This document shows, one piece after another, positions 1-64,000 of a DNA stretch of 64,000 nt. The position numbers were made by a program, and so were the translations under genes. The notes beneath the pieces are model-generated. The model did not search any database and was not told where the DNA came from. It worked only from the letters and a program-made list of their open reading frames with translations. Source of the stretch: an uncultured bacterium (GTDB lineage: Bacteria > Chloroflexota > UBA5177 > JANWHV01). Position 1 is the stretch's first letter. Each line of letters opens with the position of its first letter. The DNA lies in contig CAWHAE010000012.1 in assembly GCA_963827235.1 (NCBI GenBank), positions 1,120,001 to 1,184,000 on the forward strand, given 5' to 3'.

Positions 1-3000
1 GTAACGCCGCCCGTCGAGCCGGAGGCGTGGGCATATCTCGCACCGGAGCAGACCGGGCAGCTTCAGCGGGTGATAGACGAACGCTCGGACCTCTATGCCG
101 CGGGCGTCATGATGTACCAGCTTTTCACCGGCGAACTACCGTTCAGCGCCAGCGATCCGCTGGAGTGGGCGCACTGCCATGTCGCCCTCGAACCGCGCTC
201 GCCGATTGAGCTGGATCCGGTCTTCCCGCCGGCGCTCGCCGCCGTCGTGCTGCGGCTTCTTGCCAAGCAGGCGGACGACCGTTACCAGAGCGCTCGCGGT
301 CTGGAGCGGGATCTCGAGCACTGCCTGCTGCAGTGGGAGGAACACCAAGCTATCGCGCCGTTTCCCCTGGGCAGGAGTGACGCAACCGAGCGCTTCCAGC
401 TGCTGCGACGCTTTTACGGCCGCACGACCGAGCTGGCAACTCTCATGGACATCTTCGAACGCATGGCCACGACCGGCGTACCATCGTGGGCCCTGGTCAC
501 CGGGCCTGCAGGTATCGGCAAGACGTCACTAGTACAGGAAGCGCACCGCCGGGTCGCGCGCCGGCACGGTTACTTCGCCGCCGGCAAGTTCGAGCAGTAT
601 CGCGGTGAGCTGCCCTACGCCAGCATTGCGCAAGCCTTTCGCGACCTCATCCGGCAACTGCTGGGTGAAGCCACTGAGCAGATAGAAGCCTGGCGGAACC
701 GGTTCCAGGAGGCGCTTGGGCCTAGCGGCCGCCTGATCACCGACATCGTGCCGCAGCTCGAGCTGATCATCGGGCCACAGCCCGAGCTACCGCCGCTGCC
801 GCCGATCGAGGCACGTCACCGCTTCCACTACGTCTTCCGGCAGTTCGTCGAGGTGGTGGCAAGTTCGGAACACCCACTGGTGATGTTCCTGGACGACCTG
901 CAGTGGGCCGACGCCGGCACTCTGGCGTTGATAGAGGACCTGCTGACCTTTCCGGAAACACATTATGTCTTGTTCATCGGCTCCTATCGCGAACAGCTCG
1001 TCCACGGCTCGCATCCCCTCGTCGAGACGATAGCGGCGGTCAAGGCCGTGCTCCAGCCGCTGCAAATTCATCTTGGCCCACTCGACGACACGTCGCTGCA
1101 GCAACTGGTGGCCGATACGCTGCGGGCCGAGCCCATGAGCATCGCCGGCCTCGCGGCGCTCGTACAACGCCAAACAGAAGGCAACCCGTTCTTCGTCATG
1201 CAGTTCCTGCGCGCACTGCAACACGATGGTCTGATCAACTTCGACATGCAGCAGGGCTGCTGGCGCTGGAGCACGGCGCGCATCGAGAGCGCGCACGTAG
1301 CCGACGACGTTGTCGAGCTGCTGGTCGACACGATCAGGGGCCTCACACCCGCCGCTCGCGCGGTGCTGGCGGTCGCCTCGTGCATCGGTAGCCAGTTCGA
1401 CACAGGCACCTTGGCTGCCGTCGCCGGTTCTACACTCGAGAGCATCGCCGGCGAGCTGCAACCGGCCGTCGACCTTGGACTGCTCCTCCCACTAGGGCGG
1501 CCAGGCCCGACCCATGAGAGGGCGCCGGCACCGCCGGCAACCGGTCCACGGGACGAATACCGCTGGCTGCACGACCGCGTGCAGCAGGCCGCGTACTCGC
1601 TCATTCCACAGGCTGAGCTCCCGGTACTCCACCTGCAAATCGGACGAGCCCTGATGAATCGAGCACAGATCGCGGAGGGAGGAGCGACGCTGTTTGAGGT
1701 CGTGAGCCACCTGAACGCGGGAGCCGGCCTCATCGAGGACGAAGCCGAAAGCGTGCAGTTGGCGGAGCTCAATCGCGCGGCCGGCGAACAGGCCGCTGCG
1801 GCCAACGCCTACGCCTCGGCCGTCTCGTACTATTCCACCGGCATGACACTGCTTCCGGCAGGGAGTTGGGACGAGCAGTATACGCTGACGTTCGACCTGT
1901 ACCGGGGTCGCGCCGAGTGCGCCTATCTGAGCGGCGACTTCGCGGCCACGGAGCAGTACTCTCAGCAGGCGCTGCAGCACGCCCGGGACAATGCAGACAG
2001 GGTCAGGCTGTATATGCTCAAGATCGACCTGTACACGACCTCGGGCCAGGAGGCGAACGCGCTCGCCGCGGGAGTAGAATGCCTCCACGAGCTGGGGATC
2101 GATTTCCCGGCCGCACCCTCCGCGGAGCGTGTCGCGGCCGAGGAGCGGCTTGTGTGGACGCTGCTCGGCGATAAACCCATCGAGTCTTTGCTGGACCTCC
2201 CGCCCATCGAAAGCGTGGACGTCTCGGCGGCACTCGATATCCTTGCCGTCATGCATCCGCCTGCCCACTTTGCCGACCAACGTCTGTACGAGATCATCCC
2301 CTCATTCATGACCACGCTCACGCAGCGCTTTGGCACAGCTCCTTCCTCTGCCATCGGATACGCCATGTTTGGCGCGGTGATCGGCCATCTACGCGGCAGG
2401 TACCAGGAAGCCTACAGGTTCGGCAAGCTGGCGTGCAATCTAATCGATCGCGTGCCGAACCCTTCCTTTCGAGCCAGGGTCTATCTCCCCATGGGCCACT
2501 TCATCAACCCCTACGCCCGGTCGTTCGCCTCGTCGGTTCCATACCTGGACCAGTGTTTCAAGTCGGCCATGCAAGCCGGCAACTTGACGTTCTCGTGCTA
2601 CGCGCTGTTCGCACGCCTGTCGCTGGTGCTGATGAACGGCGACCATCTGGACGACGTGTACCAGCACGCCGTGCGATGCCTCGATTTCACTCGCCAGGCG
2701 AGATTTGGCTTGATCACCGACGGCTCTGCCGGCCTGGAACGCCTGGTGCAGGATCTGCGCGGCAACACTGCCCGTCCCGGATCCTTCTCCGGCCCGCTCT
2801 TCGACGAAGATGCCGTCATGGCGCGCATGCGCGGCGGCGCAGCGTTCAGTTGCTGCTACTATCTGCTGCGGAGGCTCCAGTCGCACTACCTGTATGGGGA
2901 CTTCGCTGCCGCGTTGGCGCTGCTGGATGAGGCGACGCCGTACCTGCATGTCGTCACCGCCGAGCTCGCGTCCGCCGAGTACTGCTTCTACGGCGCACTT

Positions 3001-4995
3001 ACCCTGGCCGCCGCCTACGAAGAGGCGCCGGTGCGGCAAAGTGAGATCAAGGAACGCCTATCGGCGCACCAGGCGCGACTCCGCGCCTGCACGGACAGCG
3101 CTTCAGGCAACTTCGAGAACCAGCTCGACCTCGTCAGCGCCGAGGTCGCACGCATTGAGGGCAGGGATCTCGAGGCCATGCGCCTCTTCGACGCGGCGAT
3201 CAGGTCCGCCCGCGACAACGGATTCGTGCAGCAGGAAGCGATTGCCGGCGAGGTCGCCGCGAGGTTCTACGCCCGGCGCGGATTCGTCGACATTGCCGAG
3301 CTGCTTCTCCGGCAGTCGCGCGCTTGCTACGGGCGCTGGGGCGCCAACGGCAAGGTGCGGCAGCTCGATACTCTCTACCCCCAGCTGGCGACCGACCCAG
3401 TGCCGCCCTCTGCCTTGTCGCAGGCGGAGTCGCAGCAGCTCGACGTACTGGCGCTCGTCAAGTCCCTGCAAGCAATCTCCGGGCAGATCGATATCGACCA
3501 CCTGCTCGACACTTTGATGCGCGTGCTGATGGAAAGCGCCGGCGCGCAGAAGGGCTACCTGTGGTTCGCGCACGTGGATGGCGCTGCGCTCGTGGCGGAG
3601 ACCCGCGGCGGCAGGCAAGGGCTGCATGTGCGCCGTGTGCTGCAAGCCGCGGAGGCACCGGTCCCGGCATCGGTGCTCAACTACGTCCGGCGCAGCCGCG
3701 AGGTCGTGATGCTCTCGGATGCGACGGCGCCAAACCCCTTCTCCGAGGATGCCTATTTGGCGCAGCGCAAGCCGAAATCGTTGCTCTGTTTGCCCATTCT
3801 ACACCAGGCCGAGCTCGTGGGTTTGCTCTACCTCGAGAACAACCTGTCCACGCAGTCGTTCACGCCGCAGCGCCTGACCGTGATCGGGTTGCTCGCCGCG
3901 CAGGCCGGCGTCTCCCTGGAGAATGCCCGGCTGTACGCGGCAGTGCGGGCCAGTGAGGCACATCTGCGCGCGGTGCTGCAGAGCGCGCCGATCCTGCTCT
4001 TTGGCGTGGACGGCAGAGGTCGGTTCACACTCGTGGCGGGCGGCAACTCAACGCTGTTGGGCGTGCAGGCCGAGGAGCTTGCCGACAGGCCGATTGCCGA
4101 CGCCTTCTCACATCGGGCGGACCTGCTGAGCCACTACTACCGCGCGGCGGGCGGAGAAGCACACACGGCGACCATCGAATCAGGCAGCGCCAGCGTGGAG
4201 ATGCATTGGACGCCACAGCGCGCCGCGAACGGCTCGATAGCAGGCGTGATTTGCGTCGCCGTGGACGTCACCGACCGCGTAGCCGCACAGCGCGCCGCGG
4301 AGACACTTGCCGGCCTGCGCAGCGACTTCGTCGCCTCGGTCAGCCACGAGCTGCGCACGCCGCTCACCGCGATCATCGGCTACGGAGAGCTATTACAGGC
4401 GCGGTGGGTAGCCTTTAGCGAAGAACGAAAGCAGGAGCACCTCGCGCGCATTCTCTCCTCGGCAAACCGGCAGAAACGACTGGTAGACGACCTTCTCTTA
4501 CTCGGCCGGATGGAGCTCGGGCACATGAACACGAGGATGGAGCGTGTCTCGGTGGCCCCCACCATTGGGCGCGCTGCCGACGAGGTGCGCAACACGTACC
4601 GCGGCCAGATCATCGATCTGGCCGGCCCGGCCGATCTCGTCGCCCTGGCGGACGGCGAGCGCATGGTGCAGATCCTGGCTAACTTGCTCGACAACGCGGC
4701 CAAGTACTCGGAGGAGGGCAGCCGCGTCTCCGCCACGTGGGCCCGGGAGGGCAACCACGTGGTAGTGCGCGTGCACGACCAGGGCAGCGGCATCCCGCCG
4801 AGCGGGCAGGAGATTCTGTTCACGCGTTTCGGGCGCGTTCCGGGCAGCCGTACGCGGGCCGGGCGCGTGGGCACGGGGCTGGGCCTCTTCCTCAGCCGCC
4901 AGATCGCCGAAGCCATGGGTGGCACCTTGAACCTGGAAGACACCGGGCCTACCGGCAGCACGTTCTGCCTTCGCCTGCCACTGGCCTCGAGCTGA
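1..4995 (+). CDS. Ser/Thr kinase - AAA ATPase - GAF - PAS - histidine kinase hybrid sensor (HstK-like), 5'-truncated by window edge
   Basis: Frame open from base 1 (AYLAPEQTG...DERSDLY, kinase subdomains VIII-IX). Walker A GPAGIGKT, Walker B MFLDDLQW, GAF region (SLLCLPIL...GLLYLEN), H-box SHELRTPL, N-box NLLDNAAKY, G-boxes DQGSGI and GTGLGL. Confidence 0.93.
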   Translation, partial: VTPPVEPEAWAYLAPEQTGQLQRVIDERSDLYAAGVMMYQLFTGELPFSASDPLEWAHCHVALEPRSPIELDPVFPPALAAVVLRLLAKQADDRYQSARGLERDLEHCLLQWEEHQAIAPFPLGRSDATERFQLLRRFYGRTTELATLMDIFERMATTGVPSWALVTGPAGIGKTSLVQEAHRRVARRHGYFAAGKFEQYRGELPYASIAQAFRDLIRQLLGEATEQIEAWRNRFQEALGPSGRLITDIVPQLELIIGPQPELPPLPPIEARHRFHYVFRQFVEVVASSEHPLVMFLDDLQWADAGTLALIEDLLTFPETHYVLFIGSYREQLVHGSHPLVETIAAVKAVLQPLQIHLGPLDDTSLQQLVADTLRAEPMSIAGLAALVQRQTEGNPFFVMQFLRALQHDGLINFDMQQGCWRWSTARIESAHVADDVVELLVDTIRGLTPAARAVLAVASCIGSQFDTGTLAAVAGSTLESIAGELQPAVDLGLLLPLGRPGPTHERAPAPPATGPRDEYRWLHDRVQQAAYSLIPQAELPVLHLQIGRALMNRAQIAEGGATLFEVVSHLNAGAGLIEDEAESVQLAELNRAAGEQAAAANAYASAVSYYSTGMTLLPAGSWDEQYTLTFDLYRGRAECAYLSGDFAATEQYSQQALQHARDNADRVRLYMLKIDLYTTSGQEANALAAGVECLHELGIDFPAAPSAERVAAEERLVWTLLGDKPIESLLDLPPIESVDVSAALDILAVMHPPAHFADQRLYEIIPSFMTTLTQRFGTAPSSAIGYAMFGAVIGHLRGRYQEAYRFGKLACNLIDRVPNPSFRARVYLPMGHFINPYARSFASSVPYLDQCFKSAMQAGNLTFSCYALFARLSLVLMNGDHLDDVYQHAVRCLDFTRQARFGLITDGSAGLERLVQDLRGNTARPGSFSGPLFDEDAVMARMRGGAAFSCCYYLLRRLQSHYLYGDFAAALALLDEATPYLHVVTAELASAEYCFYGALTLAAAYEEAPVRQSEIKERLSAHQARLRACTDSASGNFENQLDLVSAEVARIEGRDLEAMRLFDAAIRSARDNGFVQQEAIAGEVAARFYARRGFVDIAELLLRQSRACYGRWGANGKVRQLDTLYPQLATDPVPPSALSQAESQQLDVLALVKSLQAISGQIDIDHLLDTLMRVLMESAGAQKGYLWFAHVDGAALVAETRGGRQGLHVRRVLQAAEAPVPASVLNYVRRSREVVMLSDATAPNPFSEDAYLAQRKPKSLLCLPILHQAELVGLLYLENNLSTQSFTPQRLTVIGLLAAQAGVSLENARLYAAVRASEAHLRAVLQSAPILLFGVDGRGRFTLVAGGNSTLLGVQAEELADRPIADAFSHRADLLSHYYRAAGGEAHTATIESGSASVEMHWTPQRAANGSIAGVICVAVDVTDRVAAQRAAETLAGLRSDFVASVSHELRTPLTAIIGYGELLQARWVAFSEERKQEHLARILSSANRQKRLVDDLLLLGRMELGHMNTRMERVSVAPTIGRAADEVRNTYRGQIIDLAGPADLVALADGERMVQILANLLDNAAKYSEEGSRVSATWAREGNHVVVRVHDQGSGIPPSGQEILFTRFGRVPGSRTRAGRVGTGLGLFLSRQIAEAMGGTLNLEDTGPTGSTFCLRLPLASS

Positions 4996-5038
4996 GGCCA
5001 GCGGCGGACGCGCTTGCAGCGATGAGAGCGGGCTCGCA

Positions 5039-5200
5039 TCAGCAGTAGACGACGAGGCCGGGAAACTGGGCCATCATGGCGTCGCCGCTGAGCAGCGGCA
5101 GGCCTCCGACGATGGCCTGCGCCGCCAGAAGGCGGTCAAGAGGATCGCGATGCTGTACCGTGAATTGCCCCGCCAGCAGTGCATGCATAACGGCCCGTGC
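5039..5200 (-). pseudogene. C-terminal fragment of a PIN/VapC-type toxin
   Basis: QHRDPLDRLLAAQAIVGGLPLLSGDAMMAQFPG matches the HRDPFDRLLIAQA...L.T.D tail of VapC PIN proteins. No N-terminal DT motif or antitoxin visible. Confidence 0.6.
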
Positions 5201-5385
5201 CGTCTGTCGCGGCACCAACGGCCGCGCGTGGTCCGTGAAGCCGGTCGCCTCACTGCCGGCCGGCAAATCGCAGGCAGACGCGCTCACCGTATCGCGCGGA
5301 ACAACCCGCGGGGTCGATGGCCGCCGGTGCGCTACGATGTGATCGGTGGAGTCACCACCAGCAGAGTATAGAAGGAGTGCACACG

Positions 5386-5811
5386 ATGGCCAATCCCCTG
5401 CCCGACCCCAGCACGCCCTTCGGCAGCCGCGTGGCCAGCCGCCTGCGCGAAGACCACGTGATCTGGCTTGCAGCAGTGGACGCGACCGGCTCGCCGCAGC
5501 TCAACCCGGTGTGGTTCTACTGGGACGGCGAGGCGTTTCTGGTGTTCAACCGGCCCGGCGCCAAGCGCCTCAAGCATATCGAGAAGAACCCCAAGGTCGC
5601 TCTGCACTTCAACTCGGACAACGGCGGCGCCGACGTCGTCATCTTCGCCGGCGAGGCGCACGCGCACACGGGCTGGTCTGCCGACGCGGTGGCTGCTTAT
5701 CGCGAGAAGTACCTCGCCGAGATCCCGTCGATCGGTCACACGTGGGAGTCGCTGCAGGCGGAGTACTCGGTCGCGCTGCGCATTACCGTTACCAGGACAC
5801 GCGGCTTCTAG
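5386..5811 (+). CDS. PPOX-class F420-dependent oxidoreductase (Rv3369-like)
   Basis: RBS GAAGGAG upstream; IWLAAV...PQLNPVWFYWDG...KRLKHIEKNPKVALHFNSD. Confidence 0.88.
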   Translation: MANPLPDPSTPFGSRVASRLREDHVIWLAAVDATGSPQLNPVWFYWDGEAFLVFNRPGAKRLKHIEKNPKVALHFNSDNGGADVVIFAGEAHAHTGWSADAVAAYREKYLAEIPSIGHTWESLQAEYSVALRITVTRTRGF

Positions 5812-5932
5812 CGCCCGTCCAAGACTGCGAGGGCGACCGGCCAGCAGTGCCTGGTGGCTGCCGCTTGCGCTCTCCGCACGGTCGGTGGATAGTCTGCCGA
5901 CCGTGCGGAGACGCCGGCCGCGGACGGATGAC

Positions 5933-7258
5933 CTACCGGCTGCTCAAGATCTCGTCCGCCGCGCGGCTGCCGGTAGCCATCGCACCGTGCACGGTGCCGG
6001 TATGTCCGTCGGAGACCGTAGCCTCGCCGGCGAAGAAGAGCGTGCCGGACAGTGGTGCTCCAAGCTGCCGGGGAGCATCCAGTCCGCCGGCGCGCACGTA
6101 GCTGTAGGCCCCCCGTGAGAACGGATCGGCGCTCCAGTTGTGCAGGTGACGGCTCTCCAGGGCGGACTCGAGCTCGCCGGCGGGCAGTCCCAGGATACGG
6201 GCCAGCGTCTCGACTGCCTGAGCGGAGATGGACAAGTCCGTCCCAGTCCCGAGCGAGTCGGCACGGGGCCCGGCCACCCAGCCGGCCAGCAGCGGAGAGA
6301 CGAGCGGATAACTGGTCCACCAGGTGCGAAAGACCTCGGCGGGCGCGTAGAGAAACGACAGCCCTGGCAGACGAGGACCGGCGCGTCCGGGCTCGTCCCA
6401 AAACGGCTCGCGAAACCGCAACAGCACCTTGACCGCGTGGCCCATGGCGATGGCCTCGTACGCCGGCAGCTTGACTTGCAGCTCGGGTACGAAGCGCACC
6501 GCGCCGCCGGCGCGCGGATCGGCGGTCAGCACTCCGAGGGGAAGCGTTATCACCGCCGCTCGGGCCGTGACCGGTTCGAGCGTTGCCCCGGAGGGTGAGT
6601 GACTGGCGATCCGGACCCTTCCCCGTGACCACTCTACTTCATGCACGATCGTGTTCAGGCGCACCAACGCCCGGTCCGGGGGCAGGCCGTCGCCAAGCCG
6701 CGCAATCAGCCGACCGTAGCCGCCGGATAGTCGAAACTGCCGGTGACCGTCGATCTGCCCGGCTGCCTTCTCGGTCTGCGCGAGCCACTCTGTGCTGACA
6801 CTGTGAGTGTCGGCAGCGTCGAAGCCCTCCACGTAGTCTTCGATCGCGCGGCGGGCAGCGACCTCTCGTCCCTCGGGGAAGCGCGCGTCGAGCAAGGATG
6901 CCAGCGTGCTATCCGCGCCCTGCCGCACGGAGACCTCTTCCCGCACGCGGTTCTTCCCAGCGCCCTTGCCGTCGTCCTCCCGAAATTGCCCGTCCTCCGA
7001 GATCCACCTCGTTCCTTGAATCTCGTACAATCCAAGCTCGTGCCCGGTCGACGAGAAGATCTGTGATGGTCTGCCGTGTACGAACTCGGCACCCAGCTCC
7101 AGAGGAGCGAGCGACCCCGCGTGATGAGTCGTGTAGATGCGCCCACCAAGGCGATCGCGGGCCTCCAGGAGGACGACGGTCCGGCCACGCTCGGTCAGCC
7201 GGCGCGCCGCGGTCAGGCCAGCCGCGCCGCCACCGATCACCGCGACGTCTACGTCCAT
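5933..7258 (-). CDS. Flavin monoamine oxidase family protein
   Basis: DVAVIGGGAAGL, EARDRLGGR, ELGAEFVHG, W..DPFSRGAYSY, LFFAGEAT...GTVHGAMATG. Confidence 0.92.
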   Translation of the reverse strand: MDVDVAVIGGGAAGLTAARRLTERGRTVVLLEARDRLGGRIYTTHHAGSLAPLELGAEFVHGRPSQIFSSTGHELGLYEIQGTRWISEDGQFREDDGKGAGKNRVREEVSVRQGADSTLASLLDARFPEGREVAARRAIEDYVEGFDAADTHSVSTEWLAQTEKAAGQIDGHRQFRLSGGYGRLIARLGDGLPPDRALVRLNTIVHEVEWSRGRVRIASHSPSGATLEPVTARAAVITLPLGVLTADPRAGGAVRFVPELQVKLPAYEAIAMGHAVKVLLRFREPFWDEPGRAGPRLPGLSFLYAPAEVFRTWWTSYPLVSPLLAGWVAGPRADSLGTGTDLSISAQAVETLARILGLPAGELESALESRHLHNWSADPFSRGAYSYVRAGGLDAPRQLGAPLSGTLFFAGEATVSDGHTGTVHGAMATGSRAADEILSSR

Positions 7259-7369
7259 GACATGGTCTCCCCTGCTCTCGGCGTCCGGACCGCGGACCCC
7301 GAAATGTGTCCGCGCCGTGCCGCGAGCGTTCCGCGGGTCTTGTGCCATAGAGAAGCGGGCGCGCTAGTG

Positions 7370-7918
7370 CTATTCCCCATGCCCAGCCTGCACCTCCGAG
7401 CGATCGACGACCATGTAGGCAACGGTGTCCCACGCATTGTGGATACCGACGAACACCAGCAGCACGGTGGCACCGGCGACGACGAACAGGGTCGGGTCCG
7501 CACGGCTCGGAAGGAGCAGAGCCGCCCCGGCAATCGCCACGTATGAGACCGATGGGAGCACCACATGCCAGAACCAGTCTTCCAGCACCGCGCTATAGCT
7601 CGACTGGCGGCGCACCCTTCGCACCACCACCACGACGTACCCCAGCCCTGCCAGCCCGCAGACGCCGAGCATGAAAGCGGCATGCCACAGCACCCGCCAC
7701 GGTGCGCTGAGGATGGCGGCAACCCCCAGCGCGGCACAGAAGTGCACGACCGTTGGAGTACCGAACGCGGCGATACCCTCGCCCGACTCGTGGACCTCAA
7801 TCCTGGCGATCAGCGTGACCACCACGAACTGCAGGCCCGTCAGAGCCGCGGCCGCGGAGCCGATGATCACGTAGTAGTTCGACCATTGGGTAAGCACGGG
7901 CAACGCGGTCTCGAGCAT
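7370..7918 (-). CDS. Conserved hypothetical integral membrane protein (about 5 TM)
   Basis: W.NYYVIIGSAAAALTGLQFVV start and GIHNAWD end, with several hydrophobic helices. Confidence 0.8.
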   Translation of the reverse strand: MLETALPVLTQWSNYYVIIGSAAAALTGLQFVVVTLIARIEVHESGEGIAAFGTPTVVHFCAALGVAAILSAPWRVLWHAAFMLGVCGLAGLGYVVVVVRRVRRQSSYSAVLEDWFWHVVLPSVSYVAIAGAALLLPSRADPTLFVVAGATVLLVFVGIHNAWDTVAYMVVDRSEVQAGHGE

Positions 7919-8296
7919 GTTTGGTCTCTCTCGCCATGGTGTGCCCCCTCCGGGCAGGTCGGGCTGCGCCCCAGGGCTTGCCGGGGTGCGCAGAACCTGC
8001 TGGAGACGGACAGGACACTCGCTCGCTTGCTCAGCGGTGTGTACGTGCAGGGTACATCCGGCCGGCATTAGCCGCGCCCGCCTCTTGCCGTACTCTCGTA
8101 CTTTTCTTAGCGAGCACTTAACTGATTGTCATTTGGCGACCATCATGAGCGCGCATACTGCAGTCAAGATGCTCGACGGGTAGTGCGAGATGCCTGCGAG
8201 GTCACGTGCGGCGTCCGGTTGCTTCAGCCAGGCGCGCGCCACCGGCCCGAGGCGCGACCCGCGGGCGACGACAAGCCGAAGATTCGAGGAGAAGCG

Positions 8297-8626
8297 ATGC
8301 TACCTGCCGCAGCCCACCCTATTGATTCGACCAGAGTTCTGCCGACTGCAGCGCGAGCGTTGCCGGGCGCAAACCACCGCAGGCTGATCGCCGGGGTGGC
8401 CTGTCTGGTGGTGGCCGGCGGCCTGTCGTTCTGGGGCGGCACTACCTACCAGCACAACGTCGATCAGCCCCTGATCACGCAGTATTCGCCCGCATCGTCT
8501 GGGAGCCTGGTGGTGCCGGTCGCCGCCGGTACCGCCAGTGCCAAGAGCTCCTCGCAGTCCGGTACTTCAGGCGCTCCCAGCACGTCCGGTTCCTCCGGCA
8601 CTTCCGGCGCGCCGGCTGCACCGTAG
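8297..8626 (+). CDS. Small single-pass membrane protein with Ser/Gly-rich tail
   Basis: RBS GAGGAG; TM LIAGVACLVVAGGLSFWGG; tail has repeated SGTSGAP. Confidence 0.55.
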   Translation: MLPAAAHPIDSTRVLPTAARALPGANHRRLIAGVACLVVAGGLSFWGGTTYQHNVDQPLITQYSPASSGSLVVPVAAGTASAKSSSQSGTSGAPSTSGSSGTSGAPAAP

Positions 8627-9151
8627 CTGCGGCGCGATCGGATAGCCCGGCGGTCATTTGCCGCCGTACGAGAGAAGCAGAGCTCGGCCGGATCGAGCGA
8701 CACGGCCCGGCCGGGCATGTGCCTGCCACGCCCTATCGAAACGGCTGGCGTCGATAGCGGGCTGATCCGCTGGTTCTTGGATTATGTAGAGTAGAAACCC
8801 CGTGGCATCCGGTGCGTAAAGCCTGTGCTCATCGCTCCGGTCAGTGCGTTCCAGGCGGTGCTCCCTCCGGGCTGCCTTCCCAATTCCGCGAGCCTCCTGG
8901 GCTGCTTCACCGGCGCACGTCGCACGCCGCCTCTTCGGCGCTGAATCCCCGCACGTAGCAGCCGAACGCCCCGGCCGCCAGGCTGCGGAGCGGAGCGCGG
9001 TGCCAGGGAACGCACGTCGTGAATCAGGCCAGGGTGTGCCGTGTCCCGTGCAGCGAACCGCTTCGCGTGCCGCTGCCGTATACTGCTTGCAAAGCCACCA
9101 TTACGGTGGAGGGCAGCCCGTCATCGGAAAGTGACACACCCGTGCTGAGAC

Positions 9152-10600
9152 TTGCCCGTTATGTCCGCTCCCGACGGTAGCCGAATGTCCGGCGCCGCGC
9201 AGGCCACGCCCATATTCGCCGCTCCCCTGCTGCGACTCAGCTCCAACGCTATGCGCCTGGAGCTCAACGTCACCGCGCCGCTCCTGCGCATGACGCGTCC
9301 CGACATCATGGCCGTGGTCAGGACCGAATGCGCCCAGCTCGGTATCGTGATCGAACCCACGTTCGAACAGCTCTCCACCTGCCTGATGGCGGCCCAGCTC
9401 GATCATTGGGCGGTATTGCTCGTGGGCACCGACCCGGTCGCGTCAATCGATAGCTACGTGGAGCTGCTGGTCAAGGTCGCCGTGAGCACGGCTATCACGA
9501 CGGGCCGGGTAGCGGTGCGCGCCGGTACCCCGTTGGCTCGGCTGCATCCGGGCGTACCGGGCACGCCTGGCAGCACGCTCACTGGAACCATGCTGCCCGT
9601 GCGGCCGCCGAAATCGGCACGGCTTCCGCACGGCGCAAATACCAGCATCGAAGCCGACGGCTGCACGCTGTTGGCGAGCTGCGACGGCGAGGTCGTGCTG
9701 CGCGGTCTGCACATCGAGGTTGTTCCCATGCAGGTATACGACGGCGACCTTCCGCCCGGCAGCAGCGTGAGCAGCGAGCTGCCTATCTTCATCGGCGGAT
9801 CGGTCACTGAGGGCTGCATGATTGATGCCACCGAGGAGATCTTCGTCCAGGGCGACGTGATTGAATCACAGCTGCGCAGCCGCGCTTCTCGTGTCACGGT
9901 CCTGGGCGCCGTGAGCGGCTCCGCGCAGCACTTCTGCCAGATCGAAGCGAAAACCGAGATCGCCATCCACCATGCCCGCCTGGCTCGCTTCATAGCCGGC
10001 AGTCACATACAGCTTCAGAGCACGGCCTGGCAGTGTTCGATCGAGACGCAGGGCAATCTCTACCTGCAGCAGAGCATAGAGGAGAGCTTGCAGAACACGC
10101 GGGCAACCGTCGACGGCGCCGTCGTGCCGCTGATCGAGTCACGCCCCTACACGCGCGAGCCCGTGTTCGACCGCCAGCACGTGCGCGCCCCGTGTACGGT
10201 GCCTGCTTCCGTGGCCCTGCACGACCCCACCGGCCGCATCACCTTCCACCGCTGCGTGATCCTGGACATCAGTGCGGGTGGCGCCCGCTGCTGGCTGCAG
10301 GACGACGAGTTTCGTCCCGCACGCGGCGCCGTGCTGCAGCTCAAGGCCACGCTGCCGGAGAGCTCGTACCAACTGCTCGCCCTCGCCCGCGTCGTGTGGG
10401 TCTACCGGGCGACGACGATCGGCCTGTGCTTCCTGCAGATCTCTCAAGACACCCAGGAGCGCCTGACCATGTTCTGCTTGCGTGCCCTCCGCGTCCTGCC
10501 GAGCACGCAGGTCGCCACCCGGGAGCAGCGCGGATCCGGGCACCACAACCGCAAGCCGCGGGAGCCGGGACAGGGACGGTCCGACACACCCGCTGAGTAG
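9152..10600 (+). CDS. FapA/DUF342-like protein with C-terminal PilZ domain
   Basis: DUF342-like segments (LASCDGEV, IFIGGSVTEGCMIDATEEIFVQGDV). PilZ motifs RQHVR (RxxxR) and DISAGG (DxSxxG). Start codon uncertain. Confidence 0.7.
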   Translation: MPVMSAPDGSRMSGAAQATPIFAAPLLRLSSNAMRLELNVTAPLLRMTRPDIMAVVRTECAQLGIVIEPTFEQLSTCLMAAQLDHWAVLLVGTDPVASIDSYVELLVKVAVSTAITTGRVAVRAGTPLARLHPGVPGTPGSTLTGTMLPVRPPKSARLPHGANTSIEADGCTLLASCDGEVVLRGLHIEVVPMQVYDGDLPPGSSVSSELPIFIGGSVTEGCMIDATEEIFVQGDVIESQLRSRASRVTVLGAVSGSAQHFCQIEAKTEIAIHHARLARFIAGSHIQLQSTAWQCSIETQGNLYLQQSIEESLQNTRATVDGAVVPLIESRPYTREPVFDRQHVRAPCTVPASVALHDPTGRITFHRCVILDISAGGARCWLQDDEFRPARGAVLQLKATLPESSYQLLALARVVWVYRATTIGLCFLQISQDTQERLTMFCLRALRVLPSTQVATREQRGSGHHNRKPREPGQGRSDTPAE

Positions 10601-10634
10601 GCGAGCCGGCGCGTGACCGCCGGCGCGCAGGCAC

Positions 10635-12286
10635 TCAGCCCTTCCACCACTCCCAGGTATTCCAGAGCTCGTAGCTGAACGGGCCGGGCGCGTAGTTGTG
10701 CAGCGTGTCCCGATACTCGGAAGGCGTGTTCTGCCCGTAGAGCCAGAGCGCCGGCAGGTCCTGATTCATGATCCGCTGCATCTGAGCGAAGACGGCTTTG
10801 CGCTTGGCGGGATCGAGCGTGGACTCCTCGGCGGCGATCAGCTTGTCGTAGGCGGGGTTGGAGTAGTGGCCGAAGTTGTCGCCCTTGGGCCCGAACTGGT
10901 TGCTGCCGAAGAAGGGCGCGATCGTGTTGTCAGGATCGTAGACCATGCCGTTCTCCCACTCGCCCAGGTCGAACTTGGCGTTGGGAAAGATGCTGCCGAA
11001 CAGCGTGGAGCCCGGGTAATTGACCAGAATGAGCTCGATACCGATCTGCTTGTAGCTCTGGAGGGCAATCGCCTCGTCCTGGGCGCGCCATTGGTTGTTC
11101 GAGGTCGTGGACCAGCGCAGGCTGAGGGTCTGCCCGTTCTTGTGACGGTAGCCATCCGATCCGAGCTTCCAGCCGGCCTGCGTCGAGCAGGCTCCTGGCC
11201 TTCGCCGGATCGTAGGGATACGGCTTGCACGGACGGATCATACGAGAATGAGGCGGATACCTGATCGGAGGCAATAAGCTGCGCTGCTCCGTGCCAGACG
11301 TCCTTGACCATGGCCGGGCGATCCAGCCCGTATTCCAGGGCCTGCCGCACGCGGACGTCGCGCAGGATGGGGTTCTCGAAGTTGACCACCGCCTGCTCGT
11401 AGTTGGGCGCCGGGGCGGCCAAGAACGTGTAGCCGCTGATGCTCCTCAGCACGTTGACCTGCGAGATGTCGAGAAACCACGCGGCATCGATCTCGTGCGC
11501 CCTGAGAGCGTTGGTGATGGACGTCTGCTCGGGGATGATGCGGAAGATCAACTGGTCCAGATAGGGGCGGCCGGCCATGTAGAAGTGCGGATTGCGCTTC
11601 TCCACGATATCGGCGCCAGCGTGGCGGGAGGCAATGACGAAGGGGCCGCTGCCCACCGTCGGCTGAAAGAGGAACTTGCTGGTGTTGATCTGCTTGCCGG
11701 TCAGGTCCTTGAGCGCGTGCTGCGGCACCGGCATCACCTGGTCGACCCAGATGGAGAGGAAGGGTACGTAGACCTGCTTGAGGTGGAAGGTGATCTTCAG
11801 GTGATCGGCCGAGACGTCGGCGCTCTTGATGTCGTCGAAGCCGACCCGGCTGTTGACGATCACGTCGGGTGAGGTCCACAGACGCCACGAGAAGTCCACG
11901 TCGCGCGCGTCCAGCGGCTGTCCATCGGACCATTCGAGGGCGGGCCGCAGTGTGAAGGTATAGGTGAGCCCGTCCTTGGAGATGCCGCCGTTGGCCAGGG
12001 TGGGCACGGTGGCGGCCAGCCCGGCATGCAGCTTGCCCGCACCGTCCGTGTAGAAGAGAGGCGAAAACAGGGTCTCCTGCACGCCGATGCTGAACGCGGT
12101 CACCCCCGTGTTGGGCAGGAGTGCCGTTGGCTCTTCGTAGAGCCCGTCGATGACCGTGCCGCCCGATACCGGCGTGACCGCCGCCCGCGACGCACGGACC
12201 TGGCCTGAGTTACCCGCGAACAAGCTTCCACCCAGAGGAAGGATCACGATGAGAGCCGCGGCGGCGGCCCGGCGAATTCTGACCAT
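10635..12286 (-). CDS. Peptide ABC transporter substrate-binding protein (family 5), split by two +1 frameshifts (~11228, ~11180)
   Basis: Signal peptide, DGLTYTFTLRP..WSDGQPL..DV, GSGPF. Continues in the other frames as PYPYDPAKARSLLD / AGWKLGSDGYRHKNG...MQRIMNQDLP. Confidence 0.88.
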
Positions 12287-12451
12287 GGTAGCCCACCTTT
12301 CTCGCGATACATATACATTAATCCGGTCGGGTAAGTCAAGTTAACCTGCCGGTTGAATCCGGCTCGGGCCTATGGCGCGGCGACGTGTAGGCATCGCCGC
12401 CATGCCATTACCATATGTAGAGGATGCTTAACGAGACCGGGAGGGCTGGTG

Positions 12452-12913
12452 ATGCAGGAACAGGTGCTGGAGACGTGGGCGATCCACAATCGGATCAATC
12501 TCTTCATGCTCGACGCCGTCGCTCCCGAGGCTCTTGGGGCGCCCGTGGCGCGGGGCCGCACGGTGGGCGAGCAATTCGCGCACATGCACAACGTTCGCGT
12601 GATGTGGCTGGAGACGTCGGCACCCGACCTGGTCGAAGGCCTGACCAAGGTCGACAAGGCGGACGCCGCCGATCGCGACGCGCTGCGCAAGGCCCTGGAC
12701 GGCTCCGGCCGCGCCATCGGCCGGCTCCTCGAGCAGTCCCTGCAGTCGGGGGGTAAGGTAAAGGGCTTCAAGCCGCATGCCATCGCCTTCCTGGCCTATC
12801 TGATCTCTCACGATTCCTACCATCGAGCGGAGATTGGCCTCATTCTCGCACAAATCGGCTTTCCGCTGGAGCGGTCGTCGTCCTACGGCCTGTGGGAGTG
12901 GGGGACGCGCTGA
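12452..12913 (+). CDS. DinB family protein
   Basis: RTVGEQFAHMHNVR and YLISHDSYHR metal-binding histidines. Confidence 0.88.
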   Translation: MQEQVLETWAIHNRINLFMLDAVAPEALGAPVARGRTVGEQFAHMHNVRVMWLETSAPDLVEGLTKVDKADAADRDALRKALDGSGRAIGRLLEQSLQSGGKVKGFKPHAIAFLAYLISHDSYHRAEIGLILAQIGFPLERSSSYGLWEWGTR

Positions 12914-13109
12914 CCGCTCGGCCGTCACATGGTCAACGGCCCACACCATATCCATCGTCAATACCTCGCGCGACGTCCGTGCCGGCAGCGCCATTGCGGT
13001 GGGCCGGAATACGATTGGTGAGGATTCGTCATGCTCTCGGGAGATAAGCGGCCGCGCGTGCGCTATGATCAGCGTGAGGAGTCAGTCGAGCCCTGGGAGG
13101 AGTCATGCC

Positions 13110-13541
13110 ATGGCAGTCGACCCCACGATCGTGCTCAAGAACGGTAAGTACATCAGCCTCACGACGTACCGGCGAAGCGGCGTGGCGGTGTCCACGCCGG
13201 TATGGTTCATACTCGAAGACGGCCACCTGCTGGCATGGACGGGAGCGAAGACGGGCAAAGCGAAGCGAATCCGCAACAACCCTCGGGTCAGCGTGGCACC
13301 CAGTACCGCCAGGGGCAAGGTGACCGGCCCTACCTGGCAGGCCACGGCCACGATCCTGCCCCCGGGCAGCGAGAAGCGGCTCGAGCGGCTGCTGGCGCGC
13401 AAATACCGCGTGGTGATGCCGATCATCAAGTCCCTCAACGCAGTGCAGCGTCTGATTCGTCGTCGCCCGCGGGAAGCCTCGATCTGCCTGCAGATCGACT
13501 TCGACGCGGCCGGCCGGCCCGGCGCCGAGCAGGACTCGTAG
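13110..13541 (+). CDS. PPOX-class F420-dependent oxidoreductase (Rv2061-like)
   Basis: RBS GGAGGAG; KYISLTTYRRSGVAVSTPVWF...GKAKRIRNNPRVSVAP. Confidence 0.9.
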   Translation: MAVDPTIVLKNGKYISLTTYRRSGVAVSTPVWFILEDGHLLAWTGAKTGKAKRIRNNPRVSVAPSTARGKVTGPTWQATATILPPGSEKRLERLLARKYRVVMPIIKSLNAVQRLIRRRPREASICLQIDFDAAGRPGAEQDS

Positions 13542-13638
13542 CGACGCTCTCCCGGCCAGTCCACTGGCCTGCCAACCGGGGATCCCGGACCGAGCGCTCG
13601 TTTCGGGCCGGCAGCGCCCCGGCGGGGCGGTGCCGCGC

Positions 13639-14892
13639 TCATATCGATGCGTCGTCCTTGCGCGACCACGTCGTACCGTCGGGCGTGTCGGCGATCACGT
13701 AGCCGAGATCCGACAGCGTGTCGCGCAACTCGTCCGCCGCGTCCCACTGCCGGCCCCGGCGCAGGGCCGCGCGCGCGACGACCAGGGCATCGACCAGCAG
13801 CCGTGACTCCCGGCGTCTTGCCGCGCCGAGCTGCTCGGCGCGCGCCAGGCGAGGCAGCATCGTTTGGAGTGCCTGCACCGCCAGCTCGGCGCGGCCGGGC
13901 AGCGATTGCTCGAGCCCGGCGCCGGCCACCAGGCTGAGCGCGACCAGTCCATCGAGCCCGGCGGAGACGTCCCCCTCGGCCAGGGCGGCCTCGACCCGGC
14001 CGCGCAGCAGACCGATGTCGGAATCGCGCGGCTGCGCATCGTCTTCGAGGGGCTCAGCAGTCTCGGCCGCCGGCTTGGCCGCGTGCCCGGCGCCGGCGGG
14101 CACGGGATTGTCGAAGGCGATGCGGTCGCCGCGCGCGTAGACGACCTCCCGGCCCTCCCGGCGCATGGTCACCGTGCCGGCGCCGAGCACCTCGCCGGTG
14201 AGCTCGGGTCCGACATGGAGGCAGGTGTACTCGTCGAGGCCGAGCACCAGGTCGCCGGCGTCCAGCATCCGCTCGAGCACGGCGAACCGGGCCCCGCCCA
14301 TGAAGCAGAAGCGCGTGTCGTAGCCGTCGCCGCTGGCGTTGTTCCAGTGCGGCACGACCGCCGCGCGCACCCCGATCGTGCCCAGCAGGTCCAACCCGGC
14401 AATCCAGCCGGGATCGATCCCGGCCTTGAAGATCTCGTAGACGGGGATCGTCTGCCTCCCGGCGGCTACGGCGGCGGCGCTGGCGAAGACGACCATGGCA
14501 CCGGCGCGCCAGCGCGCGGCCACTGCCTGCCAGACGGGACTTCCCTGCAGCACCTTCACGCCGTAGCTGGGGCTGCCCGGGCCCGCCAGGATATAGTTGG
14601 ACTGCCCGATGGCGCTGACCGCGGCGGCGATCTCGCCGGCGCTCTCCCGTCCGCTGCGGAAGCGGGCAAGGGCCGGGTCGAGCGCGAAGTTCCGCCTGAA
14701 GTACTCGATCGCCTTGCGGTCGATGGCGTCGATATTCGACTCGAAGCCGGCAAAGGTGTCGAGAAACAGCGGTCGAGCCGGCTCGCCGAGGCGCCCCATG
14801 AGCGTGCGGTGGACCTCTGCCGAGGCGTCCGCCAGCTCACCCGATCCAATCAGCGCCAGGCCGCCGTGCTTGCTGAGAGGCACCCCGCTCAT
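13639..14892 (-). CDS. Cyanophycinase/peptidase S51-like (class I GATase-like fold) protein with C-terminal CysRS-like helical domain
   Basis: LALIGSGE, AGPGSPSY, FASAAA, VVPHWNN, LGLDEYT; C-terminus RQWDAADELRDTLSDLGYVIADTPDGTTW. Confidence 0.8.
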   Translation of the reverse strand: MSGVPLSKHGGLALIGSGELADASAEVHRTLMGRLGEPARPLFLDTFAGFESNIDAIDRKAIEYFRRNFALDPALARFRSGRESAGEIAAAVSAIGQSNYILAGPGSPSYGVKVLQGSPVWQAVAARWRAGAMVVFASAAAVAAGRQTIPVYEIFKAGIDPGWIAGLDLLGTIGVRAAVVPHWNNASGDGYDTRFCFMGGARFAVLERMLDAGDLVLGLDEYTCLHVGPELTGEVLGAGTVTMRREGREVVYARGDRIAFDNPVPAGAGHAAKPAAETAEPLEDDAQPRDSDIGLLRGRVEAALAEGDVSAGLDGLVALSLVAGAGLEQSLPGRAELAVQALQTMLPRLARAEQLGAARRRESRLLVDALVVARAALRRGRQWDAADELRDTLSDLGYVIADTPDGTTWSRKDDASI

Positions 14893-15088
14893 CCGGACTC
14901 CCCACCGATGCGCGCCATGTGCGCCTACTTCCATGCTCTCACCTAACACCGGAGGTTACAAGCGCGTGGACTGTCGCGTCTGCGCGTTCGGCGTGCACAG
15001 AGCCACCCTCATCCAACCAGAACTGCAGCATCTTATCGAGCCGGCAACAGTCGGCGTAGGGCGGCGCAAGTGGCTGGGGCATGTCGGG

Positions 15089-15335
15089 CGGCGGGGCCGA
15101 CCATTTCGTTTCGCAGTTTCCCATGTTGTCCGTGTGCGCGCAGGTGCCGGCAGCAGCGAGGCCGGCAGGAGCGTTACCGGTGGCAACGGGGCAGGACGCG
15201 GCCGCATCGGAGCCGGCGCCCTCCGCACACAGAGCGGCAACCGGCGGGGCCGACCATTTCGTTTCGCAGTTTTGCATGTTGTCTGCGTGTGCGCAGGCGC
15301 CGGTGCTGAGCAGGCCGCGGAGGAGCGTGCCGGGC
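15089..15335. repeat. Two diverged direct repeats (~90 bp, 153-bp period)
   Basis: CGGCGGGGCCGACCATTTCGTTTCGCAGTTT occurs at 15089 and 15242, and similarity continues ~60 bp further. On the minus strand both encode NM.NCETKWSAPP. Confidence 0.85.
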
Positions 15336-15610
15336 ATGGACCCACCCCACTTTCGTATTGCATAGGGAGAACAGGTGTTCTAGCATATCCATCGTAGCAC
15401 GGGAATTCGCGAGGTCAAGGAAGACATCGGGCGGGTTAGGAGCCTCCAGCTGCGGCAAGATGGCAGGGGACGGGGGACTGCGGTCCCAGGTGGACGGAGG
15501 ACGGTAGCCTCCGACTGGGATCGGATGGTGTCGTGTAGGGACGGGGCCGGCTGCGGCCGGATGGTGCGTGGGATACCACGACTCGTGCCTGGAGGGATTT
15601 GGGCGACGGG

Positions 15611-15765
15611 ATGAGGCTCCCCGGGCTGAAGCGGCGGGGCTTCAGGGGTCGCACGATCTCTGTGGTGCATCCGGCATCTGTGGCACAGGTTTCAGTGGGC
15701 GAAAGCGGGTTAAAACCCGCCACTTGGCGAGGAAATGAGGCTCCCCGTGCTAAAGCACTGCGCAT
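15611..15765. mobile_element. Possible non-autonomous IS200/IS605-derived mini-element (paired terminal hairpins)
   Basis: ATGAGGCTCCCCGGGCTGAAGCGGCGGGGCTTC (15611) and ATGAGGCTCCCCGTGCTAAAGCAC (15735) resemble IS605-family end hairpins. Internal hairpin GCGGGT-TAAA-ACCCGC. No transposase. Confidence 0.45.
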
Positions 15766-15945
15766 CAGGTCCGAGGCCCCTCTCCCGGATGCTCCACTTA
15801 GCGGATGAGGAAGGCAAGATGTCGCTGCCGGAGGTGGACGCCGTGAGAGCCTGTGTGCGGCGAATCTCCGCCGATTGGCCAACTCCATGGCAACCAGGAC
15901 GTCGGCATCGATCATGGGAGCCACGGCGTGCGGCCTCCTCCTGCT

Positions 15946-17397
15946 TCAATCAGCGGAGCCACGGCGCCAGGCATCCTGCTTCAGGGCGGCACGCGCCGCG
16001 TGATAGCCGCACATGCCGTGCACGCCTGCACCGGGAGGAGTCGCGGACGAGCAGATGAACAGTCCGCGCACAGGGGTGCCGTACGGGTGCAGGCGCAGCA
16101 AGGTTCGACCCAGAAGACCGCGCAGATCCTGCGCGCCGCCCGCGATGTCGCCGCCGATCAGATTGGCGTCCCAGCGCTCCAGCTCGGCGGGCCCCTGCAC
16201 GCGGCGCGCCAGGATCAGATCGTGGAAACCGGGCGCGAAGCGCTCGATCTGCGCCTCGATCCGATCCGTCATGTCGACCGTGGATCCGTTGGGCACGTGA
16301 CAGTAGGCCCACACGGTGTGCTTCCCGGCCGGGGCACGCGAGTTGTCGAAGAGCGAGTGCTGCGCCAGCAGCACGAACGGTCTCGCGGGGTGCCTGCCGG
16401 CCTCCACCTCGCGCTCCGCCGCGGCGATCTCGGCCAGCGTGCCCCCGAGGTGGACGGTGCCGGCCAGCCCGGCGGCGGCAGACTGCCAGGGCACGGGAGC
16501 GGATAGCGCGTAGTCGAGCTTGAAGACGCCGGGACCGTGCCGGTACCAGCGCAGTCTCTCGCGGAGCCGGGCCGGCAGCACGTCGCCAGCCAGGCGCTCG
16601 ACCTGGCGCGGCGTCAGGTCCAGCAGCACCGTGCGAGCAGGCGGCAACTCGCCGAGCGAGGCAATGCGTGCGCCGGTTACCAGCTCGCCGCCCAGGGACA
16701 CGAAGTGGCGAGCAAGCGCCGTCGAGAGGGCCTGCGTACCGCCTCGCACCAGCGGCCACCCGCTCGTGTGGGCCAGAGTAGCGAACAGAAGGGCGTAGCC
16801 GGCCGTAGTGGCCCGTTCCAGCGGCACTATAGCGTGTGCCGCCAGGCCTGCCATCAGGGCCCGCACCCTCTCGCCGCGGAACAGAGTCCAGCTCAGGTGG
16901 GTCGCGGGCCATATGCCGAGCAGCCCGAAGCGGGCCAGCGCCAGGGGATGGCGGGGAACGGCGAGCGGACCGAGCAGGCTGCCCTCCAGCTTCTTCCAAT
17001 CCGCTGCCAGGGAGCCGATCAGGCGGCGGTAGCGCCGCTCGTCCACGCCCAGTCCAGAGGCTGTCCGTTCCACCGACCGTTCCAGCAGCACCACCTGTCC
17101 GTCGTCGAGCGGGTGGGCCACGGCGGCGGGAGGCTGAATCCATTCGACGCCCAGGTCTGCCAGCGGGAGGTCGCGCAGGAAGGGAGAGGATACGGCCAGC
17201 GGCAGGATCGCGGCGCCCACGTCGTGCACGAAACCGGGCAGGGTGAGAGACGCGGAGCGGGCGGCGCCGCCCACGCCGTCCTCGGCCTCCAGGAGCAGCG
17301 TGGATCGGCCGGCCCGCGCCATCTCGATGGCGGCTGCCAGCCCGTTCGGTCCGGCGCCGACCACGACGGCGTCGTAGCGCGCCTGCGTCACCGGCAC
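15946..17397 (-). CDS. Phytoene dehydrogenase-like NAD(P)/FAD-dependent oxidoreductase
   Basis: VVVGAGPNGLAAA, LTLPGFVHDV, C-terminal CSSATPPGAGVHGMCGY. Confidence 0.92.
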   Translation of the reverse strand: MPVTQARYDAVVVGAGPNGLAAAIEMARAGRSTLLLEAEDGVGGAARSASLTLPGFVHDVGAAILPLAVSSPFLRDLPLADLGVEWIQPPAAVAHPLDDGQVVLLERSVERTASGLGVDERRYRRLIGSLAADWKKLEGSLLGPLAVPRHPLALARFGLLGIWPATHLSWTLFRGERVRALMAGLAAHAIVPLERATTAGYALLFATLAHTSGWPLVRGGTQALSTALARHFVSLGGELVTGARIASLGELPPARTVLLDLTPRQVERLAGDVLPARLRERLRWYRHGPGVFKLDYALSAPVPWQSAAAGLAGTVHLGGTLAEIAAAEREVEAGRHPARPFVLLAQHSLFDNSRAPAGKHTVWAYCHVPNGSTVDMTDRIEAQIERFAPGFHDLILARRVQGPAELERWDANLIGGDIAGGAQDLRGLLGRTLLRLHPYGTPVRGLFICSSATPPGAGVHGMCGYHAARAALKQDAWRRGSAD

Positions 17398-17433
17398 GGT
17401 CCGCGGCGGCGAACGGGCCGGCAGGATTGCGCC

Positions 17434-18249
17434 CTAGAAATAGTCATTGAGGTACAGACCGCCGTCGAAGATCAGCACCTGGCCTGTGATCCAGCGCCCC
17501 TCGTCGGAGCACAGCCAGGAGATGAGCCTGGCCGCGTCCTCGGGCTCGCTCCAGCGCCCTTGCGGATGCCGGGCCGCCAGGGCGGCCACGTCCTCCACAC
17601 TCGCGTATCCGGTGTCGGTGGCGCCGGGGTTGATGCAGTTCACAGTGATCCCTTTGCGGATGAGAGCCCCGGCCATGCTGGCGGTCAACTGGTGCAGCGC
17701 CCCCTTGGACGCGACGTACGGCAGCTCGCCGGGCATGGGATGCACAGATTGGCCCGACGTGAAGGTGATCACCCTTCCCCCGGGTGAGCCGTCGTGCTGC
17801 GCCGCGAAGGCCTGCACGAGCAGCAGCGTGGCACGGCGTTGACCGCGAAGCAGCGGTCGAGCTCCTCGGCCGTGAGCGACTCGAGATCCTCGGCCGTGAG
17901 CGACTCGAGATCCTTGGAGGCGCTGCGTGCGTGGTTGGCGATCAGGATATCCACGCGCCCAAAGGCGTCGCGCGCGGCCTGTATCACGGCCTAGGGTGCG
18001 TCCCGATCGGCGAAGTCGGCGGCGAGGTGCGCGAAGCGCGGAGGGGACGCCCGCGCGCAGGGCATTCACGATCCCCTCAGGAGAGAGTGGATCGGCGCCC
18101 CATGGCTGCTCGGCGTCGTGCGGGGCCCAGGACTGCAGGAAGACAGCGGCGCCGTCCTCGGCCAGGCGACGCGCAATGGCGTAGCCTATCCCGATGCGGC
18201 GGCTGACGCCGGTCACCACGGCAACGCGGCCTACCAGTCCAGCACCCAT
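17434..18249 (-). pseudogene. SDR-family oxidoreductase, disrupted
   Basis: VVTGVSRRIGIG, YVASKGAL, NPGATDTG. Middle third is in another frame (shifts ~18040, ~17836), with in-frame TAG at 17991-17993 and a 24-bp tandem duplication. Confidence 0.75.
17863..17914. repeat. 24-bp tandem duplication inside the SDR gene
   Basis: TCCTCGGCCGTGAGCGACTCGAGA x2 (DLESLTAE x2). Confidence 0.9.
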
Positions 18250-18322
18250 CGCCGGCTATCCTCTCGACGAACAGCGCCCGCGGGGCACACCACGCAAGCA
18301 CGCAGAGTCAAAGATACCGTCT

Positions 18323-18550
18323 TCACCGCGCGTCCTCGGGCATGAGCACGCGACACACGAGTTCGAACTCGTACGCCTCATCCGCGGTCATGTAGAAGAC
18401 GCAACGCGTATCCTGCTCGACCGTGCTCAGAGGCTGCCCGGTATGGCGAGCGAGGATCTCGTTGACCCGCCGGACCGGTCGCAGGATCGGGCGCGACTGG
18501 ATCTCGATGTCCGGAGTGGCACTTTGAAAGCCCGCGGAGCCCAGATGAAC
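18323..18550 (-). pseudogene. clpP: C-terminal fragment of ATP-dependent Clp protease proteolytic subunit
   Basis: Hand translation VHLGSAGFQSATPDIEIQSRPILRPVRRVNEILARHTGQPLSTVEQDTRCVFYMTADEAYEFELVCRVL matches the ClpP tail (HQ..GG.QG.ATDIEI.AREIL...NE..A.HTGQ....E.DT.RD.F..A.EA.EYGLVD). No start codon or N-terminal half. Confidence 0.8.
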
Positions 18551-18562
18551 CTGGCAGCCTGA

Positions 18563-19171
18563 TTACCGGCGCGGCGCCCCTCCCCAGCCGAAGTGGGCGA
18601 GCGTCTCGCGTCCGCTCGGCAGGGCCATGGCCACGAGCATGATCTTGGCGAGATCGCCGGGCACATAGGGCCACAGACCGAGGTCCTCCGCGCGGCCGGG
18701 TCCGGTGTGCAGGAACACGGCCAGCCAGGCGACGCCGCCCAGGAACACCAGGGCGTCGGCGAGCAACAGGGCCAGGAGGACCGGCACGACGCGGTAGGAC
18801 CCACGCATGCGGTCGGTCGCGGCGCCGGCCGCGAATGCGGCCGCGGGAAAGGCCCACAGGTAACCGGCGGTGACCCCGGCCAGCACGGCGGGACCGCTCG
18901 TGCCCCCGGCGAAGACCGGAAGGCCGGCGGCGCCCTCCACGAGGTAGCAGAGCATGGCAAGCACACCGGCTCGCGGGCCGAGCACGGCGCCGGTAAGCAG
19001 AACGGCCAGGGTTTGCCCGGTAACCGGTACCGGGCTGAACGGCAACATGATGCTGATCTGCGCGCCGATGGCGGTGAACAGGCTGCCGGCCAGGGCGAGC
19101 GTGACGAGCGTCAGGACGCCTGTCCGCGGAAACCGATTCCTGATCAGAACGGGGGTGAGCGTCCTGGGCAT
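18563..19171 (-). CDS. bioY: Biotin transporter BioY (ECF S-component)
   Basis: LPFSPVPVTGQTLAVLLTGAVLG, YLVEGAAGLPVFAGG, TAGYLWAF, PYVPGDLAK; RBS AAGGAGAG. Confidence 0.92.
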   Translation of the reverse strand: MPRTLTPVLIRNRFPRTGVLTLVTLALAGSLFTAIGAQISIMLPFSPVPVTGQTLAVLLTGAVLGPRAGVLAMLCYLVEGAAGLPVFAGGTSGPAVLAGVTAGYLWAFPAAAFAAGAATDRMRGSYRVVPVLLALLLADALVFLGGVAWLAVFLHTGPGRAEDLGLWPYVPGDLAKIMLVAMALPSGRETLAHFGWGGAPRR

Positions 19172-19339
19172 AGTCGCAATTCTCTCCTTCGTACGAGCGT
19201 GGTGCCAGAGCCCGGCATGCCTGCACCGGGTGCGGGCTTGCCATTTGCCAGCATAGCGGATCATCGTGCCGCGACACGCCCCGAGGCGTCTTCAGTTGAG
19301 CGCGGTCGTCGGCTGCTCGGCCTCGAGCGGCTGGGCATG

Positions 19340-20617
19340 TCAGCGCTTCTCGCCTGCCGGCGTCGCCACCGTGCCGGCGGGCGCGTGCGTGTGATAGTGC
19401 GCGTCCTCCTCGTCAATCGGCTCGGGATCTCTGATACCCAGGCTCACCGCGCCACACACCAGAGCCAGCACGCCCGCGGTTACCAGAAACACCGAGCGAA
19501 TGCCCAGCGTGCTGGCGATCGTGCTGCCGCCTACCTGGCCGAGCGCCTGCCCGGCGGCATTGGCGCCCGCGCTCAAGCCGATGGTGGCCCCGCGCCATTC
19601 GGCCGGCGTGCCGAGGCTCATCATGGTAGTGGAGGTGGCAAGCATGCCGCCCAGCGCAAGGCCTTCCAGGCCGCGCAAGACATAGAGCTGGTTGATGCTG
19701 GTGGCGAAGGACTGCGGCACGTTGAGCAGCGCCGCCGACATGGTGGCGCCGATCAGGACGATGCGGAAGCGCCGGCGGCGATCCAGCAGCCGCCCTGCCG
19801 CCACGGCAGTGATGGCACTGCAAATACCGGCAATGGAGAAGACGTTGCCGGCAAGGGCCGCGGCGTTATTGGATGTGGCGCCGAGGTCCTGGACAAACAC
19901 CGGCAGGATGGGCGCCACGATCTGGCCGCCAAACTGCACGGCGCAGACCACCATGATGATCAGGGCCAACTGGCGGTTGCCGAGGATGGAACGCACGTCG
20001 CCGCGCAGGCTGCGTCTCACCTGGTCCTGTCGCTCCTTCACGGGCGTGAATTGCTCCTCGACCAGAAATGTGACCAGCACGGCAGCGGTCGCCAGAAAGG
20101 CAGAGGCGACGAAGAACGTGGTGCGGAACCCCACGTGGACGACGAGCTGCCCGCCTACCAACGGTCCGATGGAGGCGCCCGTGAACAGCGCCGTCTGCAT
20201 AGCGCCCATGGCCAACCCCAGCCGCTCCCGAGGCACCGACGAGGCGACGAGGGCCTGCGAGGCAGCTACGCTGCCGGTCAGCATGCCTTGCACGATGCGC
20301 AGGACGAGCAGCTCCGGAGGATTCTGCACGACGGTCATCAGGAACACGATAACCGCTCCGGATGCCATGGCGCGCACCACCATCATCTTCCGGCCGTAGC
20401 GGTCGGCAACCGATCCCCAGAGCGGGGCGAAAATGGTCATGGCCACCGTCGTGCCGGCGAAGAGTACGCCGGACCAGAGCAGGAGCGCATGCCGGTTGTG
20501 CACGCCCAGGTGCTGGACGTAGAGCGCAAGAAAGGGGTTGACGAAGTTGAAGCCTATTATGGCGAGAATCTGGGCCGTCCAGCTAACCCAGAGCACGCGC
20601 TGCCACGACCTGCCCAT
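19340..20617 (-). CDS. MFS transporter (MdtG/DHA1-like)
   Basis: Motif A WGSVADRYGRK; about 12 TM segments. Confidence 0.92.
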   Translation of the reverse strand: MGRSWQRVLWVSWTAQILAIIGFNFVNPFLALYVQHLGVHNRHALLLWSGVLFAGTTVAMTIFAPLWGSVADRYGRKMMVVRAMASGAVIVFLMTVVQNPPELLVLRIVQGMLTGSVAASQALVASSVPRERLGLAMGAMQTALFTGASIGPLVGGQLVVHVGFRTTFFVASAFLATAAVLVTFLVEEQFTPVKERQDQVRRSLRGDVRSILGNRQLALIIMVVCAVQFGGQIVAPILPVFVQDLGATSNNAAALAGNVFSIAGICSAITAVAAGRLLDRRRRFRIVLIGATMSAALLNVPQSFATSINQLYVLRGLEGLALGGMLATSTTMMSLGTPAEWRGATIGLSAGANAAGQALGQVGGSTIASTLGIRSVFLVTAGVLALVCGAVSLGIRDPEPIDEEDAHYHTHAPAGTVATPAGEKR

Positions 20618-21160
20618 CGTTCCAGTGTACTCGCCGGTGTGGTTGGCCGGCGTGCTGGCCGCCTCTCGGGCCTACCTGGGCATTGTGACGCAGCGGCCTA
20701 TCGTCTCGCGACGATGGAAGGCATGTCCAGAGGCGCTCGAGACGATCGCGGTCCCAGGATCGGCGGACCGAAACGCCGGATCACAGATTCTGGTCCGCCC
20801 CGCCAGTCCCCCACTTCACCGGTTCCCATATGTGATCAGCGATCCAGGGCTACAGTCCAGGACGACCCAGGATGGAGGGAGGCGGGCACGGAGATGCTGC
20901 TCGCACGAAGTGCGGACTCCTCGATGACAGGTAGTGGAGCGCGCCAATCATCCGCTGGAACGGGCCTGCCGTGCCATGAATAGCTCAGAGCGCTGGAAGC
21001 GCGCCGATCGGCCCGGAACGCTCGAAAAGACGTGCCGCCAACCCGGTAGCGCCGAGAGGTGCCTCAGTCTGGTAAGCCTATTGACGAGTCTGATTCCAAT
21101 CTGGAATAATCCGCAAGGCGCCCCGAGTTATGTCGCGCCGGAAACTCACGCGCCCTGGAG

Positions 21161-24100
21161 TTGTGGACAGCGGCCCGCCCAGCAAGAGACCCGACAGCGG
21201 GCCGCAGGAATCGGAGTTGCCACGCGAAATCGTTGCGCTGGTGCCTGCCCGCGTGCCTGATCTGCTCACTGGTTTTGCCCGGCAACCCGGCCCGTGCCGT
21301 GTCCTCCTCCCGGGGCTCGCACGGCCCGGCGGTCTCGACCGCCGCCACCGGTGCTCCGGCTCTGCCTGCTTCCTTATCATCCCTTACCCGTGCGCGACAT
21401 GCCCCGCGCGCCTCGGCCGCACCACGACACTCCGGCCGGCAGAGCGCAGAGGCCTCGCTCTCGAGCTCGGCCGCCGGGCAGGCGCCGCGAGGCGGCCAGT
21501 CCCTGTCCGCGCCGAGCGCTGCCCCGCGGCGCAACGTGGCCGAGAGCCGGCCCGCCTTGCAGCGCGGGGGTTCATCCGCTTCCTGCACCGTGACGAGCTC
21601 AGCCGACGACGGAGGCGTCGCCACGCTGCGCTCTCTCGTCGCGTCGTGCGACTCTGTCGCGTTCGCGGCCGGACTGGCAAACTCTACCATTTCACTGGAT
21701 AGTTCCAGGGGCGTGATGAGCATTGCTGCCGGGCGTAGCGTGACCGTCGACGGCAGCGCCGCGGCGACGGTCACCATACGGGGCATCAGCAGCCCGAGCA
21801 CGGCCATCTTCGCGGTCGCCGCTGGCAGCACTCTTTCACTCAGCAGTCTCAAGCTGACCGGCGCCACCGCCGGCGCTATCAACAATGCCGGTTCGCTCAC
21901 CCTCACCAGCGTCACTCTCGACAATAACAGCAACGCCAGCGACGGCGGCGCCATCGTCAATACCGGCAGCGCGAACATCCAGAACTCCGTGCTCAGTGAC
22001 AACAACAGCAGCGACAACGGCGGCGCCATCGCCAACGACGGCGGCTCGACCGCGGCTACCCTCACCCTTGAGAACACCACCGTAGAGAACAACAACGCCG
22101 CCTACGATGGCGGCGGTATCTACAACGACTCCGGTGGCCCCATCACCACGCTCAGCATCGAGGGCTGTACCTTCACGGGGAACACGAGCCACAACAGCTC
22201 GAGCGGCGCGGACTTCTCCGGCGGCGTCGTCGCCAACCTGGGCGGCAACGACGACGATGAGCTAGGGACCGTCGTCGTCAACGTCACGGGTGCCACCACC
22301 ATGAGCGGCAACAGCGCCCGCGAGGGCGGCGCTATCTACAACAGTGGCGAGGGCGGCATCGCCACGGTCTCCCTGGACAGCGGCGGCAGCCTGAGCCAGA
22401 ACAGCGCTACCCAGTCCGGCTTCGGCGGTGCCCTCTACAACGACGCCGACGACGGCACGGCCACGGTCGCCATGACCGGCACCAGCGTGACCTCCAACAC
22501 CTCCACCGGGGGCGGGGGCGGCATCTATAACGCGCGTGGCGGTCATGTCTCCGTCGACGGCGGCTCCCTGGCAAGCAACCAGTCCGAGGGCACTTCGCCG
22601 GGCGGCGGCGGCGCCATCTACAACGACGGTGAGGGGGGCACGGTTACGAGCCCCTCCAGCTTCGTGCTCACCGGCGTGAGCGTGAGCGGCAACACCTCCG
22701 GCCAGCACAACGGCGGCGCCATCTACAACAACGCCGATTACGGCGTCGCCGACGTGCATGACAGCGGCAGCATCTTCACCGCCAATGCCGCCGGCAACAC
22801 CAGCTACAACGAGTACGGCGGCGCCATCGACAACGACGGCCACCAGGGCACTGCCTCGGTCAGGCTGATCGGCGACACGTTCGGCAGCACCACCACCGCG
22901 GACCAGAACAGCGCCACCGAGGACGGCGGCGCCGTCTACAACGACGGCAATGCCGGCTCGGCGAGCATCACGACCACCGGCTCGAGCTTCCCCGGCAACA
23001 GGGCCGGGGGCGACGGCGGCGCCATCGTCAACGCCGGAGACAGCGGCACCGCGACGGCCACCATCCAGGGCGGCGCCATCAGCCATAGCACGTCCGGCTC
23101 GAACGGCGGCGCCATTGCCAACGAGGGCGACGACGGCACCGCCACCATGACCATCGACGCCACCGCGATCAGCAACAACTCCACCGCAACCGACGGGGGC
23201 GCAGGTGGCGCCATCCGCAACTGGGGCGATGGCGGCAGCGCCTCCCTCACCATCCAGGACGGCGTCAACATCACCCAGAATGTCGCGGACGCCGGTGCCG
23301 GGATCTACAACCAGGGCGACTTCGGCTCTGCCAGGCTCACGGTCACGGACAGCACGCTGAGCAACAATACGGCCACGGATGGCGCGGGCGCCATACTCAA
23401 CGATGCTGGAGGCAGCGACTCCCACACGTCCACGGCCGCCGTCTCGCTCTCCGGCGCCATCCTGACGGGAAACTCGGGCACCTTCGGCGGCGCCATCGTT
23501 AACGCCGGCGACTATGCCACCGCCACGATCGCCATGACGAACACCGTCTTGAGCGGCAACTCGGGCACCGACGGGGGCGGCGCGCTGGTCAACGACAGCA
23601 AGAACGGCACCGCGAACGTCTCCATCCTTGCCAGCACGCTGAACGGCAACTCATCTGCCGGCATTAGCGGGGAGAGCGGCGGCACCGGCGGCGCACTCCT
23701 CAACATGGGCGACGAGGGCACGGCTACCATCACCGTCGCCAACAGCACGCTCTATGGCAACTCCGCTCTCACAGGCGGCGCCGCGTACAACGCCGGCTCC
23801 TGCCCGCCGATCCTGGGCTCACGCTCCGGGGGTACGGCCACGCTCGTCATCGGCAACTCGACCCTCGACGCCAACACGGCCTCCTTGGCCGGCGGCGGCC
23901 TCTATAATCTCACCACGAACGGCACTGCCCTCCTCGCCGTGCACAGCACCATCCTGGCGGATGATGCCTCAGCCGAGTGCGCCGGCACCGCCGCCCTGCT
24001 CGACGACGGCTACAACCTGGCCCTCGCCTCCACAGACGGCTGTGCCCTCGATACCTCCGCCTCCACCGCCGACGCCTTCGGCAGCGCCGGCTTCGACGCC

Positions 24101-25237
24101 GCTGGGCTGGCAGGCAACGGCGGGTCCACCCAGACCGTCGCCATCGACAGCGGCAGCAACGCCATCGAGCACGGCGACTGCGGCCTCTATCACGGCACCA
24201 CCAGCAACGTGACCTATGCCGCCCTGGCCACCGACCAGCGCGGCACCGCCCGCAACACCCCCTGCGACGTGGGCGCCTACGAGTTCACCGGCACCCGCCC
24301 CGCCACGGCCACCGGCACCGCGAGCCCGACGCCGGCAGTGACCAGCATCGCCACCGCGACGGCTACCACGGCAGCCGGCAGCGGCGGCGGCTCGGGCGAG
24401 TACGTGGCACCTACCTCCACCCCCTGGCCCAGCGCGACCGGCACCGCCACGGCCACCTCAGCGCCATCCGCCGTCGCCTCCGACTCGCCCACGCCCGTCT
24501 GGACCAGCACCGTGCCCGCCACCCCGGAGGCCACTGCCACGGCCTGGCTGCTCGCCGGTGCCCCAGCCATGGCCGCCGTGCTCAGCGGCACCGTCCAGCT
24601 CACGCTCCGCTCCGAGACCGATGCCGTCGCCCCCGGCCAGCCCTTCACCCTCACCGCCAGCCTCGAGTCCTATGCCGGCTCGCCCGCGGGCGGCGTCACC
24701 CTGATGGACGGCACCACCGCCCTCGGCTCCGCGACCCTCGCCGCCGGCCCCGCCACCTTCAGCATCAGCACTCACCTGCTCGGCGTCCACCGATACTGGG
24801 CCGTCTACCGGGGCACCAACGGCGCCAGGGTCGCCACCACGCCGATCGCCGTCACCGTCGGTAGCGTGACGCCCACCCTGCAGGTCAGCAACCAGAAGCA
24901 CACCGTGGTCGGCGGTCGCACCGCCGCCTGCGACCCGGCACCCAGCTCCGGCATTCCCACCCAGGCCGGCTGTGAGCTGGTCCTGGCCGACTGGTTGCCG
25001 GGCGCCGCGGTCGTCTACACGCTCAGCTACGCCGACGGTAGCCGCCAGACCTTCACCGGTAGCACCGACGCCGCCGGTCACGCCCAGCAGGTCTTCGCCG
25101 TGGCCTACCAGCCGCCCGTCCACGCCAAGCACGGCCAGCCGGTGACGCGCGCCTGGATCAGCGTCGTGGCCACCGCGGCCGACGGCAAGCAGGCCAAGTC
25201 CTACTGCCTGCGCTTCGCCGTCCTGCGTCAGTCCTGA
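21161..25237 (+). CDS. Large secreted beta-helix repeat surface protein (GGAI(Y)N repeats, choice-of-anchor Q-like region, Thr/Ala linker, Ig-like domains)
   Basis: Signal-like LRWCLPACLICSLVLPGNPARA; more than 15 GGAIxN repeats; LAGNGGSTQTVAI...TDQRG..R..PCDVGAYE; Big_3-like GGVTLMDGTTALGSATL...AVYRG. Start uncertain. Confidence 0.85.
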   Translation: MWTAARPARDPTAGRRNRSCHAKSLRWCLPACLICSLVLPGNPARAVSSSRGSHGPAVSTAATGAPALPASLSSLTRARHAPRASAAPRHSGRQSAEASLSSSAAGQAPRGGQSLSAPSAAPRRNVAESRPALQRGGSSASCTVTSSADDGGVATLRSLVASCDSVAFAAGLANSTISLDSSRGVMSIAAGRSVTVDGSAAATVTIRGISSPSTAIFAVAAGSTLSLSSLKLTGATAGAINNAGSLTLTSVTLDNNSNASDGGAIVNTGSANIQNSVLSDNNSSDNGGAIANDGGSTAATLTLENTTVENNNAAYDGGGIYNDSGGPITTLSIEGCTFTGNTSHNSSSGADFSGGVVANLGGNDDDELGTVVVNVTGATTMSGNSAREGGAIYNSGEGGIATVSLDSGGSLSQNSATQSGFGGALYNDADDGTATVAMTGTSVTSNTSTGGGGGIYNARGGHVSVDGGSLASNQSEGTSPGGGGAIYNDGEGGTVTSPSSFVLTGVSVSGNTSGQHNGGAIYNNADYGVADVHDSGSIFTANAAGNTSYNEYGGAIDNDGHQGTASVRLIGDTFGSTTTADQNSATEDGGAVYNDGNAGSASITTTGSSFPGNRAGGDGGAIVNAGDSGTATATIQGGAISHSTSGSNGGAIANEGDDGTATMTIDATAISNNSTATDGGAGGAIRNWGDGGSASLTIQDGVNITQNVADAGAGIYNQGDFGSARLTVTDSTLSNNTATDGAGAILNDAGGSDSHTSTAAVSLSGAILTGNSGTFGGAIVNAGDYATATIAMTNTVLSGNSGTDGGGALVNDSKNGTANVSILASTLNGNSSAGISGESGGTGGALLNMGDEGTATITVANSTLYGNSALTGGAAYNAGSCPPILGSRSGGTATLVIGNSTLDANTASLAGGGLYNLTTNGTALLAVHSTILADDASAECAGTAALLDDGYNLALASTDGCALDTSASTADAFGSAGFDAAGLAGNGGSTQTVAIDSGSNAIEHGDCGLYHGTTSNVTYAALATDQRGTARNTPCDVGAYEFTGTRPATATGTASPTPAVTSIATATATTAAGSGGGSGEYVAPTSTPWPSATGTATATSAPSAVASDSPTPVWTSTVPATPEATATAWLLAGAPAMAAVLSGTVQLTLRSETDAVAPGQPFTLTASLESYAGSPAGGVTLMDGTTALGSATLAAGPATFSISTHLLGVHRYWAVYRGTNGARVATTPIAVTVGSVTPTLQVSNQKHTVVGGRTAACDPAPSSGIPTQAGCELVLADWLPGAAVVYTLSYADGSRQTFTGSTDAAGHAQQVFAVAYQPPVHAKHGQPVTRAWISVVATAADGKQAKSYCLRFAVLRQS

Positions 25238-25273
25238 AAGGCGCGGACACGGCTTGCCCGCAATCGTTCTCCG

Positions 25274-25308
25274 CCGTAGCGGCCCGGTTTGCGACCGGGC
25301 CGCTACGG
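25274..25308 (+). terminator. GC-rich hairpin, probable terminator
   Basis: CCGTAGCGGCCCGGT-TTGCG-ACCGGGCCGCTACGG, 37 bp after the stop. Confidence 0.65.
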
Positions 25309-25645
25309 ACGGGAGGATAAGCCGCACCGCGCGGACTGCTCGACCACGACCGGTGTGTGCCGGTGATCCATCGCTCCGGCTTCTCCGGGCCGCCGGTTCC
25401 ACGCGGGCTCGTCGACTCCGGCGTCGACCACGGTGACGTCTCCATGCGCAGTAATCTCGCGCTCCATTATGATCAGTGCAGTGAGTGCTGCGCGAGCGGC
25501 GCGGTCGCCGAGCCACGCGGCGCGCCTCGCGTGAGGAAGCAGACCTGGGAATCGCGGCATACGTCCGCGTGACCCTCCCCACGGTATGTGCACGGCCGTT
25601 AGCGCTTGCAGGCACCACCGGTAGCCCGAGAGGTAGTGACGGAGC

Positions 25646-28369
25646 ATGCACACGAGTACCCGGCAGGACCGCGCCGTGCCGCAGGAGACCGGCCATGCGC
25701 GGCCGACAGAGAACACCCGCCCGGCTGCCTGGCGGGCCACCTACCGCGTCCAGCTGCACGCGGACTTCGACCTCGACGATGCAGCGGCGATCGTCGACTA
25801 TCTTGCCGAGCTGGGCGTGAGCCACCTCTACGCGTCGCCCAGTCTGCAGGCTGCCGCCGGCAGCACGCACGGCTACGACGTGGTCGATCCTCACCACGTC
25901 AATACCGAGCTCGGCGGCGAGGCGGCGCACGCGCGCCTGCACAAGGCTCTCCGGTCGCACGGTCTAGGCCATCTGCTGGACATCGTGCCCAACCACATGG
26001 CGATCGGCGGCCGCGAGAACACCTGGTGGTGGGACGTGCTGGAGAATGGGCAATCCAGCCGCTACGCCGCGTACTTCGACGTCGACTGGGATCCGCCTGA
26101 AGCCAAGCTGCGCGACCGCATTCTACTGCCCATCCTGGGAGAGCGCTACGGCACGGCCCTGCTGGATCGCTCGCTCGTGCTGCGCCGCGAGGGCGGCGCC
26201 TTTACCATCGCCTATCACGACCACGTGGTCCCGGTCGCGCCGCGGTCGCTCGGCCGGCTGCTGGCGCTCGCCGCCGCGCGGTGCGACTGCGAGGAGCTGG
26301 CGTTTCTGGCCGACGCCTCGACGGAGCTGCCGCCCGCCACTGCCACGGATAGCGTGAGCGTGGCGCGTCGCCACCGCGACAAGGAGGTTCTGCGCCGGCT
26401 CCTCGCGGAGCTCTTCGAGCACCGGCCCGAGGCAGCGGCGGCGGTGGATGCCGTTGCGAAAGAGATTGAAGGCAACCCACAGCTGTTCGACGAGCTGTTG
26501 GAGCGCCAGAACTACCGGCTGACTTTCTGGCGCGCGTCCGATCGCGAGCTCGACTACCGCCGGTTCTTCGACATCAACAGCCTGGCCGCCCTGCGCGTGC
26601 ACGACCCCGGCGTCTTCGCCGACACGCACGCGCTGATCCTGCGCTGGCTGGACAAGGGCATACTGGACGGCGTGCGCATCGACCACATCGATGGGCTGCG
26701 CGATCCGGACCTGTACCTGACCAGCCTGCACGAGCGCGCGCCCGGGGCGAAGATCTGGGTAGAGAAGATTCTCGAGCAGGGCGAGCGGCTGACGGAGCGG
26801 TGGCCGATCGCCGGCACCACTGGCTACGACTTTCTGAACGTGGCAGGCGGGCTGTTCGTCGACCGGCGGGCCGAGGAGCCGCTGACCAAGCACTATGCCG
26901 AGATCGCGTCCGAGGAACAGGCGGACTACGTGGAGATTGCGCGGGAGAACAAGCTGCGTGTGCTCCGCGAGTCCCTGGGCAGCGACGTTAACCGGCTCAC
27001 CGCGCTGCTGCAGGACATCTGCCAGCAGCACTGGCCGGCGCGCGACTTCACGCGGCACGAGTTGCAAGAGGTGCTGCGGGAACTGGTGGCCGATTTCCCG
27101 GTGTACAGGACCTACGTGAGGGCCGAGGAGGGAGTCGAGACCGACGGGGATCGCCGCACCGTGGTAGCCGCGATCGCCGAGGCCCATGAGCGGCGGCCCG
27201 ACGTGGACGGCGCCATCTTCGACTTCGTGCGCGACGTGCTGACCCTCGATGTCGCCGGGCCGCTGGCGGCTGAGTTCGTGATGCGCTTCCAGCAGCTCAC
27301 CGGGCCGGCCATGGCCAAAGGCGTGGAGGATACCACGTTCTACACCTATAACCGGCTGCTGGCACTCAACGAGGTGGGCGCCGACCCGGGAACGTTTGGC
27401 CACACGATCGCCGATTTTCACGCTCACTGCCTCCACGTGCAGCAGCACTGGCCCGAGACGCTGGTGGCCACGTCCACGCACGACACGAAGCGCAGCGAGG
27501 ACGTGCGCGCGCGCCTGGCCGTGCTGACCGAGGTGCCGGAAGCGTGGCGTGCGGTGGTCACGCGATGGGTCCAGCACAACGCGGGGCACAGGATCGACGG
27601 CATGCCGGACCGCAACGCGGAGTATCTGTTCTACCAGACACTGGCCGGCGCCTGGCCGCTCGATACAGAGCGGGCAACGGCATACATGCTCAAGGCCGCG
27701 CGCGAAGGCAAGGCGTACACCTCATGGACGGAGCAGAACGGGCCTTACGAGGAGGCACTCGGCCGATTCGTGGCGGCAGTGCTCGACGACGAGACGTTCG
27801 TGCGCGACCTCGCCGCGTTCGTCGAGTCGATCCGCGACGCCGGATGGGTGAACAGCCTGGGCCAGACGCTGCTCAAGCTCGCGGCACCCGGCGTGCCGGA
27901 CATCTACCAGGGCACCGAGCTCTGGGACCTGAGCCTGGTCGATCCTGACAACCGGCGGCCGGTCGACTATGCGCTGCGCCGCCGGCTGCTCGGCGAGCTG
28001 GATCACCTTGGGCCGGCGGAGATTTGGGCACGCCGCGACGAGGGCCTGCCGAAGCTGTGGCTGGTGCGCCAGGCGCTGTCCCTGCGGCGCCGCGATCCGG
28101 CAGCGTTCGGGCCGGCCGGCGACTACGCCCCGCTCGAGCCGGCGGGCGCGGAGGCCGATGTGCTGGTCGCCTTCACGCGGGCCGGCCGTATCGCCGCCGT
28201 CGTCCCGCGCTTCGGCATGCGCGCGCTCAGCGGCTGGACGGACACGAGCATGCGGCTACCGGACGGCACCTGGCGCGACGTGCTGGCCGGCGGTGAGGCA
28301 TGGCGCGGTACCGTGCGCATCGCGCACCTGCTGCGACGGTTCCCCGTCGCGCTGCTGGCACGAGAGTAG
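25646..28369 (+). CDS. treY: Malto-oligosyltrehalose synthase
   Basis: [85 protein letters not shown]. Confidence 0.96.
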
Positions 28370-28375
28370 CCCGTC

Positions 28376-29000
28376 ATGGCGGTCTCCTGCCTCTGGGCGC
28401 CGCCGGCGCATACCGTGGAAGTGGCTCTGGGCCGGGAGCGCGAGGCAGGTGGTGCTGGACGTGGTCCACATCCACCTCGGACCCGCGGGCAACTACCTCG
28501 CCCAGTCAGGTCCCTATTTCACCGACCGCTTCGAGACGCCCTGAGGACCAGCCGTGAACCTCGATGGGCCGGGCAGCGACGAAATGCGTCGCTTCCTGTG
28601 CGATAACGCGCTCATGTGGCTGCGCGCCTACCACTGCGACGGGCTGCGCCTGGACGCCGTGCACGCGCAGTGCGATTCGTCGGCCGTGCATTTCCTGGAG
28701 CCGCAAGCCGCGCTGCTCGCCTGGCATCGCGCCCTCATACGCCTGCGCCGCGACACGCCGGCGCTCACGGACGGACGGTTCGACCGCGTACATTCGCGCT
28801 TGGACGAAGAGCGCCGCTGGCTCGTGATGGCGCGTGGCCCCATCGCCATGGCCTGCAATTTCGCCTCCGAGCGGCGGCTGATGTCGCTGCCGGAGGGCGT
28901 GGAGCGCCTCCTGCTGTCCTCGGCCGCCGCCGTGAAGCTGTCCGCCGGCGCGGTGAGCGTGCCCGGCCAGGCGGTGGCGATACTTGGGCCTCGCGACTGA
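28376..29000 (+). pseudogene. treZ: Malto-oligosyltrehalose trehalohydrolase remnant with large internal deletions
   Basis: Colinear pieces: [11 protein letters not shown], then [17 protein letters not shown]...[22 protein letters not shown]...DGLRLDAVH...HFLE, then [13 protein letters not shown]. About 620 bp versus ~1.8 kb for a full treZ; TGA at 28542. Confidence 0.88.
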
Positions 29001-29011
29001 GAGGTTGCTTC

Positions 29012-30994
29012 CTACCGCGCTCGCCGCGCGTAGACCCGTGCCGTCCAGGGCTGCAAGGGCTCCCGGCCAAGTCGCTCTTGGGGCACCGGGCGGTCCTCGC
29101 AGACTTCGTACCACTGCGCTCCGGCCGCCGGCTCCGGCCAACCGGGAATGACGTACTCGCCCGGCGAGCCATCCGAGTCCGGCGTGCCGTAGTCGGAGAA
29201 GTTGGCGACCACCACCACGAGATGCTCGTCCGTGCCGCGCTGCCAGGCCATCACCCGCCGTTCCTCGGCGACGTCTTCGTGAATGAACGACACGTCGTTC
29301 ACGTCCAGCGCCCGCGAGCCGGTGCGCAGACGCACCAGGCGGCAGACGCAGGTGAAGATACGCCAGCGCCATTCGTCCCCCAAGCGGTCGAAGCGCACGG
29401 GATCGACTTCTTTATTCATGACGGATCGAGCCGTTTCCGTTATGTCGAGATCCTGCTCCTCGGCGAACTCGTCCCCCGCCAGGATCATGGGAATGCCCAC
29501 GGCGGTGAGCAGGCAAACGAAGGCCAGCTTAACGCGATCCTCGGCTTCCGCGACGCCGTTGTTGCGCAGCCACTCGTACAGTCGCTCATTGCCCAGCTCA
29601 CCGATGTCGTGCGAGGTAAGGTAGTTAACCGCCTGCGAGGCGTCGGAAAAGCCAAGTAGCCGGCAATCGATCAGCTTGCGCACGCTCTCACCGAAATCCG
29701 CGGCACCGTCCCAGGCCTGGCCGAGAATCACCCTTCGGGCGATGTGCTTGAAGGTCTCGTTCCACAGGCCGTCGAGCCGGCGATCGCCAACCATCGCCAC
29801 GGGCACGCTCAGCTCCTCGCCGACCACGAGGAAGCGATCGTCGACCCCTTCCAGATCGCGCCACAGATCGCGGGCACGGTGCGTGAACTCCTCCAGGAAT
29901 TGCTCGTTGGCGATATTGTTCACGCTGTCGAGCCGCAGGCCATCCACCCTGTAGTAGGTCAGCCACCATTCGAGATAGAGCTGCAGGAAGGCGCGGGCGG
30001 GCACGAAACTGCCCTGATCGCCGCTGATCGGATCGTAGCCTTCCACCCAGTAGTTGAACTTGAACAGGTCGCCGCCGAAGCTTTCGCGGTTTCCCGCCTC
30101 GGGGTCATCGCTCCCATGCTGCACGAAGAAGTCGGAGAAGTTGACGTTGCGCAGCGGACAGGCGCGGGCGAAGGCCATCACCATGTCGCAAAACAGGCGT
30201 ATGCCGAGCCGGTGCGCCGTGTTGGCGACGCCGACCAGATCGGCCGAGGCGGTCGGGGGCCGGGCCGGATCCGGGTGACCCAGGTAGTAGTCCGCCGCGA
30301 AGAAGTTCGCCGTGCCGTAGCCCCAGCCCAGTTGGCTGGTGCTGTCCGCGGGCGGCAATAGCTCGAGGGCATTGACGCCCAAAGCCTCGAGATAGGACTT
30401 GTCGCCGAGCGCAGGACTCTCGACGGCCCTGGCGGTGAGCAGCGACTGCACGTCGCGGAAGGTGCCGTCGCCGATCGTAGCCGAGCCCAGCGTGCGTGGG
30501 TGGGCCCAGCGCGTGGGCAGCTCGTAGAGGACGAGCCGGTTATTGGCAGGCAGGCAGGTCATGTCGGGGTACTCGGCACCGTCGACTACCCTGCCGTCGC
30601 CGTCGCACGGCAGCAGGCTGCCGTCCCTATAAAAGAGGATCGCGGCGGGCTGCCCGCCGGCAACGCCCTCCACTTCCGGAGCCGGGAAGCGGCGATCGAC
30701 CGCGGTGGCAAACGGATCGGTGCACAGGCAGAGGCGGGACTGATCCAGGTAGGGATCGCTGTCGCGTACCTGGAACCAGTAGCAGTAGGCCGTCTCGTCC
30801 TGCAGACCGCAGGTCCGCGCGGAAATTCCCCAGAGGTCAGGCCGGTCGTCGAGCGGGGCCAATGGAATCGTGCGCAGGTCGATAGGTCCCGTGTCGCTCA
30901 GGGCGCCGATCACCAGCGCGGGCGCCGGATCGGTGAACGCCGGGCGCCAGAGCACGAAGTGATTGCGCCGCCTCGCCAGAAGATCGCTGTGCAT
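29012..30994 (-). CDS. GH13 alpha-amylase / 1,4-alpha-glucan branching enzyme-like protein
   Basis: LGVNALELLP, WGYG, DGLRLDSV, VGEE, NYLTSHD, GIPMILAGDEF. Confidence 0.9.
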   Translation of the reverse strand: MHSDLLARRRNHFVLWRPAFTDPAPALVIGALSDTGPIDLRTIPLAPLDDRPDLWGISARTCGLQDETAYCYWFQVRDSDPYLDQSRLCLCTDPFATAVDRRFPAPEVEGVAGGQPAAILFYRDGSLLPCDGDGRVVDGAEYPDMTCLPANNRLVLYELPTRWAHPRTLGSATIGDGTFRDVQSLLTARAVESPALGDKSYLEALGVNALELLPPADSTSQLGWGYGTANFFAADYYLGHPDPARPPTASADLVGVANTAHRLGIRLFCDMVMAFARACPLRNVNFSDFFVQHGSDDPEAGNRESFGGDLFKFNYWVEGYDPISGDQGSFVPARAFLQLYLEWWLTYYRVDGLRLDSVNNIANEQFLEEFTHRARDLWRDLEGVDDRFLVVGEELSVPVAMVGDRRLDGLWNETFKHIARRVILGQAWDGAADFGESVRKLIDCRLLGFSDASQAVNYLTSHDIGELGNERLYEWLRNNGVAEAEDRVKLAFVCLLTAVGIPMILAGDEFAEEQDLDITETARSVMNKEVDPVRFDRLGDEWRWRIFTCVCRLVRLRTGSRALDVNDVSFIHEDVAEERRVMAWQRGTDEHLVVVVANFSDYGTPDSDGSPGEYVIPGWPEPAAGAQWYEVCEDRPVPQERLGREPLQPWTARVYARRAR

Positions 30995-31448
30995 GTCGTG
31001 GAACCCTTTTCAGATGGACGTATAACTGACGGCGGTTCACCGGCCCAAGCAGTGCGGAGTCGTGCCCGCCCCGGCGGGCGCGGCTCGTCGCCGCCTCGCG
31101 CGCCGCAAGGCGGCGTTCAATGCCTGCGCGGTGACGTGCACAGCACGGCACGAAGCCCGGTTGCCGGCGGAGATGATATCGAGAACGGACAGAGGCCACC
31201 GCGGCAGGTGCTTTGCAAGCGCCTCGTACGGGATGCAGGAACTGGATGCCTAGACCATCGCTCCGGCTGCCGCGCGGCCGCCGGTCTGCCCGAGGAAGCA
31301 TGTGCGACAAGGGCTCAGAGTAAGCACCTCGCACTTCCCACTATAGCAAACTGGGCCACAAGGTGCGGCATGTGCTGGTGGATGGGCAGGTTTCGGCGAT
31401 TCCGACTTCGCGGCGCGATCCGGCTGTGGTCGTTGCCGGCGCGGGCGA

Positions 31449-31838
31449 TCAGGGCGCAACGTCGGCAGCGGGCTGCGCGCCCGAGGCCGGCCCGGTCATT
31501 TCCAGCCGGTCGCGGCGCCCGCGCCTCGGCAGATCGGCGATCACTTCCCCGTGCTCACGCTGCCAGCCACGTTGATCGGCCTCGATCCGTTCCATCTCCA
31601 TGCGGAACTCCTCGGCGCGTTCCCGTGCGGCCACGGCGCGCGACGATCCGTCCTTCGCAGCCGCTACGGGCCGCGCCGCAAAGCGGCGCTCCGCTGCCTG
31701 GCGTGCCATCGTCGCCTCGCGCATCTGCGTGCGTCGCACGGCCTGCCGGTCGACGCCGTCGTACAAGACGGCATCCATGGGCAAGGCCTCGACCACGCGC
31801 ACATCTTCGCGCTGCACAGGATCCTGGATGTTGGTCAT
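31449..31838 (-). CDS. Hypothetical charged helical protein
   Basis: RBS AGGAAAGG upstream; 129 aa R/E/A-rich; no family recognised. Confidence 0.5.
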   Translation of the reverse strand: MTNIQDPVQREDVRVVEALPMDAVLYDGVDRQAVRRTQMREATMARQAAERRFAARPVAAAKDGSSRAVAARERAEEFRMEMERIEADQRGWQREHGEVIADLPRRGRRDRLEMTGPASGAQPAADVAP

Positions 31839-31914
31839 GGTGCCTTTCCTCTCACATACCAGGCCATCAACGATGGGCCTTGTTCCAGCGCAAGACTCAG
31901 TCTGAATGCACCCC

Positions 31915-33363
31915 TCACTTTCGCGCGCGATCGATGGCCTGAACGCTTGTTCCAGGCTCCACTCCCACGATCGCCAGCGCAGCACGCCGCGCACCACTCG
32001 GTTCGCAGACGACGCCGCGATCGCTGATCCGCGGGAGGACCGGTAGCAGGCTCGGCCGCGACCGGACCGCCCGGGTGTCGCCCGGTGTGCCCTTGCGGGA
32101 CGCCGTGCCCGGGCCGGCGAGGACGGTTCTCGCCGGAGAGAACCGGCCTGTACCGTGGTCGGCCAGGTCCGCTGTCCGGCTTGAAGCGGCGCTCACCTGG
32201 AACAGATCGGCATAGCGGGCACCGACAGCGCTCCAGCTCATGGCACGCCCATACTCATAAGCGCTGCTCTCGCATTGAGCGCGCATGGCGTTGTTCTCCA
32301 GCAGCAGGTTGATGCAGCGTGCAAATGACTTCGGATCCTGAAACTCGGCCAGCAGGCCGCGGCCCTCTGCGAGCGCTTCCGAAGCATACAGGTAGGGTGT
32401 GGAGATGATAGCTTTGCCGCAACCCAGCGCGTAGGCGAGCGTGCCACTCGTGATCTGGTAGCGATCGACGTATGGGGTGATGTAGACGTCCGTGGCCTGC
32501 AAGTAGCGAATCAGCTGGTGCTGTGTCAAGTACTGATTGACGAAGCGTACATGTTTCTCAAGGTGAAGTCGTCTGATCAGATCTGTCAGGGAGTTCCGGT
32601 ACTGCTCTCCCTGGTGGCGGCGGACTTCGGGGTGGGTTTCGCCAAGCACGAGATACAGCACATCGGGATGTCGTTTGACCACATCCGGAAGGGCGCGAAT
32701 CATGTACTGTATGCCCTTGCCGCTGCTCAGGAGGCCAAAGGTGCTGAGGATGGTGCGGCCTTCGAGCAGAATGGCATGTTTGACCGTGTCGGGGCGGGTC
32801 CTGTGCACATCCGGCACGCCGTGGGGAATCGTGATCAGCTTCGCCGGATCGAGACCGTATTCTTCTTCCAGGATGAGCCTGGCCATGTTGATCATGGTTA
32901 CCACGGCGACGCTGCGGTCATGCAATGCGCGAATGGCGGCTCGCACGTCCGGTCGCGGATGGGGCTGCACCGTGTGCAGGGTGGAGACGACCGGCTTCTC
33001 GAGGCGTTCCAGGAAGCCGGTCAAGTAGTCGATGAATCGCCCGTCGGGCTCGAAATGCCCATACAGCCCAAACTCGTGCTGAATAGACACGAGCTCGGCA
33101 CGGGACCGGTTGATCTGGACCGCGGCGTCGATCCAGCTTCGCGGATCGCTTTGGTCAATGGTCCACCGCACCTGCCGTGGATACGAATAGACCGAGCGCT
33201 CGTCGTTGATCGCCGCGACGCTCGTACGCACTCCGCGCCCACTGTGCGCCACGGCATTGCTGAGATCTCGTGTGAAGGTGGCGATGCCGCAAGCCCGCGG
33301 CGGGTAGGAACTGATCTGGACAGTCCCCAATGATGCATTCATAGTGATATCCTCGGCGTCCAT
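31915..33363 (-). CDS. GT4 glycosyltransferase (mannosyltransferase-like), paralog A
   Basis: SYPPRACGIATFT, QHEFGLYG, TIPHGVP, TFGLLSSGKG, GETHP, QITSGTLAYALGCGKAIISTPY. Confidence 0.92.
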   Translation of the reverse strand: MDAEDITMNASLGTVQISSYPPRACGIATFTRDLSNAVAHSGRGVRTSVAAINDERSVYSYPRQVRWTIDQSDPRSWIDAAVQINRSRAELVSIQHEFGLYGHFEPDGRFIDYLTGFLERLEKPVVSTLHTVQPHPRPDVRAAIRALHDRSVAVVTMINMARLILEEEYGLDPAKLITIPHGVPDVHRTRPDTVKHAILLEGRTILSTFGLLSSGKGIQYMIRALPDVVKRHPDVLYLVLGETHPEVRRHQGEQYRNSLTDLIRRLHLEKHVRFVNQYLTQHQLIRYLQATDVYITPYVDRYQITSGTLAYALGCGKAIISTPYLYASEALAEGRGLLAEFQDPKSFARCINLLLENNAMRAQCESSAYEYGRAMSWSAVGARYADLFQVSAASSRTADLADHGTGRFSPARTVLAGPGTASRKGTPGDTRAVRSRPSLLPVLPRISDRGVVCEPSGARRAALAIVGVEPGTSVQAIDRARK

Positions 33364-33621
33364 GGACGCATGCTTAACCTGCTCTCGACGAGAAGCAGGA
33401 GCAGCGCCGACTTCGCAACGCCGCGGAATGGCTCAATCGATACCATGCCTGCCAACTGGACGGCCGTCCCTGTTCGGCACGCCCCCATGCTGCACAGCAG
33501 AGAACCCATATCCGGGTATGGTACCGCAGATCTGGGTTCACGTACAGGCGACCGGCCTTCCGGGCGCCGGGATTCACGCGAATCAGCCGGCGCAGAGAGC
33601 GGCCCGGCCTCTTAACACACG

Positions 33622-34014
33622 TTATGGTGTGCCGGCGGATCCAGGTGCCCCCGGAGCATCCTTCGGCAGCCAAGCCGGCCGGTACTGCCAGCTACGGGCC
33701 GTCACCTGGGCGTGGTCGACGCTGAGGGCGATGTCTTGGCCGGTTACTCGGCTGATGGCCGTCGACGGCACAAACAGCATCCCTGTCCCGCCTTGCCCGG
33801 GCCGCTCGACTCCGAGTGTGTCCTCATGCTTGACGTGGTCGGTAGCGGCCGTGCCCAACCAGAGCGCCGAGACCGTGCCGAGAACCGTGCCGTCGAGCGT
33901 CGTGACTTGCATACCGACGAGCGGCCGCGCCGAGGTGGGCCCGCGCCGCTGCATTGCTCCCCCCAGGGACCCTAGCGTCTGGCGAAGCCACGTGCCGAAT
34001 GTCCTGGATTCCAT
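33622..34014 (-). CDS. Small PRC-barrel/DUF2171-like protein
   Basis: GMQVTTLDGTVLGTV...LFVPSTAISRV...IALSV pattern; RBS AAGGAG. Confidence 0.6.
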   Translation of the reverse strand: MESRTFGTWLRQTLGSLGGAMQRRGPTSARPLVGMQVTTLDGTVLGTVSALWLGTAATDHVKHEDTLGVERPGQGGTGMLFVPSTAISRVTGQDIALSVDHAQVTARSWQYRPAWLPKDAPGAPGSAGTP

Positions 34015-34558
34015 TGCGCTTGCTCCTTTTCCCGCGTTCTGCCATGGCATCAAATAACGGCTGTTTGCGACCAACACAGGGCCGCAGATACGCGCATGCA
34101 CTGCCCGGCAGGCAGCGGCAGTGCTCGATCCTGTAACCGGCCCCAAGTGGGCCTGCCATGCAGCCCGGGTGCGCGGTAAGACGGTTACTGCCTCGCTACG
34201 CTGCCGGGGACGGCCGTCGGCGGCATCCCTCCGTTCTTGCCGGCCTCATCGCGGGGCCACGTCAGCGCCGCACGCGAGCCCGCTCCCTGGTCGTCGCGCG
34301 TCGCCCTGCCGATTGTGCCGCCACGGATTCGCCACTTCGCCGGTACGATGGAGACCGTGTACCCTGGCTGCGCACGACAGCGCCATAGGCCCGAGGCACC
34401 AAGCGGATCGGTCGTATCCGAGAGGAGACAATCACCATGGTGCCGACGACCAAGGCGGTCTCGCTGCCCACTGCGCGCTCCTGTTCTCCGCCAAGCTCTC
34501 GGCCTGTGCTCGCGAGGCGCCTCGCGGAAAGCGCCGGGCGCCGCCGCTCCCGATCCGC

Positions 34559-34587
34559 AGTATGGGCCGGTTCCACCATGCTGTCAA
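34559..34587 (-). promoter_or_regulatory. Shared promoter TTGACA-N17-CATACT (copy 1)
   Basis: Minus strand TTGACA gcatggtggaaccggcc CATACT, preceded by GTTAGATATTTGATCGTAAAG. Confidence 0.75.
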
Positions 34588-34706
34588 CTTTACGATCAAA
34601 TATCTAACCCTGTGCAAGGCGTCGCGCGACTTCCTCGCGGTCTAAAGGGTGAGTGATATCAGGAAGACGCAAATGATATGCGAGCAGGCGGCGGGCACCA
34701 CGCCTG

Positions 34707-35363
34707 TCACGCAAGCGGCCGCACGAAGTCGACCGTCGCCCACAGGCAGCACGAGCTACCTCCGACCACGCACAAATGCCAGATAGCATGTGCTTCAAAC
34801 ACGCCGGGCCGCGGCCACGGGCGATCGAGCAGGAAGATCAGGGCTCCAATCGTATACACGACGCCGCCAGCCACGAACCACGCGACGCTCGCGGGCGGCA
34901 GGGCTCGAATGATGGCCGGCAGGGCGGCGAGCGCCACCCACCCCATGGCGACGTACAGCCCGGTGGAGAGCCAGACAGGTCCGTGCAGCCACCACACCTT
35001 GAGTACCAGCCCGACCAGAGCGATGCCCCAAACCGTGCCAAGCAGACCCCAGCGCCAGCCTTGCTGCAGCTCGACAAGACACACAGGCGTGTAGGTCCCG
35101 GCAATGAAGACGAACACCAGGACGCAGTCGAGTCGCAGGAGCCGCTCCATGCCCGCGTGCGAGATGTGGAGCGCATGATAGAGGGTACTCGCCACATAGG
35201 AGGCGAGCTGGCTCGTGCCGTAGATGCCCAGGCCGACCAGCGCCCAGCAGCTACCGGTCCGGCTACCGAGCCATAGGAGCAGGATGAGCGCGGCAACGGA
35301 CAACACGCTCCCAATGAGGTGGGTAATAGCGTTGGCCGGCTCTCGAAGCGAGCTCATCTTCAC
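34707..35363 (-). CDS. Hemolysin III / PAQR family membrane protein (TrhA-like)
   Basis: REPANAITH, STLYH, FIAGTYTP, YVAMGW, HAIWHLCV. Confidence 0.92.
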   Translation of the reverse strand: MKMSSLREPANAITHLIGSVLSVAALILLLWLGSRTGSCWALVGLGIYGTSQLASYVASTLYHALHISHAGMERLLRLDCVLVFVFIAGTYTPVCLVELQQGWRWGLLGTVWGIALVGLVLKVWWLHGPVWLSTGLYVAMGWVALAALPAIIRALPPASVAWFVAGGVVYTIGALIFLLDRPWPRPGVFEAHAIWHLCVVGGSSCCLWATVDFVRPLA

Positions 35364-35591
35364 CGCCCCTGGCCCCAGTTTGGCCGTGCACTATCGAAGC
35401 ACATGAAACAGCATGAGCTCGGCCGGCGGCATACGTCAAGAGACGCACCGCGACCCAGTGCGGAGGCGATTTCAACCGAGCCTTACCTCGCGTTGCCTGC
35501 CGGTCCGGCTACTGCATGCCCGGCATTGCGCCGCCCATCCTGAGCACAGTCAGGGCGCGCTGCGGCATCGGCTCGACCAAATCCGGGCACA

Positions 35592-35620
35592 AAGGAGGAG
35601 ATTCCCGTAGGAACCTCCTT
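35592..35620 (-). terminator. Hairpin downstream of csp
   Basis: AAGGAGG...CCTCCTT stem. Confidence 0.45.
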
Positions 35621-35664
35621 CTCTTGTCTACCCGTCGCTAGACTGCGGAAGTCTGAAGCAACGG

Positions 35665-35877
35665 CTAGCGGGCGACCTTGCGGACATTCACGGCCCGGTT
35701 GCCCCGGCCTCGGCTATCCGGCTCAGAGTCGTACTCTACGACATCATCGCGGCGCAGCTCGTCGAACGTAACGCCCACGAGAGCCGACGTGTGGAAGAAG
35801 AGGTCTTCTCCACCCTGCTCCTGCTTGATAAAACCAAAACCCCGGTCGGTGACCCGCGCGATTGTACCTTCTGCCAC
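35665..35877 (-). CDS. Cold-shock domain protein
   Basis: RNP1 RGFGFI and RNP2 LFFH; 70 aa. Confidence 0.92.
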   Translation of the reverse strand: MAEGTIARVTDRGFGFIKQEQGGEDLFFHTSALVGVTFDELRRDDVVEYDSEPDSRGRGNRAVNVRKVAR

Positions 35878-36334
35878 AACGTGCTCTTTCTGCCGTGCGA
35901 GGAGGATCTGTGAGAGGTCTGGCCCAGCGCCAAACAGTCGGGAGGCTCCTGTGGTGACGTCTCACTATACCATGTTTGGCCGAATAACGGTTTGGCGTGC
36001 CGTCGAAGTCGTAGAACATGGACCTTCAAGATCGAATCACGCACCGTCCCCACAGGGCGCCGAGTCGAGGCGACCGACCGGCATGGAGGAACTATACTCT
36101 GGTTACAAGTGCGGAAGTCCAGGTATGCTTGAGCTTGAACGTGTGAAGATGTTCAAAGCAAAGCCGGGCGGCAGCCCCCGTCGTCCCCAGCGACATCATC
36201 CTTACATCCATTGATGGCCGTGCCGGCTTGTGCGTCCGAATCACGTGAGGGCAAGGGGAGCAGCGCAGGCGACTGCGGACCCCGTAACGAAACGAGTGGC
36301 TTTGATGGCTTTGCTAGTGGAGACTGCGCCGAAC

Positions 36335-37045
36335 ATGGTCCTGCCGCCGCCAGGCGCGTGGGTATCGGATGGCCGGCCGGTGTCCGTGTTGATTGTCGAC
36401 GATCAGGCGCTGATGGGAGCGGGCCTGCGTTCCATTCTGCAGTCAAGCCCGGACATACACGTAGTCGGCGGAGCTCAGACCGGGCCTGACGCATTAATAC
36501 AGGCGGTTGCACTCAAACCGATGGTCGTTCTCCTGGATACCAGAGCGCCCCAGGCCGGCCGCATGGAAGCCATCCGCGGGTTGAAAGCCCAGCATGCGAT
36601 GGGGGCGATCATCATGATGTCGAGGCGCGACGATGGGTCCGGCATGCTCGACGCGCTACAGGCAGGTGCCAGCGCTTATCTCCTGCACGACTGCAGTCGA
36701 GAGCTACTTCTGCATACGATCGCGGCTGTTGCCAACGGAGGAGCGCTTGTCCAGGCATCATCGTTCCGCGGCAGCCATCTGATGCGCTTCGCCGGTGCCG
36801 GCCGTCAGCCAACCGGCGGTAAGCGCAGCGATCGTCCGGGCCTCGCAACCGAGCCGCTGACCAGCCGCGAAGAAGCCATTCTGCGCCTGGTGGCAGATGG
36901 AACGACCAACCGGGGCATCGCCGACGTCCTGTGTTTCGCCGAGGTTACGATCAAGAAGCACGTGCAAACCATCATCGGTAAGCTGAGCGCGTCCGACAGG
37001 ACACATGCCGCCGTGATCGCCGTGCGGGCGGGACTGATCGACTGA
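36335..37045 (+). CDS. NarL/LuxR-family response regulator (receiver Lys replaced by His)
   Basis: VLIVDD, VLLD, GASAYLLHD; HTH LTSREEAILRLVADG.TNRGIA...TIKKHVQTIIGKL...DRT.A. Start uncertain. Confidence 0.85.
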   Translation: MVLPPPGAWVSDGRPVSVLIVDDQALMGAGLRSILQSSPDIHVVGGAQTGPDALIQAVALKPMVVLLDTRAPQAGRMEAIRGLKAQHAMGAIIMMSRRDDGSGMLDALQAGASAYLLHDCSRELLLHTIAAVANGGALVQASSFRGSHLMRFAGAGRQPTGGKRSDRPGLATEPLTSREEAILRLVADGTTNRGIADVLCFAEVTIKKHVQTIIGKLSASDRTHAAVIAVRAGLID

Positions 37046-37361
37046 CGACGTTATCCCGCGCATCGCCGCGTGCCCGAGGCTGCCGTGCGGACGGATCAGT
37101 TCATCAACATGCTGGTTGCCTCGGGCCCACCCGCCAATCACCGCCCGTGGACGGGGAAAGCTCGAGAACTCGCGGGTGGTATACAAATATCTTCGCTGCT
37201 GGTATGCTACGTTCGTGGGTGAAACAGGCCCCGGTAGTGTTCGGTCATCGTCTCTTCCTCTCTGTTGCTGTGGTTGGCTGCGGGATCGTGCGGAAGATCA
37301 AGGCCTGCCTCGAGCCTCCCACGGATTCGCGCGCCATGCGCACAACGAAGAGGATCTCACA

Positions 37362-37679
37362 ATGTACACCGAGCAGGCCCTTACCTGTCGCGACTGTGGC
37401 AGGCAATTTGCGTTCACGGCCGGCGAGCAGGAGTTCTACGCCTCACGCGGCCTCACCAATGCCCCCAGCCGTTGCCCCGATTGCCGGGCCGCCCGCAAGA
37501 GTGGCGGCAGCGGTGGCCGTGCCTCCGGCGGAAGCTACGACGATCGCGCTCCTCGCGAGATGCATGAAGCGCGCTGCGACTCGTGCGGTGGAGTAGCCCG
37601 CGTGCCTTTCGTGCCGCGTGGCGACAAGCCCGTGTACTGCAGCGATTGCTTCAACCGCTCTCGCACCAGCCGGTACTGA
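37362..37679 (+). CDS. Zinc-ribbon domain protein with CxxC-x17-CxxC domain
   Basis: LTCRDCG..F.FTAGEQEFY...PSRCPDCR; REMHEARCDSCG...VPFVP..DKPVYCSDCF. Confidence 0.92.
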   Translation: MYTEQALTCRDCGRQFAFTAGEQEFYASRGLTNAPSRCPDCRAARKSGGSGGRASGGSYDDRAPREMHEARCDSCGGVARVPFVPRGDKPVYCSDCFNRSRTSRY

Positions 37680-37909
37680 ACCGCCCGCTGCGCCGGAGGC
37701 TCGAAATCCCTGCAAGGGATGATGCCCGGCGCATGAGTCGTCCCAGACATTGAGGATGACGGCAAGCAAAAGGCCTTCCGCGAAAGCATCGGAGTTCTCG
37801 CAAGGAACAGGGGTGTGTCGCGGAAGGTCTTTCTTTTGAAATGGCCAAACTCATAGCTCCCGCGCGCACCGGTCGCGTGCTCCGTCGATAGAGCTTCTTC
37901 GTGGAGTAT

Positions 37910-37937
37910 TCGACATTCGGGCCGACCTGCCCATAGT
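37910..37937 (+). promoter_or_regulatory. Degenerate copy of shared promoter (TCGACA-N16-CATAGT)
   Basis: GAGCTTCTT lies 10 bp before the -35, exactly as upstream of the second SPFH copy. Confidence 0.5.
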
Positions 37938-38026
37938 TGCCCTAGGCTGCGAGCACGGCACGTGGCGCGACTCGAGAAGCGGCCGAGCGGTGACCGCCCA
38001 AGCAGATCAAGAGAGGAACTGGTGCC

Positions 38027-39046
38027 ATGGGAGTAGAAATCGCCCTGGCCATCGTGGCAGTACTGTTTGTGACGTTGCTTGCAAGGACGATTCGCATCAT
38101 ACCGCAGGCGCGCGTCGGTGTCGTGCAACGCCTTGGGGCCTTTCACAGTGCCTCCGAAAGCGGGCTGATCGTGGTACTGCCGTTCATCGACAAGATGCTG
38201 CCGCTGCTGGACATGCGCGAGCAGGTGGTCAACTTCCCGCCGCAACCGGTAATTACGTCGGACAACGTGACCATCAACGTCACGACCGTGGTCTACTATC
38301 AGATTCTCAACGCGAAGGACGCGAGCTATCAGGTCGCCAACTTGCTGCAGGCGATGGAGCAGATCGCGCAGACCACGTTGCGGAACGTGATGGGCAGCCT
38401 GTCGCTGGACCGGAGCTTGACCAGTCGCGACGAGGTCAATTCCCAGCTGCGCCTCGTGCTCGACGAAGTGACCGAGAAGTGGGGCGTGCGGATCACGCGC
38501 GTGGAGCTCAAGGATATCAGCCCGCCCAAGGACATCCAGCTGGCGATGGAAAAGCAGATGCAGGCGGAGCGGAACAAGCGGGCCACGATCCTGACCGCGG
38601 AAGGCGAGGCGCAGGCCGCGATCTTGCGCGCGGACGGCGCACAGAAAGCCCTGGTGATTGCCAGCGAAGGCCAGCGACAGGCGGCGATCTTGCGCGCTCA
38701 GGGAGATGCCCAGGCCCTGCTCACCGTGCAGAAGGCGCAGGCGGAAGCCGTGCACATGGTGTTCGAGGCCGTCAACTCCTCGGGTGCCACTCCGGAGGCG
38801 ATGCAGTACCAGTACATGCAGATGCTACCGAAGCTGGCCGACAGTCCGGCGAACAAGGTGTTTATCGTGCCGGCGGACATGGCAGGGCTGGCGGGGCTAG
38901 CCGGACAGGCACTGCATGAGGGACATACGCCAGCCTTCGCCGCCGGTGCACCCGAGGCGCCGGCCGAGACCGAGGACGGGCAAGGGCTGCCGCGGTTGGT
39001 TGCCGGGGCCGATGCACAGGCGCCCGGCGCAAGCACGGCGGTGTGA
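38027..39046 (+). CDS. SPFH/Band 7 (stomatin/QmcA-like) protein, copy A
   Basis: N-terminal TM, DMREQV..FPPQPVIT.DNV, TTLRNV.G, EKWGVRITRVELKDI.PP, MEKQMQAERNKRA.IL.AEG. Confidence 0.95.
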   Translation: MGVEIALAIVAVLFVTLLARTIRIIPQARVGVVQRLGAFHSASESGLIVVLPFIDKMLPLLDMREQVVNFPPQPVITSDNVTINVTTVVYYQILNAKDASYQVANLLQAMEQIAQTTLRNVMGSLSLDRSLTSRDEVNSQLRLVLDEVTEKWGVRITRVELKDISPPKDIQLAMEKQMQAERNKRATILTAEGEAQAAILRADGAQKALVIASEGQRQAAILRAQGDAQALLTVQKAQAEAVHMVFEAVNSSGATPEAMQYQYMQMLPKLADSPANKVFIVPADMAGLAGLAGQALHEGHTPAFAAGAPEAPAETEDGQGLPRLVAGADAQAPGASTAV

Positions 39047-39203
39047 TTCGGCACCTGTAGTCTCGCGTTGTCTGGGCGCACCCGTGGCCCGAATGCACTG
39101 CTCGCGGACCAGTCCCACCGGCATTGTCCAGATGAGCTTCATGTCTAGCCGCGCTGCCCAACCAGCGGCCCGGCCAATAGCCGCAGTCTATTGAGTCTAT
39201 GTC

Positions 39204-39232
39204 TTGACACGTTTATTGAACCCGCTCATACT
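39204..39232 (+). promoter_or_regulatory. Shared promoter TTGACA-N17-CATACT (copy 2)
   Basis: TTGACA cgtttattgaacccgct CATACT. Confidence 0.75.
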
Positions 39233-39361
39233 GCAGACACCGCCTCTCGGCTCTCGCGCCGGTGCGCTGGCGAAGCGTGGAGAACGCAACGCGGTGACGC
39301 TCCGTGAGCAAGGCACGAGCCACGCCGAAGCGGACGCGCTGCAGTCGCAAGGAGGCCGAAC

Positions 39362-39754
39362 ATGGTGCAACAGCATGCGGGCGCTGTCCAGCCTCTCGCG
39401 GCCGGACAGGGGATCCCTCGCGCGCAATGGCCCAGATTCTTCGAACACATCAGTAGAGAGTATGGAGGAGAGCAGGCGACGCTCGAGCTGGCCGATATGG
39501 AATCGGGCGACTCCGTTCTAGCCACGTACCCACGTTTTCGCAGCATCGCGGCGGACGAGGACTACAACCAGAACCGTATCGCGATAGTTCTGGAGAATGC
39601 GTCCGGTGACCCTACGATGCACACGCTGTCGAAAGCAACTCAGGTACGGTTTGCCGATGCGCTGCGATCCACGCTTGCTACGCTGACCATGGCCACCATG
39701 TCCGGTACGGTCGCCGTGCTGCACTTCGCTCACCCGCCATCGCCCGGGCAGTGA
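39362..39754 (+). CDS. DUF5335-like protein
   Basis: RBS AAGGAGG; IPRAQWPRFFEHISREY...ATLE pattern typical of DUF5335. Confidence 0.65.
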   Translation: MVQQHAGAVQPLAAGQGIPRAQWPRFFEHISREYGGEQATLELADMESGDSVLATYPRFRSIAADEDYNQNRIAIVLENASGDPTMHTLSKATQVRFADALRSTLATLTMATMSGTVAVLHFAHPPSPGQ

Positions 39755-39855
39755 TGGTAGGGCGGCAGCGCATCCTCTTGAGAGAACGCGGTCCGAGATA
39801 CTGCTCGACGATCAGCGTGCGGGTTGGCCCGCACAGGACCTCGAGCCGAGCAGCA

Positions 39856-39884
39856 TTGCTGCCTACGGCTGGCGGATGTATGAT
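39856..39884 (+). promoter_or_regulatory. sigma70-type promoter of groES-groEL
   Basis: TTGCTG-N17-TATGAT immediately upstream of CIRCE. Confidence 0.6.
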
Positions 39885-39896
39885 ACAGGTGAGGCA

Positions 39897-39923
39897 GTAG
39901 CAGTCTCGCTATGAGAGTGCTAA
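39897..39923. promoter_or_regulatory. CIRCE element (HrcA operator)
   Basis: GTAGCAGTC-N9-GAGTGCTAA versus consensus TTAGCACTC-N9-GAGTGCTAA, upstream of groES. Confidence 0.88.
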
Positions 39924-40167
39924 CTCGGAGAGCCGGCGGTTGGTCCGGTTCGATTGCTCCAGAGGCGCGTGTAGGAACACGTGAGCCGGCTGTCAGAGCG
40001 TATTTTCAGCCGCGGCAAGATCCCCGCCACAACCAACTACCGGTAGACTGTGCCGCCTGTCTTGGGCTTGCGTGTTGCGTGTCGTAAGCACGCGGCCTGA
40101 GGAGTCCATGTGAGCTCGCCGAGCTTTCGTGATGCAAGAGAATCCGTAGCACCGGGAGGTGTAGATT

Positions 40168-40470
40168 ATGTCCACACGGATCGCGTTGACTATCCGCCCC
40201 TTGAATGACCATGTCGTGATCAGGCCGGCGAACAAGGAAGAAGTGAGCGCGGCAGGCGTCATCCTGCCGGACACCGCCAAGGAGAAGCCCCAGAAGGGCA
40301 CCATCGTGGCAGCCGGGCCGGGTCGCATTCTCGACAGCGGCACCCGCCAGGCGCTCGAGGTCTCGGTTGGCGAGGAAGTTCTCTACGCAAAGTATGCCGG
40401 CACCGAGGTGAAGCTCGAGGGTGAAGACTATCTGATCCTGTCCGAGAAGGACATTCTGGCCGTAGTCTGA
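40168..40470 (+). CDS. groES: Co-chaperonin GroES
   Basis: IRPLND.VVI, GVILPDTAKEKPQKG, YAKYAGTEVK...LILSEKDILAV. Confidence 0.97.
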   Translation: MSTRIALTIRPLNDHVVIRPANKEEVSAAGVILPDTAKEKPQKGTIVAAGPGRILDSGTRQALEVSVGEEVLYAKYAGTEVKLEGEDYLILSEKDILAVV

Positions 40471-40532
40471 GGCGCGTTCCTGCACTGAGGCAGGAAGGCA
40501 AACGGTCGGCACAGGCTGTGCCGACCTAGTAG

Positions 40533-42166
<1,634 letters not shown>

Positions 42167-42187
42167 GGCTCGCCCTAGAAACGGCCG

Positions 42188-42580
42188 ATGGCCCTGCTTG
42201 TTTTGGCGATACCTGTCCCAGAATCTGATGTCGGCCAGCACCGGCGATTCATCGCCGACCTGACCAGCACGCGCCGCGCCGAGCTCGTAGCGGCGCGGCA
42301 GCGCGCTGGAGTGCGCGAGCGAAGCTACATCCAGCCCATGCCTGGCGGTGGGCACATGTTCATCGCCACGTTTGAAGGCGACGATCTCGATTCCGCCTTG
42401 AAACAGATGGCAACGGCAACGGATGGATTCTCCCAGTGGTTCCGCCGGCATACGCAGGAGGTTACCGGCATCTGCGCCGCCCGGGGACCTGCGAAGTCGA
42501 CCGAGCTCGTGATCGACTCCGGGCCGGTCCGATCTCTGAGCCGGCAACAGGATCGCATCAGAGACTATAAAGGTGACTAA
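42188..42580 (+). CDS. Hypothetical protein (possible dimeric alpha+beta barrel)
   Basis: Protein-like 130-aa ORF directly after groEL; family not certain. Confidence 0.6.
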   Translation: MALLVLAIPVPESDVGQHRRFIADLTSTRRAELVAARQRAGVRERSYIQPMPGGGHMFIATFEGDDLDSALKQMATATDGFSQWFRRHTQEVTGICAARGPAKSTELVIDSGPVRSLSRQQDRIRDYKGD

Positions 42581-42824
42581 CATGACACTATCCAGCATTG
42601 CCCGGCGGGCGCTCGCGTGGATGCGCGTTTGGCTTCACGACGCCGGGGAGCAGTACAGGCAGTGGCGATGGCCGGCGGGAATCTTGTCCACAGGCCGGGA
42701 GCGTTTTCCGGCGCAGAGTGCCCTGCGCGGATGCCCTTCGTGCGCGGCGCTTATCCCGTACAAGGCGGCCACCTGTCTGTACTGCCACCAGATCCTGCCG
42801 CCACGGAAGCGGGCAGGAAGATAA
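42573..42824 (+). CDS. Small protein with C-terminal zinc ribbon
   Basis: CPSC-x10-CLYC; overlaps the upstream stop. Confidence 0.55.
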   Translation: MTNMTLSSIARRALAWMRVWLHDAGEQYRQWRWPAGILSTGRERFPAQSALRGCPSCAALIPYKAATCLYCHQILPPRKRAGR

Positions 42825-42878
42825 CGGTGCAGGCTACCGATTGGGCGCACTGGATACCACGAACATAAGGAGATGACG

Positions 42879-43043
42879 ATGCCTGGCGAGAGAAGAATCA
42901 ACCCACAAAACCCTGCTCGCACGATCCATGGGCGCAAGCCGCGGAAGAGCCCCTTGCAGGGCACCCGGGCTGAGCGGTATCAAGCCAAGCTGGCCGGCAA
43001 GAGCACGCCGGCCGGCGACGCCACGCTCCCCGTGGCGCCATAG
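42879..43043 (+). CDS. Small basic peptide (54 aa), below ORF-track cutoff
   Basis: RBS TAAGGAG; MPGERRINPQNPARTIHGRKPRKSPLQGTRAERYQAKLAGKSTPAGDATLPVAP. Confidence 0.45.
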   Translation: MPGERRINPQNPARTIHGRKPRKSPLQGTRAERYQAKLAGKSTPAGDATLPVAP

Positions 43044-43307
43044 GTCGGCGGCAGTAGAGCGTATGCCGGCGCCACCCGGGAGCTCCGACACATAGACGGA
43101 CCGGGCCAGGAGGCTTCAGAATACTGTTGCCGTGGTCAGCGCTCCTAGATGCTTCCAACCAGAAGCTACGAGATGGACCTGCGACTGTGGCAGCATGCAG
43201 CACACGGGGCGACTGCGGTCGCGGGCATGCGGCAGCCGGCTCACACCGCAACTACTTCCGGGAGGCATAAAGGAGTGCTCGTGCGGCCTGCCCGTGGCGA
43301 GCCGAAC

Positions 43308-43598
43308 CTATTGGCGATGCCGTCGCAGTGCTAGAAGCTCGGCCGTGACCCGGCTCTCCGCGGCTACGATACCCTCGTCCATTGCCTTGGCGATATGCTG
43401 ATCTTCGATCAGCAAGTTGCTCGGGGTACGGAACTCCGTCTCGATGCGGGCTAGCTCAAGCTCCGGATTGTCGTACCCTTTGGCATGCAACACGGCAAGG
43501 GTACGAACCTTGTCGAGTTTCAGTGTGTCGTTGGCCAGGATGTCGTGAACAAGCTGTCCGATCTCCTGCTGTGATAGGGTTTTTCCGGCTACAGGCAT
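43308..43598 (-). CDS. Hypothetical protein (96 aa, helical)
   Basis: RBS GAGGGAG upstream; globular composition. Confidence 0.6.
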   Translation of the reverse strand: MPVAGKTLSQQEIGQLVHDILANDTLKLDKVRTLAVLHAKGYDNPELELARIETEFRTPSNLLIEDQHIAKAMDEGIVAAESRVTAELLALRRHRQ

Positions 43599-43727
43599 GC
43601 CATTGCTCCCTCGATACGCATGACACCACGTGCCAACAGTTCTTCCTTCCTTGGTTCATGCCCCTGCTCTGGTGCTGCGTCCAGCGCCCGACGTAGTTTC
43701 GTCCAGACTACTCCCTGAGACGCGACT

Positions 43728-43985
43728 TCAGGGCGCGCGATTGCCGACGGCATCACCGCCGGAGCGCGCGTCCACCACGGCGGTAGAGGCGCCAAACGCA
43801 TCGTAGTGAGCCTCCGACCAAACAGGGTTGCGCCGGCTGGCCAACATCGGCGTGCCGTCGTCTGCCTGTTGTCCGGACGGTACGACGCGGACCGTAACCT
43901 CTTGCCCCGACGGGGCCAGATACACCGGTGAGCTTGTACTGCTGTACGCGGCGAGCCCGCTGGCCGACTCAATTTCATTCCTCAC
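43728..43985 (-). CDS. Hypothetical protein
   Basis: GGAGG RBS before GTG; lies downstream of a shared promoter copy. Confidence 0.4.
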   Translation of the reverse strand: MRNEIESASGLAAYSSTSSPVYLAPSGQEVTVRVVPSGQQADDGTPMLASRRNPVWSEAHYDAFGASTAVVDARSGGDAVGNRAP

Positions 43986-44241
43986 GCCGATAGTCCTCCC
44001 ACGCCGGCGACCGGGCAGCGGCGTCGCTAAAGATCTCCATCCAGCCCGTGCCAGGCTTCGGAGAGAAGCCTGACCTGCCCACATAGTCTTCCCGCCGGCA
44101 ACGCGTCGCCTTGCCCGCAGGATTGGCGAGCCCGCACCTACCAATCACCCTTGTCCGTGTGCAAGGCACGGTGTCTCTTGCTCGAAGGCCGCGCGCAGCC
44201 GTGGTAAGCAAAAGCACCTGGTACGACGTGGGTTCCTATGA

Positions 44242-44270
44242 AGTATGAGCGTGTAGCGGCGCAGTGTCAA
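44242..44270 (-). promoter_or_regulatory. Shared promoter TTGACA-N17-CATACT (copy 3)
   Basis: Minus strand TATAGCTATAGGATATTTCAAGAATAG TTGACA ctgcgccgctacacgct CATACT. Confidence 0.78.
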
Positions 44271-44401
44271 CTATTCTTGAAATATCCTATAGCTATACTC
44301 TGCAGAATACGCCATAACCCACTCGTATATCGTGAGGATAGTAATAACATAGTCATCCCAGCACGACCCCTGCAGAGCGGTGGATCGCTCGCGACACTAC
44401 G

Positions 44402-45586
44402 CTATCCGAGACCGCGGTCCTCGTCGACGGGCGCAGCCGGCCATCTGAGTACGAGTTCCGATCCGCGATGACGCCTCATTGCGATAGGGCGGGCGATGGC
44501 GATGAGAAGCAGGATAGTACCTCGCGTGGCAAAGTCCATGACCCGCATTGCCCCATCGGCAAGCGCGCAGGTCGTGCCGGGGATGCCCGTCGAATGGACG
44601 AGGAGCAGGACGAGAGCGCTGTCAGTCACGCCGAAACCCGATGGAGCGACAATGACGAGCGCGCCGAGGGCGGTGGCGAGCGCCGCCGATCCCAGAACTG
44701 CCATCGGGCTGGGCATGGTCATGCTCAAGTTCGCCAATATCACCCACAGCGCCATCACTCCGGCAAGCCAGGCACCGGCGCTGTATGGGATCAGACTGAG
44801 AACCTGTACGACCCGTGGCTTGATCGTAGTCCTGTCACCCTTGCGCGTTCCGGTGCCAAGTAGCCGTCCGCCCAGCCGCGCCAACCGGTTTTCGCGAAAG
44901 CGCGACCGGCGAACATGATGCCGCACGAGCTGCAGGAGTGGGCTCTCGCCGCCGGTGCCGAGCACGACGTAGAAGAACAGGATCATGCCAGTCGCCAGGC
45001 TAGCCAGGAGCAGGGCCACGGCAGAGGCATCGTGGTTGCCAAGGATTGGTAGAGGCTCGCGCATCCGTGCTTGCCGGAGGAGATACCAGCCGAGTGGAGT
45101 CCAAACCAGGGTGCCGCAGAACGCCAAAGCATTGGCGATCAGCAATATGGCAGCAGCCGTCCCGGCAACCACACCCCGGCGACGCAACACCAGCACCGCC
45201 CCGAGTGTGGATCCGGCAATGGTGCCGATGGCGCCAGCGAGGCTCGTGCTGAGGTAGATCCCCAACGCGGCTACCGCCGGCGTACGCACACCGAACTGTC
45301 GCATGAGGCGCTGCCACATCCGGCCAAGCAAGGCAACCGCGGCCACGTCGCAGATCCCGGCCAGAACCATCGCTTGCAGACTTAGCCTGTGAAGGGTCGC
45401 CAATGCATCCAGAGCTTTCGCCGGCACACCCCAATGGGCAGCGGCAAGACTGCACACGGCCAGCAAGAGGAAAGAAACCGCGCAATAACCGCCCCAGTGC
45501 CGGCTGTGAGGGTGCACCCCGGGAGGAGTCCGCATGTGCTCGACGACAGGCGGATGACTCAGTATCGCCACATACTTCTCCAGCAC
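44402..45586 (-). CDS. LPG-synthase TM / flippase-like membrane protein, paralog A
   Basis: Multi-TM; WQRLMRQFG, GAVLVLRRRGV, APSGFGVTD, MRVMDF motifs typical of LPG_synthase_TM (UPF0104). Confidence 0.75.
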   Translation of the reverse strand: MLEKYVAILSHPPVVEHMRTPPGVHPHSRHWGGYCAVSFLLLAVCSLAAAHWGVPAKALDALATLHRLSLQAMVLAGICDVAAVALLGRMWQRLMRQFGVRTPAVAALGIYLSTSLAGAIGTIAGSTLGAVLVLRRRGVVAGTAAAILLIANALAFCGTLVWTPLGWYLLRQARMREPLPILGNHDASAVALLLASLATGMILFFYVVLGTGGESPLLQLVRHHVRRSRFRENRLARLGGRLLGTGTRKGDRTTIKPRVVQVLSLIPYSAGAWLAGVMALWVILANLSMTMPSPMAVLGSAALATALGALVIVAPSGFGVTDSALVLLLVHSTGIPGTTCALADGAMRVMDFATRGTILLLIAIARPIAMRRHRGSELVLRWPAAPVDEDRGLG

Positions 45587-45715
45587 GGGGCAGTTGATCG
45601 GTCAGGAACCGCCCTGTCACGGACGCGCATTCGTCACCACGATCGCGATGGCTCCCGAGCACTCGATGATTGAACTGAGCTTGCAGTGCCCCGCGTCGTA
45701 CCGGCGTTCTTCTCT

Positions 45716-45745
45716 AGCATGGGCCGCCCAGGGGCCTAGCGTCAA
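45716..45745 (-). promoter_or_regulatory. Variant of shared promoter (TTGACG-N18-CATGCT)
   Basis: Preceded by AGGATATTTCGTAGATAG, nearly identical to the element before copy 3. Confidence 0.6.
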
Positions 45746-45807
45746 CTATCTACGAAATATCCTCATTCTTTACAGCAGATTACATGCCGTGGTGCAGCAT
45801 TATACTG

Positions 45808-47772
45808 TTAGACTCGTAATGGTAATTTCTCGGCGCGCCCCGTTGTAGACCGGCTATAGTGGAGGATCGGCACCCGATCCTCTTCGCGGCGCCGGGTGCG
45901 GTGAGAAGGGAGATTGGCGAGCAGATCCGCATCGCCGGTGACGACCAGGGTCTCCTTGGGCAGTAACCGCCTCCAGAAGCGGGCGACTGCCACCGGGCCA
46001 TCGGAGGTGGCAGGCAGGTAGAGGTAACGATGGATGCGCCCATGTGCCAGGGCCAGCCGATCGGCCGTAGCGAACGCCGCTTGCGCCGCATGGTCGTCAA
46101 GGTACGGGTTAACCACTTCAAAGAGCTGAGGAGTGCGAGCGCGCGGAGCGCCCCGCCACGGTACAGGAACACGATCGGATCGCTCGCGGTCACTGCCTCC
46201 GCGGCCTGGACGAGTGCCGCGATGTCTGCCGCCTGTGCCGGCAGCACCGCCAGGACCGTGGCGGAGGCCGCGCCAGCCGGCCGCCATGCAGGAACACGGC
46301 CGGGTAGTCGCGATGATGCACGAGCGGAAGCGCCGGTGCAATGCCGTGCTGCCGCCGCAGCCGGTAGGTGAGCAGACCGATCAGCAGGCCGGTCAGGGTC
46401 ACCCCGCCGCCGAAGAGGGTGGCCAACGGCTTGGCCACCAGGTTGACGCTCCAGGCGAGGGTCACCAGGGCGGTGGTGAGAAGGCCCAGCGCGAATGTGA
46501 CGCGCCCGATCCGGTGGGGCGGTGGCTCCGTGGACTCCCGTTCCCCCTGGACTCGGGCGAGTGGACCGCGTGGCGCCGCTCGTGCCAGCGGACGATGTCC
46601 AGCGAGGCGCAGGTCAGGCTGAAGGCCCCCAGCAGCCCGAACGCGTAGAGATCGCCCAGCACGACCACGCTGCCCTGGGTGACCACAAGGACGAGCACCG
46701 GGATGGCCGTCGCCGCCAGTATTGCCCACTGCGGCGTCTGGCGCCAAGCATTTCGATGCGTGAGCAGCTTTGGCAGGAAGCCGACCCGTGAGAGGGCAAG
46801 GAAGACATGGTAGCTGCCGATCAGGGCGGTGTTGCTGGCGAAGACGAGCAAGAGCGCGGCGCTCAGCGCCACCCCGGCCTCGGCGGCGCGGCCCGCCGCA
46901 TAGCCCCCCAGGAGCGAAATGAACTGGTTGGGGTCGGTGTGCACGCCAATCGGGAGCACCGTCGTCGCCCACAGGGTAAGCAAGGGGCTGGTCAGGACCA
47001 TCGTCGCGACCAGCCCGCGCATCGCCAGCGCCACCACCCGCGTCCGCGGCTCCGCCATCACCGGGGAGAGTTGGGCGATGCTCTCCAGACCGGAAAAAGC
47101 CAGGAACGCGCCGGCGTAGCCGGTGAGCACACGCTGCGGTGTGAGGCTGGGCCCACTGAGCACGCGCGGCAGGTCGGACACCAACTGGCCGGGTCCCACG
47201 TGCAGGACCACCGCCAGCACCACGCCCAGCTGGCTGATCGCCGCCAGCACGGCGATGCCGGCGTTGACGGTGGCGCTGGCTCCGATGCCGTAGAGATTGA
47301 GTGCTGCCAACAGCAGCAGCGCACCGACGGTGATCGGCACTACCAGTGCGCTGAGCCTGGGCGCCACGTCGCTCAGGTAGATGATCCCGGAGAGAGCACT
47401 GAGCGCGGCGGTGAGGAAGTAGTCCACCAGGATGAACATGCCGCCGAGCAGGCCGGCGTAGGGGTGGATGGCATGCGCGGCCACGGTTACCACGCCGCCA
47501 CCTTCGGGATAGCGGACCGCTACTTCCGCGAACTTGCGGGTGAGCATCACGAAGACTACGAGGGTGAGGGCAACGAAGAGCGCCGCGTGGCGGCCCACTC
47601 CGGGCTGGTGAAAGAGGATGCCCGGCGTATAGTACACGGAGGTGCCGATGTCCGCGAAGACGACCGCCCAACAGAGAAACGGGCCAAGGCGCCGCCCGGC
47701 GGGCTGGGATTCGGTCATTGGTGAGCCGGCCGCGTCGCCCGTGCCGAACTGCGGCGGAGCGGCCTTGCTCAT
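45808..47772 (-). pseudogene. APC-family permease (YdaO/KimA-like) with cytoplasmic C-terminal domain; three frameshifts (~46560, ~46265, ~46150)
   Basis: WAVVFADIGTSVYY, YPEGGG, AFSGLESIAQL, LYAFGLLGAF. Last TMs (LAWSVNLVAKPLATLFGG) and the C-terminal domain continue in other frames. Confidence 0.75.
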
Positions 47773-48413
47773 CGACGTTGAACCGTGTGCATGGCACTCC
47801 GGTGCCGGTCAGCGCTCTCCATCGCCACTCTGGACCAAGCCCGGAGCTCCAACCGCCTGCGCGTGCGCAGGCGGCACGCGCTGTTCGCGGCCAACCTCGG
47901 AGGTAGGCGTCGCCAGGCGTGCAGATGCCACCATGTCCACCAGTACGATAAAGGTTTCGTTCGCCGGACTGTGAGTCAGTCTCGGAAGCACTCGCATGTA
48001 CCGGCCTGTGCCTCTCGTTCTGTCGTCACAGACGTCGCACGCTAATTCCCAGCAAGCCCACTAACATGAGAATGACTATCGCCAGAGCGATTTCTACTGC
48101 CACGGCACCATTCCTCTCCTGACCTGCTCACGTGTTGCTCCCTCACTCGAGTACCGCGGCAATCCAAGGTTTGCCGCAAAGAGCCTGGTCTGTGCGCCTG
48201 CGTGAAGCCTCTCAAGCCAAACAAGCATGGTCGCAGCCGGACAAGGTCTCACCCAGCAGTCATCGTGCCTCCTGCGCGCTACCGGAAAGCCACATCCGTG
48301 AGGTGCCCTCAGTGGCCGTCCGTCAAACCAATGGTACATCCCAGGATACTAAGGGCATAGAGCCAGACCAGTGGAAGGTTTCCATCTATAGCTAGAAGAT
48401 CTTCGATGTATAG

Positions 48414-48442
48414 TTGACATGTGGCTGCCCGGCGCCCATACT
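48414..48442 (+). promoter_or_regulatory. Shared promoter TTGACA-N17-CATACT (copy 4)
   Basis: TATAGCTAGAAGATCTTCGATGTATAG TTGACA tgtggctgcccggcgcc CATACT. Confidence 0.8.
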
Positions 48443-48694
48443 CTGAAGGGATCCCCCCCGATGGCGCCCGGCGTGCTCACCGCCGTGCCGCCCATGAGCG
48501 CCAGTTGCCGTGCGGAGCATGGCAGGCTGGCGGTGCAAAGCCGTTGCGCTGCAGGTTAGTGCGCCGGGAGGTTGAGAAGTAGCTTGTTGCGCATGCGGCT
48601 CGTGAGAACGTGTCGCCATCGCGCGCGGAGTGGGCTCGATGGGACAGCACCCTCACCGGCCCAAGACATCTAGATTCGAGCACAGGAGGTGGTC

Positions 48695-49747
48695 ATGGCA
48701 GGCATACTTGGACGTATCTCGATGCTCTTCAAGGCAAAGATGAACTCGACGCTCGACGCCGCCGAGAATCCCAACGAAGCGCTCGACCTGTCGTACGAGC
48801 AGCAGGTGGAACAGCTGCAGAAGGTGCGTCGGGGCATCGCCGACGTGGTGACCGCCAAGTCGCACCTACAGCTCCAGCTCGCCCATCTAGGGGAGGATTC
48901 TGCCAGATACGACTCCCAGGCTCGCCAAGCGCTGGCTGCCAACCGCGAGGACCTGGCACGCCTGGCCCTGTCTCGCAAGGCAGAGCAGGCACAACAGGTG
49001 CAGAGCTTGCAGTCCCAGGTGCAAACCCTGGAGACCCAGCAACAGCAGCTCCAGGACGGCGAACAACGACTGGCGGCCAAGATCGAGGCCTTTCGCACGA
49101 GGAAAGAGACCATCAAGGCGCAGTACACCGCGGCCCAGGCACAGGTGCGAATCGGCGAGGCAAGCTCCGGCATCTCCGAGGAGATGGCCGATGTCAATGC
49201 CGCCCTGCAGCGGGCCGAGGACAAGACCCAGACCATGCAGGCTCGAGCCAATGCCATTGGGGAGCTGACGGCCGCGGGCACCTTGCCCGACCTGTTGACC
49301 GCCAGCGGGGACGACGTGCAGGCCCAGCTCGACCAGATCTCGGCCGGCAGCAGCGTCGATGCAGAGCTTGCCGCACTGAAGAGCCAGCTTGGCGCGGCGA
49401 CCCCGCCTGCCGCGCAGCTCGGGGAGCACGTGGACGCTCCCGGGATGATCGTGCGTGTGCAGGGCAGTGGGCAGTACCGCCTGGCGCAGCCCGACATCGA
49501 TACCCTGCACGGACTCGATCACCAGCTTGCCGAGGCCGTTCACGCCAATGACGCCCCGGGCGTACACAAACTGCTTGGCCAGATGATCACGCTTGTGCAG
49601 ACGCGCGGGACCAGCGCCGGCGCCGATGAGCTGGTGTCGTCGGCTATCATACTGCCGCCCGACACGCTCACCATCGAGGAGGTACAGGCCCTGCTTCGCG
49701 ACGACAGCCTGCTGGACAGCGCCGCGCCCGCCGCATCGTTGGCGTAA
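48695..49747 (+). CDS. pspA: PspA/IM30 protein fused to a C-terminal PspA-associated (PspAA-like) domain
   Basis: RBS AGGAGG; LDAAENP.E.LD.SYE, ANREDLARLAL.RK, VDAELAALK; then MIVRVQGSGQY...IILPPDTLTIEEV. Confidence 0.88.
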   Translation: MAGILGRISMLFKAKMNSTLDAAENPNEALDLSYEQQVEQLQKVRRGIADVVTAKSHLQLQLAHLGEDSARYDSQARQALAANREDLARLALSRKAEQAQQVQSLQSQVQTLETQQQQLQDGEQRLAAKIEAFRTRKETIKAQYTAAQAQVRIGEASSGISEEMADVNAALQRAEDKTQTMQARANAIGELTAAGTLPDLLTASGDDVQAQLDQISAGSSVDAELAALKSQLGAATPPAAQLGEHVDAPGMIVRVQGSGQYRLAQPDIDTLHGLDHQLAEAVHANDAPGVHKLLGQMITLVQTRGTSAGADELVSSAIILPPDTLTIEEVQALLRDDSLLDSAAPAASLA

Positions 49748-50087
49748 GGCCGTTGCCGGCCTCCAGGCCCACTCTGACGTCTCGGCGAGCGCATCGCGGC
49801 CGGCGGTGACGATGGGCACGTGACGAACAAGGACTGCAACCTCAACCCGCCGCGGTGCACTCGCTCTGCGAGGACGTGGCCGGCCATTCGAGGGTATTGC
49901 GTGCGGCACGACACGATCGAGCGCCTCCGCAGCCTGTGTGCCTATCCACGATCGCGGATCGGGCGGCGCACGAACGTTCGTTAACGCCGCGGGCGCGAGC
50001 CGTCCGCGCAACGGATGGCGGCTACCGGCAGGTCAAAGCTGCCTGGATGCGAGGGTTTCAGCCATCTTGGGGGAGCGAGAAAACGAC

Positions 50088-51428
50088 ATGATGCATGCGC
50101 ACCGAAGCCCAGAGCAACTGGGAATTCGCCTGAGCAGCTACCCGAGCCCGTCCAGGGCCGGCGGCCACAGTGTCGCCTACGTCGGCACCTATCCGCCGCG
50201 CGCCTGTGGCATTGCCACCTTTACCCGAGACTTGAGCGAGGCTATCGGTCAAAGCCAGCAGCATATCAGCAGCGCCATCATGGCCATCACCGACGAGGAT
50301 ACGCACGACGCCTATCCCAATCTGGTCCACTGGACGATCGACCAGCACGACCCGCACAGCTGGCAGCGTGCCGCGGAGCAGCTCAACAGGGCTCCCGTCG
50401 ATCTCGTCTGCATTCAGCATGAGTTCGGCATCTACGGCCGTTTCGATCCAGGCGGGCGCTTTACCGACTACCTGGCCGGCTTTCTGCAGCGCATCGCGAA
50501 GCCCGTGGTCACGACCCTGCATACCGTGCTGCCGCAGCCTCCCCCGGACCTTCGACAGGCTATTCGCCTGTTGCACGATCACAGCGCGGCTGTTGTCACG
50601 ATGGTGAACCAGGCTCGCCGGATTCTCACCCAGGACTACGGCCTGACCGCCGGTCGCCTTCACACCATCCCGCACGGTGTGCCGGAGGCCCCATGGGTCC
50701 CCCCGGAGCGTGCCAAGAAGTTATTGGGGCTTGATGGGCACACGATCCTCAGCACCTTCGGCTTGCTCAGCCAGGGCAAAGGCATCGAATATGCGATTCG
50801 CGCCTTGCCCTCGGTGCTGCAGCAGCATCCGGACGTGCTCTACCTCGTGCTTGGCGCGACCCATCCGGAGATCAGGCGCTCGGAAGGAGAGCGCTATCGC
50901 CACATGCTGCTTGATCTGGTCGAGTCGCTGCATCTCCGGCAGTCGGTGCGATTCGTCAACCAATACCTCACTCAGCAGGAGGTAGTCCGCTACCTCCAGG
51001 CCACGGACATCTACCTCACGCCCTATACTCAGCGCAATCAAATCACCAGCGGCACCCTGGCCTACGCGCTCGGCTGCGGCAAGGTCGCGGTCTCCACCCC
51101 GTATCTCTATGCCGTGGAAGCCCTGTCCGAAGGCAGGGGCCTGCTGGCCGAGTTTGGCAATCCCGAGTCGTTTGCCGCCTGTATCAACCGGTTACTGGAG
51201 CACGAATCCGAGCGCTGGCAGTGTGAGCGTCGCGCGCTGGTCTACGGCATGCGCATGGGCTGGTCGGAAGTAGGCGCTCAGTATGCCAGGCTCTTTGGCC
51301 AGGTGGCAGGCTGGTCCGGTGCGTCGATACCGATGGGACTGCTCGACCCTGGTGAGCGGACAACCTCCCCCTTTGACGCACCGCGCCTCACACGAAGACC
51401 TGGCGTCCCGGTAACCACCGTCGAATGA
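50088..51428 (+). CDS. GT4 glycosyltransferase, paralog B
   Basis: Same motifs as paralog A (YPPRACGIATFTRDL, QHEFG, QITSGTLAYALGCGK). Confidence 0.92.
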   Translation: MMHAHRSPEQLGIRLSSYPSPSRAGGHSVAYVGTYPPRACGIATFTRDLSEAIGQSQQHISSAIMAITDEDTHDAYPNLVHWTIDQHDPHSWQRAAEQLNRAPVDLVCIQHEFGIYGRFDPGGRFTDYLAGFLQRIAKPVVTTLHTVLPQPPPDLRQAIRLLHDHSAAVVTMVNQARRILTQDYGLTAGRLHTIPHGVPEAPWVPPERAKKLLGLDGHTILSTFGLLSQGKGIEYAIRALPSVLQQHPDVLYLVLGATHPEIRRSEGERYRHMLLDLVESLHLRQSVRFVNQYLTQQEVVRYLQATDIYLTPYTQRNQITSGTLAYALGCGKVAVSTPYLYAVEALSEGRGLLAEFGNPESFAACINRLLEHESERWQCERRALVYGMRMGWSEVGAQYARLFGQVAGWSGASIPMGLLDPGERTTSPFDAPRLTRRPGVPVTTVE

Positions 51429-51928
51429 CACCGAAGGCCGGCTGACAGACCTCTGCCGCACTTGGCGCTACCGAGCAGATGCGGTGGGCACCGAGTACCG
51501 CAAAAGCCGCCCTGCTGCCCCGGCCATCCGGTCTTCCGCCACCAGTTGGCGCGACGGCAGGGAGGCCGGGTTATGCGTGAAATTCCCTGTATCTATATGC
51601 CGTGGATTGCGCTATCATTATGTCATATGCTATGAGGTTCCTATTACTATGATCAGGTGGTCATGACGCGCCTGCCTGGCTGTGTTACTGCCGCCGTGAA
51701 GGCATATATGGCCGCGAAGCGCGCCGCGGCGGAGAATCCAGACGAGGCACTTGACCCCAGCTACGACCAGCAAGCGGCGCTTCAGGCGTTGCTCGGCGGA
51801 AGCCTGCCGGCCGGCCTCGGGCGAGCTCCATGACGGCCCCCAGCGCTACAACAGACTAGAGTGCGCCCCGGCACGATGGCGATGGTCCGCGCGAGCCGGT
51901 CCCCGGCAGCCGGGAATCCGCCCCGGGG

Positions 51929-53980
51929 ATGGAGAAAGCCGTGGATGAGCTCGGCAAGAGGAGATCCTCGGGATCTCAGCCGCCCCCTGGACCTCCTGCC
52001 AAGAGGCCGTTGCACTTCGGCATGTCGCGACGCCAGTGGCTCGGCTGGATGGCGGCGATTCTCATCTTCAATCTCGTGTTCTATGGCCCGTTGCTCAACC
52101 GTTCGAGCAGCAGCCCAACCATCACCCTGCCCTACAGCACCTTTCTCGTCCAGGTCAAGTCAGGCGCTATCAAGACGGCAGACGTCTCCAGCAGCACCGC
52201 TTCCGGCGACTTCAGGCAACAATATAAGGATCCGTCTACCGGTACCGCCTATTCGCACTATACGACGACGCTCCTACCGATCGACGATCCGGCGCTGGTA
52301 GACACCTTGACCTCCCACAACGTGCTGGTCACCGGCACAAGCTCTGTCACACCGATCTGGCTCAGCGTGCTCACGCTCGTGCTGCAAGCCCTGCCGTTTC
52401 TCTTCTTCATCGGCCTGATCTACTTCGGCATGCGCGCGGTACGCGGCCAGCAACAGGGTCTATTCAGCTTCGGCAAGAGTCGGGCCAAGCTCTACACGGT
52501 CGAACGTCCCGCTACCACCTTCGCCGACGTGGCAGGTGTGGACGCCGCCAAGGCGGAGCTGCGCGAAGAGGTGGACTTCCTGCGCGATCCCACCAAGTAC
52601 TTGCTCCTCGGCGCGCGCATCCCCAAGGGTGTGCTGCTTGTGGGACCTCCCGGCACCGGCAAGACGCTGATGGCGCGTGCCGTCGCCGGCGAGGCTCGCA
52701 CACCGTTCTTTAGCATCAGCGCCACCGAGTTTGTGGAGATGTTCGTGGGCGTGGGTGCAAGCCGGGTGCGCGACCTGTTCGACAAGGCGAAGGCCAATGC
52801 GCCGTCCATCGTCTTCATCGACGAGATCGACGCGATCGGCCGGAGGCGCGGCGGCAGTGGGCCGATCGGCGGCGGCTCGAACGACGAACGCGAGCAGACT
52901 CTCAACCAGCTGCTCTCGGCAATGGATGGCTTCGAGCCAAACGAGGCAGTGATCGTGCTGGCTGCTACCAACCGGCCCGAGGTCCTGGATCCGGCGCTGC
53001 TGCGGCCCGGCCGGTTCGACCGCCAGGTCGCCGTCGATCCGCCCGACCGGCAGGGCCGGGAGGCGATCCTGAAGTTACATACGAAGCAGATCCCGCTTGC
53101 TGGCGACGTGCAACTGGGACTGGTCGCCCAGGCAACGCCGGGTATGAGCGGGGCGGACCTGGCTAACCTGGCCAATGAGGCAGCATTGATCGCGGCGCGC
53201 ACGGGCAGGGCAGCGGTCACGGCTTCCGATTTCGATGCCGCACTGGACCGCATCACGCTCGGCGCGTTGGGGGCGGCATTGATGAACGAGGACGAGCGCC
53301 GTACAGCCTCCTATCACGAGAGTGGGCACGCACTGGTCGCACACCTCCTGCCCAATATGGATGTCATTCGCCGCGTCACGATCACGCCTCGCGGCCGCTC
53401 GCTGGGGGTTACGCAGTTCTTGCCGATTGACGATCGGCGTAGCTACCGGCGGGACTATTTGCTCAACCGTATGACGGTGGGGCTAGGTGGGCGCACGGCA
53501 GAGGAAATCGCCTGCGAGGACATAACGTCAGGAGCGCAGAATGACCTGCAGGTGGTGACCCGCCTGGCGCGCGCCATGGTCACGGAGCTCGGCATGGCCG
53601 ATGAGCTAGGCCCTGAGTTCTTTGGCGGCTCCGGCGATGGTGGTCTGGGCGGCAACCCGTATGCGGCCTGGGAGCCGAAAGAACACGGCGGTGAGACCGC
53701 GCAGCGTATCGATGCCGCCGTCCACCGGCTGATCGACGAGGCACACCGGCAGGCACAGGCTCTGCTCAGTGAGAACCGCGCCGCGCTCGACGCGATCGCC
53801 GCGGCGCTCATGCGGGAGGAGTCGTTGAACCTCGAGCAAATCGTTGCCCTGGTGCAGGAGACGCATAATCTCGGGAATGGCCACGCGGTCGTGCCGGTCG
53901 ATCACCTTCGGGCCGAGAAGGCTGATGGGCGTCGCAAGTTGCGAACCGGGACGTCCGGCGGCGCAGCGCACCTGCAGTGA
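51929..53980 (+). CDS. ftsH: ATP-dependent zinc metalloprotease FtsH
   Basis: Two TMs, [40 protein letters not shown]. Confidence 0.96.
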
Positions 53981-54342
53981 CGCTCGAGCCCGCAAGCATC
54001 GTTGACTGTGACGATGCGCAAGAAGGTGGCCTCACCTCCGCGGCGAATGTGTGGGCAGTTGCAGGTTGCCGATCCCAACGAGGTCGATTGCCGGCTGCCG
54101 GCCCCACGCCGGGCATGCACGCGCGATTCACGCACCGCCCAGCCGTCGTGCCGACACGGGGTGGCAACTGAGCTCCGGCTGTCCCATCTTGAATCGCCCA
54201 ACAGCAAGCAACCCAGCCTAATAGAGTCATATTGCTCAACTCAAACGGCCGGTATTCGTTCAGCTGGGATGAGGAAAGTAGTAGTATGCGATCAGGTGGC
54301 GGGAGCTGTTCTCGCTGGCGCGAGGTAGGCCGGGAGAATACG

Positions 54343-54561
54343 ATGAAGGCCGCACATACGTTTGCTTTAGAGTTTGCGCTGCTGAACCATGACGAGGATC
54401 TCCTCGAGCGGCTCCAGAGCGGGCTGAAAGTCCGGACTGAGCGTGCGATCAAGCTCGATGCGGCGGCGATCGTCTATGAGACGAGCGCGTTGGCAATTGA
54501 GTCGTGCACCCTCACGCTTTCGACTGAGCTGCAGGAGCGAACGGCCGTGCCCACCGGTTAG
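54343..54561 (+). CDS. Small hypothetical protein
   Basis: GGGAG RBS; MKAAHTFALEFALLNHDEDLLERLQSGLKV... Confidence 0.4.
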   Translation: MKAAHTFALEFALLNHDEDLLERLQSGLKVRTERAIKLDAAAIVYETSALAIESCTLTLSTELQERTAVPTG

Positions 54562-54738
54562 GTCCCGGCACGGTCGAAATCATCTGCGCGCCAAGCCCTT
54601 TCTGCGCCCGGATTATCGGCTGTGCTTTATGTGAAACCGACCTCCAGCCAAACATCGCTCAGTGTCGTTCCGCGGCGTCCGCGGGCGCTGATGCCGCTGG
54701 TGGAGGCCGCGCCAGGACAACCAAGCGCTTCGACGCTC

Positions 54739-54784
54739 ACAACAGAGCCGGGAGGTAGCGTACGCTACCTCCCGGCTCTGTTGT
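54739..54784. terminator. Perfect 46-bp palindrome, probable bidirectional terminator
   Basis: ACAACAGAGCCGGGAGGTAGCGT|ACGCTACCTCCCGGCTCTGTTGT, 12 bp downstream of the hsp20 stop. Confidence 0.75.
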
Positions 54785-54796
54785 TGCGCCGTGGGC

Positions 54797-55297
54797 CTAC
54801 TTGCTGGAGGCGGTCTTCTCAGGGATCTTCGGCCCCTGGATTGCGCCGGCGCTCACCTTGATGGTGTGAGCGCGTGCGTGCTGCGCCTTGGCCAGGCGAA
54901 GGGTCAGCATGCCCCAATCATACGTGGCCTGGGCTCCTTCGGCATCTACCGCCATCGGCAAGCTGAAGGCCTGCTCAAAGTGACCCGCCCCAATACCATT
55001 CCAGATCTGCTCGGCGTTCTCGAAGGACTGACTGGCGCGTTCGCCCTTCAGATAGACCGTGTCGCCCTGGACAGTGACCTGTACCTTGTCCGGGTCGACC
55101 CCCGGCAGCGAGAACTGCGCTATATAGCCGTCAGCGGTCTCATAGAGGTTGGCCGACACCGACAGGTTGGCCCCGACCGTGCCGAGCAACGTGCGTGGGC
55201 TGATGAAGCTATCAGCCACCAGACGGTCCATCGCATCCCGAAGCGAGACCGCGTCCTGCAATGGCTGCCAAACGGCACGAATTGTCATGGTCGTCAT
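54797..55297 (-). CDS. Hsp20/alpha-crystallin small heat-shock protein
   Basis: SLRDAMDRL, NLYET, LPGVDPDKVQVTV, LKGER, F...FSLP..VD...A.Y..G.LTL.L.K, TIKV. Confidence 0.93.
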   Translation of the reverse strand: MTTMTIRAVWQPLQDAVSLRDAMDRLVADSFISPRTLLGTVGANLSVSANLYETADGYIAQFSLPGVDPDKVQVTVQGDTVYLKGERASQSFENAEQIWNGIGAGHFEQAFSLPMAVDAEGAQATYDWGMLTLRLAKAQHARAHTIKVSAGAIQGPKIPEKTASSK

Positions 55298-55378
55298 TCT
55301 TTCCCAACCGTGCGCCCTCGCACGATTGAACCGTACTGCGGGTTCCTTTGTGTGGGAGCATTGCGCCCCCATAAGGTA

Positions 55379-55432
55379 TGTATACCACTTTCTAGTGAAA
55401 ATGTCAAGATCATTGAGTGTAGATATATAAAG
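55379..55432 (-). promoter_or_regulatory. hsp20 promoter with adjacent degenerate HAIR-like site
   Basis: Minus strand TTGACA-N17-TATACA with TG extension; ATTGAGT-N7-TATAAAG at 55412-55432 versus HspR consensus CTTGAGT-N7-ACTCAAG. Confidence 0.5.
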
Positions 55433-55723
55433 TATTGAACCCCGGCACGGCTATGGGCTTGTCTGGTGCAGCGCCGAGCTCGCACAGACTTCCCACTGCG
55501 TGGCGACCGAGTTAGCAGTCATGTATGCAGAATGCTAGCCTTGGTATTCCAGCCCTCGTGAGAGCGTCCTCCCATGGTTCCCGCGGCGGTTCAGCCTCGC
55601 GGGCTGAGCTGCGTCCATTCGCCAGAGGCGGCAGAAGGCACTTTACTATGAATATATTCCAATAAAACAGCACCGGATTGCGCTTGCAGAACGTCAAATT
55701 CATAGAGGATGGTTAGTCTATAC

Positions 55724-55752
55724 TTGACACTGGCCCTTTGGGAGCCCATACT
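55724..55752 (+). promoter_or_regulatory. Shared promoter TTGACA-N17-CATACT (copy 5)
   Basis: ATAGAGGATGGTTAGTCTATAC TTGACA ctggccctttgggagcc CATACT. Confidence 0.78.
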
Positions 55753-55763
55753 GTGGAGTGACG

Positions 55764-55870
55764 GTCACCAGCTCGGGCGCCACACCCGAAGCGATGCAGT
55801 GCCAGTTGGTGCGGATACTGCGCAAGCTAGCCGAGAATCCCGCCAAGCCTATCATCACGATGCATGCCGG
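55764..55870 (+). pseudogene. Remnant of a third SPFH gene (C-terminal segment)
   Basis: VTSSGATPEAMQCQLVRILRKLAENPAKPIITMHA versus VNSSGATPEAMQYQYMQMLPKLAENPANKVFIVPA in the intact copy B. Confidence 0.8.
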
Positions 55871-55960
55871 CAAGCAGCATCGGCCGGGCAGTCGACTGCG
55901 CGTCCCTGCTGACACAGGGTGCCCAGTCGTCGCCGCACCGTCTTCAATAGTGATTGATCC

Positions 55961-57043
55961 GTGAAACGCATGCCTGCGACGCAACTGGAAGGAAGCTACC
56001 TGGTGGGCCTACGGCCTTTGGCACTTCGTCTTGGTTGCGGTGTCGTTCTGGTTGGGCTACTGCTAATCGCGCTGCATACCATCGGATGGAGCCTTGCGCT
56101 GCGTGCGACGATGCGCGTTGGTCCCACGACCTTGGTGCTCGCGCTCGCCATGACTGTACTCTCGATGCTGATCAGCGGCGTGGTCTGGACGCGCGTGCTA
56201 GGCTGCCTCGGCCACCGCGCCGCGGTACAGGTGGGCATGACGCTCTACGCGGGGACCGGCCTTGCCGCGTATCTTGCCTCGGGTGTTGGAGCCGCGGGCG
56301 AGTGCATCGTGCTTCTGCGGCGACATGGCGTCTGTGCCGGCCGCGCCGTGCTGCTGCTGGTTCTTGCCAGCTTGGTCGGCTTCCTTGGCTGCGTGGTCTG
56401 GGTGCCATGCGGCCTGGTGTTGCTGGCCGCTCCCGCGGTGACCCGCGCCCTGCCTGCGCTGGGGACACATGGGCCGCTGGTCGTCATGATTGCGACGGCA
56501 GTCTGTGGGGTGGGGGCGCTGATCACGCTCGCGCTGGTCACGCTGTGCCCTCGTCTGTGCGCACGCTGGCGCGTGGCCCGTCTCCTCGTCGACCCATCTG
56601 GCCCGCCGTTGCGGCTGTCATTGCCCTATCTTCTCGGCCTGATTCCCGTCGCAGCGGTCGGTTGGGTGGTAGGGGCCGTGCCCCTGTGGGTGCTGCTGCG
56701 GACTGCCGCGCCCAGCGCTGGTGTGTCCCTGCTGGCGGCGATCGGCGTGCAGTCGGTGGCAGCGGTGATTGGGAGCGTGACCTTCTTCCTGCCCAACGGG
56801 CTGGGGGCGCGGGATGGGGCGATTGTGGGCCTGCTTGTCACCGTAGCCGGCGTGCCCCTTCCTGCAGCGGCAGCCGTGGCGGTCCTGCTACGCCTCAGCG
56901 ATCCCGTGGCCAAGGCGCTCATCCTGCTGGTTCTCGCCGGACTGCGAAGAGTTCCTCGCCTCTCGCTTTCGTCGCCACGGCTATGGCGCGCGGGCAATGC
57001 CGCTGCGCGCGCCGTGCTTAGCCGGCCGGTGTTAGCACCATAG
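55961..57043 (+). CDS. LPG-synthase TM / flippase-like membrane protein, paralog B
   Basis: WTRVLGCLG, VLLRRHGV, LPNGLGARD, LLRLSD; multi-TM. Confidence 0.78.
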   Translation: MKRMPATQLEGSYLVGLRPLALRLGCGVVLVGLLLIALHTIGWSLALRATMRVGPTTLVLALAMTVLSMLISGVVWTRVLGCLGHRAAVQVGMTLYAGTGLAAYLASGVGAAGECIVLLRRHGVCAGRAVLLLVLASLVGFLGCVVWVPCGLVLLAAPAVTRALPALGTHGPLVVMIATAVCGVGALITLALVTLCPRLCARWRVARLLVDPSGPPLRLSLPYLLGLIPVAAVGWVVGAVPLWVLLRTAAPSAGVSLLAAIGVQSVAAVIGSVTFFLPNGLGARDGAIVGLLVTVAGVPLPAAAAVAVLLRLSDPVAKALILLVLAGLRRVPRLSLSSPRLWRAGNAAARAVLSRPVLAP

Positions 57044-57206
57044 GCCGGGTATGGCAGGCTTACAGGCTGACTGCGGCGTGACAACGTCCCCTGGCGTGTC
57101 ATGTGTCACGGTATTGAGCACGGCCGGCCCGTGCATCGGCGCGCGCACAGACTCCTCAATCTAGACGCAGCCGTCCCGTTATATTGAGAGATAAATCAGC
57201 TTATAC

Positions 57207-57235
57207 TTGACATATTCGGGCCCAGAGCGCATACT
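57207..57235 (+). promoter_or_regulatory. Shared promoter TTGACA-N17-CATACT (copy 6)
   Basis: GAGATAAATCAGCTTATAC TTGACA tattcgggcccagagcg CATACT. Confidence 0.78.
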
Positions 57236-57568
57236 CAAGGTGGGTGAGCAGCTCCTCCAGCGCTCCTCGCCGCAATGAGCACCGTGAGGGTGCGCGGGAG
57301 CTGTCCGGCGCCCTTCACTAGCCCGCCTCATTCCAGCTCGTGGTGCGGTGACGGAGCGGGCCACGCAGGCTCCCGGTTTCCACCGGGCGCATTGATCGGC
57401 CAGCGACGTGCACACCAACCGGCCCCCAGCAATGCAGTGTCTCGTCATGCCCAGCAGGGACGGGCCTCATCGGGACAAGCCGGGGCAACCCAGAGAGGAC
57501 GAAACGCAGCCGCGTTCACACGGAGGCAAGTCCCAAGGCGGCATACAGCGTAGAGAGAACGGTACAGC

Positions 57569-57961
57569 ATGAACGAGCGCGTCTTGATTCGCGGGGACCG
57601 CGAGTACCCGAACATGGACGATGTGGAGCACTATGTGGCCGCGCTGGCCCCCGACACAATCGTCGTGGACGGCGAAGCGCACGGTCTGGACCAGCTGGTA
57701 GGGCAGGCGGCGCAGCGGCGCGGACTGGCCGTGGAGCGCTTTCGCACTGACTGGAGCAGCGGCACACGCGCCGGCAACGCCTCCAGCGACGAGATGGTGG
57801 CGCGCGCCGACCGCGTCGTCGTTTTCCGTGCCGGCGGCTCATCCGGTACTCTGCACACGATCCGGGAGGCGGTTCGCGCAGGCAAGCCCACACTCGTGTT
57901 TTCCGCGGAGTGGGGTCCTTACCCGGAAGGGATCGCCGGCGTAGAATACTCCGGTGCCTGA
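57569..57961 (+). CDS. SLOG superfamily (YspA/DUF2493-like) protein
   Basis: RVLIRGDR, IVVDGEAHGLD, ERFRTDW, EMVARADRVVVF...SGT..TI..A..AGKP. Confidence 0.7.
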   Translation: MNERVLIRGDREYPNMDDVEHYVAALAPDTIVVDGEAHGLDQLVGQAAQRRGLAVERFRTDWSSGTRAGNASSDEMVARADRVVVFRAGGSSGTLHTIREAVRAGKPTLVFSAEWGPYPEGIAGVEYSGA

Positions 57962-58093
57962 CCGATCACGCTCGTGCTGTGCAGCCAACGGTGACCATGC
58001 GGATCCGCGGGCTGCACAGCACGAGCATGGCCTCCTGCAGTCGCCGTGGAAAGCCGTGCCTGCCGAGCACGCTCCGCATGCCGGAGAGCTGCG

Positions 58094-58366
58094 CTATGCT
58101 TCGAGGCGACGCTTCAGCCCATCAGCCAGCTCGAGCAGGTGTGTCTCGTATTGCTCGACGCCGGCGAGGTACTGCTCGACACCTTTCATGGCACTCTCCA
58201 GTGTCGCCCCGAACTCCTCGTACTTGGCGTCCCGCCAGACGCCGCTCTGGCTCTGCCAGTGTTCCCGCATGCTGAAGAACTCATCTCGAATCGTGCGGTC
58301 AAAGTTCACGAGGTGGCACCGGAGCTCGATCACGGAGCTCACGTCGGCCGCTATGCTGCTGCTCAT
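58094..58366 (-). CDS. WXG100-like helical-hairpin protein (W-x-D variant)
   Basis: 90 aa, two amphipathic helices around central GVWRDAKYEEF; RBS GAGG. Confidence 0.6.
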   Translation of the reverse strand: MSSSIAADVSSVIELRCHLVNFDRTIRDEFFSMREHWQSQSGVWRDAKYEEFGATLESAMKGVEQYLAGVEQYETHLLELADGLKRRLEA

Positions 58367-58554
58367 CTGATACCTCGCACTGCACTACCGACAGACCGAC
58401 ACGGCGGCCGCTCAGGTGACACATCCCTGCCTGGAGCAGGCCTGGCTGGGAGACCATGCAACATCCCTTCGCCGCGGTGACACAGAGACCGCCGGTGAGG
58501 TGCCACCGCGGATAAGCCGCCGAATATGACCTCCCAGGCGGCCCATACCTGCGG

Positions 58555-59550
58555 TTACCCGACGGGGGCGGCTACGACGCGGGTAGCTCCACCACCATTC
58601 CTGGCCTGGCTGGAGGCATCGACTCCGTGCTCAGCCAGGCTCATGCTGCCGTTTGCGACCTGGGCCATCGACCCCGCGAGCCCGGCCAGGCCCGCCATGT
58701 CCGCCGGCACGATAAACACCTTGTTCGCCGGATTCTCGGCCAGCTTCGGTAGCATCTGCATGTACTGGTACTGCATCGCCTCCGGAGTGGCACCCGAGGA
58801 GTTGACGGCCTCGAACACCATGTGCACGGCTTCCGCCTGCGCCTTCTGCACGGTGAGCAGGGCCTGGGCATCTCCCTGAGCGCGCAAGATCGCCGCCTGT
58901 CGCTGGCCTTCGCTGGCAATCACCAGGGCTTTCTGTGCGCCGTCCGCCCGCAAGATCGCCGCCTGCGCCTCGCCTTCCGCGGTCAGGATCGTGGCCCGCT
59001 TGTTCCGCTCCGCCTGCATCTGCTTTTCCATCGCCAGCTGGATGTCCTTGGGCGGGCTGATATCCTTGAGCTCCACGCGCGTGATCCGCACGCCCCACTT
59101 CTCGGTCACTTCGTCGAGCACGAGGCGCAGCTGGGAATTGACCTCGTCGCGACTGGTCAAACTCCGGTCCAGCGACAGGCTGCCCATCACGTTCCGCAAC
59201 GTCGTTTGGGCGATCTGCTCCATCGCCTGCAGCAAGTTGGCGACCTGGTAGCTCGCGTCCTTCGCATCGTGGATCTGATAGTAGACCACCGTGGTCACAT
59301 TGATCGTCACATTGTCCGCGGTGATCACCGGCTGCGGTGGGAAGTTGACCACCTGCTCGCGCATGTCCAGCAACGGCAGCATCTTGTCGATGAAGGGCAG
59401 TACCACGATCAGTCCGCTCTCGGAGGCACTGTGAAAGGCCCCAAGGCGTTGCACGACACCGATCCGCGCTTGCGGGATGATACGGAACGTTCGGGCCAAC
59501 AAGCCCACAAACACGACAACGACGATGGCCAGGGCGATTTCTACTCCCAT
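58555..59550 (-). CDS. SPFH/Band 7 protein, copy B
   Basis: Nearly identical to copy A over about 290 aa; different C-terminal tail. Confidence 0.95.
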   Translation of the reverse strand: MGVEIALAIVVVVFVGLLARTFRIIPQARIGVVQRLGAFHSASESGLIVVLPFIDKMLPLLDMREQVVNFPPQPVITADNVTINVTTVVYYQIHDAKDASYQVANLLQAMEQIAQTTLRNVMGSLSLDRSLTSRDEVNSQLRLVLDEVTEKWGVRITRVELKDISPPKDIQLAMEKQMQAERNKRATILTAEGEAQAAILRADGAQKALVIASEGQRQAAILRAQGDAQALLTVQKAQAEAVHMVFEAVNSSGATPEAMQYQYMQMLPKLAENPANKVFIVPADMAGLAGLAGSMAQVANGSMSLAEHGVDASSQARNGGGATRVVAAPVG

Positions 59551-59647
59551 GGCACCAGTCCTTTCCTGACATGCGCAGGCAGCCGGCGCTCGGCCGCGTA
59601 GCGCGTCGCGCACAGCACGACACTCGGCAACTCGGCCGCCTGCTGCC

Positions 59648-59676
59648 AGTATGGGCGGGTTGGACCCTCGTGTCAA
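59648..59676 (-). promoter_or_regulatory. Shared promoter TTGACA-N17-CATACT (copy 7)
   Basis: Minus strand GAGCTTCTTAGCGATATAT TTGACA cgagggtccaacccgcc CATACT. Confidence 0.78.
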
Positions 59677-59852
59677 ATATATCGCTAAGAAGCTCCGTCG
59701 ATACCCCGCACGATCTGCGACAATGGGGATAACAGATTCAGCAAATTCACAGCACTGCACTCTTTGAACGGTGGCCGGTGAGACCGCACTGTCCACCGGC
59801 ACGTTCTCGAACCGCCGGTAGCTGTAGCTCGACGTGCGCGCCACGCTCGCGA

Positions 59853-60377
59853 TCACGCGGTGAGGACGTCGGTGAGCTGCGTGGCGCTCAACTGGTTATC
59901 ACTCAACGACTCCATGCGCTTGAACGCGCTGAACATCCGCCGGTTCAAATCCAGCGACGGTGTGTGGGAATCCAGATCGCGCCCTTTGAGGTAGGCGCCC
60001 CTGGCCATGTAGTCGGCAAAGAAGCGGGCGATGCTCAAGTGCTTGTCCTCGCTGCTCCCGTCGAAGCCTGGAAACCTGACCTCAGCAAGACCCGTTACCT
60101 GCTTGACGTACTCCTGGTCTTCAGGTTTGAGCTCGACGTACGACTGCTCCAGTCTGTCCCACATGCCGAGGACGTTGGCTACCTCATCGACCTCATGGGG
60201 CTGATCATGCTCGCCTTTCAGCCGGAGGTGCGTGTATTCCCACGCCAAGGCCCAGGTGTTGCCCGTCTGCAGTGCGCCTCGCACAAGCCGTGGGTCGATG
60301 TCCCCCTTGATATTCAGATGCTGATAGATGTCGGTGAGCATTGCCAGCGTCAGCTTTTCGCCATTACTCAGCTTCAT
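59853..60377 (-). CDS. YfbU family protein
   Basis: MKLSNGEKL..ML..IY, V..VL.MW..LE.SY, FPGFDG..E, DLDSH.P; RBS AGGAAAGGA. Confidence 0.85.
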   Translation of the reverse strand: MKLSNGEKLTLAMLTDIYQHLNIKGDIDPRLVRGALQTGNTWALAWEYTHLRLKGEHDQPHEVDEVANVLGMWDRLEQSYVELKPEDQEYVKQVTGLAEVRFPGFDGSSEDKHLSIARFFADYMARGAYLKGRDLDSHTPSLDLNRRMFSAFKRMESLSDNQLSATQLTDVLTA

Positions 60378-60440
60378 GGTCGATCCTTTCCTCCTGCGAG
60401 TGCTATGCTCTCTGGCCCATGGCAGCCGCCGGCTGTGCAC

Positions 60441-60470
60441 CGCCACCCGGCAGCCGGCTGCCGGGTGGCG
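60441..60470. terminator. Perfect 30-bp palindrome, probable terminator
   Basis: CGCCACCCGGCAGCC|GGCTGCCGGGTGGCG, 17 bp downstream of the stop at 60488. Confidence 0.7.
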
Positions 60471-60487
60471 CTTTGACACAGGTACGT

Positions 60488-62197
60488 CTAGTACGCGGGG
60501 TTGCCCACGTCCTCTGTGGCCGAGAGGCTATCGGACGAGAGGCCAACCGCGTAGGCGATGAATCCACCGCCGCTGCCGGCAGCAAGCTTGAACTCGGCGC
60601 CCAGGGCGCCGGGCGGAATACTCACCTGCGTATCTTGCTCCACGTCGATCACCTGGATACCACCGGCTGGCACGGTGTAGGTCGCCGAGGGGTTGGCGCT
60701 GTTGCCACCGAAATAGGTGGCGAGGACTTGAATGGCCGTACTTCCGGGATTATAGAGGTACACGTTTCGGTTCAGGGCCGCGTTGTTGTCCGGCAATGTG
60801 GTGGACAGGTCGGTGAGGAATACGTCGGCCGCGGCGGCAGCCTGTGCCGGAAAGGCCAGGCCCGGATGCTGACCGATATTGGGGGATCCGCCAAAGTACT
60901 GCGCGGACTCCGCCTCGATAGGGCCGGTTGCCGTCAGCGAGACGCTGAACACGGGCACCGTACCGGCACCCAGGAAGTTGTTGGCGATGATCGTCTGCCG
61001 GGTACCCGGGCTGACGCTCACCGTGGCGGACGTGCCGACCGGATGACCGCCGGCATCGGAAAACGATGCAGTCACCTGCACTGGGTTGCCGCTCGAGCTG
61101 GGGTTCAACAGGGTGATGAAGTCCTGATTGCCGGTGGGCCCGGCGCCGCCGGAACTGCCGAACGCAAAGCGCAGCGCGGTAGCGGGCGCTCCGATGCCGC
61201 TGCTGACCGTAGAGCCGAACTTGCCCGAACCCACGCCATCGCCGAAGTAGATGACCCGCTCAGGCACGATCGGCTGGTCGCTGCTAATCAGCATGCCGAC
61301 CGATTTGGCAGGATTCGCCAGGTTGAGACTGCGGATGTTGGCTGTGATTCTGCTTAGCGCCGGTACCGTCAGTGACAGGGTGCGGGCACCTGCCGCGCTG
61401 GCCGCCTGCGGCGCCAGCAAGACCGTCACATTCGCCGCTGTGCTGGAGGGGTTAAGTACCGTCAGGTACTCCTGGAAGGTGACCCCTGTGTAGCCTTCTG
61501 GGAAGCCCCACGAGGTGGCCGGGGCGCGTACCGGTAGGGTGGTGCTGCTGTCCAGCCGAGCGCCAGTGGGGGACAGACGGCTCATCGTACGCGTGACATA
61601 GATACGCTCGGGGGAGGTGACCACGGCGGCGACGAGCTTGTCGGCGCCGACGTCCGCGTTCACGGACTCGCGCAGGACCGACGTGCGCGCAACGCTACGC
61701 GTGACTACCACCGGCGCCGTGGCGCCCTGAATGTAGTAGGTCATGGTAACGTTTGCGACGCTCGGGCTGGGATTCAGCACGTTGAGCACCTCGGTGAATG
61801 TTGCGCGCCCGTTCGTCGCCGCCAGGCCCGTGTAGCCCTCGGCGAAATAGTCGATGGTGCCGCCCGGCACGGTCATTGGGGTCGCGGTCGCCGTGGCGGC
61901 AGCGGTGGCCGTCGCCGTACCGGTATGTGTAGCCGTGGCGGTGCCGGTCGGCGCTGCGACCGTAGCGGTAGCCGTGGCCGTTGGCGTGGTCGTGCCGGTC
62001 CGGGTAGCCGTTGGTGTGGTCGTGGCAGTTAGGGTGGCCGTTGCGGTGTACGTGGCTGTCGGGGTTGCGGTGGTCGCAACATTCGAGCGTGCCGCCTGGA
62101 CCGTGGAGGCCTGGCCACCTGACAGGAGTCCAGACCACGAGATCGGCACTGCAATCAGTGCCGCCAATATGAAGAGCTGAATACGATGCGTTCGCAT
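60488..62197 (-). CDS. Secreted protein with Thr/Ala-rich linker and repeated FAEGYT/VLNP beta-sandwich domains (DUF5719-like)
   Basis: Signal peptide; TATPTAT repeats; YFAEGYT..VLNP, FPEGYT..YLTVLNP, ITLLNP and YLYNP modules. Confidence 0.8.
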   Translation of the reverse strand: MRTHRIQLFILAALIAVPISWSGLLSGGQASTVQAARSNVATTATPTATYTATATLTATTTPTATRTGTTTPTATATATVAAPTGTATATHTGTATATAAATATATPMTVPGGTIDYFAEGYTGLAATNGRATFTEVLNVLNPSPSVANVTMTYYIQGATAPVVVTRSVARTSVLRESVNADVGADKLVAAVVTSPERIYVTRTMSRLSPTGARLDSSTTLPVRAPATSWGFPEGYTGVTFQEYLTVLNPSSTAANVTVLLAPQAASAAGARTLSLTVPALSRITANIRSLNLANPAKSVGMLISSDQPIVPERVIYFGDGVGSGKFGSTVSSGIGAPATALRFAFGSSGGAGPTGNQDFITLLNPSSSGNPVQVTASFSDAGGHPVGTSATVSVSPGTRQTIIANNFLGAGTVPVFSVSLTATGPIEAESAQYFGGSPNIGQHPGLAFPAQAAAAADVFLTDLSTTLPDNNAALNRNVYLYNPGSTAIQVLATYFGGNSANPSATYTVPAGGIQVIDVEQDTQVSIPPGALGAEFKLAAGSGGGFIAYAVGLSSDSLSATEDVGNPAY

Positions 62198-62285
62198 AGC
62201 CTCAATCCTTTTCTTTGGTCGATTTCGGCCGGCCATGGCTCGGACCATCGTGCGCGATGTTTCCGAAAACGAACCAGAGGCCGCA

Positions 62286-62317
62286 GGCCCCCACCCTCCT
62301 CAACGAAGGTGGGGGCC
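62286..62317 (-). terminator. Hairpin, probable terminator
   Basis: GGCCCCCACC...GGTGGGGGCC stem after the stop at 62336. Confidence 0.55.
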
Positions 62318-62335
62318 CTTGGCACCACCTGGCTG

Positions 62336-64000
62336 TCAGTCGATGGTGATGGTGACCTGGGCGTGACGACCGCTTTGGGCGCCGGTCGCCAGCAACGTTG
62401 CCTTTCCCCTGTGGGCACTGAACCCAAGGCGGAAACTCGTGCGGCCGAAGTTGCCATGGCTGTCGGCCCTGGCAGTCTGCACCACCTGCCCATTCAAGCG
62501 GAGCAAGACGGTCTCGCCCGCTTTGAAGCCATGCCCAGACACGGTGATGGTGCTATTGCGCTGCACAATGGAGTGCAGGACCGAGATGCCCGTGCTTGGC
62601 GGCGTGACGGTGACGTGTACGTTCACCGAAGCGGATCGCCCGCTGCGTGCTCCGGTGGCGGTTACCGTGAAGGTGCCATAGGGGCTGTTCACAGGCACCT
62701 GGAAGGTGGCTTTATTGTAGTCGCCATGACTATCGACCGTGGCTGCCTGCACCACGGCACCGCGGAAGCGAATCAGGACGATTTCCCCGGCCTGGTAGCC
62801 TGTACCGGAAACGGTGACCTTGCTGCCGCGGTGCAAACTCGTCGACGACAGCTTGAGATGCGCCGCCGCGGGTGACGCCGGCGTGATCTGCAGGGCTTCT
62901 CTGGCGCTGCGGCCACTGCGCGATCCGGTAATCACGACATAGGTGTTGCCATAGGCGGCAGTACCCGGCACCGTGAAGCCGGCATTGGCGAAGCGGCCAC
63001 TGCCGTCTGTCGTGGTCGCCTGCACGAGCGTATTGCCGAAGCGGATGAGCACCACCTCGCGGGCCAGGAAGTTGTAGCCGCTCACCCGAACGACGCTGCC
63101 ACGATGCGCGCTCTTCGGTGTGAGGCCAATGCCTGCGATCACGGGCTGGACCACGTGCAGGGTGGTGGAGGCAACCCGGCGGCTGCTCGCGCCGGTGACA
63201 GTGAGGCTGTAGGTGCCCGGGCCGGCGTTGATGGGCAGCGATCTGCTAAATGACCCAGACCCATCGGCGTTGAAGCTCAGCACCAGACTGTTGTTGAGGC
63301 GCAGCCACATCTGCTCACCGGCGGTGAAGCCAGAGCCGCTCAGCGTGACGCGCCCGCCCGGCACAATGGTCGAGGGGTTGGCGTACAGCTTTGGCGACAC
63401 GAGTGCCGGCTTCGCGTAGACGGTCAGCACGGCAGTAGCCCCGCGGCCGCTGGTGGCGCCGACTGCCATCACCTTGTACTGGCCTGGTCCGAGGGTGTCC
63501 GGCACGATGAAGCTGCCGTTGGTGAAGGAGCCGGCAGCACCGGCGGTCAGGTTCTGCACCAATACGTTATTCAGGCTCACCAGCACGGTCTCGCCGGACT
63601 GGTACCCCGTGCCGGCCACCAGTACCTGTGAGCCGGGCATGGCCCTGAGTGGGCTGATGGCGATACCGGCCACGGGAATGGGTTGCGGCGCGACGACGAT
63701 CAGCCCGGTGCCTGCCGAGCGTTGCGTGGTCGCTCCGGTAGCGGTGATGCGATAGGTGCCCGAGGCGGTGCCGGACGGCACGGTAAGGAGCACGCCGGCG
63801 AAGTTGCCGGCAGGGTTCGCACTGATGCCGCTTTCCAGGGCGCCGTTGAATCGGATCAACACCGTTTCACCGGGCGCGAAGCCACTGCCGCTGATCACCA
63901 CCTGCGAGCCAGGGCTGGTCACCGCAGTGCTGACGATCACCACGGGGGCAGCCGGGGTCGGCGTGGGCGTCGCAACCTGCGGCGCGGCCACGCTGACTTG
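62336..64000 (-). CDS. Surface protein with at least 6 tandem ~90-aa Ig-like (IPT/TIG-like) repeats, 5'-truncated by window edge
   Basis: Six repeats of G..V.VSG.GF.AGE.VL.R.....VQ...AD..G.F....F.VP.....G...V.ATGA.SGR. Confidence 0.85.
   Translation of the reverse strand, partial: QVSVAAPQVATPTPTPAAPVVIVSTAVTSPGSQVVISGSGFAPGETVLIRFNGALESGISANPAGNFAGVLLTVPSGTASGTYRITATGATTQRSAGTGLIVVAPQPIPVAGIAISPLRAMPGSQVLVAGTGYQSGETVLVSLNNVLVQNLTAGAAGSFTNGSFIVPDTLGPGQYKVMAVGATSGRGATAVLTVYAKPALVSPKLYANPSTIVPGGRVTLSGSGFTAGEQMWLRLNNSLVLSFNADGSGSFSRSLPINAGPGTYSLTVTGASSRRVASTTLHVVQPVIAGIGLTPKSAHRGSVVRVSGYNFLAREVVLIRFGNTLVQATTTDGSGRFANAGFTVPGTAAYGNTYVVITGSRSGRSAREALQITPASPAAAHLKLSSTSLHRGSKVTVSGTGYQAGEIVLIRFRGAVVQAATVDSHGDYNKATFQVPVNSPYGTFTVTATGARSGRSASVNVHVTVTPPSTGISVLHSIVQRNSTITVSGHGFKAGETVLLRLNGQVVQTARADSHGNFGRTSFRLGFSAHRGKATLLATGAQSGRHAQVTITID

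Follow-up and report, generated by a model that had tools for sequence, protein, structure and literature searches.

The block of stress-related genes studied here carries the sequence TTGACA-N17-CATACT many times, and the question it raises is whether these copies are ordinary housekeeping promoters or a separate promoter class with a regulator of its own. The window, that is, the whole stretch of DNA analysed, comprises 64,000 nt of contig CAWHAE010000012.1 (C12; positions 1,120,001-1,184,000 of the forward strand) of assembly GCA_963827235.1 (G000), a soil Chloroflexota genome of 7.98 Mb.

Promoter copies in the window

Seven exact copies had been reported in the initial annotation, at 34559-34587(-), 39204-39232(+), 44242-44270(-), 48414-48442(+), 55724-55752(+), 57207-57235(+) and 59648-59676(-), and all are present at these coordinates. 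The accompanying estimate, that far fewer than one exact core per window is expected by chance, agrees with 100 dinucleotide-preserving shuffles (mean 0.00, maximum 0). Allowing one mismatch in TTGACA-N17-CATACT adds no site in the window. A sequence-only covariance model (R1), trained on 26 sites and run with filters off, scores the seven copies at 32.7-47.2 bits; in the first 34 kb, described earlier as free of copies, the best scores are 6.7 bits (32237) and 4.9 bits (8145). Both proposed variants exist, although the one at 37.9 kb scores weakly against 27.4 bits for the one at 45.7 kb. All nine sites are intergenic, as claimed, and each points at a gene on its own strand, 89-544 nt further on. 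Genes and their starts were called from codon usage, so leader lengths are approximate.

34551..34619, - strand: composite promoter with exact core (proximal element, TTGACA, N14, GCCCATACT, start region), R1 34.1 bits; targets are a DUF2171-like ORF (33622-34014) and a GT4 glycosyltransferase gene (31915-33363)
37887..37937, + strand: weak variant, TCGACA-N16-CATAGT preceded by a GATAGAG element, retrieved at 2 mismatches with a 16-bp spacer, of uncertain class membership because R1 gives just 8.2 bits (E 0.15); upstream of an SPFH/Band_7 gene (38027-39046)
39172..39240, + strand: composite promoter, R1 38.8 bits, with a conserved leader of ~130 nt; upstream of a DUF5335 gene (39362-39754)
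44234..44302, - strand: composite promoter, R1 45.0 bits, distal block at ~44325-44352; upstream of small ORFs without a Pfam family (43728-44217)
45709..45769, - strand: 18-bp-spacer variant, TTGACG ... GCCCATGCT, R1 27.4 bits (E 1.3e-7); upstream of an LPG_synthase_TM gene (44402-45586; Pfam)
48382..48450, + strand: composite promoter, R1 47.2 bits, the window maximum; upstream of a PspA_IM30+PspAA fusion gene (48695-49747) and a GT4 gene (50067-51428)
55692..55760, + strand: composite promoter, R1 43.6 bits; upstream of an LPG_synthase_TM gene (55970-57043), with an orthologous site before the same gene in a congener (G001)
57175..57243, + strand: composite promoter, R1 32.7 bits, with no distal block visible; upstream of a SLOG (YAcAr) gene (57569-57961)
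59640..59708, - strand: composite promoter, R1 39.9 bits; upstream of an SPFH/Band_7 gene (58555-59550) and a 90-aa ORF without a Pfam family

Pfam agrees with most of the gene names given earlier. The exceptions are DUF2171, whose match at 33625-34014 stays below threshold (20.7 bits, cut-off 25), the supposed flippases, which match LPG_synthase_TM, and the 'WXG100' ORF (58097-58366), which has no Pfam match.

Promoter architecture

The full unit spans ~110 bp and is larger than first reported. An AT-rich distal block, often at least partly palindromic (ATGAG-N3-4-CTCAT type), lies at -82 to -55 relative to the -35 hexamer and is followed by a 27-bp proximal element, TATAGnTAGAGGATATTTCAnnCTATnG, that abuts the -35. 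As noted previously, these ~27 bp align among the window copies, with copy 2 (39204) offset by 1 bp. The core then runs TTGACA, N14, G-15 C-14 n C-12 A-11 T-10 A-9 C-8 T-7 (17-bp spacer), and ends in a purine-rich (GGAGGA) start region. In a 26-site alignment TTGAC, G-15, A-11, T-10 and T-7 are invariant, C-14 is present in at least 90% and C-12 in 23 of 26 sites; C-13 occurs in 10 of 14 exact island sites (see below), and the proposed GC plus C, T or G directly before the -10 box is found at all seven exact window sites. The spacer itself is unconserved around these fixed positions, which bears out the earlier view that the spacers differ and that function has been conserved, rather than copies simply duplicated. 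The 26 sites show the distal block both in their information profile and in their individual sequences, and the sites of G001 have it too. AT boxes fall at -80, -58, -26 and -4, and these spacings of 22, 32 and 22 bp place them on a single helix face. Judged from its bases, the -10 region is a sigma70-type A-11/T-7 joined to a sigma28/sigma32-like GC/C-12 extension.

Genome-wide distribution

CATACT is the commonest hexamer 17 bp after TTGACA across the genome (15 observed, 0.16 expected). Fourteen of the 15 exact sites fall into two islands, C12:1154-1203 kb, which extends beyond the window, and a second, larger cluster at C17:74-150 kb; all 14 have the upstream element. A position matrix trained on these 14 cores finds 27 sites of at least 32.8 bits, 26 of them within the islands, and none of at least 18 bits in the reversed genome. 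R1 gives 27 matches, every one within the islands. The class has 27-29 members, serving about 29 transcription units. The statement that it is confined to the stress block is wrong, because further members run on past the window to C12:1203146 and form the cluster on C17. Since the estimated contamination of G000 is 9%, the assignment of C17 and C12 to a single organism can only be inferred, here from the common motif and from G001, which has orthologues of sites in both islands, three on its contig C11.

Could the motif simply be the genome-wide housekeeping promoter, as the initial annotation asked? Housekeeping-type TTGACA-N17-TAnnnT occurs at 149 sites over 15 contigs and is preceded by GC-rich DNA. 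ATAG stands in the place of the upstream element at just two of the 149, both inside the islands, and positions -15/-14 are TG in 45 and GC in 23. The TAnnnT sites therefore lack the upstream element and the CATACT class is almost wholly island-bound, which upholds a distinct, non-housekeeping promoter class that shares an upstream element and precedes stress genes.

Congener G001 has eight R1 matches, with gene linkages as in G000: its sites precede LPG_synthase_TM, FtsH, PRC-barrel followed by phosphoketolase, a Kelch-like gene and a methyltransferase, families that also follow sites in G000. The other 19 genomes of the taxonomic class that were searched yielded no full site. A stringent composite pattern has no match in the genomes of 185,579 species and one in metagenome contigs; this one falls within coding sequence and probably arose by chance.

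Target genes

Encoded downstream of the class are PspA, SPFH, PRC-barrel, Hsp20, DnaK-DnaJ-HspR, BON and Usp proteins, phosphoketolase, glycogen enzymes and an ABC sugar importer. Together they form a coherent stress set. The earlier term membrane-stress regulon is apt as to stress; the set is broader than the membrane, given the chaperones (DnaK-DnaJ-HspR, Hsp20), PRC-barrel, Usp and BON proteins, phosphoketolase, glycogen enzymes and sugar importer. Four PRC-barrel targets share 69-73% protein identity, one leader is common to four promoters, and SPFH, LPG_synthase_TM, DUF5335 and KaiC-like genes each occur in repeated copies.

Comparison with known promoter types

Promoters of E. coli sigma32 (RpoH) have the form CTTGAA-N14-CCCCATTTA in the dnaKp1 scaffold, and resemble the class in a paired C-12 beside a flipped A-11, in C-14 and C-13, in a TTGA-containing -35 and in their geometry (PMC10216364). 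Class targets, too, include chaperones and FtsH-type proteases. Unlike sigma32 promoters, the class has G-15 (C for sigma32), ACT after CAT (nT for sigma32), TTGACA rather than CTTGAA, and a -35-to-CAT distance one base longer. The host lacks RpoH: the best rpoH_proteo score among 18 scanned sigmas is 158.7 bits (cut-off 323.1), and all five aligned non-ECF sigmas carry a WW rather than an HW wedge. Sigma32 promoters are not known to have a sequence-specific upstream array comparable to that of the class.

General-stress promoters of E. coli sigmaS (TCTATACTTAA) share ATACT at -11 to -7, a frequent C-13 and a general-stress gene set (PMC3367168), and differ in T at -12, where the class has C, and nT at -15/-14, where it has GC. 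No host sigma reaches the RpoS cut-off (best 289.9, cut-off 378.7 bits), and none of those aligned carries lysine where sigmaS has K173.

OmpR/PhoB-type arrays and the AT-rich site of WhiB7 belong to response-regulator- or activator-dependent promoters, in which phased upstream sites abut the -35. Similarly, the AT-rich boxes of the class are helically phased (~11-bp and 22-bp periods) and keep a constant register immediately 5' of the -35. In contrast to these systems, the -35 is a full consensus hexamer that has not been replaced, and a second inverted or palindromic block lies ~55 bp upstream.

Candidate regulators and alternative explanations

One tightly conserved design for ~29 operons points to a dedicated regulator. 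Five sigma or activator candidates were tested, with support for none, and no protein could be tied to the upstream elements in G000. The group 1 and 2 sigmas common to G000 and G001 are of three types only (L038, L039 and L040). All three keep the canonical -35-reading helix (TRERIRQ) and the residues with which E. coli sigma70 reads T-12 and TG; the two genomes share no sigma in which the residues that read -12 or the extended -10 are altered. One regulator gene lies within the block:

36335..37045, + strand: NarL/LuxR-type response regulator (Pfam Response_reg and GerE), a candidate by position only

Its matches in congeners are just 50-53% identical and do not adjoin sites. Both G000 and G001 have a gene for an OmpR-type regulator close to the PRC-barrel/phosphoketolase site; that of G001 shows only 41% identity and carries a stop codon.

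We give about an even chance to the reading that the promoter class is lineage-specific, depends on a regulator and marks out a regulon for general stress or dormancy, its ~29 transcription units divided between the two islands. A sigma70-type sigma of group 1 or 2 would then direct RNA polymerase to TTGACA, A-11 and T-7, a mode favoured because these and the 17-bp spacer are present and because T-7, invariant here, is not conserved in sigma28 promoters (PMC12784957). With C-12, and GC for TG at -15/-14, the core would be poorly suited to the housekeeping mode that operates in the rest of the genome, so that initiation would depend on a stress-activated protein that binds the distal and proximal elements and contacts the polymerase beside the -35. 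A stress sigma favouring the GC/C-12 extension may also be involved, and the probable entry points of the signal are KaiC-like, histidine-kinase and response-regulator modules, which both islands encode. Against this model, G-15, C-14 and C-12 are so strictly conserved as to suggest that they are read base by base, but L038-L040 retain the canonical residues, and a -10 that had only been weakened should not have settled on a single sequence.

Repressor operators are an equally possible role for the upstream elements. Intrinsically active sigmaA promoters would then be silenced through the distal palindrome and proximal element, possibly looped over ~54 bp, until stress releases the repressor. 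The consensus -35 and the retained A-11 and T-7 suit such a scheme, as do the palindromic centre of the distal block in many copies, typical of dimeric repressors, and copies of the 27-bp element that lack the core and overlap TGnTAnnnT-like -10 boxes (for example TGCTATAAT at C17:141643, just 5' of an ECF sigma gene, and TGTTATAAT at C12:1188231). We nevertheless consider it unlikely: both elements lie entirely upstream of the -35, which is unusual for repression without a downstream partner site, and a register to it that is fixed to within 1 bp is met more typically with activators. The regulon's dnaK operon does encode an HspR-like MerR repressor, yet the consensus of the HAIR-type HspR operator has no match at up to 3 mismatches in the 18.9-kb locus holding the C17 dnaK operon and its promoter. 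Direct reading of the extended -10 by a dedicated alternative sigma, with accessory upstream elements, seems rather improbable. Its top candidate is L049 (C8:309342-310124), a non-flagellar FliA/WhiG-family group-3 sigma that co-occurs with the class and exceeds the FliA_WhiG cut-off (195.6 against 189.6 bits). The sigma28-family -10, (-15)GCCGATAA(-8) with GC as its extended -10, matches the class in register at G-15, C-14, C-13, A-11, T-10 and A-9 (PMC12784957); one class site reads GCCGATACT, and the T(A/C)AA-N16-GCCGA geometry (PMC12871210) of the sigma28 promoter, T(A/C)AA-N16-GCCGATAA, fits the class TTGA-N16-GCCCA. The distribution of L049 parallels the promoter, with 77% identity in G001 and 56% in G002; G003 and G004 give matches of only 40%, taken as counterparts of the other FliA-type sigma (L050), and the remaining 16 genomes of the taxonomic class give none. 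Its neighbourhood is non-flagellar and syntenic in G001, where canonical sigma28 promoters show no excess (1 match, 2 in the control). However, the central CGA that defines WhiG/FliA -10 boxes (PMC12871210) is CCA in 25 of 26 class sites, the conserved core being lost with C rather than G at -12. Moreover, the -35 is a perfect sigma70 TTGACA rather than TAAA, T-7 is invariant, and the targets are stress rather than flagellar or developmental genes. When aligned with WhiG 6pfv and FliA 6pmi, L049 also proves canonical for sigma28 in the segments that read DNA (YAVTRIRG...D and SESRVSQLH), so ordinary TAAA/GCCGATAA specificity is expected, and G000 has seven strict canonical sigma28-pattern matches, three with CTAAAG.

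That the island ECF sigma P0001 (C17:141712-142641) is the cognate sigma appears very improbable. The site at C17:141340 is 0.4 kb away, and the G001 counterpart of P0001 (63% identical) lies ~1.3 kb from a divergent site pair, but P0001 has regions 2 and 4 only and matches ECF models (sigma70-ECF 66.1 against 42.9 bits; BldN-family below cut-off). ECF sigmas are not known to have the region-1.2 pocket for T-7, and the boxes they recognise are typically of the AAC/CGT type. P0001 has no class promoter before its own gene, and its G001 counterpart is preceded by coding-like DNA without the element. Least probable of all, to the point of being almost negligible, is that regulation is not shared and the similarity is a residue of operon and promoter duplication or of a mobile promoter-bearing repeat. 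The paralogous targets and the shared leader would fit duplication, but the motif is common to unrelated gene families, spacers and flanks are randomised around ~35 fixed positions, and sites and linkages are kept in a second species. The near absence of the composite pattern from other genomes and metagenomes likewise speaks against this reading.

Other elements in the block

Three further features lie among the class promoters of the window.

37362..37679, + strand: zf_Tbcl treble-clef zinc protein, the island copy of a multi-copy family spread over the taxonomic class
39897..39923, + strand: CIRCE-like inverted repeat, 2 mismatches, upstream of groES (40168-40470)
55512..55538, + strand: second CIRCE-like inverted repeat, 3 mismatches, upstream of hsp20 (54797-55297, - strand; Hsp20 Pfam)

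Mismatches were counted against the CIRCE consensus, and none of 100 shuffles gave two or more matches. By its sequence, the repeat before groES is a putative separate control element inside the same block.

Distribution of the promoter class

Seven exact copies of TTGACA-N17-CATACT occur in the 64-kb window, with the coordinates and strands reported in the initial annotation. None arose in 100 dinucleotide-preserving shuffles, and no further copies were found in the window with one mismatch permitted.

Exact TTGACA-N17-CATACT cores in the window
34559-34587, minus strand, exact core
39204-39232, plus strand, exact core
44242-44270, minus strand, exact core
48414-48442, plus strand, exact core
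55724-55752, plus strand, exact core
57207-57235, plus strand, exact core
59648-59676, minus strand, exact core

All seven have GC and one further base before the -10 box, and the 27 bp upstream of the -35 can be aligned among sites, both as first described. Two variants, which differ in spacer length, had also been proposed. The one at 45.7 kb is a clear member (TTGACG, an 18-bp spacer and GCCCATGCT; 27.4 bits, E 1.3e-7), and the one at 37.9 kb proved weak (TCGACA, a 16-bp spacer and CATAGT; 8.2 bits, E 0.15). These scores are from R1, a sequence-only covariance model built from a 26-site alignment (A3). The earlier observation that positions 1-34 kb of the window hold no copy agrees with the best R1 score there of 6.7 bits, obtained with filters off.

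The genome assembly (G000), in which the window is C12:1120001-1184000, comprises 7.98 Mb in 21 contigs, with an estimated contamination of 9%. It contains 15 exact cores: the seven in the window, one at C12:1203146 on the same contig, six on contig C17 (74-141 kb) and one at C9:476558. By our own arithmetic, about 0.16 exact copies are expected from base composition. Given this expectation and the GC-rich DNA upstream of it, the C9 core is probably a chance match. A position matrix trained on 14 island sites (spanning -32 to +37 relative to the -35) identified 27 sites of at least 32.8 bits, 26 of which lie in C12:1154-1203 kb or C17:74-150 kb, here called the two islands. The exception, C16:600058, with GACAATAAT, is probably an ordinary promoter. 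On the reversed, non-complemented genome, no site reached 18 bits. R1 gave 27 matches at E ≤0.1, all within the two islands. Counting the weak 37.9-kb variant brings the class to 27-29 members. The proposal that it is confined to the stress block of the window was wrong, because the C12 island extends about 19 kb beyond the window end and C17 carries another, larger one.

Anatomy of the composite promoter

The conserved unit is about 110 bp long and has about 35 constrained positions. TTGAC, G-15, A-11, T-10 and T-7 are invariant in the 26 aligned sites, and C-14 is present in at least 90%. Position -12 is C in 23 sites, T in two and G in one, and 20 of the sites end the -35 hexamer with A. 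The core boxes (-35 hexamer, G-15, C-14 and -10 hexamer) carry 1.07-2.08 bits per position, whereas each of the 14 positions separating the -35 from G-15 carries 0.03-0.77 bits; mean column identity is 63%. Thus, selection acting at specific positions preserves the similarity, which does not stem from recent copying; this upholds the initial view of conserved function over simple duplication. Mere paralogy is extremely unlikely as the source of the promoter similarity. In the contrast between core and spacer, the class differs from MITE/REP-like mobile repeats, which would be conserved along the whole unit.

Abutting the -35, and displaced by one base in five sites, is a 27-bp proximal element with the consensus TATAGnTAGAGGATATTTCAnnCTATnG. 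Its ends are CTATAG hexamers, 22 bp apart; as CTATAG is self-complementary, the element scores on both strands. The information profile of the 26 sites also reveals a distal block spanning -82 to -55 relative to the -35 hexamer (conserved positions T-80, T-79, A-75, T-74, A-72, T-68, T-65, A-63 and ATA at -58 to -56), with background farther upstream. On the opposite strand (GTGAGGATA...) this block looks like the proximal element, and its centre is palindromic in many copies (ATGAG-N3-4-CTCAT type). A few sites lack the distal block (e.g., 57207). AT boxes fall at -80, -58, -26 and -4, and the spacings of 22, 32 and 22 bp place them on one helical face. Downstream of CATACT, about where transcription is predicted to start, is a purine-rich nnGGAGGA.

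Copies of the 27-bp element without a core exist, mostly in the islands, and several end in TGnTAnnnT-like boxes.

Element-only copies
C17:141643-141669 (L007:543-569), ending in TGCTATAAT, immediately before the island ECF sigma gene
C17:118076, before a Kelch-repeat gene
C12:1188231, before a 94-aa ORF

No alignable footprint emerged when the DNA before the ECF sigma gene was compared between G000 and its congener, G001. The strongly AT-rich segment G000:C8:401000-417000, which may be foreign DNA, yielded many matches to the upstream-element matrix that are spurious.

Relation to known promoters and control systems

The small number of exact cores genome-wide (15), the specific upstream element and the restriction to two islands bear out the idea of a dedicated promoter class, distinct from the housekeeping promoter. 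TTGACA-N17-TAnnnT occurs at 149 sites on 15 contigs of G000. The hexamers enriched 17 bases after TTGACA are TATAAT, TAGGAT, TAGTAT, TAGAGT, TATAGT, TATACT, TATGAT and CATACT, the last being the commonest single hexamer (15 seen versus 0.16 expected). The upstream region of the TAnnnT sites is at background composition. Positions -15/-14 are TG in 45/149 of them and GC in 23/149, and ATAG stands at the upstream-element position in two, both within the islands. The class is like the housekeeping sigmaA promoters of G000 in its TTGACA, 17-bp spacer, A-11 and T-7, but unlike them in having C instead of T at -12, in clustering in two islands and in its upstream element.

By sequence comparison, the extended -10 resembles those of sigma32 and sigma28, with sigma28 closer in register. 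For sigma32, PMC10216364 describes a paired C-12, a flipped A-11 and C at -15/-14. The class agrees with the sigma32 -10 region CCCCATnT at C-14, C-13, C-12, A-11 and T-10, but differs at G-15 and in the 3' half (ACT). Further, a sigma32 regulon has an RpoH sigma, and none was found among the 18 sigma factors of G000 that were scanned. The sigma28 -10 is given as (-15)GCCGATAA(-8), with GC as the extended -10, in PMC12784957; the class shares this GC of sigma28/FliA/WhiG promoters (G-15 in 26/26 sites, C-14 in at least 90%). The central CGA of GCCGATAA, as described in PMC12871210, is CCA in 23 of the 26 class sites, CTA in two and CGA in one. The -35 of these promoters, T(A/C)AA or TCTAAAG in the same two sources (PMC12871210, PMC12784957), agrees with TTGACA at 2/4 positions in an N16 register. 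Compared with sigmaS promoters, which have TC at -14/-13 and then TATACT, the class has ATACT and a frequent C-13, but C at -14 and -12.

Two CIRCE-like inverted repeats were identified in the window, at 39897-39923 before groES and at 55512-55538 before hsp20. They have 2 and 3 mismatches, respectively, to TTAGCACTC-N9-GAGTGCTAA, which we take to be the CIRCE consensus; two matches occurred in 0/100 shuffles. No such repeat is present at any of the nine class sites in the window. The block is thus not under one control system, and from these repeats classical HrcA-type control seems to coexist with the class. The HspR/HAIR operator, presumably CTTGAGT-N7-ACTCAAG, had no match at three or fewer mismatches in the 18.9-kb locus (L005) containing the C17 dnaK operon and its promoter. 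The groEL gene adjoining groES (window 40545-41997) may be frameshifted or mis-assembled: a Cpn60 match (profile 164-422 of 490) lies in the ORF at 41035-41997, and the 5' part must fall in the overlapping ORF at 40545-41939, in another frame.

Conservation in related genomes

Exact cores are enriched only in the genus of the window, among 31 relatives. R1 was run on 21 genomes of the taxonomic class, several of them incomplete, with 150 first-look candidates scored per genome. There were 27 matches in G000, eight in G001 and one each in G003 and G004, with no match in the other 17. The tallies include one unpublished genome (G018), which has sigma and zf_Tbcl matches and none to the promoter or to L049, a sigma factor considered below. 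In G003 and G004 the matches cover the core only and precede a fatty-acid desaturase, as in G000. The G001 sites bear both proximal and distal blocks and precede LPG_synthase_TM, FtsH, a PRC-barrel protein followed by phosphoketolase, a Kelch-like protein and the same methyltransferase. The recurrence of the same genes behind these sites indicates that promoter-gene linkages are conserved across the two species. The packing of the sites into two islands suggests recent expansion, with 27 sites in G000 versus eight in its congener.

The strict pattern GAGGAWATTTYA-N7-9-TTGAC-N15-GCCCAT, a narrow one that would miss diverged relatives, had no match in 185,579 species' genomes. In metagenome contigs, the strict composite pattern matched once, within a 247-aa ORF on an AT-rich contig, probably by chance. 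Full-text literature searching found no description of the motif.

Genes downstream of the class promoters

Genes were called with our own codon-usage model and named from Pfam. Every site faces a gene on the same strand, mostly 60-340 nt downstream. The targets in the window are a DUF2171-like ORF (sub-threshold) with a GT4, two SPFH/Band_7 genes, a DUF5335 gene, small ORFs of no family, two LPG_synthase_TM genes, a PspA_IM30+PspAA fusion with a GT4, and a SLOG YAcAr protein. Beyond the window on C12 are a PRC-barrel protein, a no-family protein and a fatty-acid desaturase. On C17 the class precedes four PRC-barrel paralogues (69-73% identical), one of which heads a phosphoketolase-aldolase operon. 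Also present there are BON followed by SPFH, Hsp20, a methyltransferase, PRC/DUF2171 followed by Usp, a glycogen branching enzyme, DnaK-DnaJ-HspR, DUF2171, DUF5335, an ABC sugar importer with GH130, and several no-family proteins. Seven of the eight PRC-domain matches in the genome are in the islands (the eighth is RimM). G000 has three Hsp70 genes in all, the island DnaK among them. The four PRC-barrel paralogues gave pattern matches in genome contigs, none of which was confirmed by tblastn. "Membrane stress", as the regulon had been described, is too narrow; the predicted functions of the islands' targets are those of a broader general-stress or dormancy gene set.

In both islands, KaiC-like double-domain ATPases adjoin histidine kinases (GAF-HisKA, MerR-PAS-HK) and stand-alone receiver proteins. 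These modules may be the signal input of the regulon.

KaiC-like modules in extracted loci of G000
L001:9972-12487
L001:13381-14932
L001:17263-19388
L002:11-1597
L004:3228-6704

Four class promoters share a conserved leader of about 130 nt that starts GCAGACACCGCC and precedes two DUF5335 genes, one no-family gene and the fatty-acid desaturase.

Shared leader
Window 39233-39361
L001:15307-15640
L002:1780-1912
L006:7217-7342, minus strand

RNAalifold returned a weak consensus fold (-12.1 kcal/mol) with compensatory changes in 4/24 pairs, and the leader could be a cis-regulatory RNA. A scan against Rfam, covering the window together with L003-L006 (134.7 kb), yielded no family at or above its gathering score. 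Flanking the right end of the C12 island (L002:4399-8392, C12:1205791-1209787) are a STAND NTPase-WD40 protein (1083 aa) and a TIR-STAND fragment, an architecture that looks defence-like.

Candidate sigma factors and regulators

G000 has 27 Sigma70_r2 loci, of which 18 were covered by an NCBIfam scan (17 with ORFs of at least 240 aa and the island ECF). These include a primary RpoD (L038), a second, long RpoD-like protein (L041), group-2 sigmas (L039, L040), a divergent sigma (L044), FliA/WhiG-type sigmas (L049, L050) and ECF sigmas, among them P0001, encoded in the C17 island. None of the 18 reached the RpoH or RpoS equivalog cut-off, the best rpoH_proteo score being 158.7 bits versus a cut-off of 323.1. 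All five non-ECF sigmas aligned have WW, not HW.

The TTGACA, 17-bp spacer, A-11 and invariant T-7 argue for what would be reading of the group 1 or 2 type. In sigma28 promoters, T-7 is unconserved (PMC12784957). As a reader, L041, with its altered region 3.0, appears to have no counterpart in G001. L038, L039 and L040 retain the residues for T-12 and TG in an alignment to which we applied the roles that we take these residues to have in E. coli, and the fixed G-15, C-14 and C-12 are therefore not explained by them. L044 was rejected: its region 2.4 is divergent (WWITQQITR), but it belongs to a flagellar cluster and has no G001 counterpart. This 297-aa protein (G000:C10:901677-902567) has a shortened region 3 and is encoded directly beside FliS, FlgN, FliD and flagellin (L104:7830-12736). 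Its counterparts were seen only in G003 and G004 (63-64% identity), and it may be an unusual flagellar sigma alongside a FliA-type one.

A dedicated sigma could instead read the class, and the non-flagellar, WhiG-like L049 has a suitable distribution (77% identity in G001, 56% in G002, no counterpart elsewhere in the taxonomic class). However, its DNA-reading segments are the canonical ones of sigma28, G000 contains strict matches to the canonical TAAA...GCCGATA pattern, and the CGA core that defines WhiG/FliA boxes (PMC12871210) is absent from the class, one site apart; we consider this reading improbable. Far less probable still is P0001, which adjoins class sites in both G000 and G001 but is an ordinary two-domain ECF. 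As each candidate meets contrary evidence, no sigma can be assigned to the class.

The fixed register and helical phasing of the upstream array, and its reach to about -117 from the predicted start, point to a dedicated DNA-binding protein. We see roughly an even chance that a regulator occupying the two upstream elements is needed by these promoters, whose core would be of sigma70 type but de-tuned at -12 and -15/-14. Repressor control of these promoters is unlikely. More tentatively, and with the balance of our judgement against it, the reader may have a novel specificity. It could be a sigma joining a sigma70-type -35, A-11 and T-7 to a sigma28/sigma32-type extended -10 (GC and C-12), or a new activator family that would recognize the two-part array (distal palindrome and proximal 27 bp) and be needed for open-complex formation at C-12 promoters. 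Such a reader would be a master switch of general stress or dormancy, fed by the KaiC-like kinase modules.

Positional candidates for the regulator at the de-tuned core are the NarL-type regulator of the window (36335-37045, plus strand), an OmpR-type regulator (C17:72170-72874 in G000) that is found close to the PRC-barrel site in G001 as well, the HspR-like MerR protein (C17:117681-117956), the MerR-PAS-kinase (C12:1201403-1202992) and zf_Tbcl (window 37362-37679, plus strand). None of the five gained support. The NarL-type and OmpR-type regulators have many paralogues; at best, congener proteins share 50-53% and 47-50% identity with them, respectively, and are putative orthologues. As a specific regulator, zf_Tbcl was rejected, being a multi-copy family in 20/21 genomes of the taxonomic class.

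To our knowledge, next to nothing has been charted of how soil Chloroflexota, the majority of them uncultured, control transcription. Here, a cis-element of about 110 bp, conserved in a second species, names putative members of a general-stress or dormancy regulon from sequence alone (PspA, SPFH, PRC-barrel, DUF2171, DUF5335, BON, Usp, Hsp20, a second DnaK operon, glycogen and phosphoketolase genes, and lipid-modifying enzymes). The composite element is a direct bait for regulator capture, and in the hybrid -10 (C-12, GC extension and T-7) nature provides a test of what sigma regions 2.4 and 3.0 contribute to setting promoter class. Stress regulons with their own promoter class are a known kind; distinctive are the length, the strictness, the hybrid -10 and the packing of the whole regulon in two islands, which is unusual.

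In at least six genomes of the taxonomic class, zf_Tbcl genes lie 2-14 kb from an L040/L044-like group-2 sigma gene. This hints at a functional link between the two, with zf_Tbcl possibly an anti-sigma.

Examples of zf_Tbcl genes near a group-2 sigma gene
G016:C78:3092-6173
G015:C80:3244-6332
G008:C1:229414-231993
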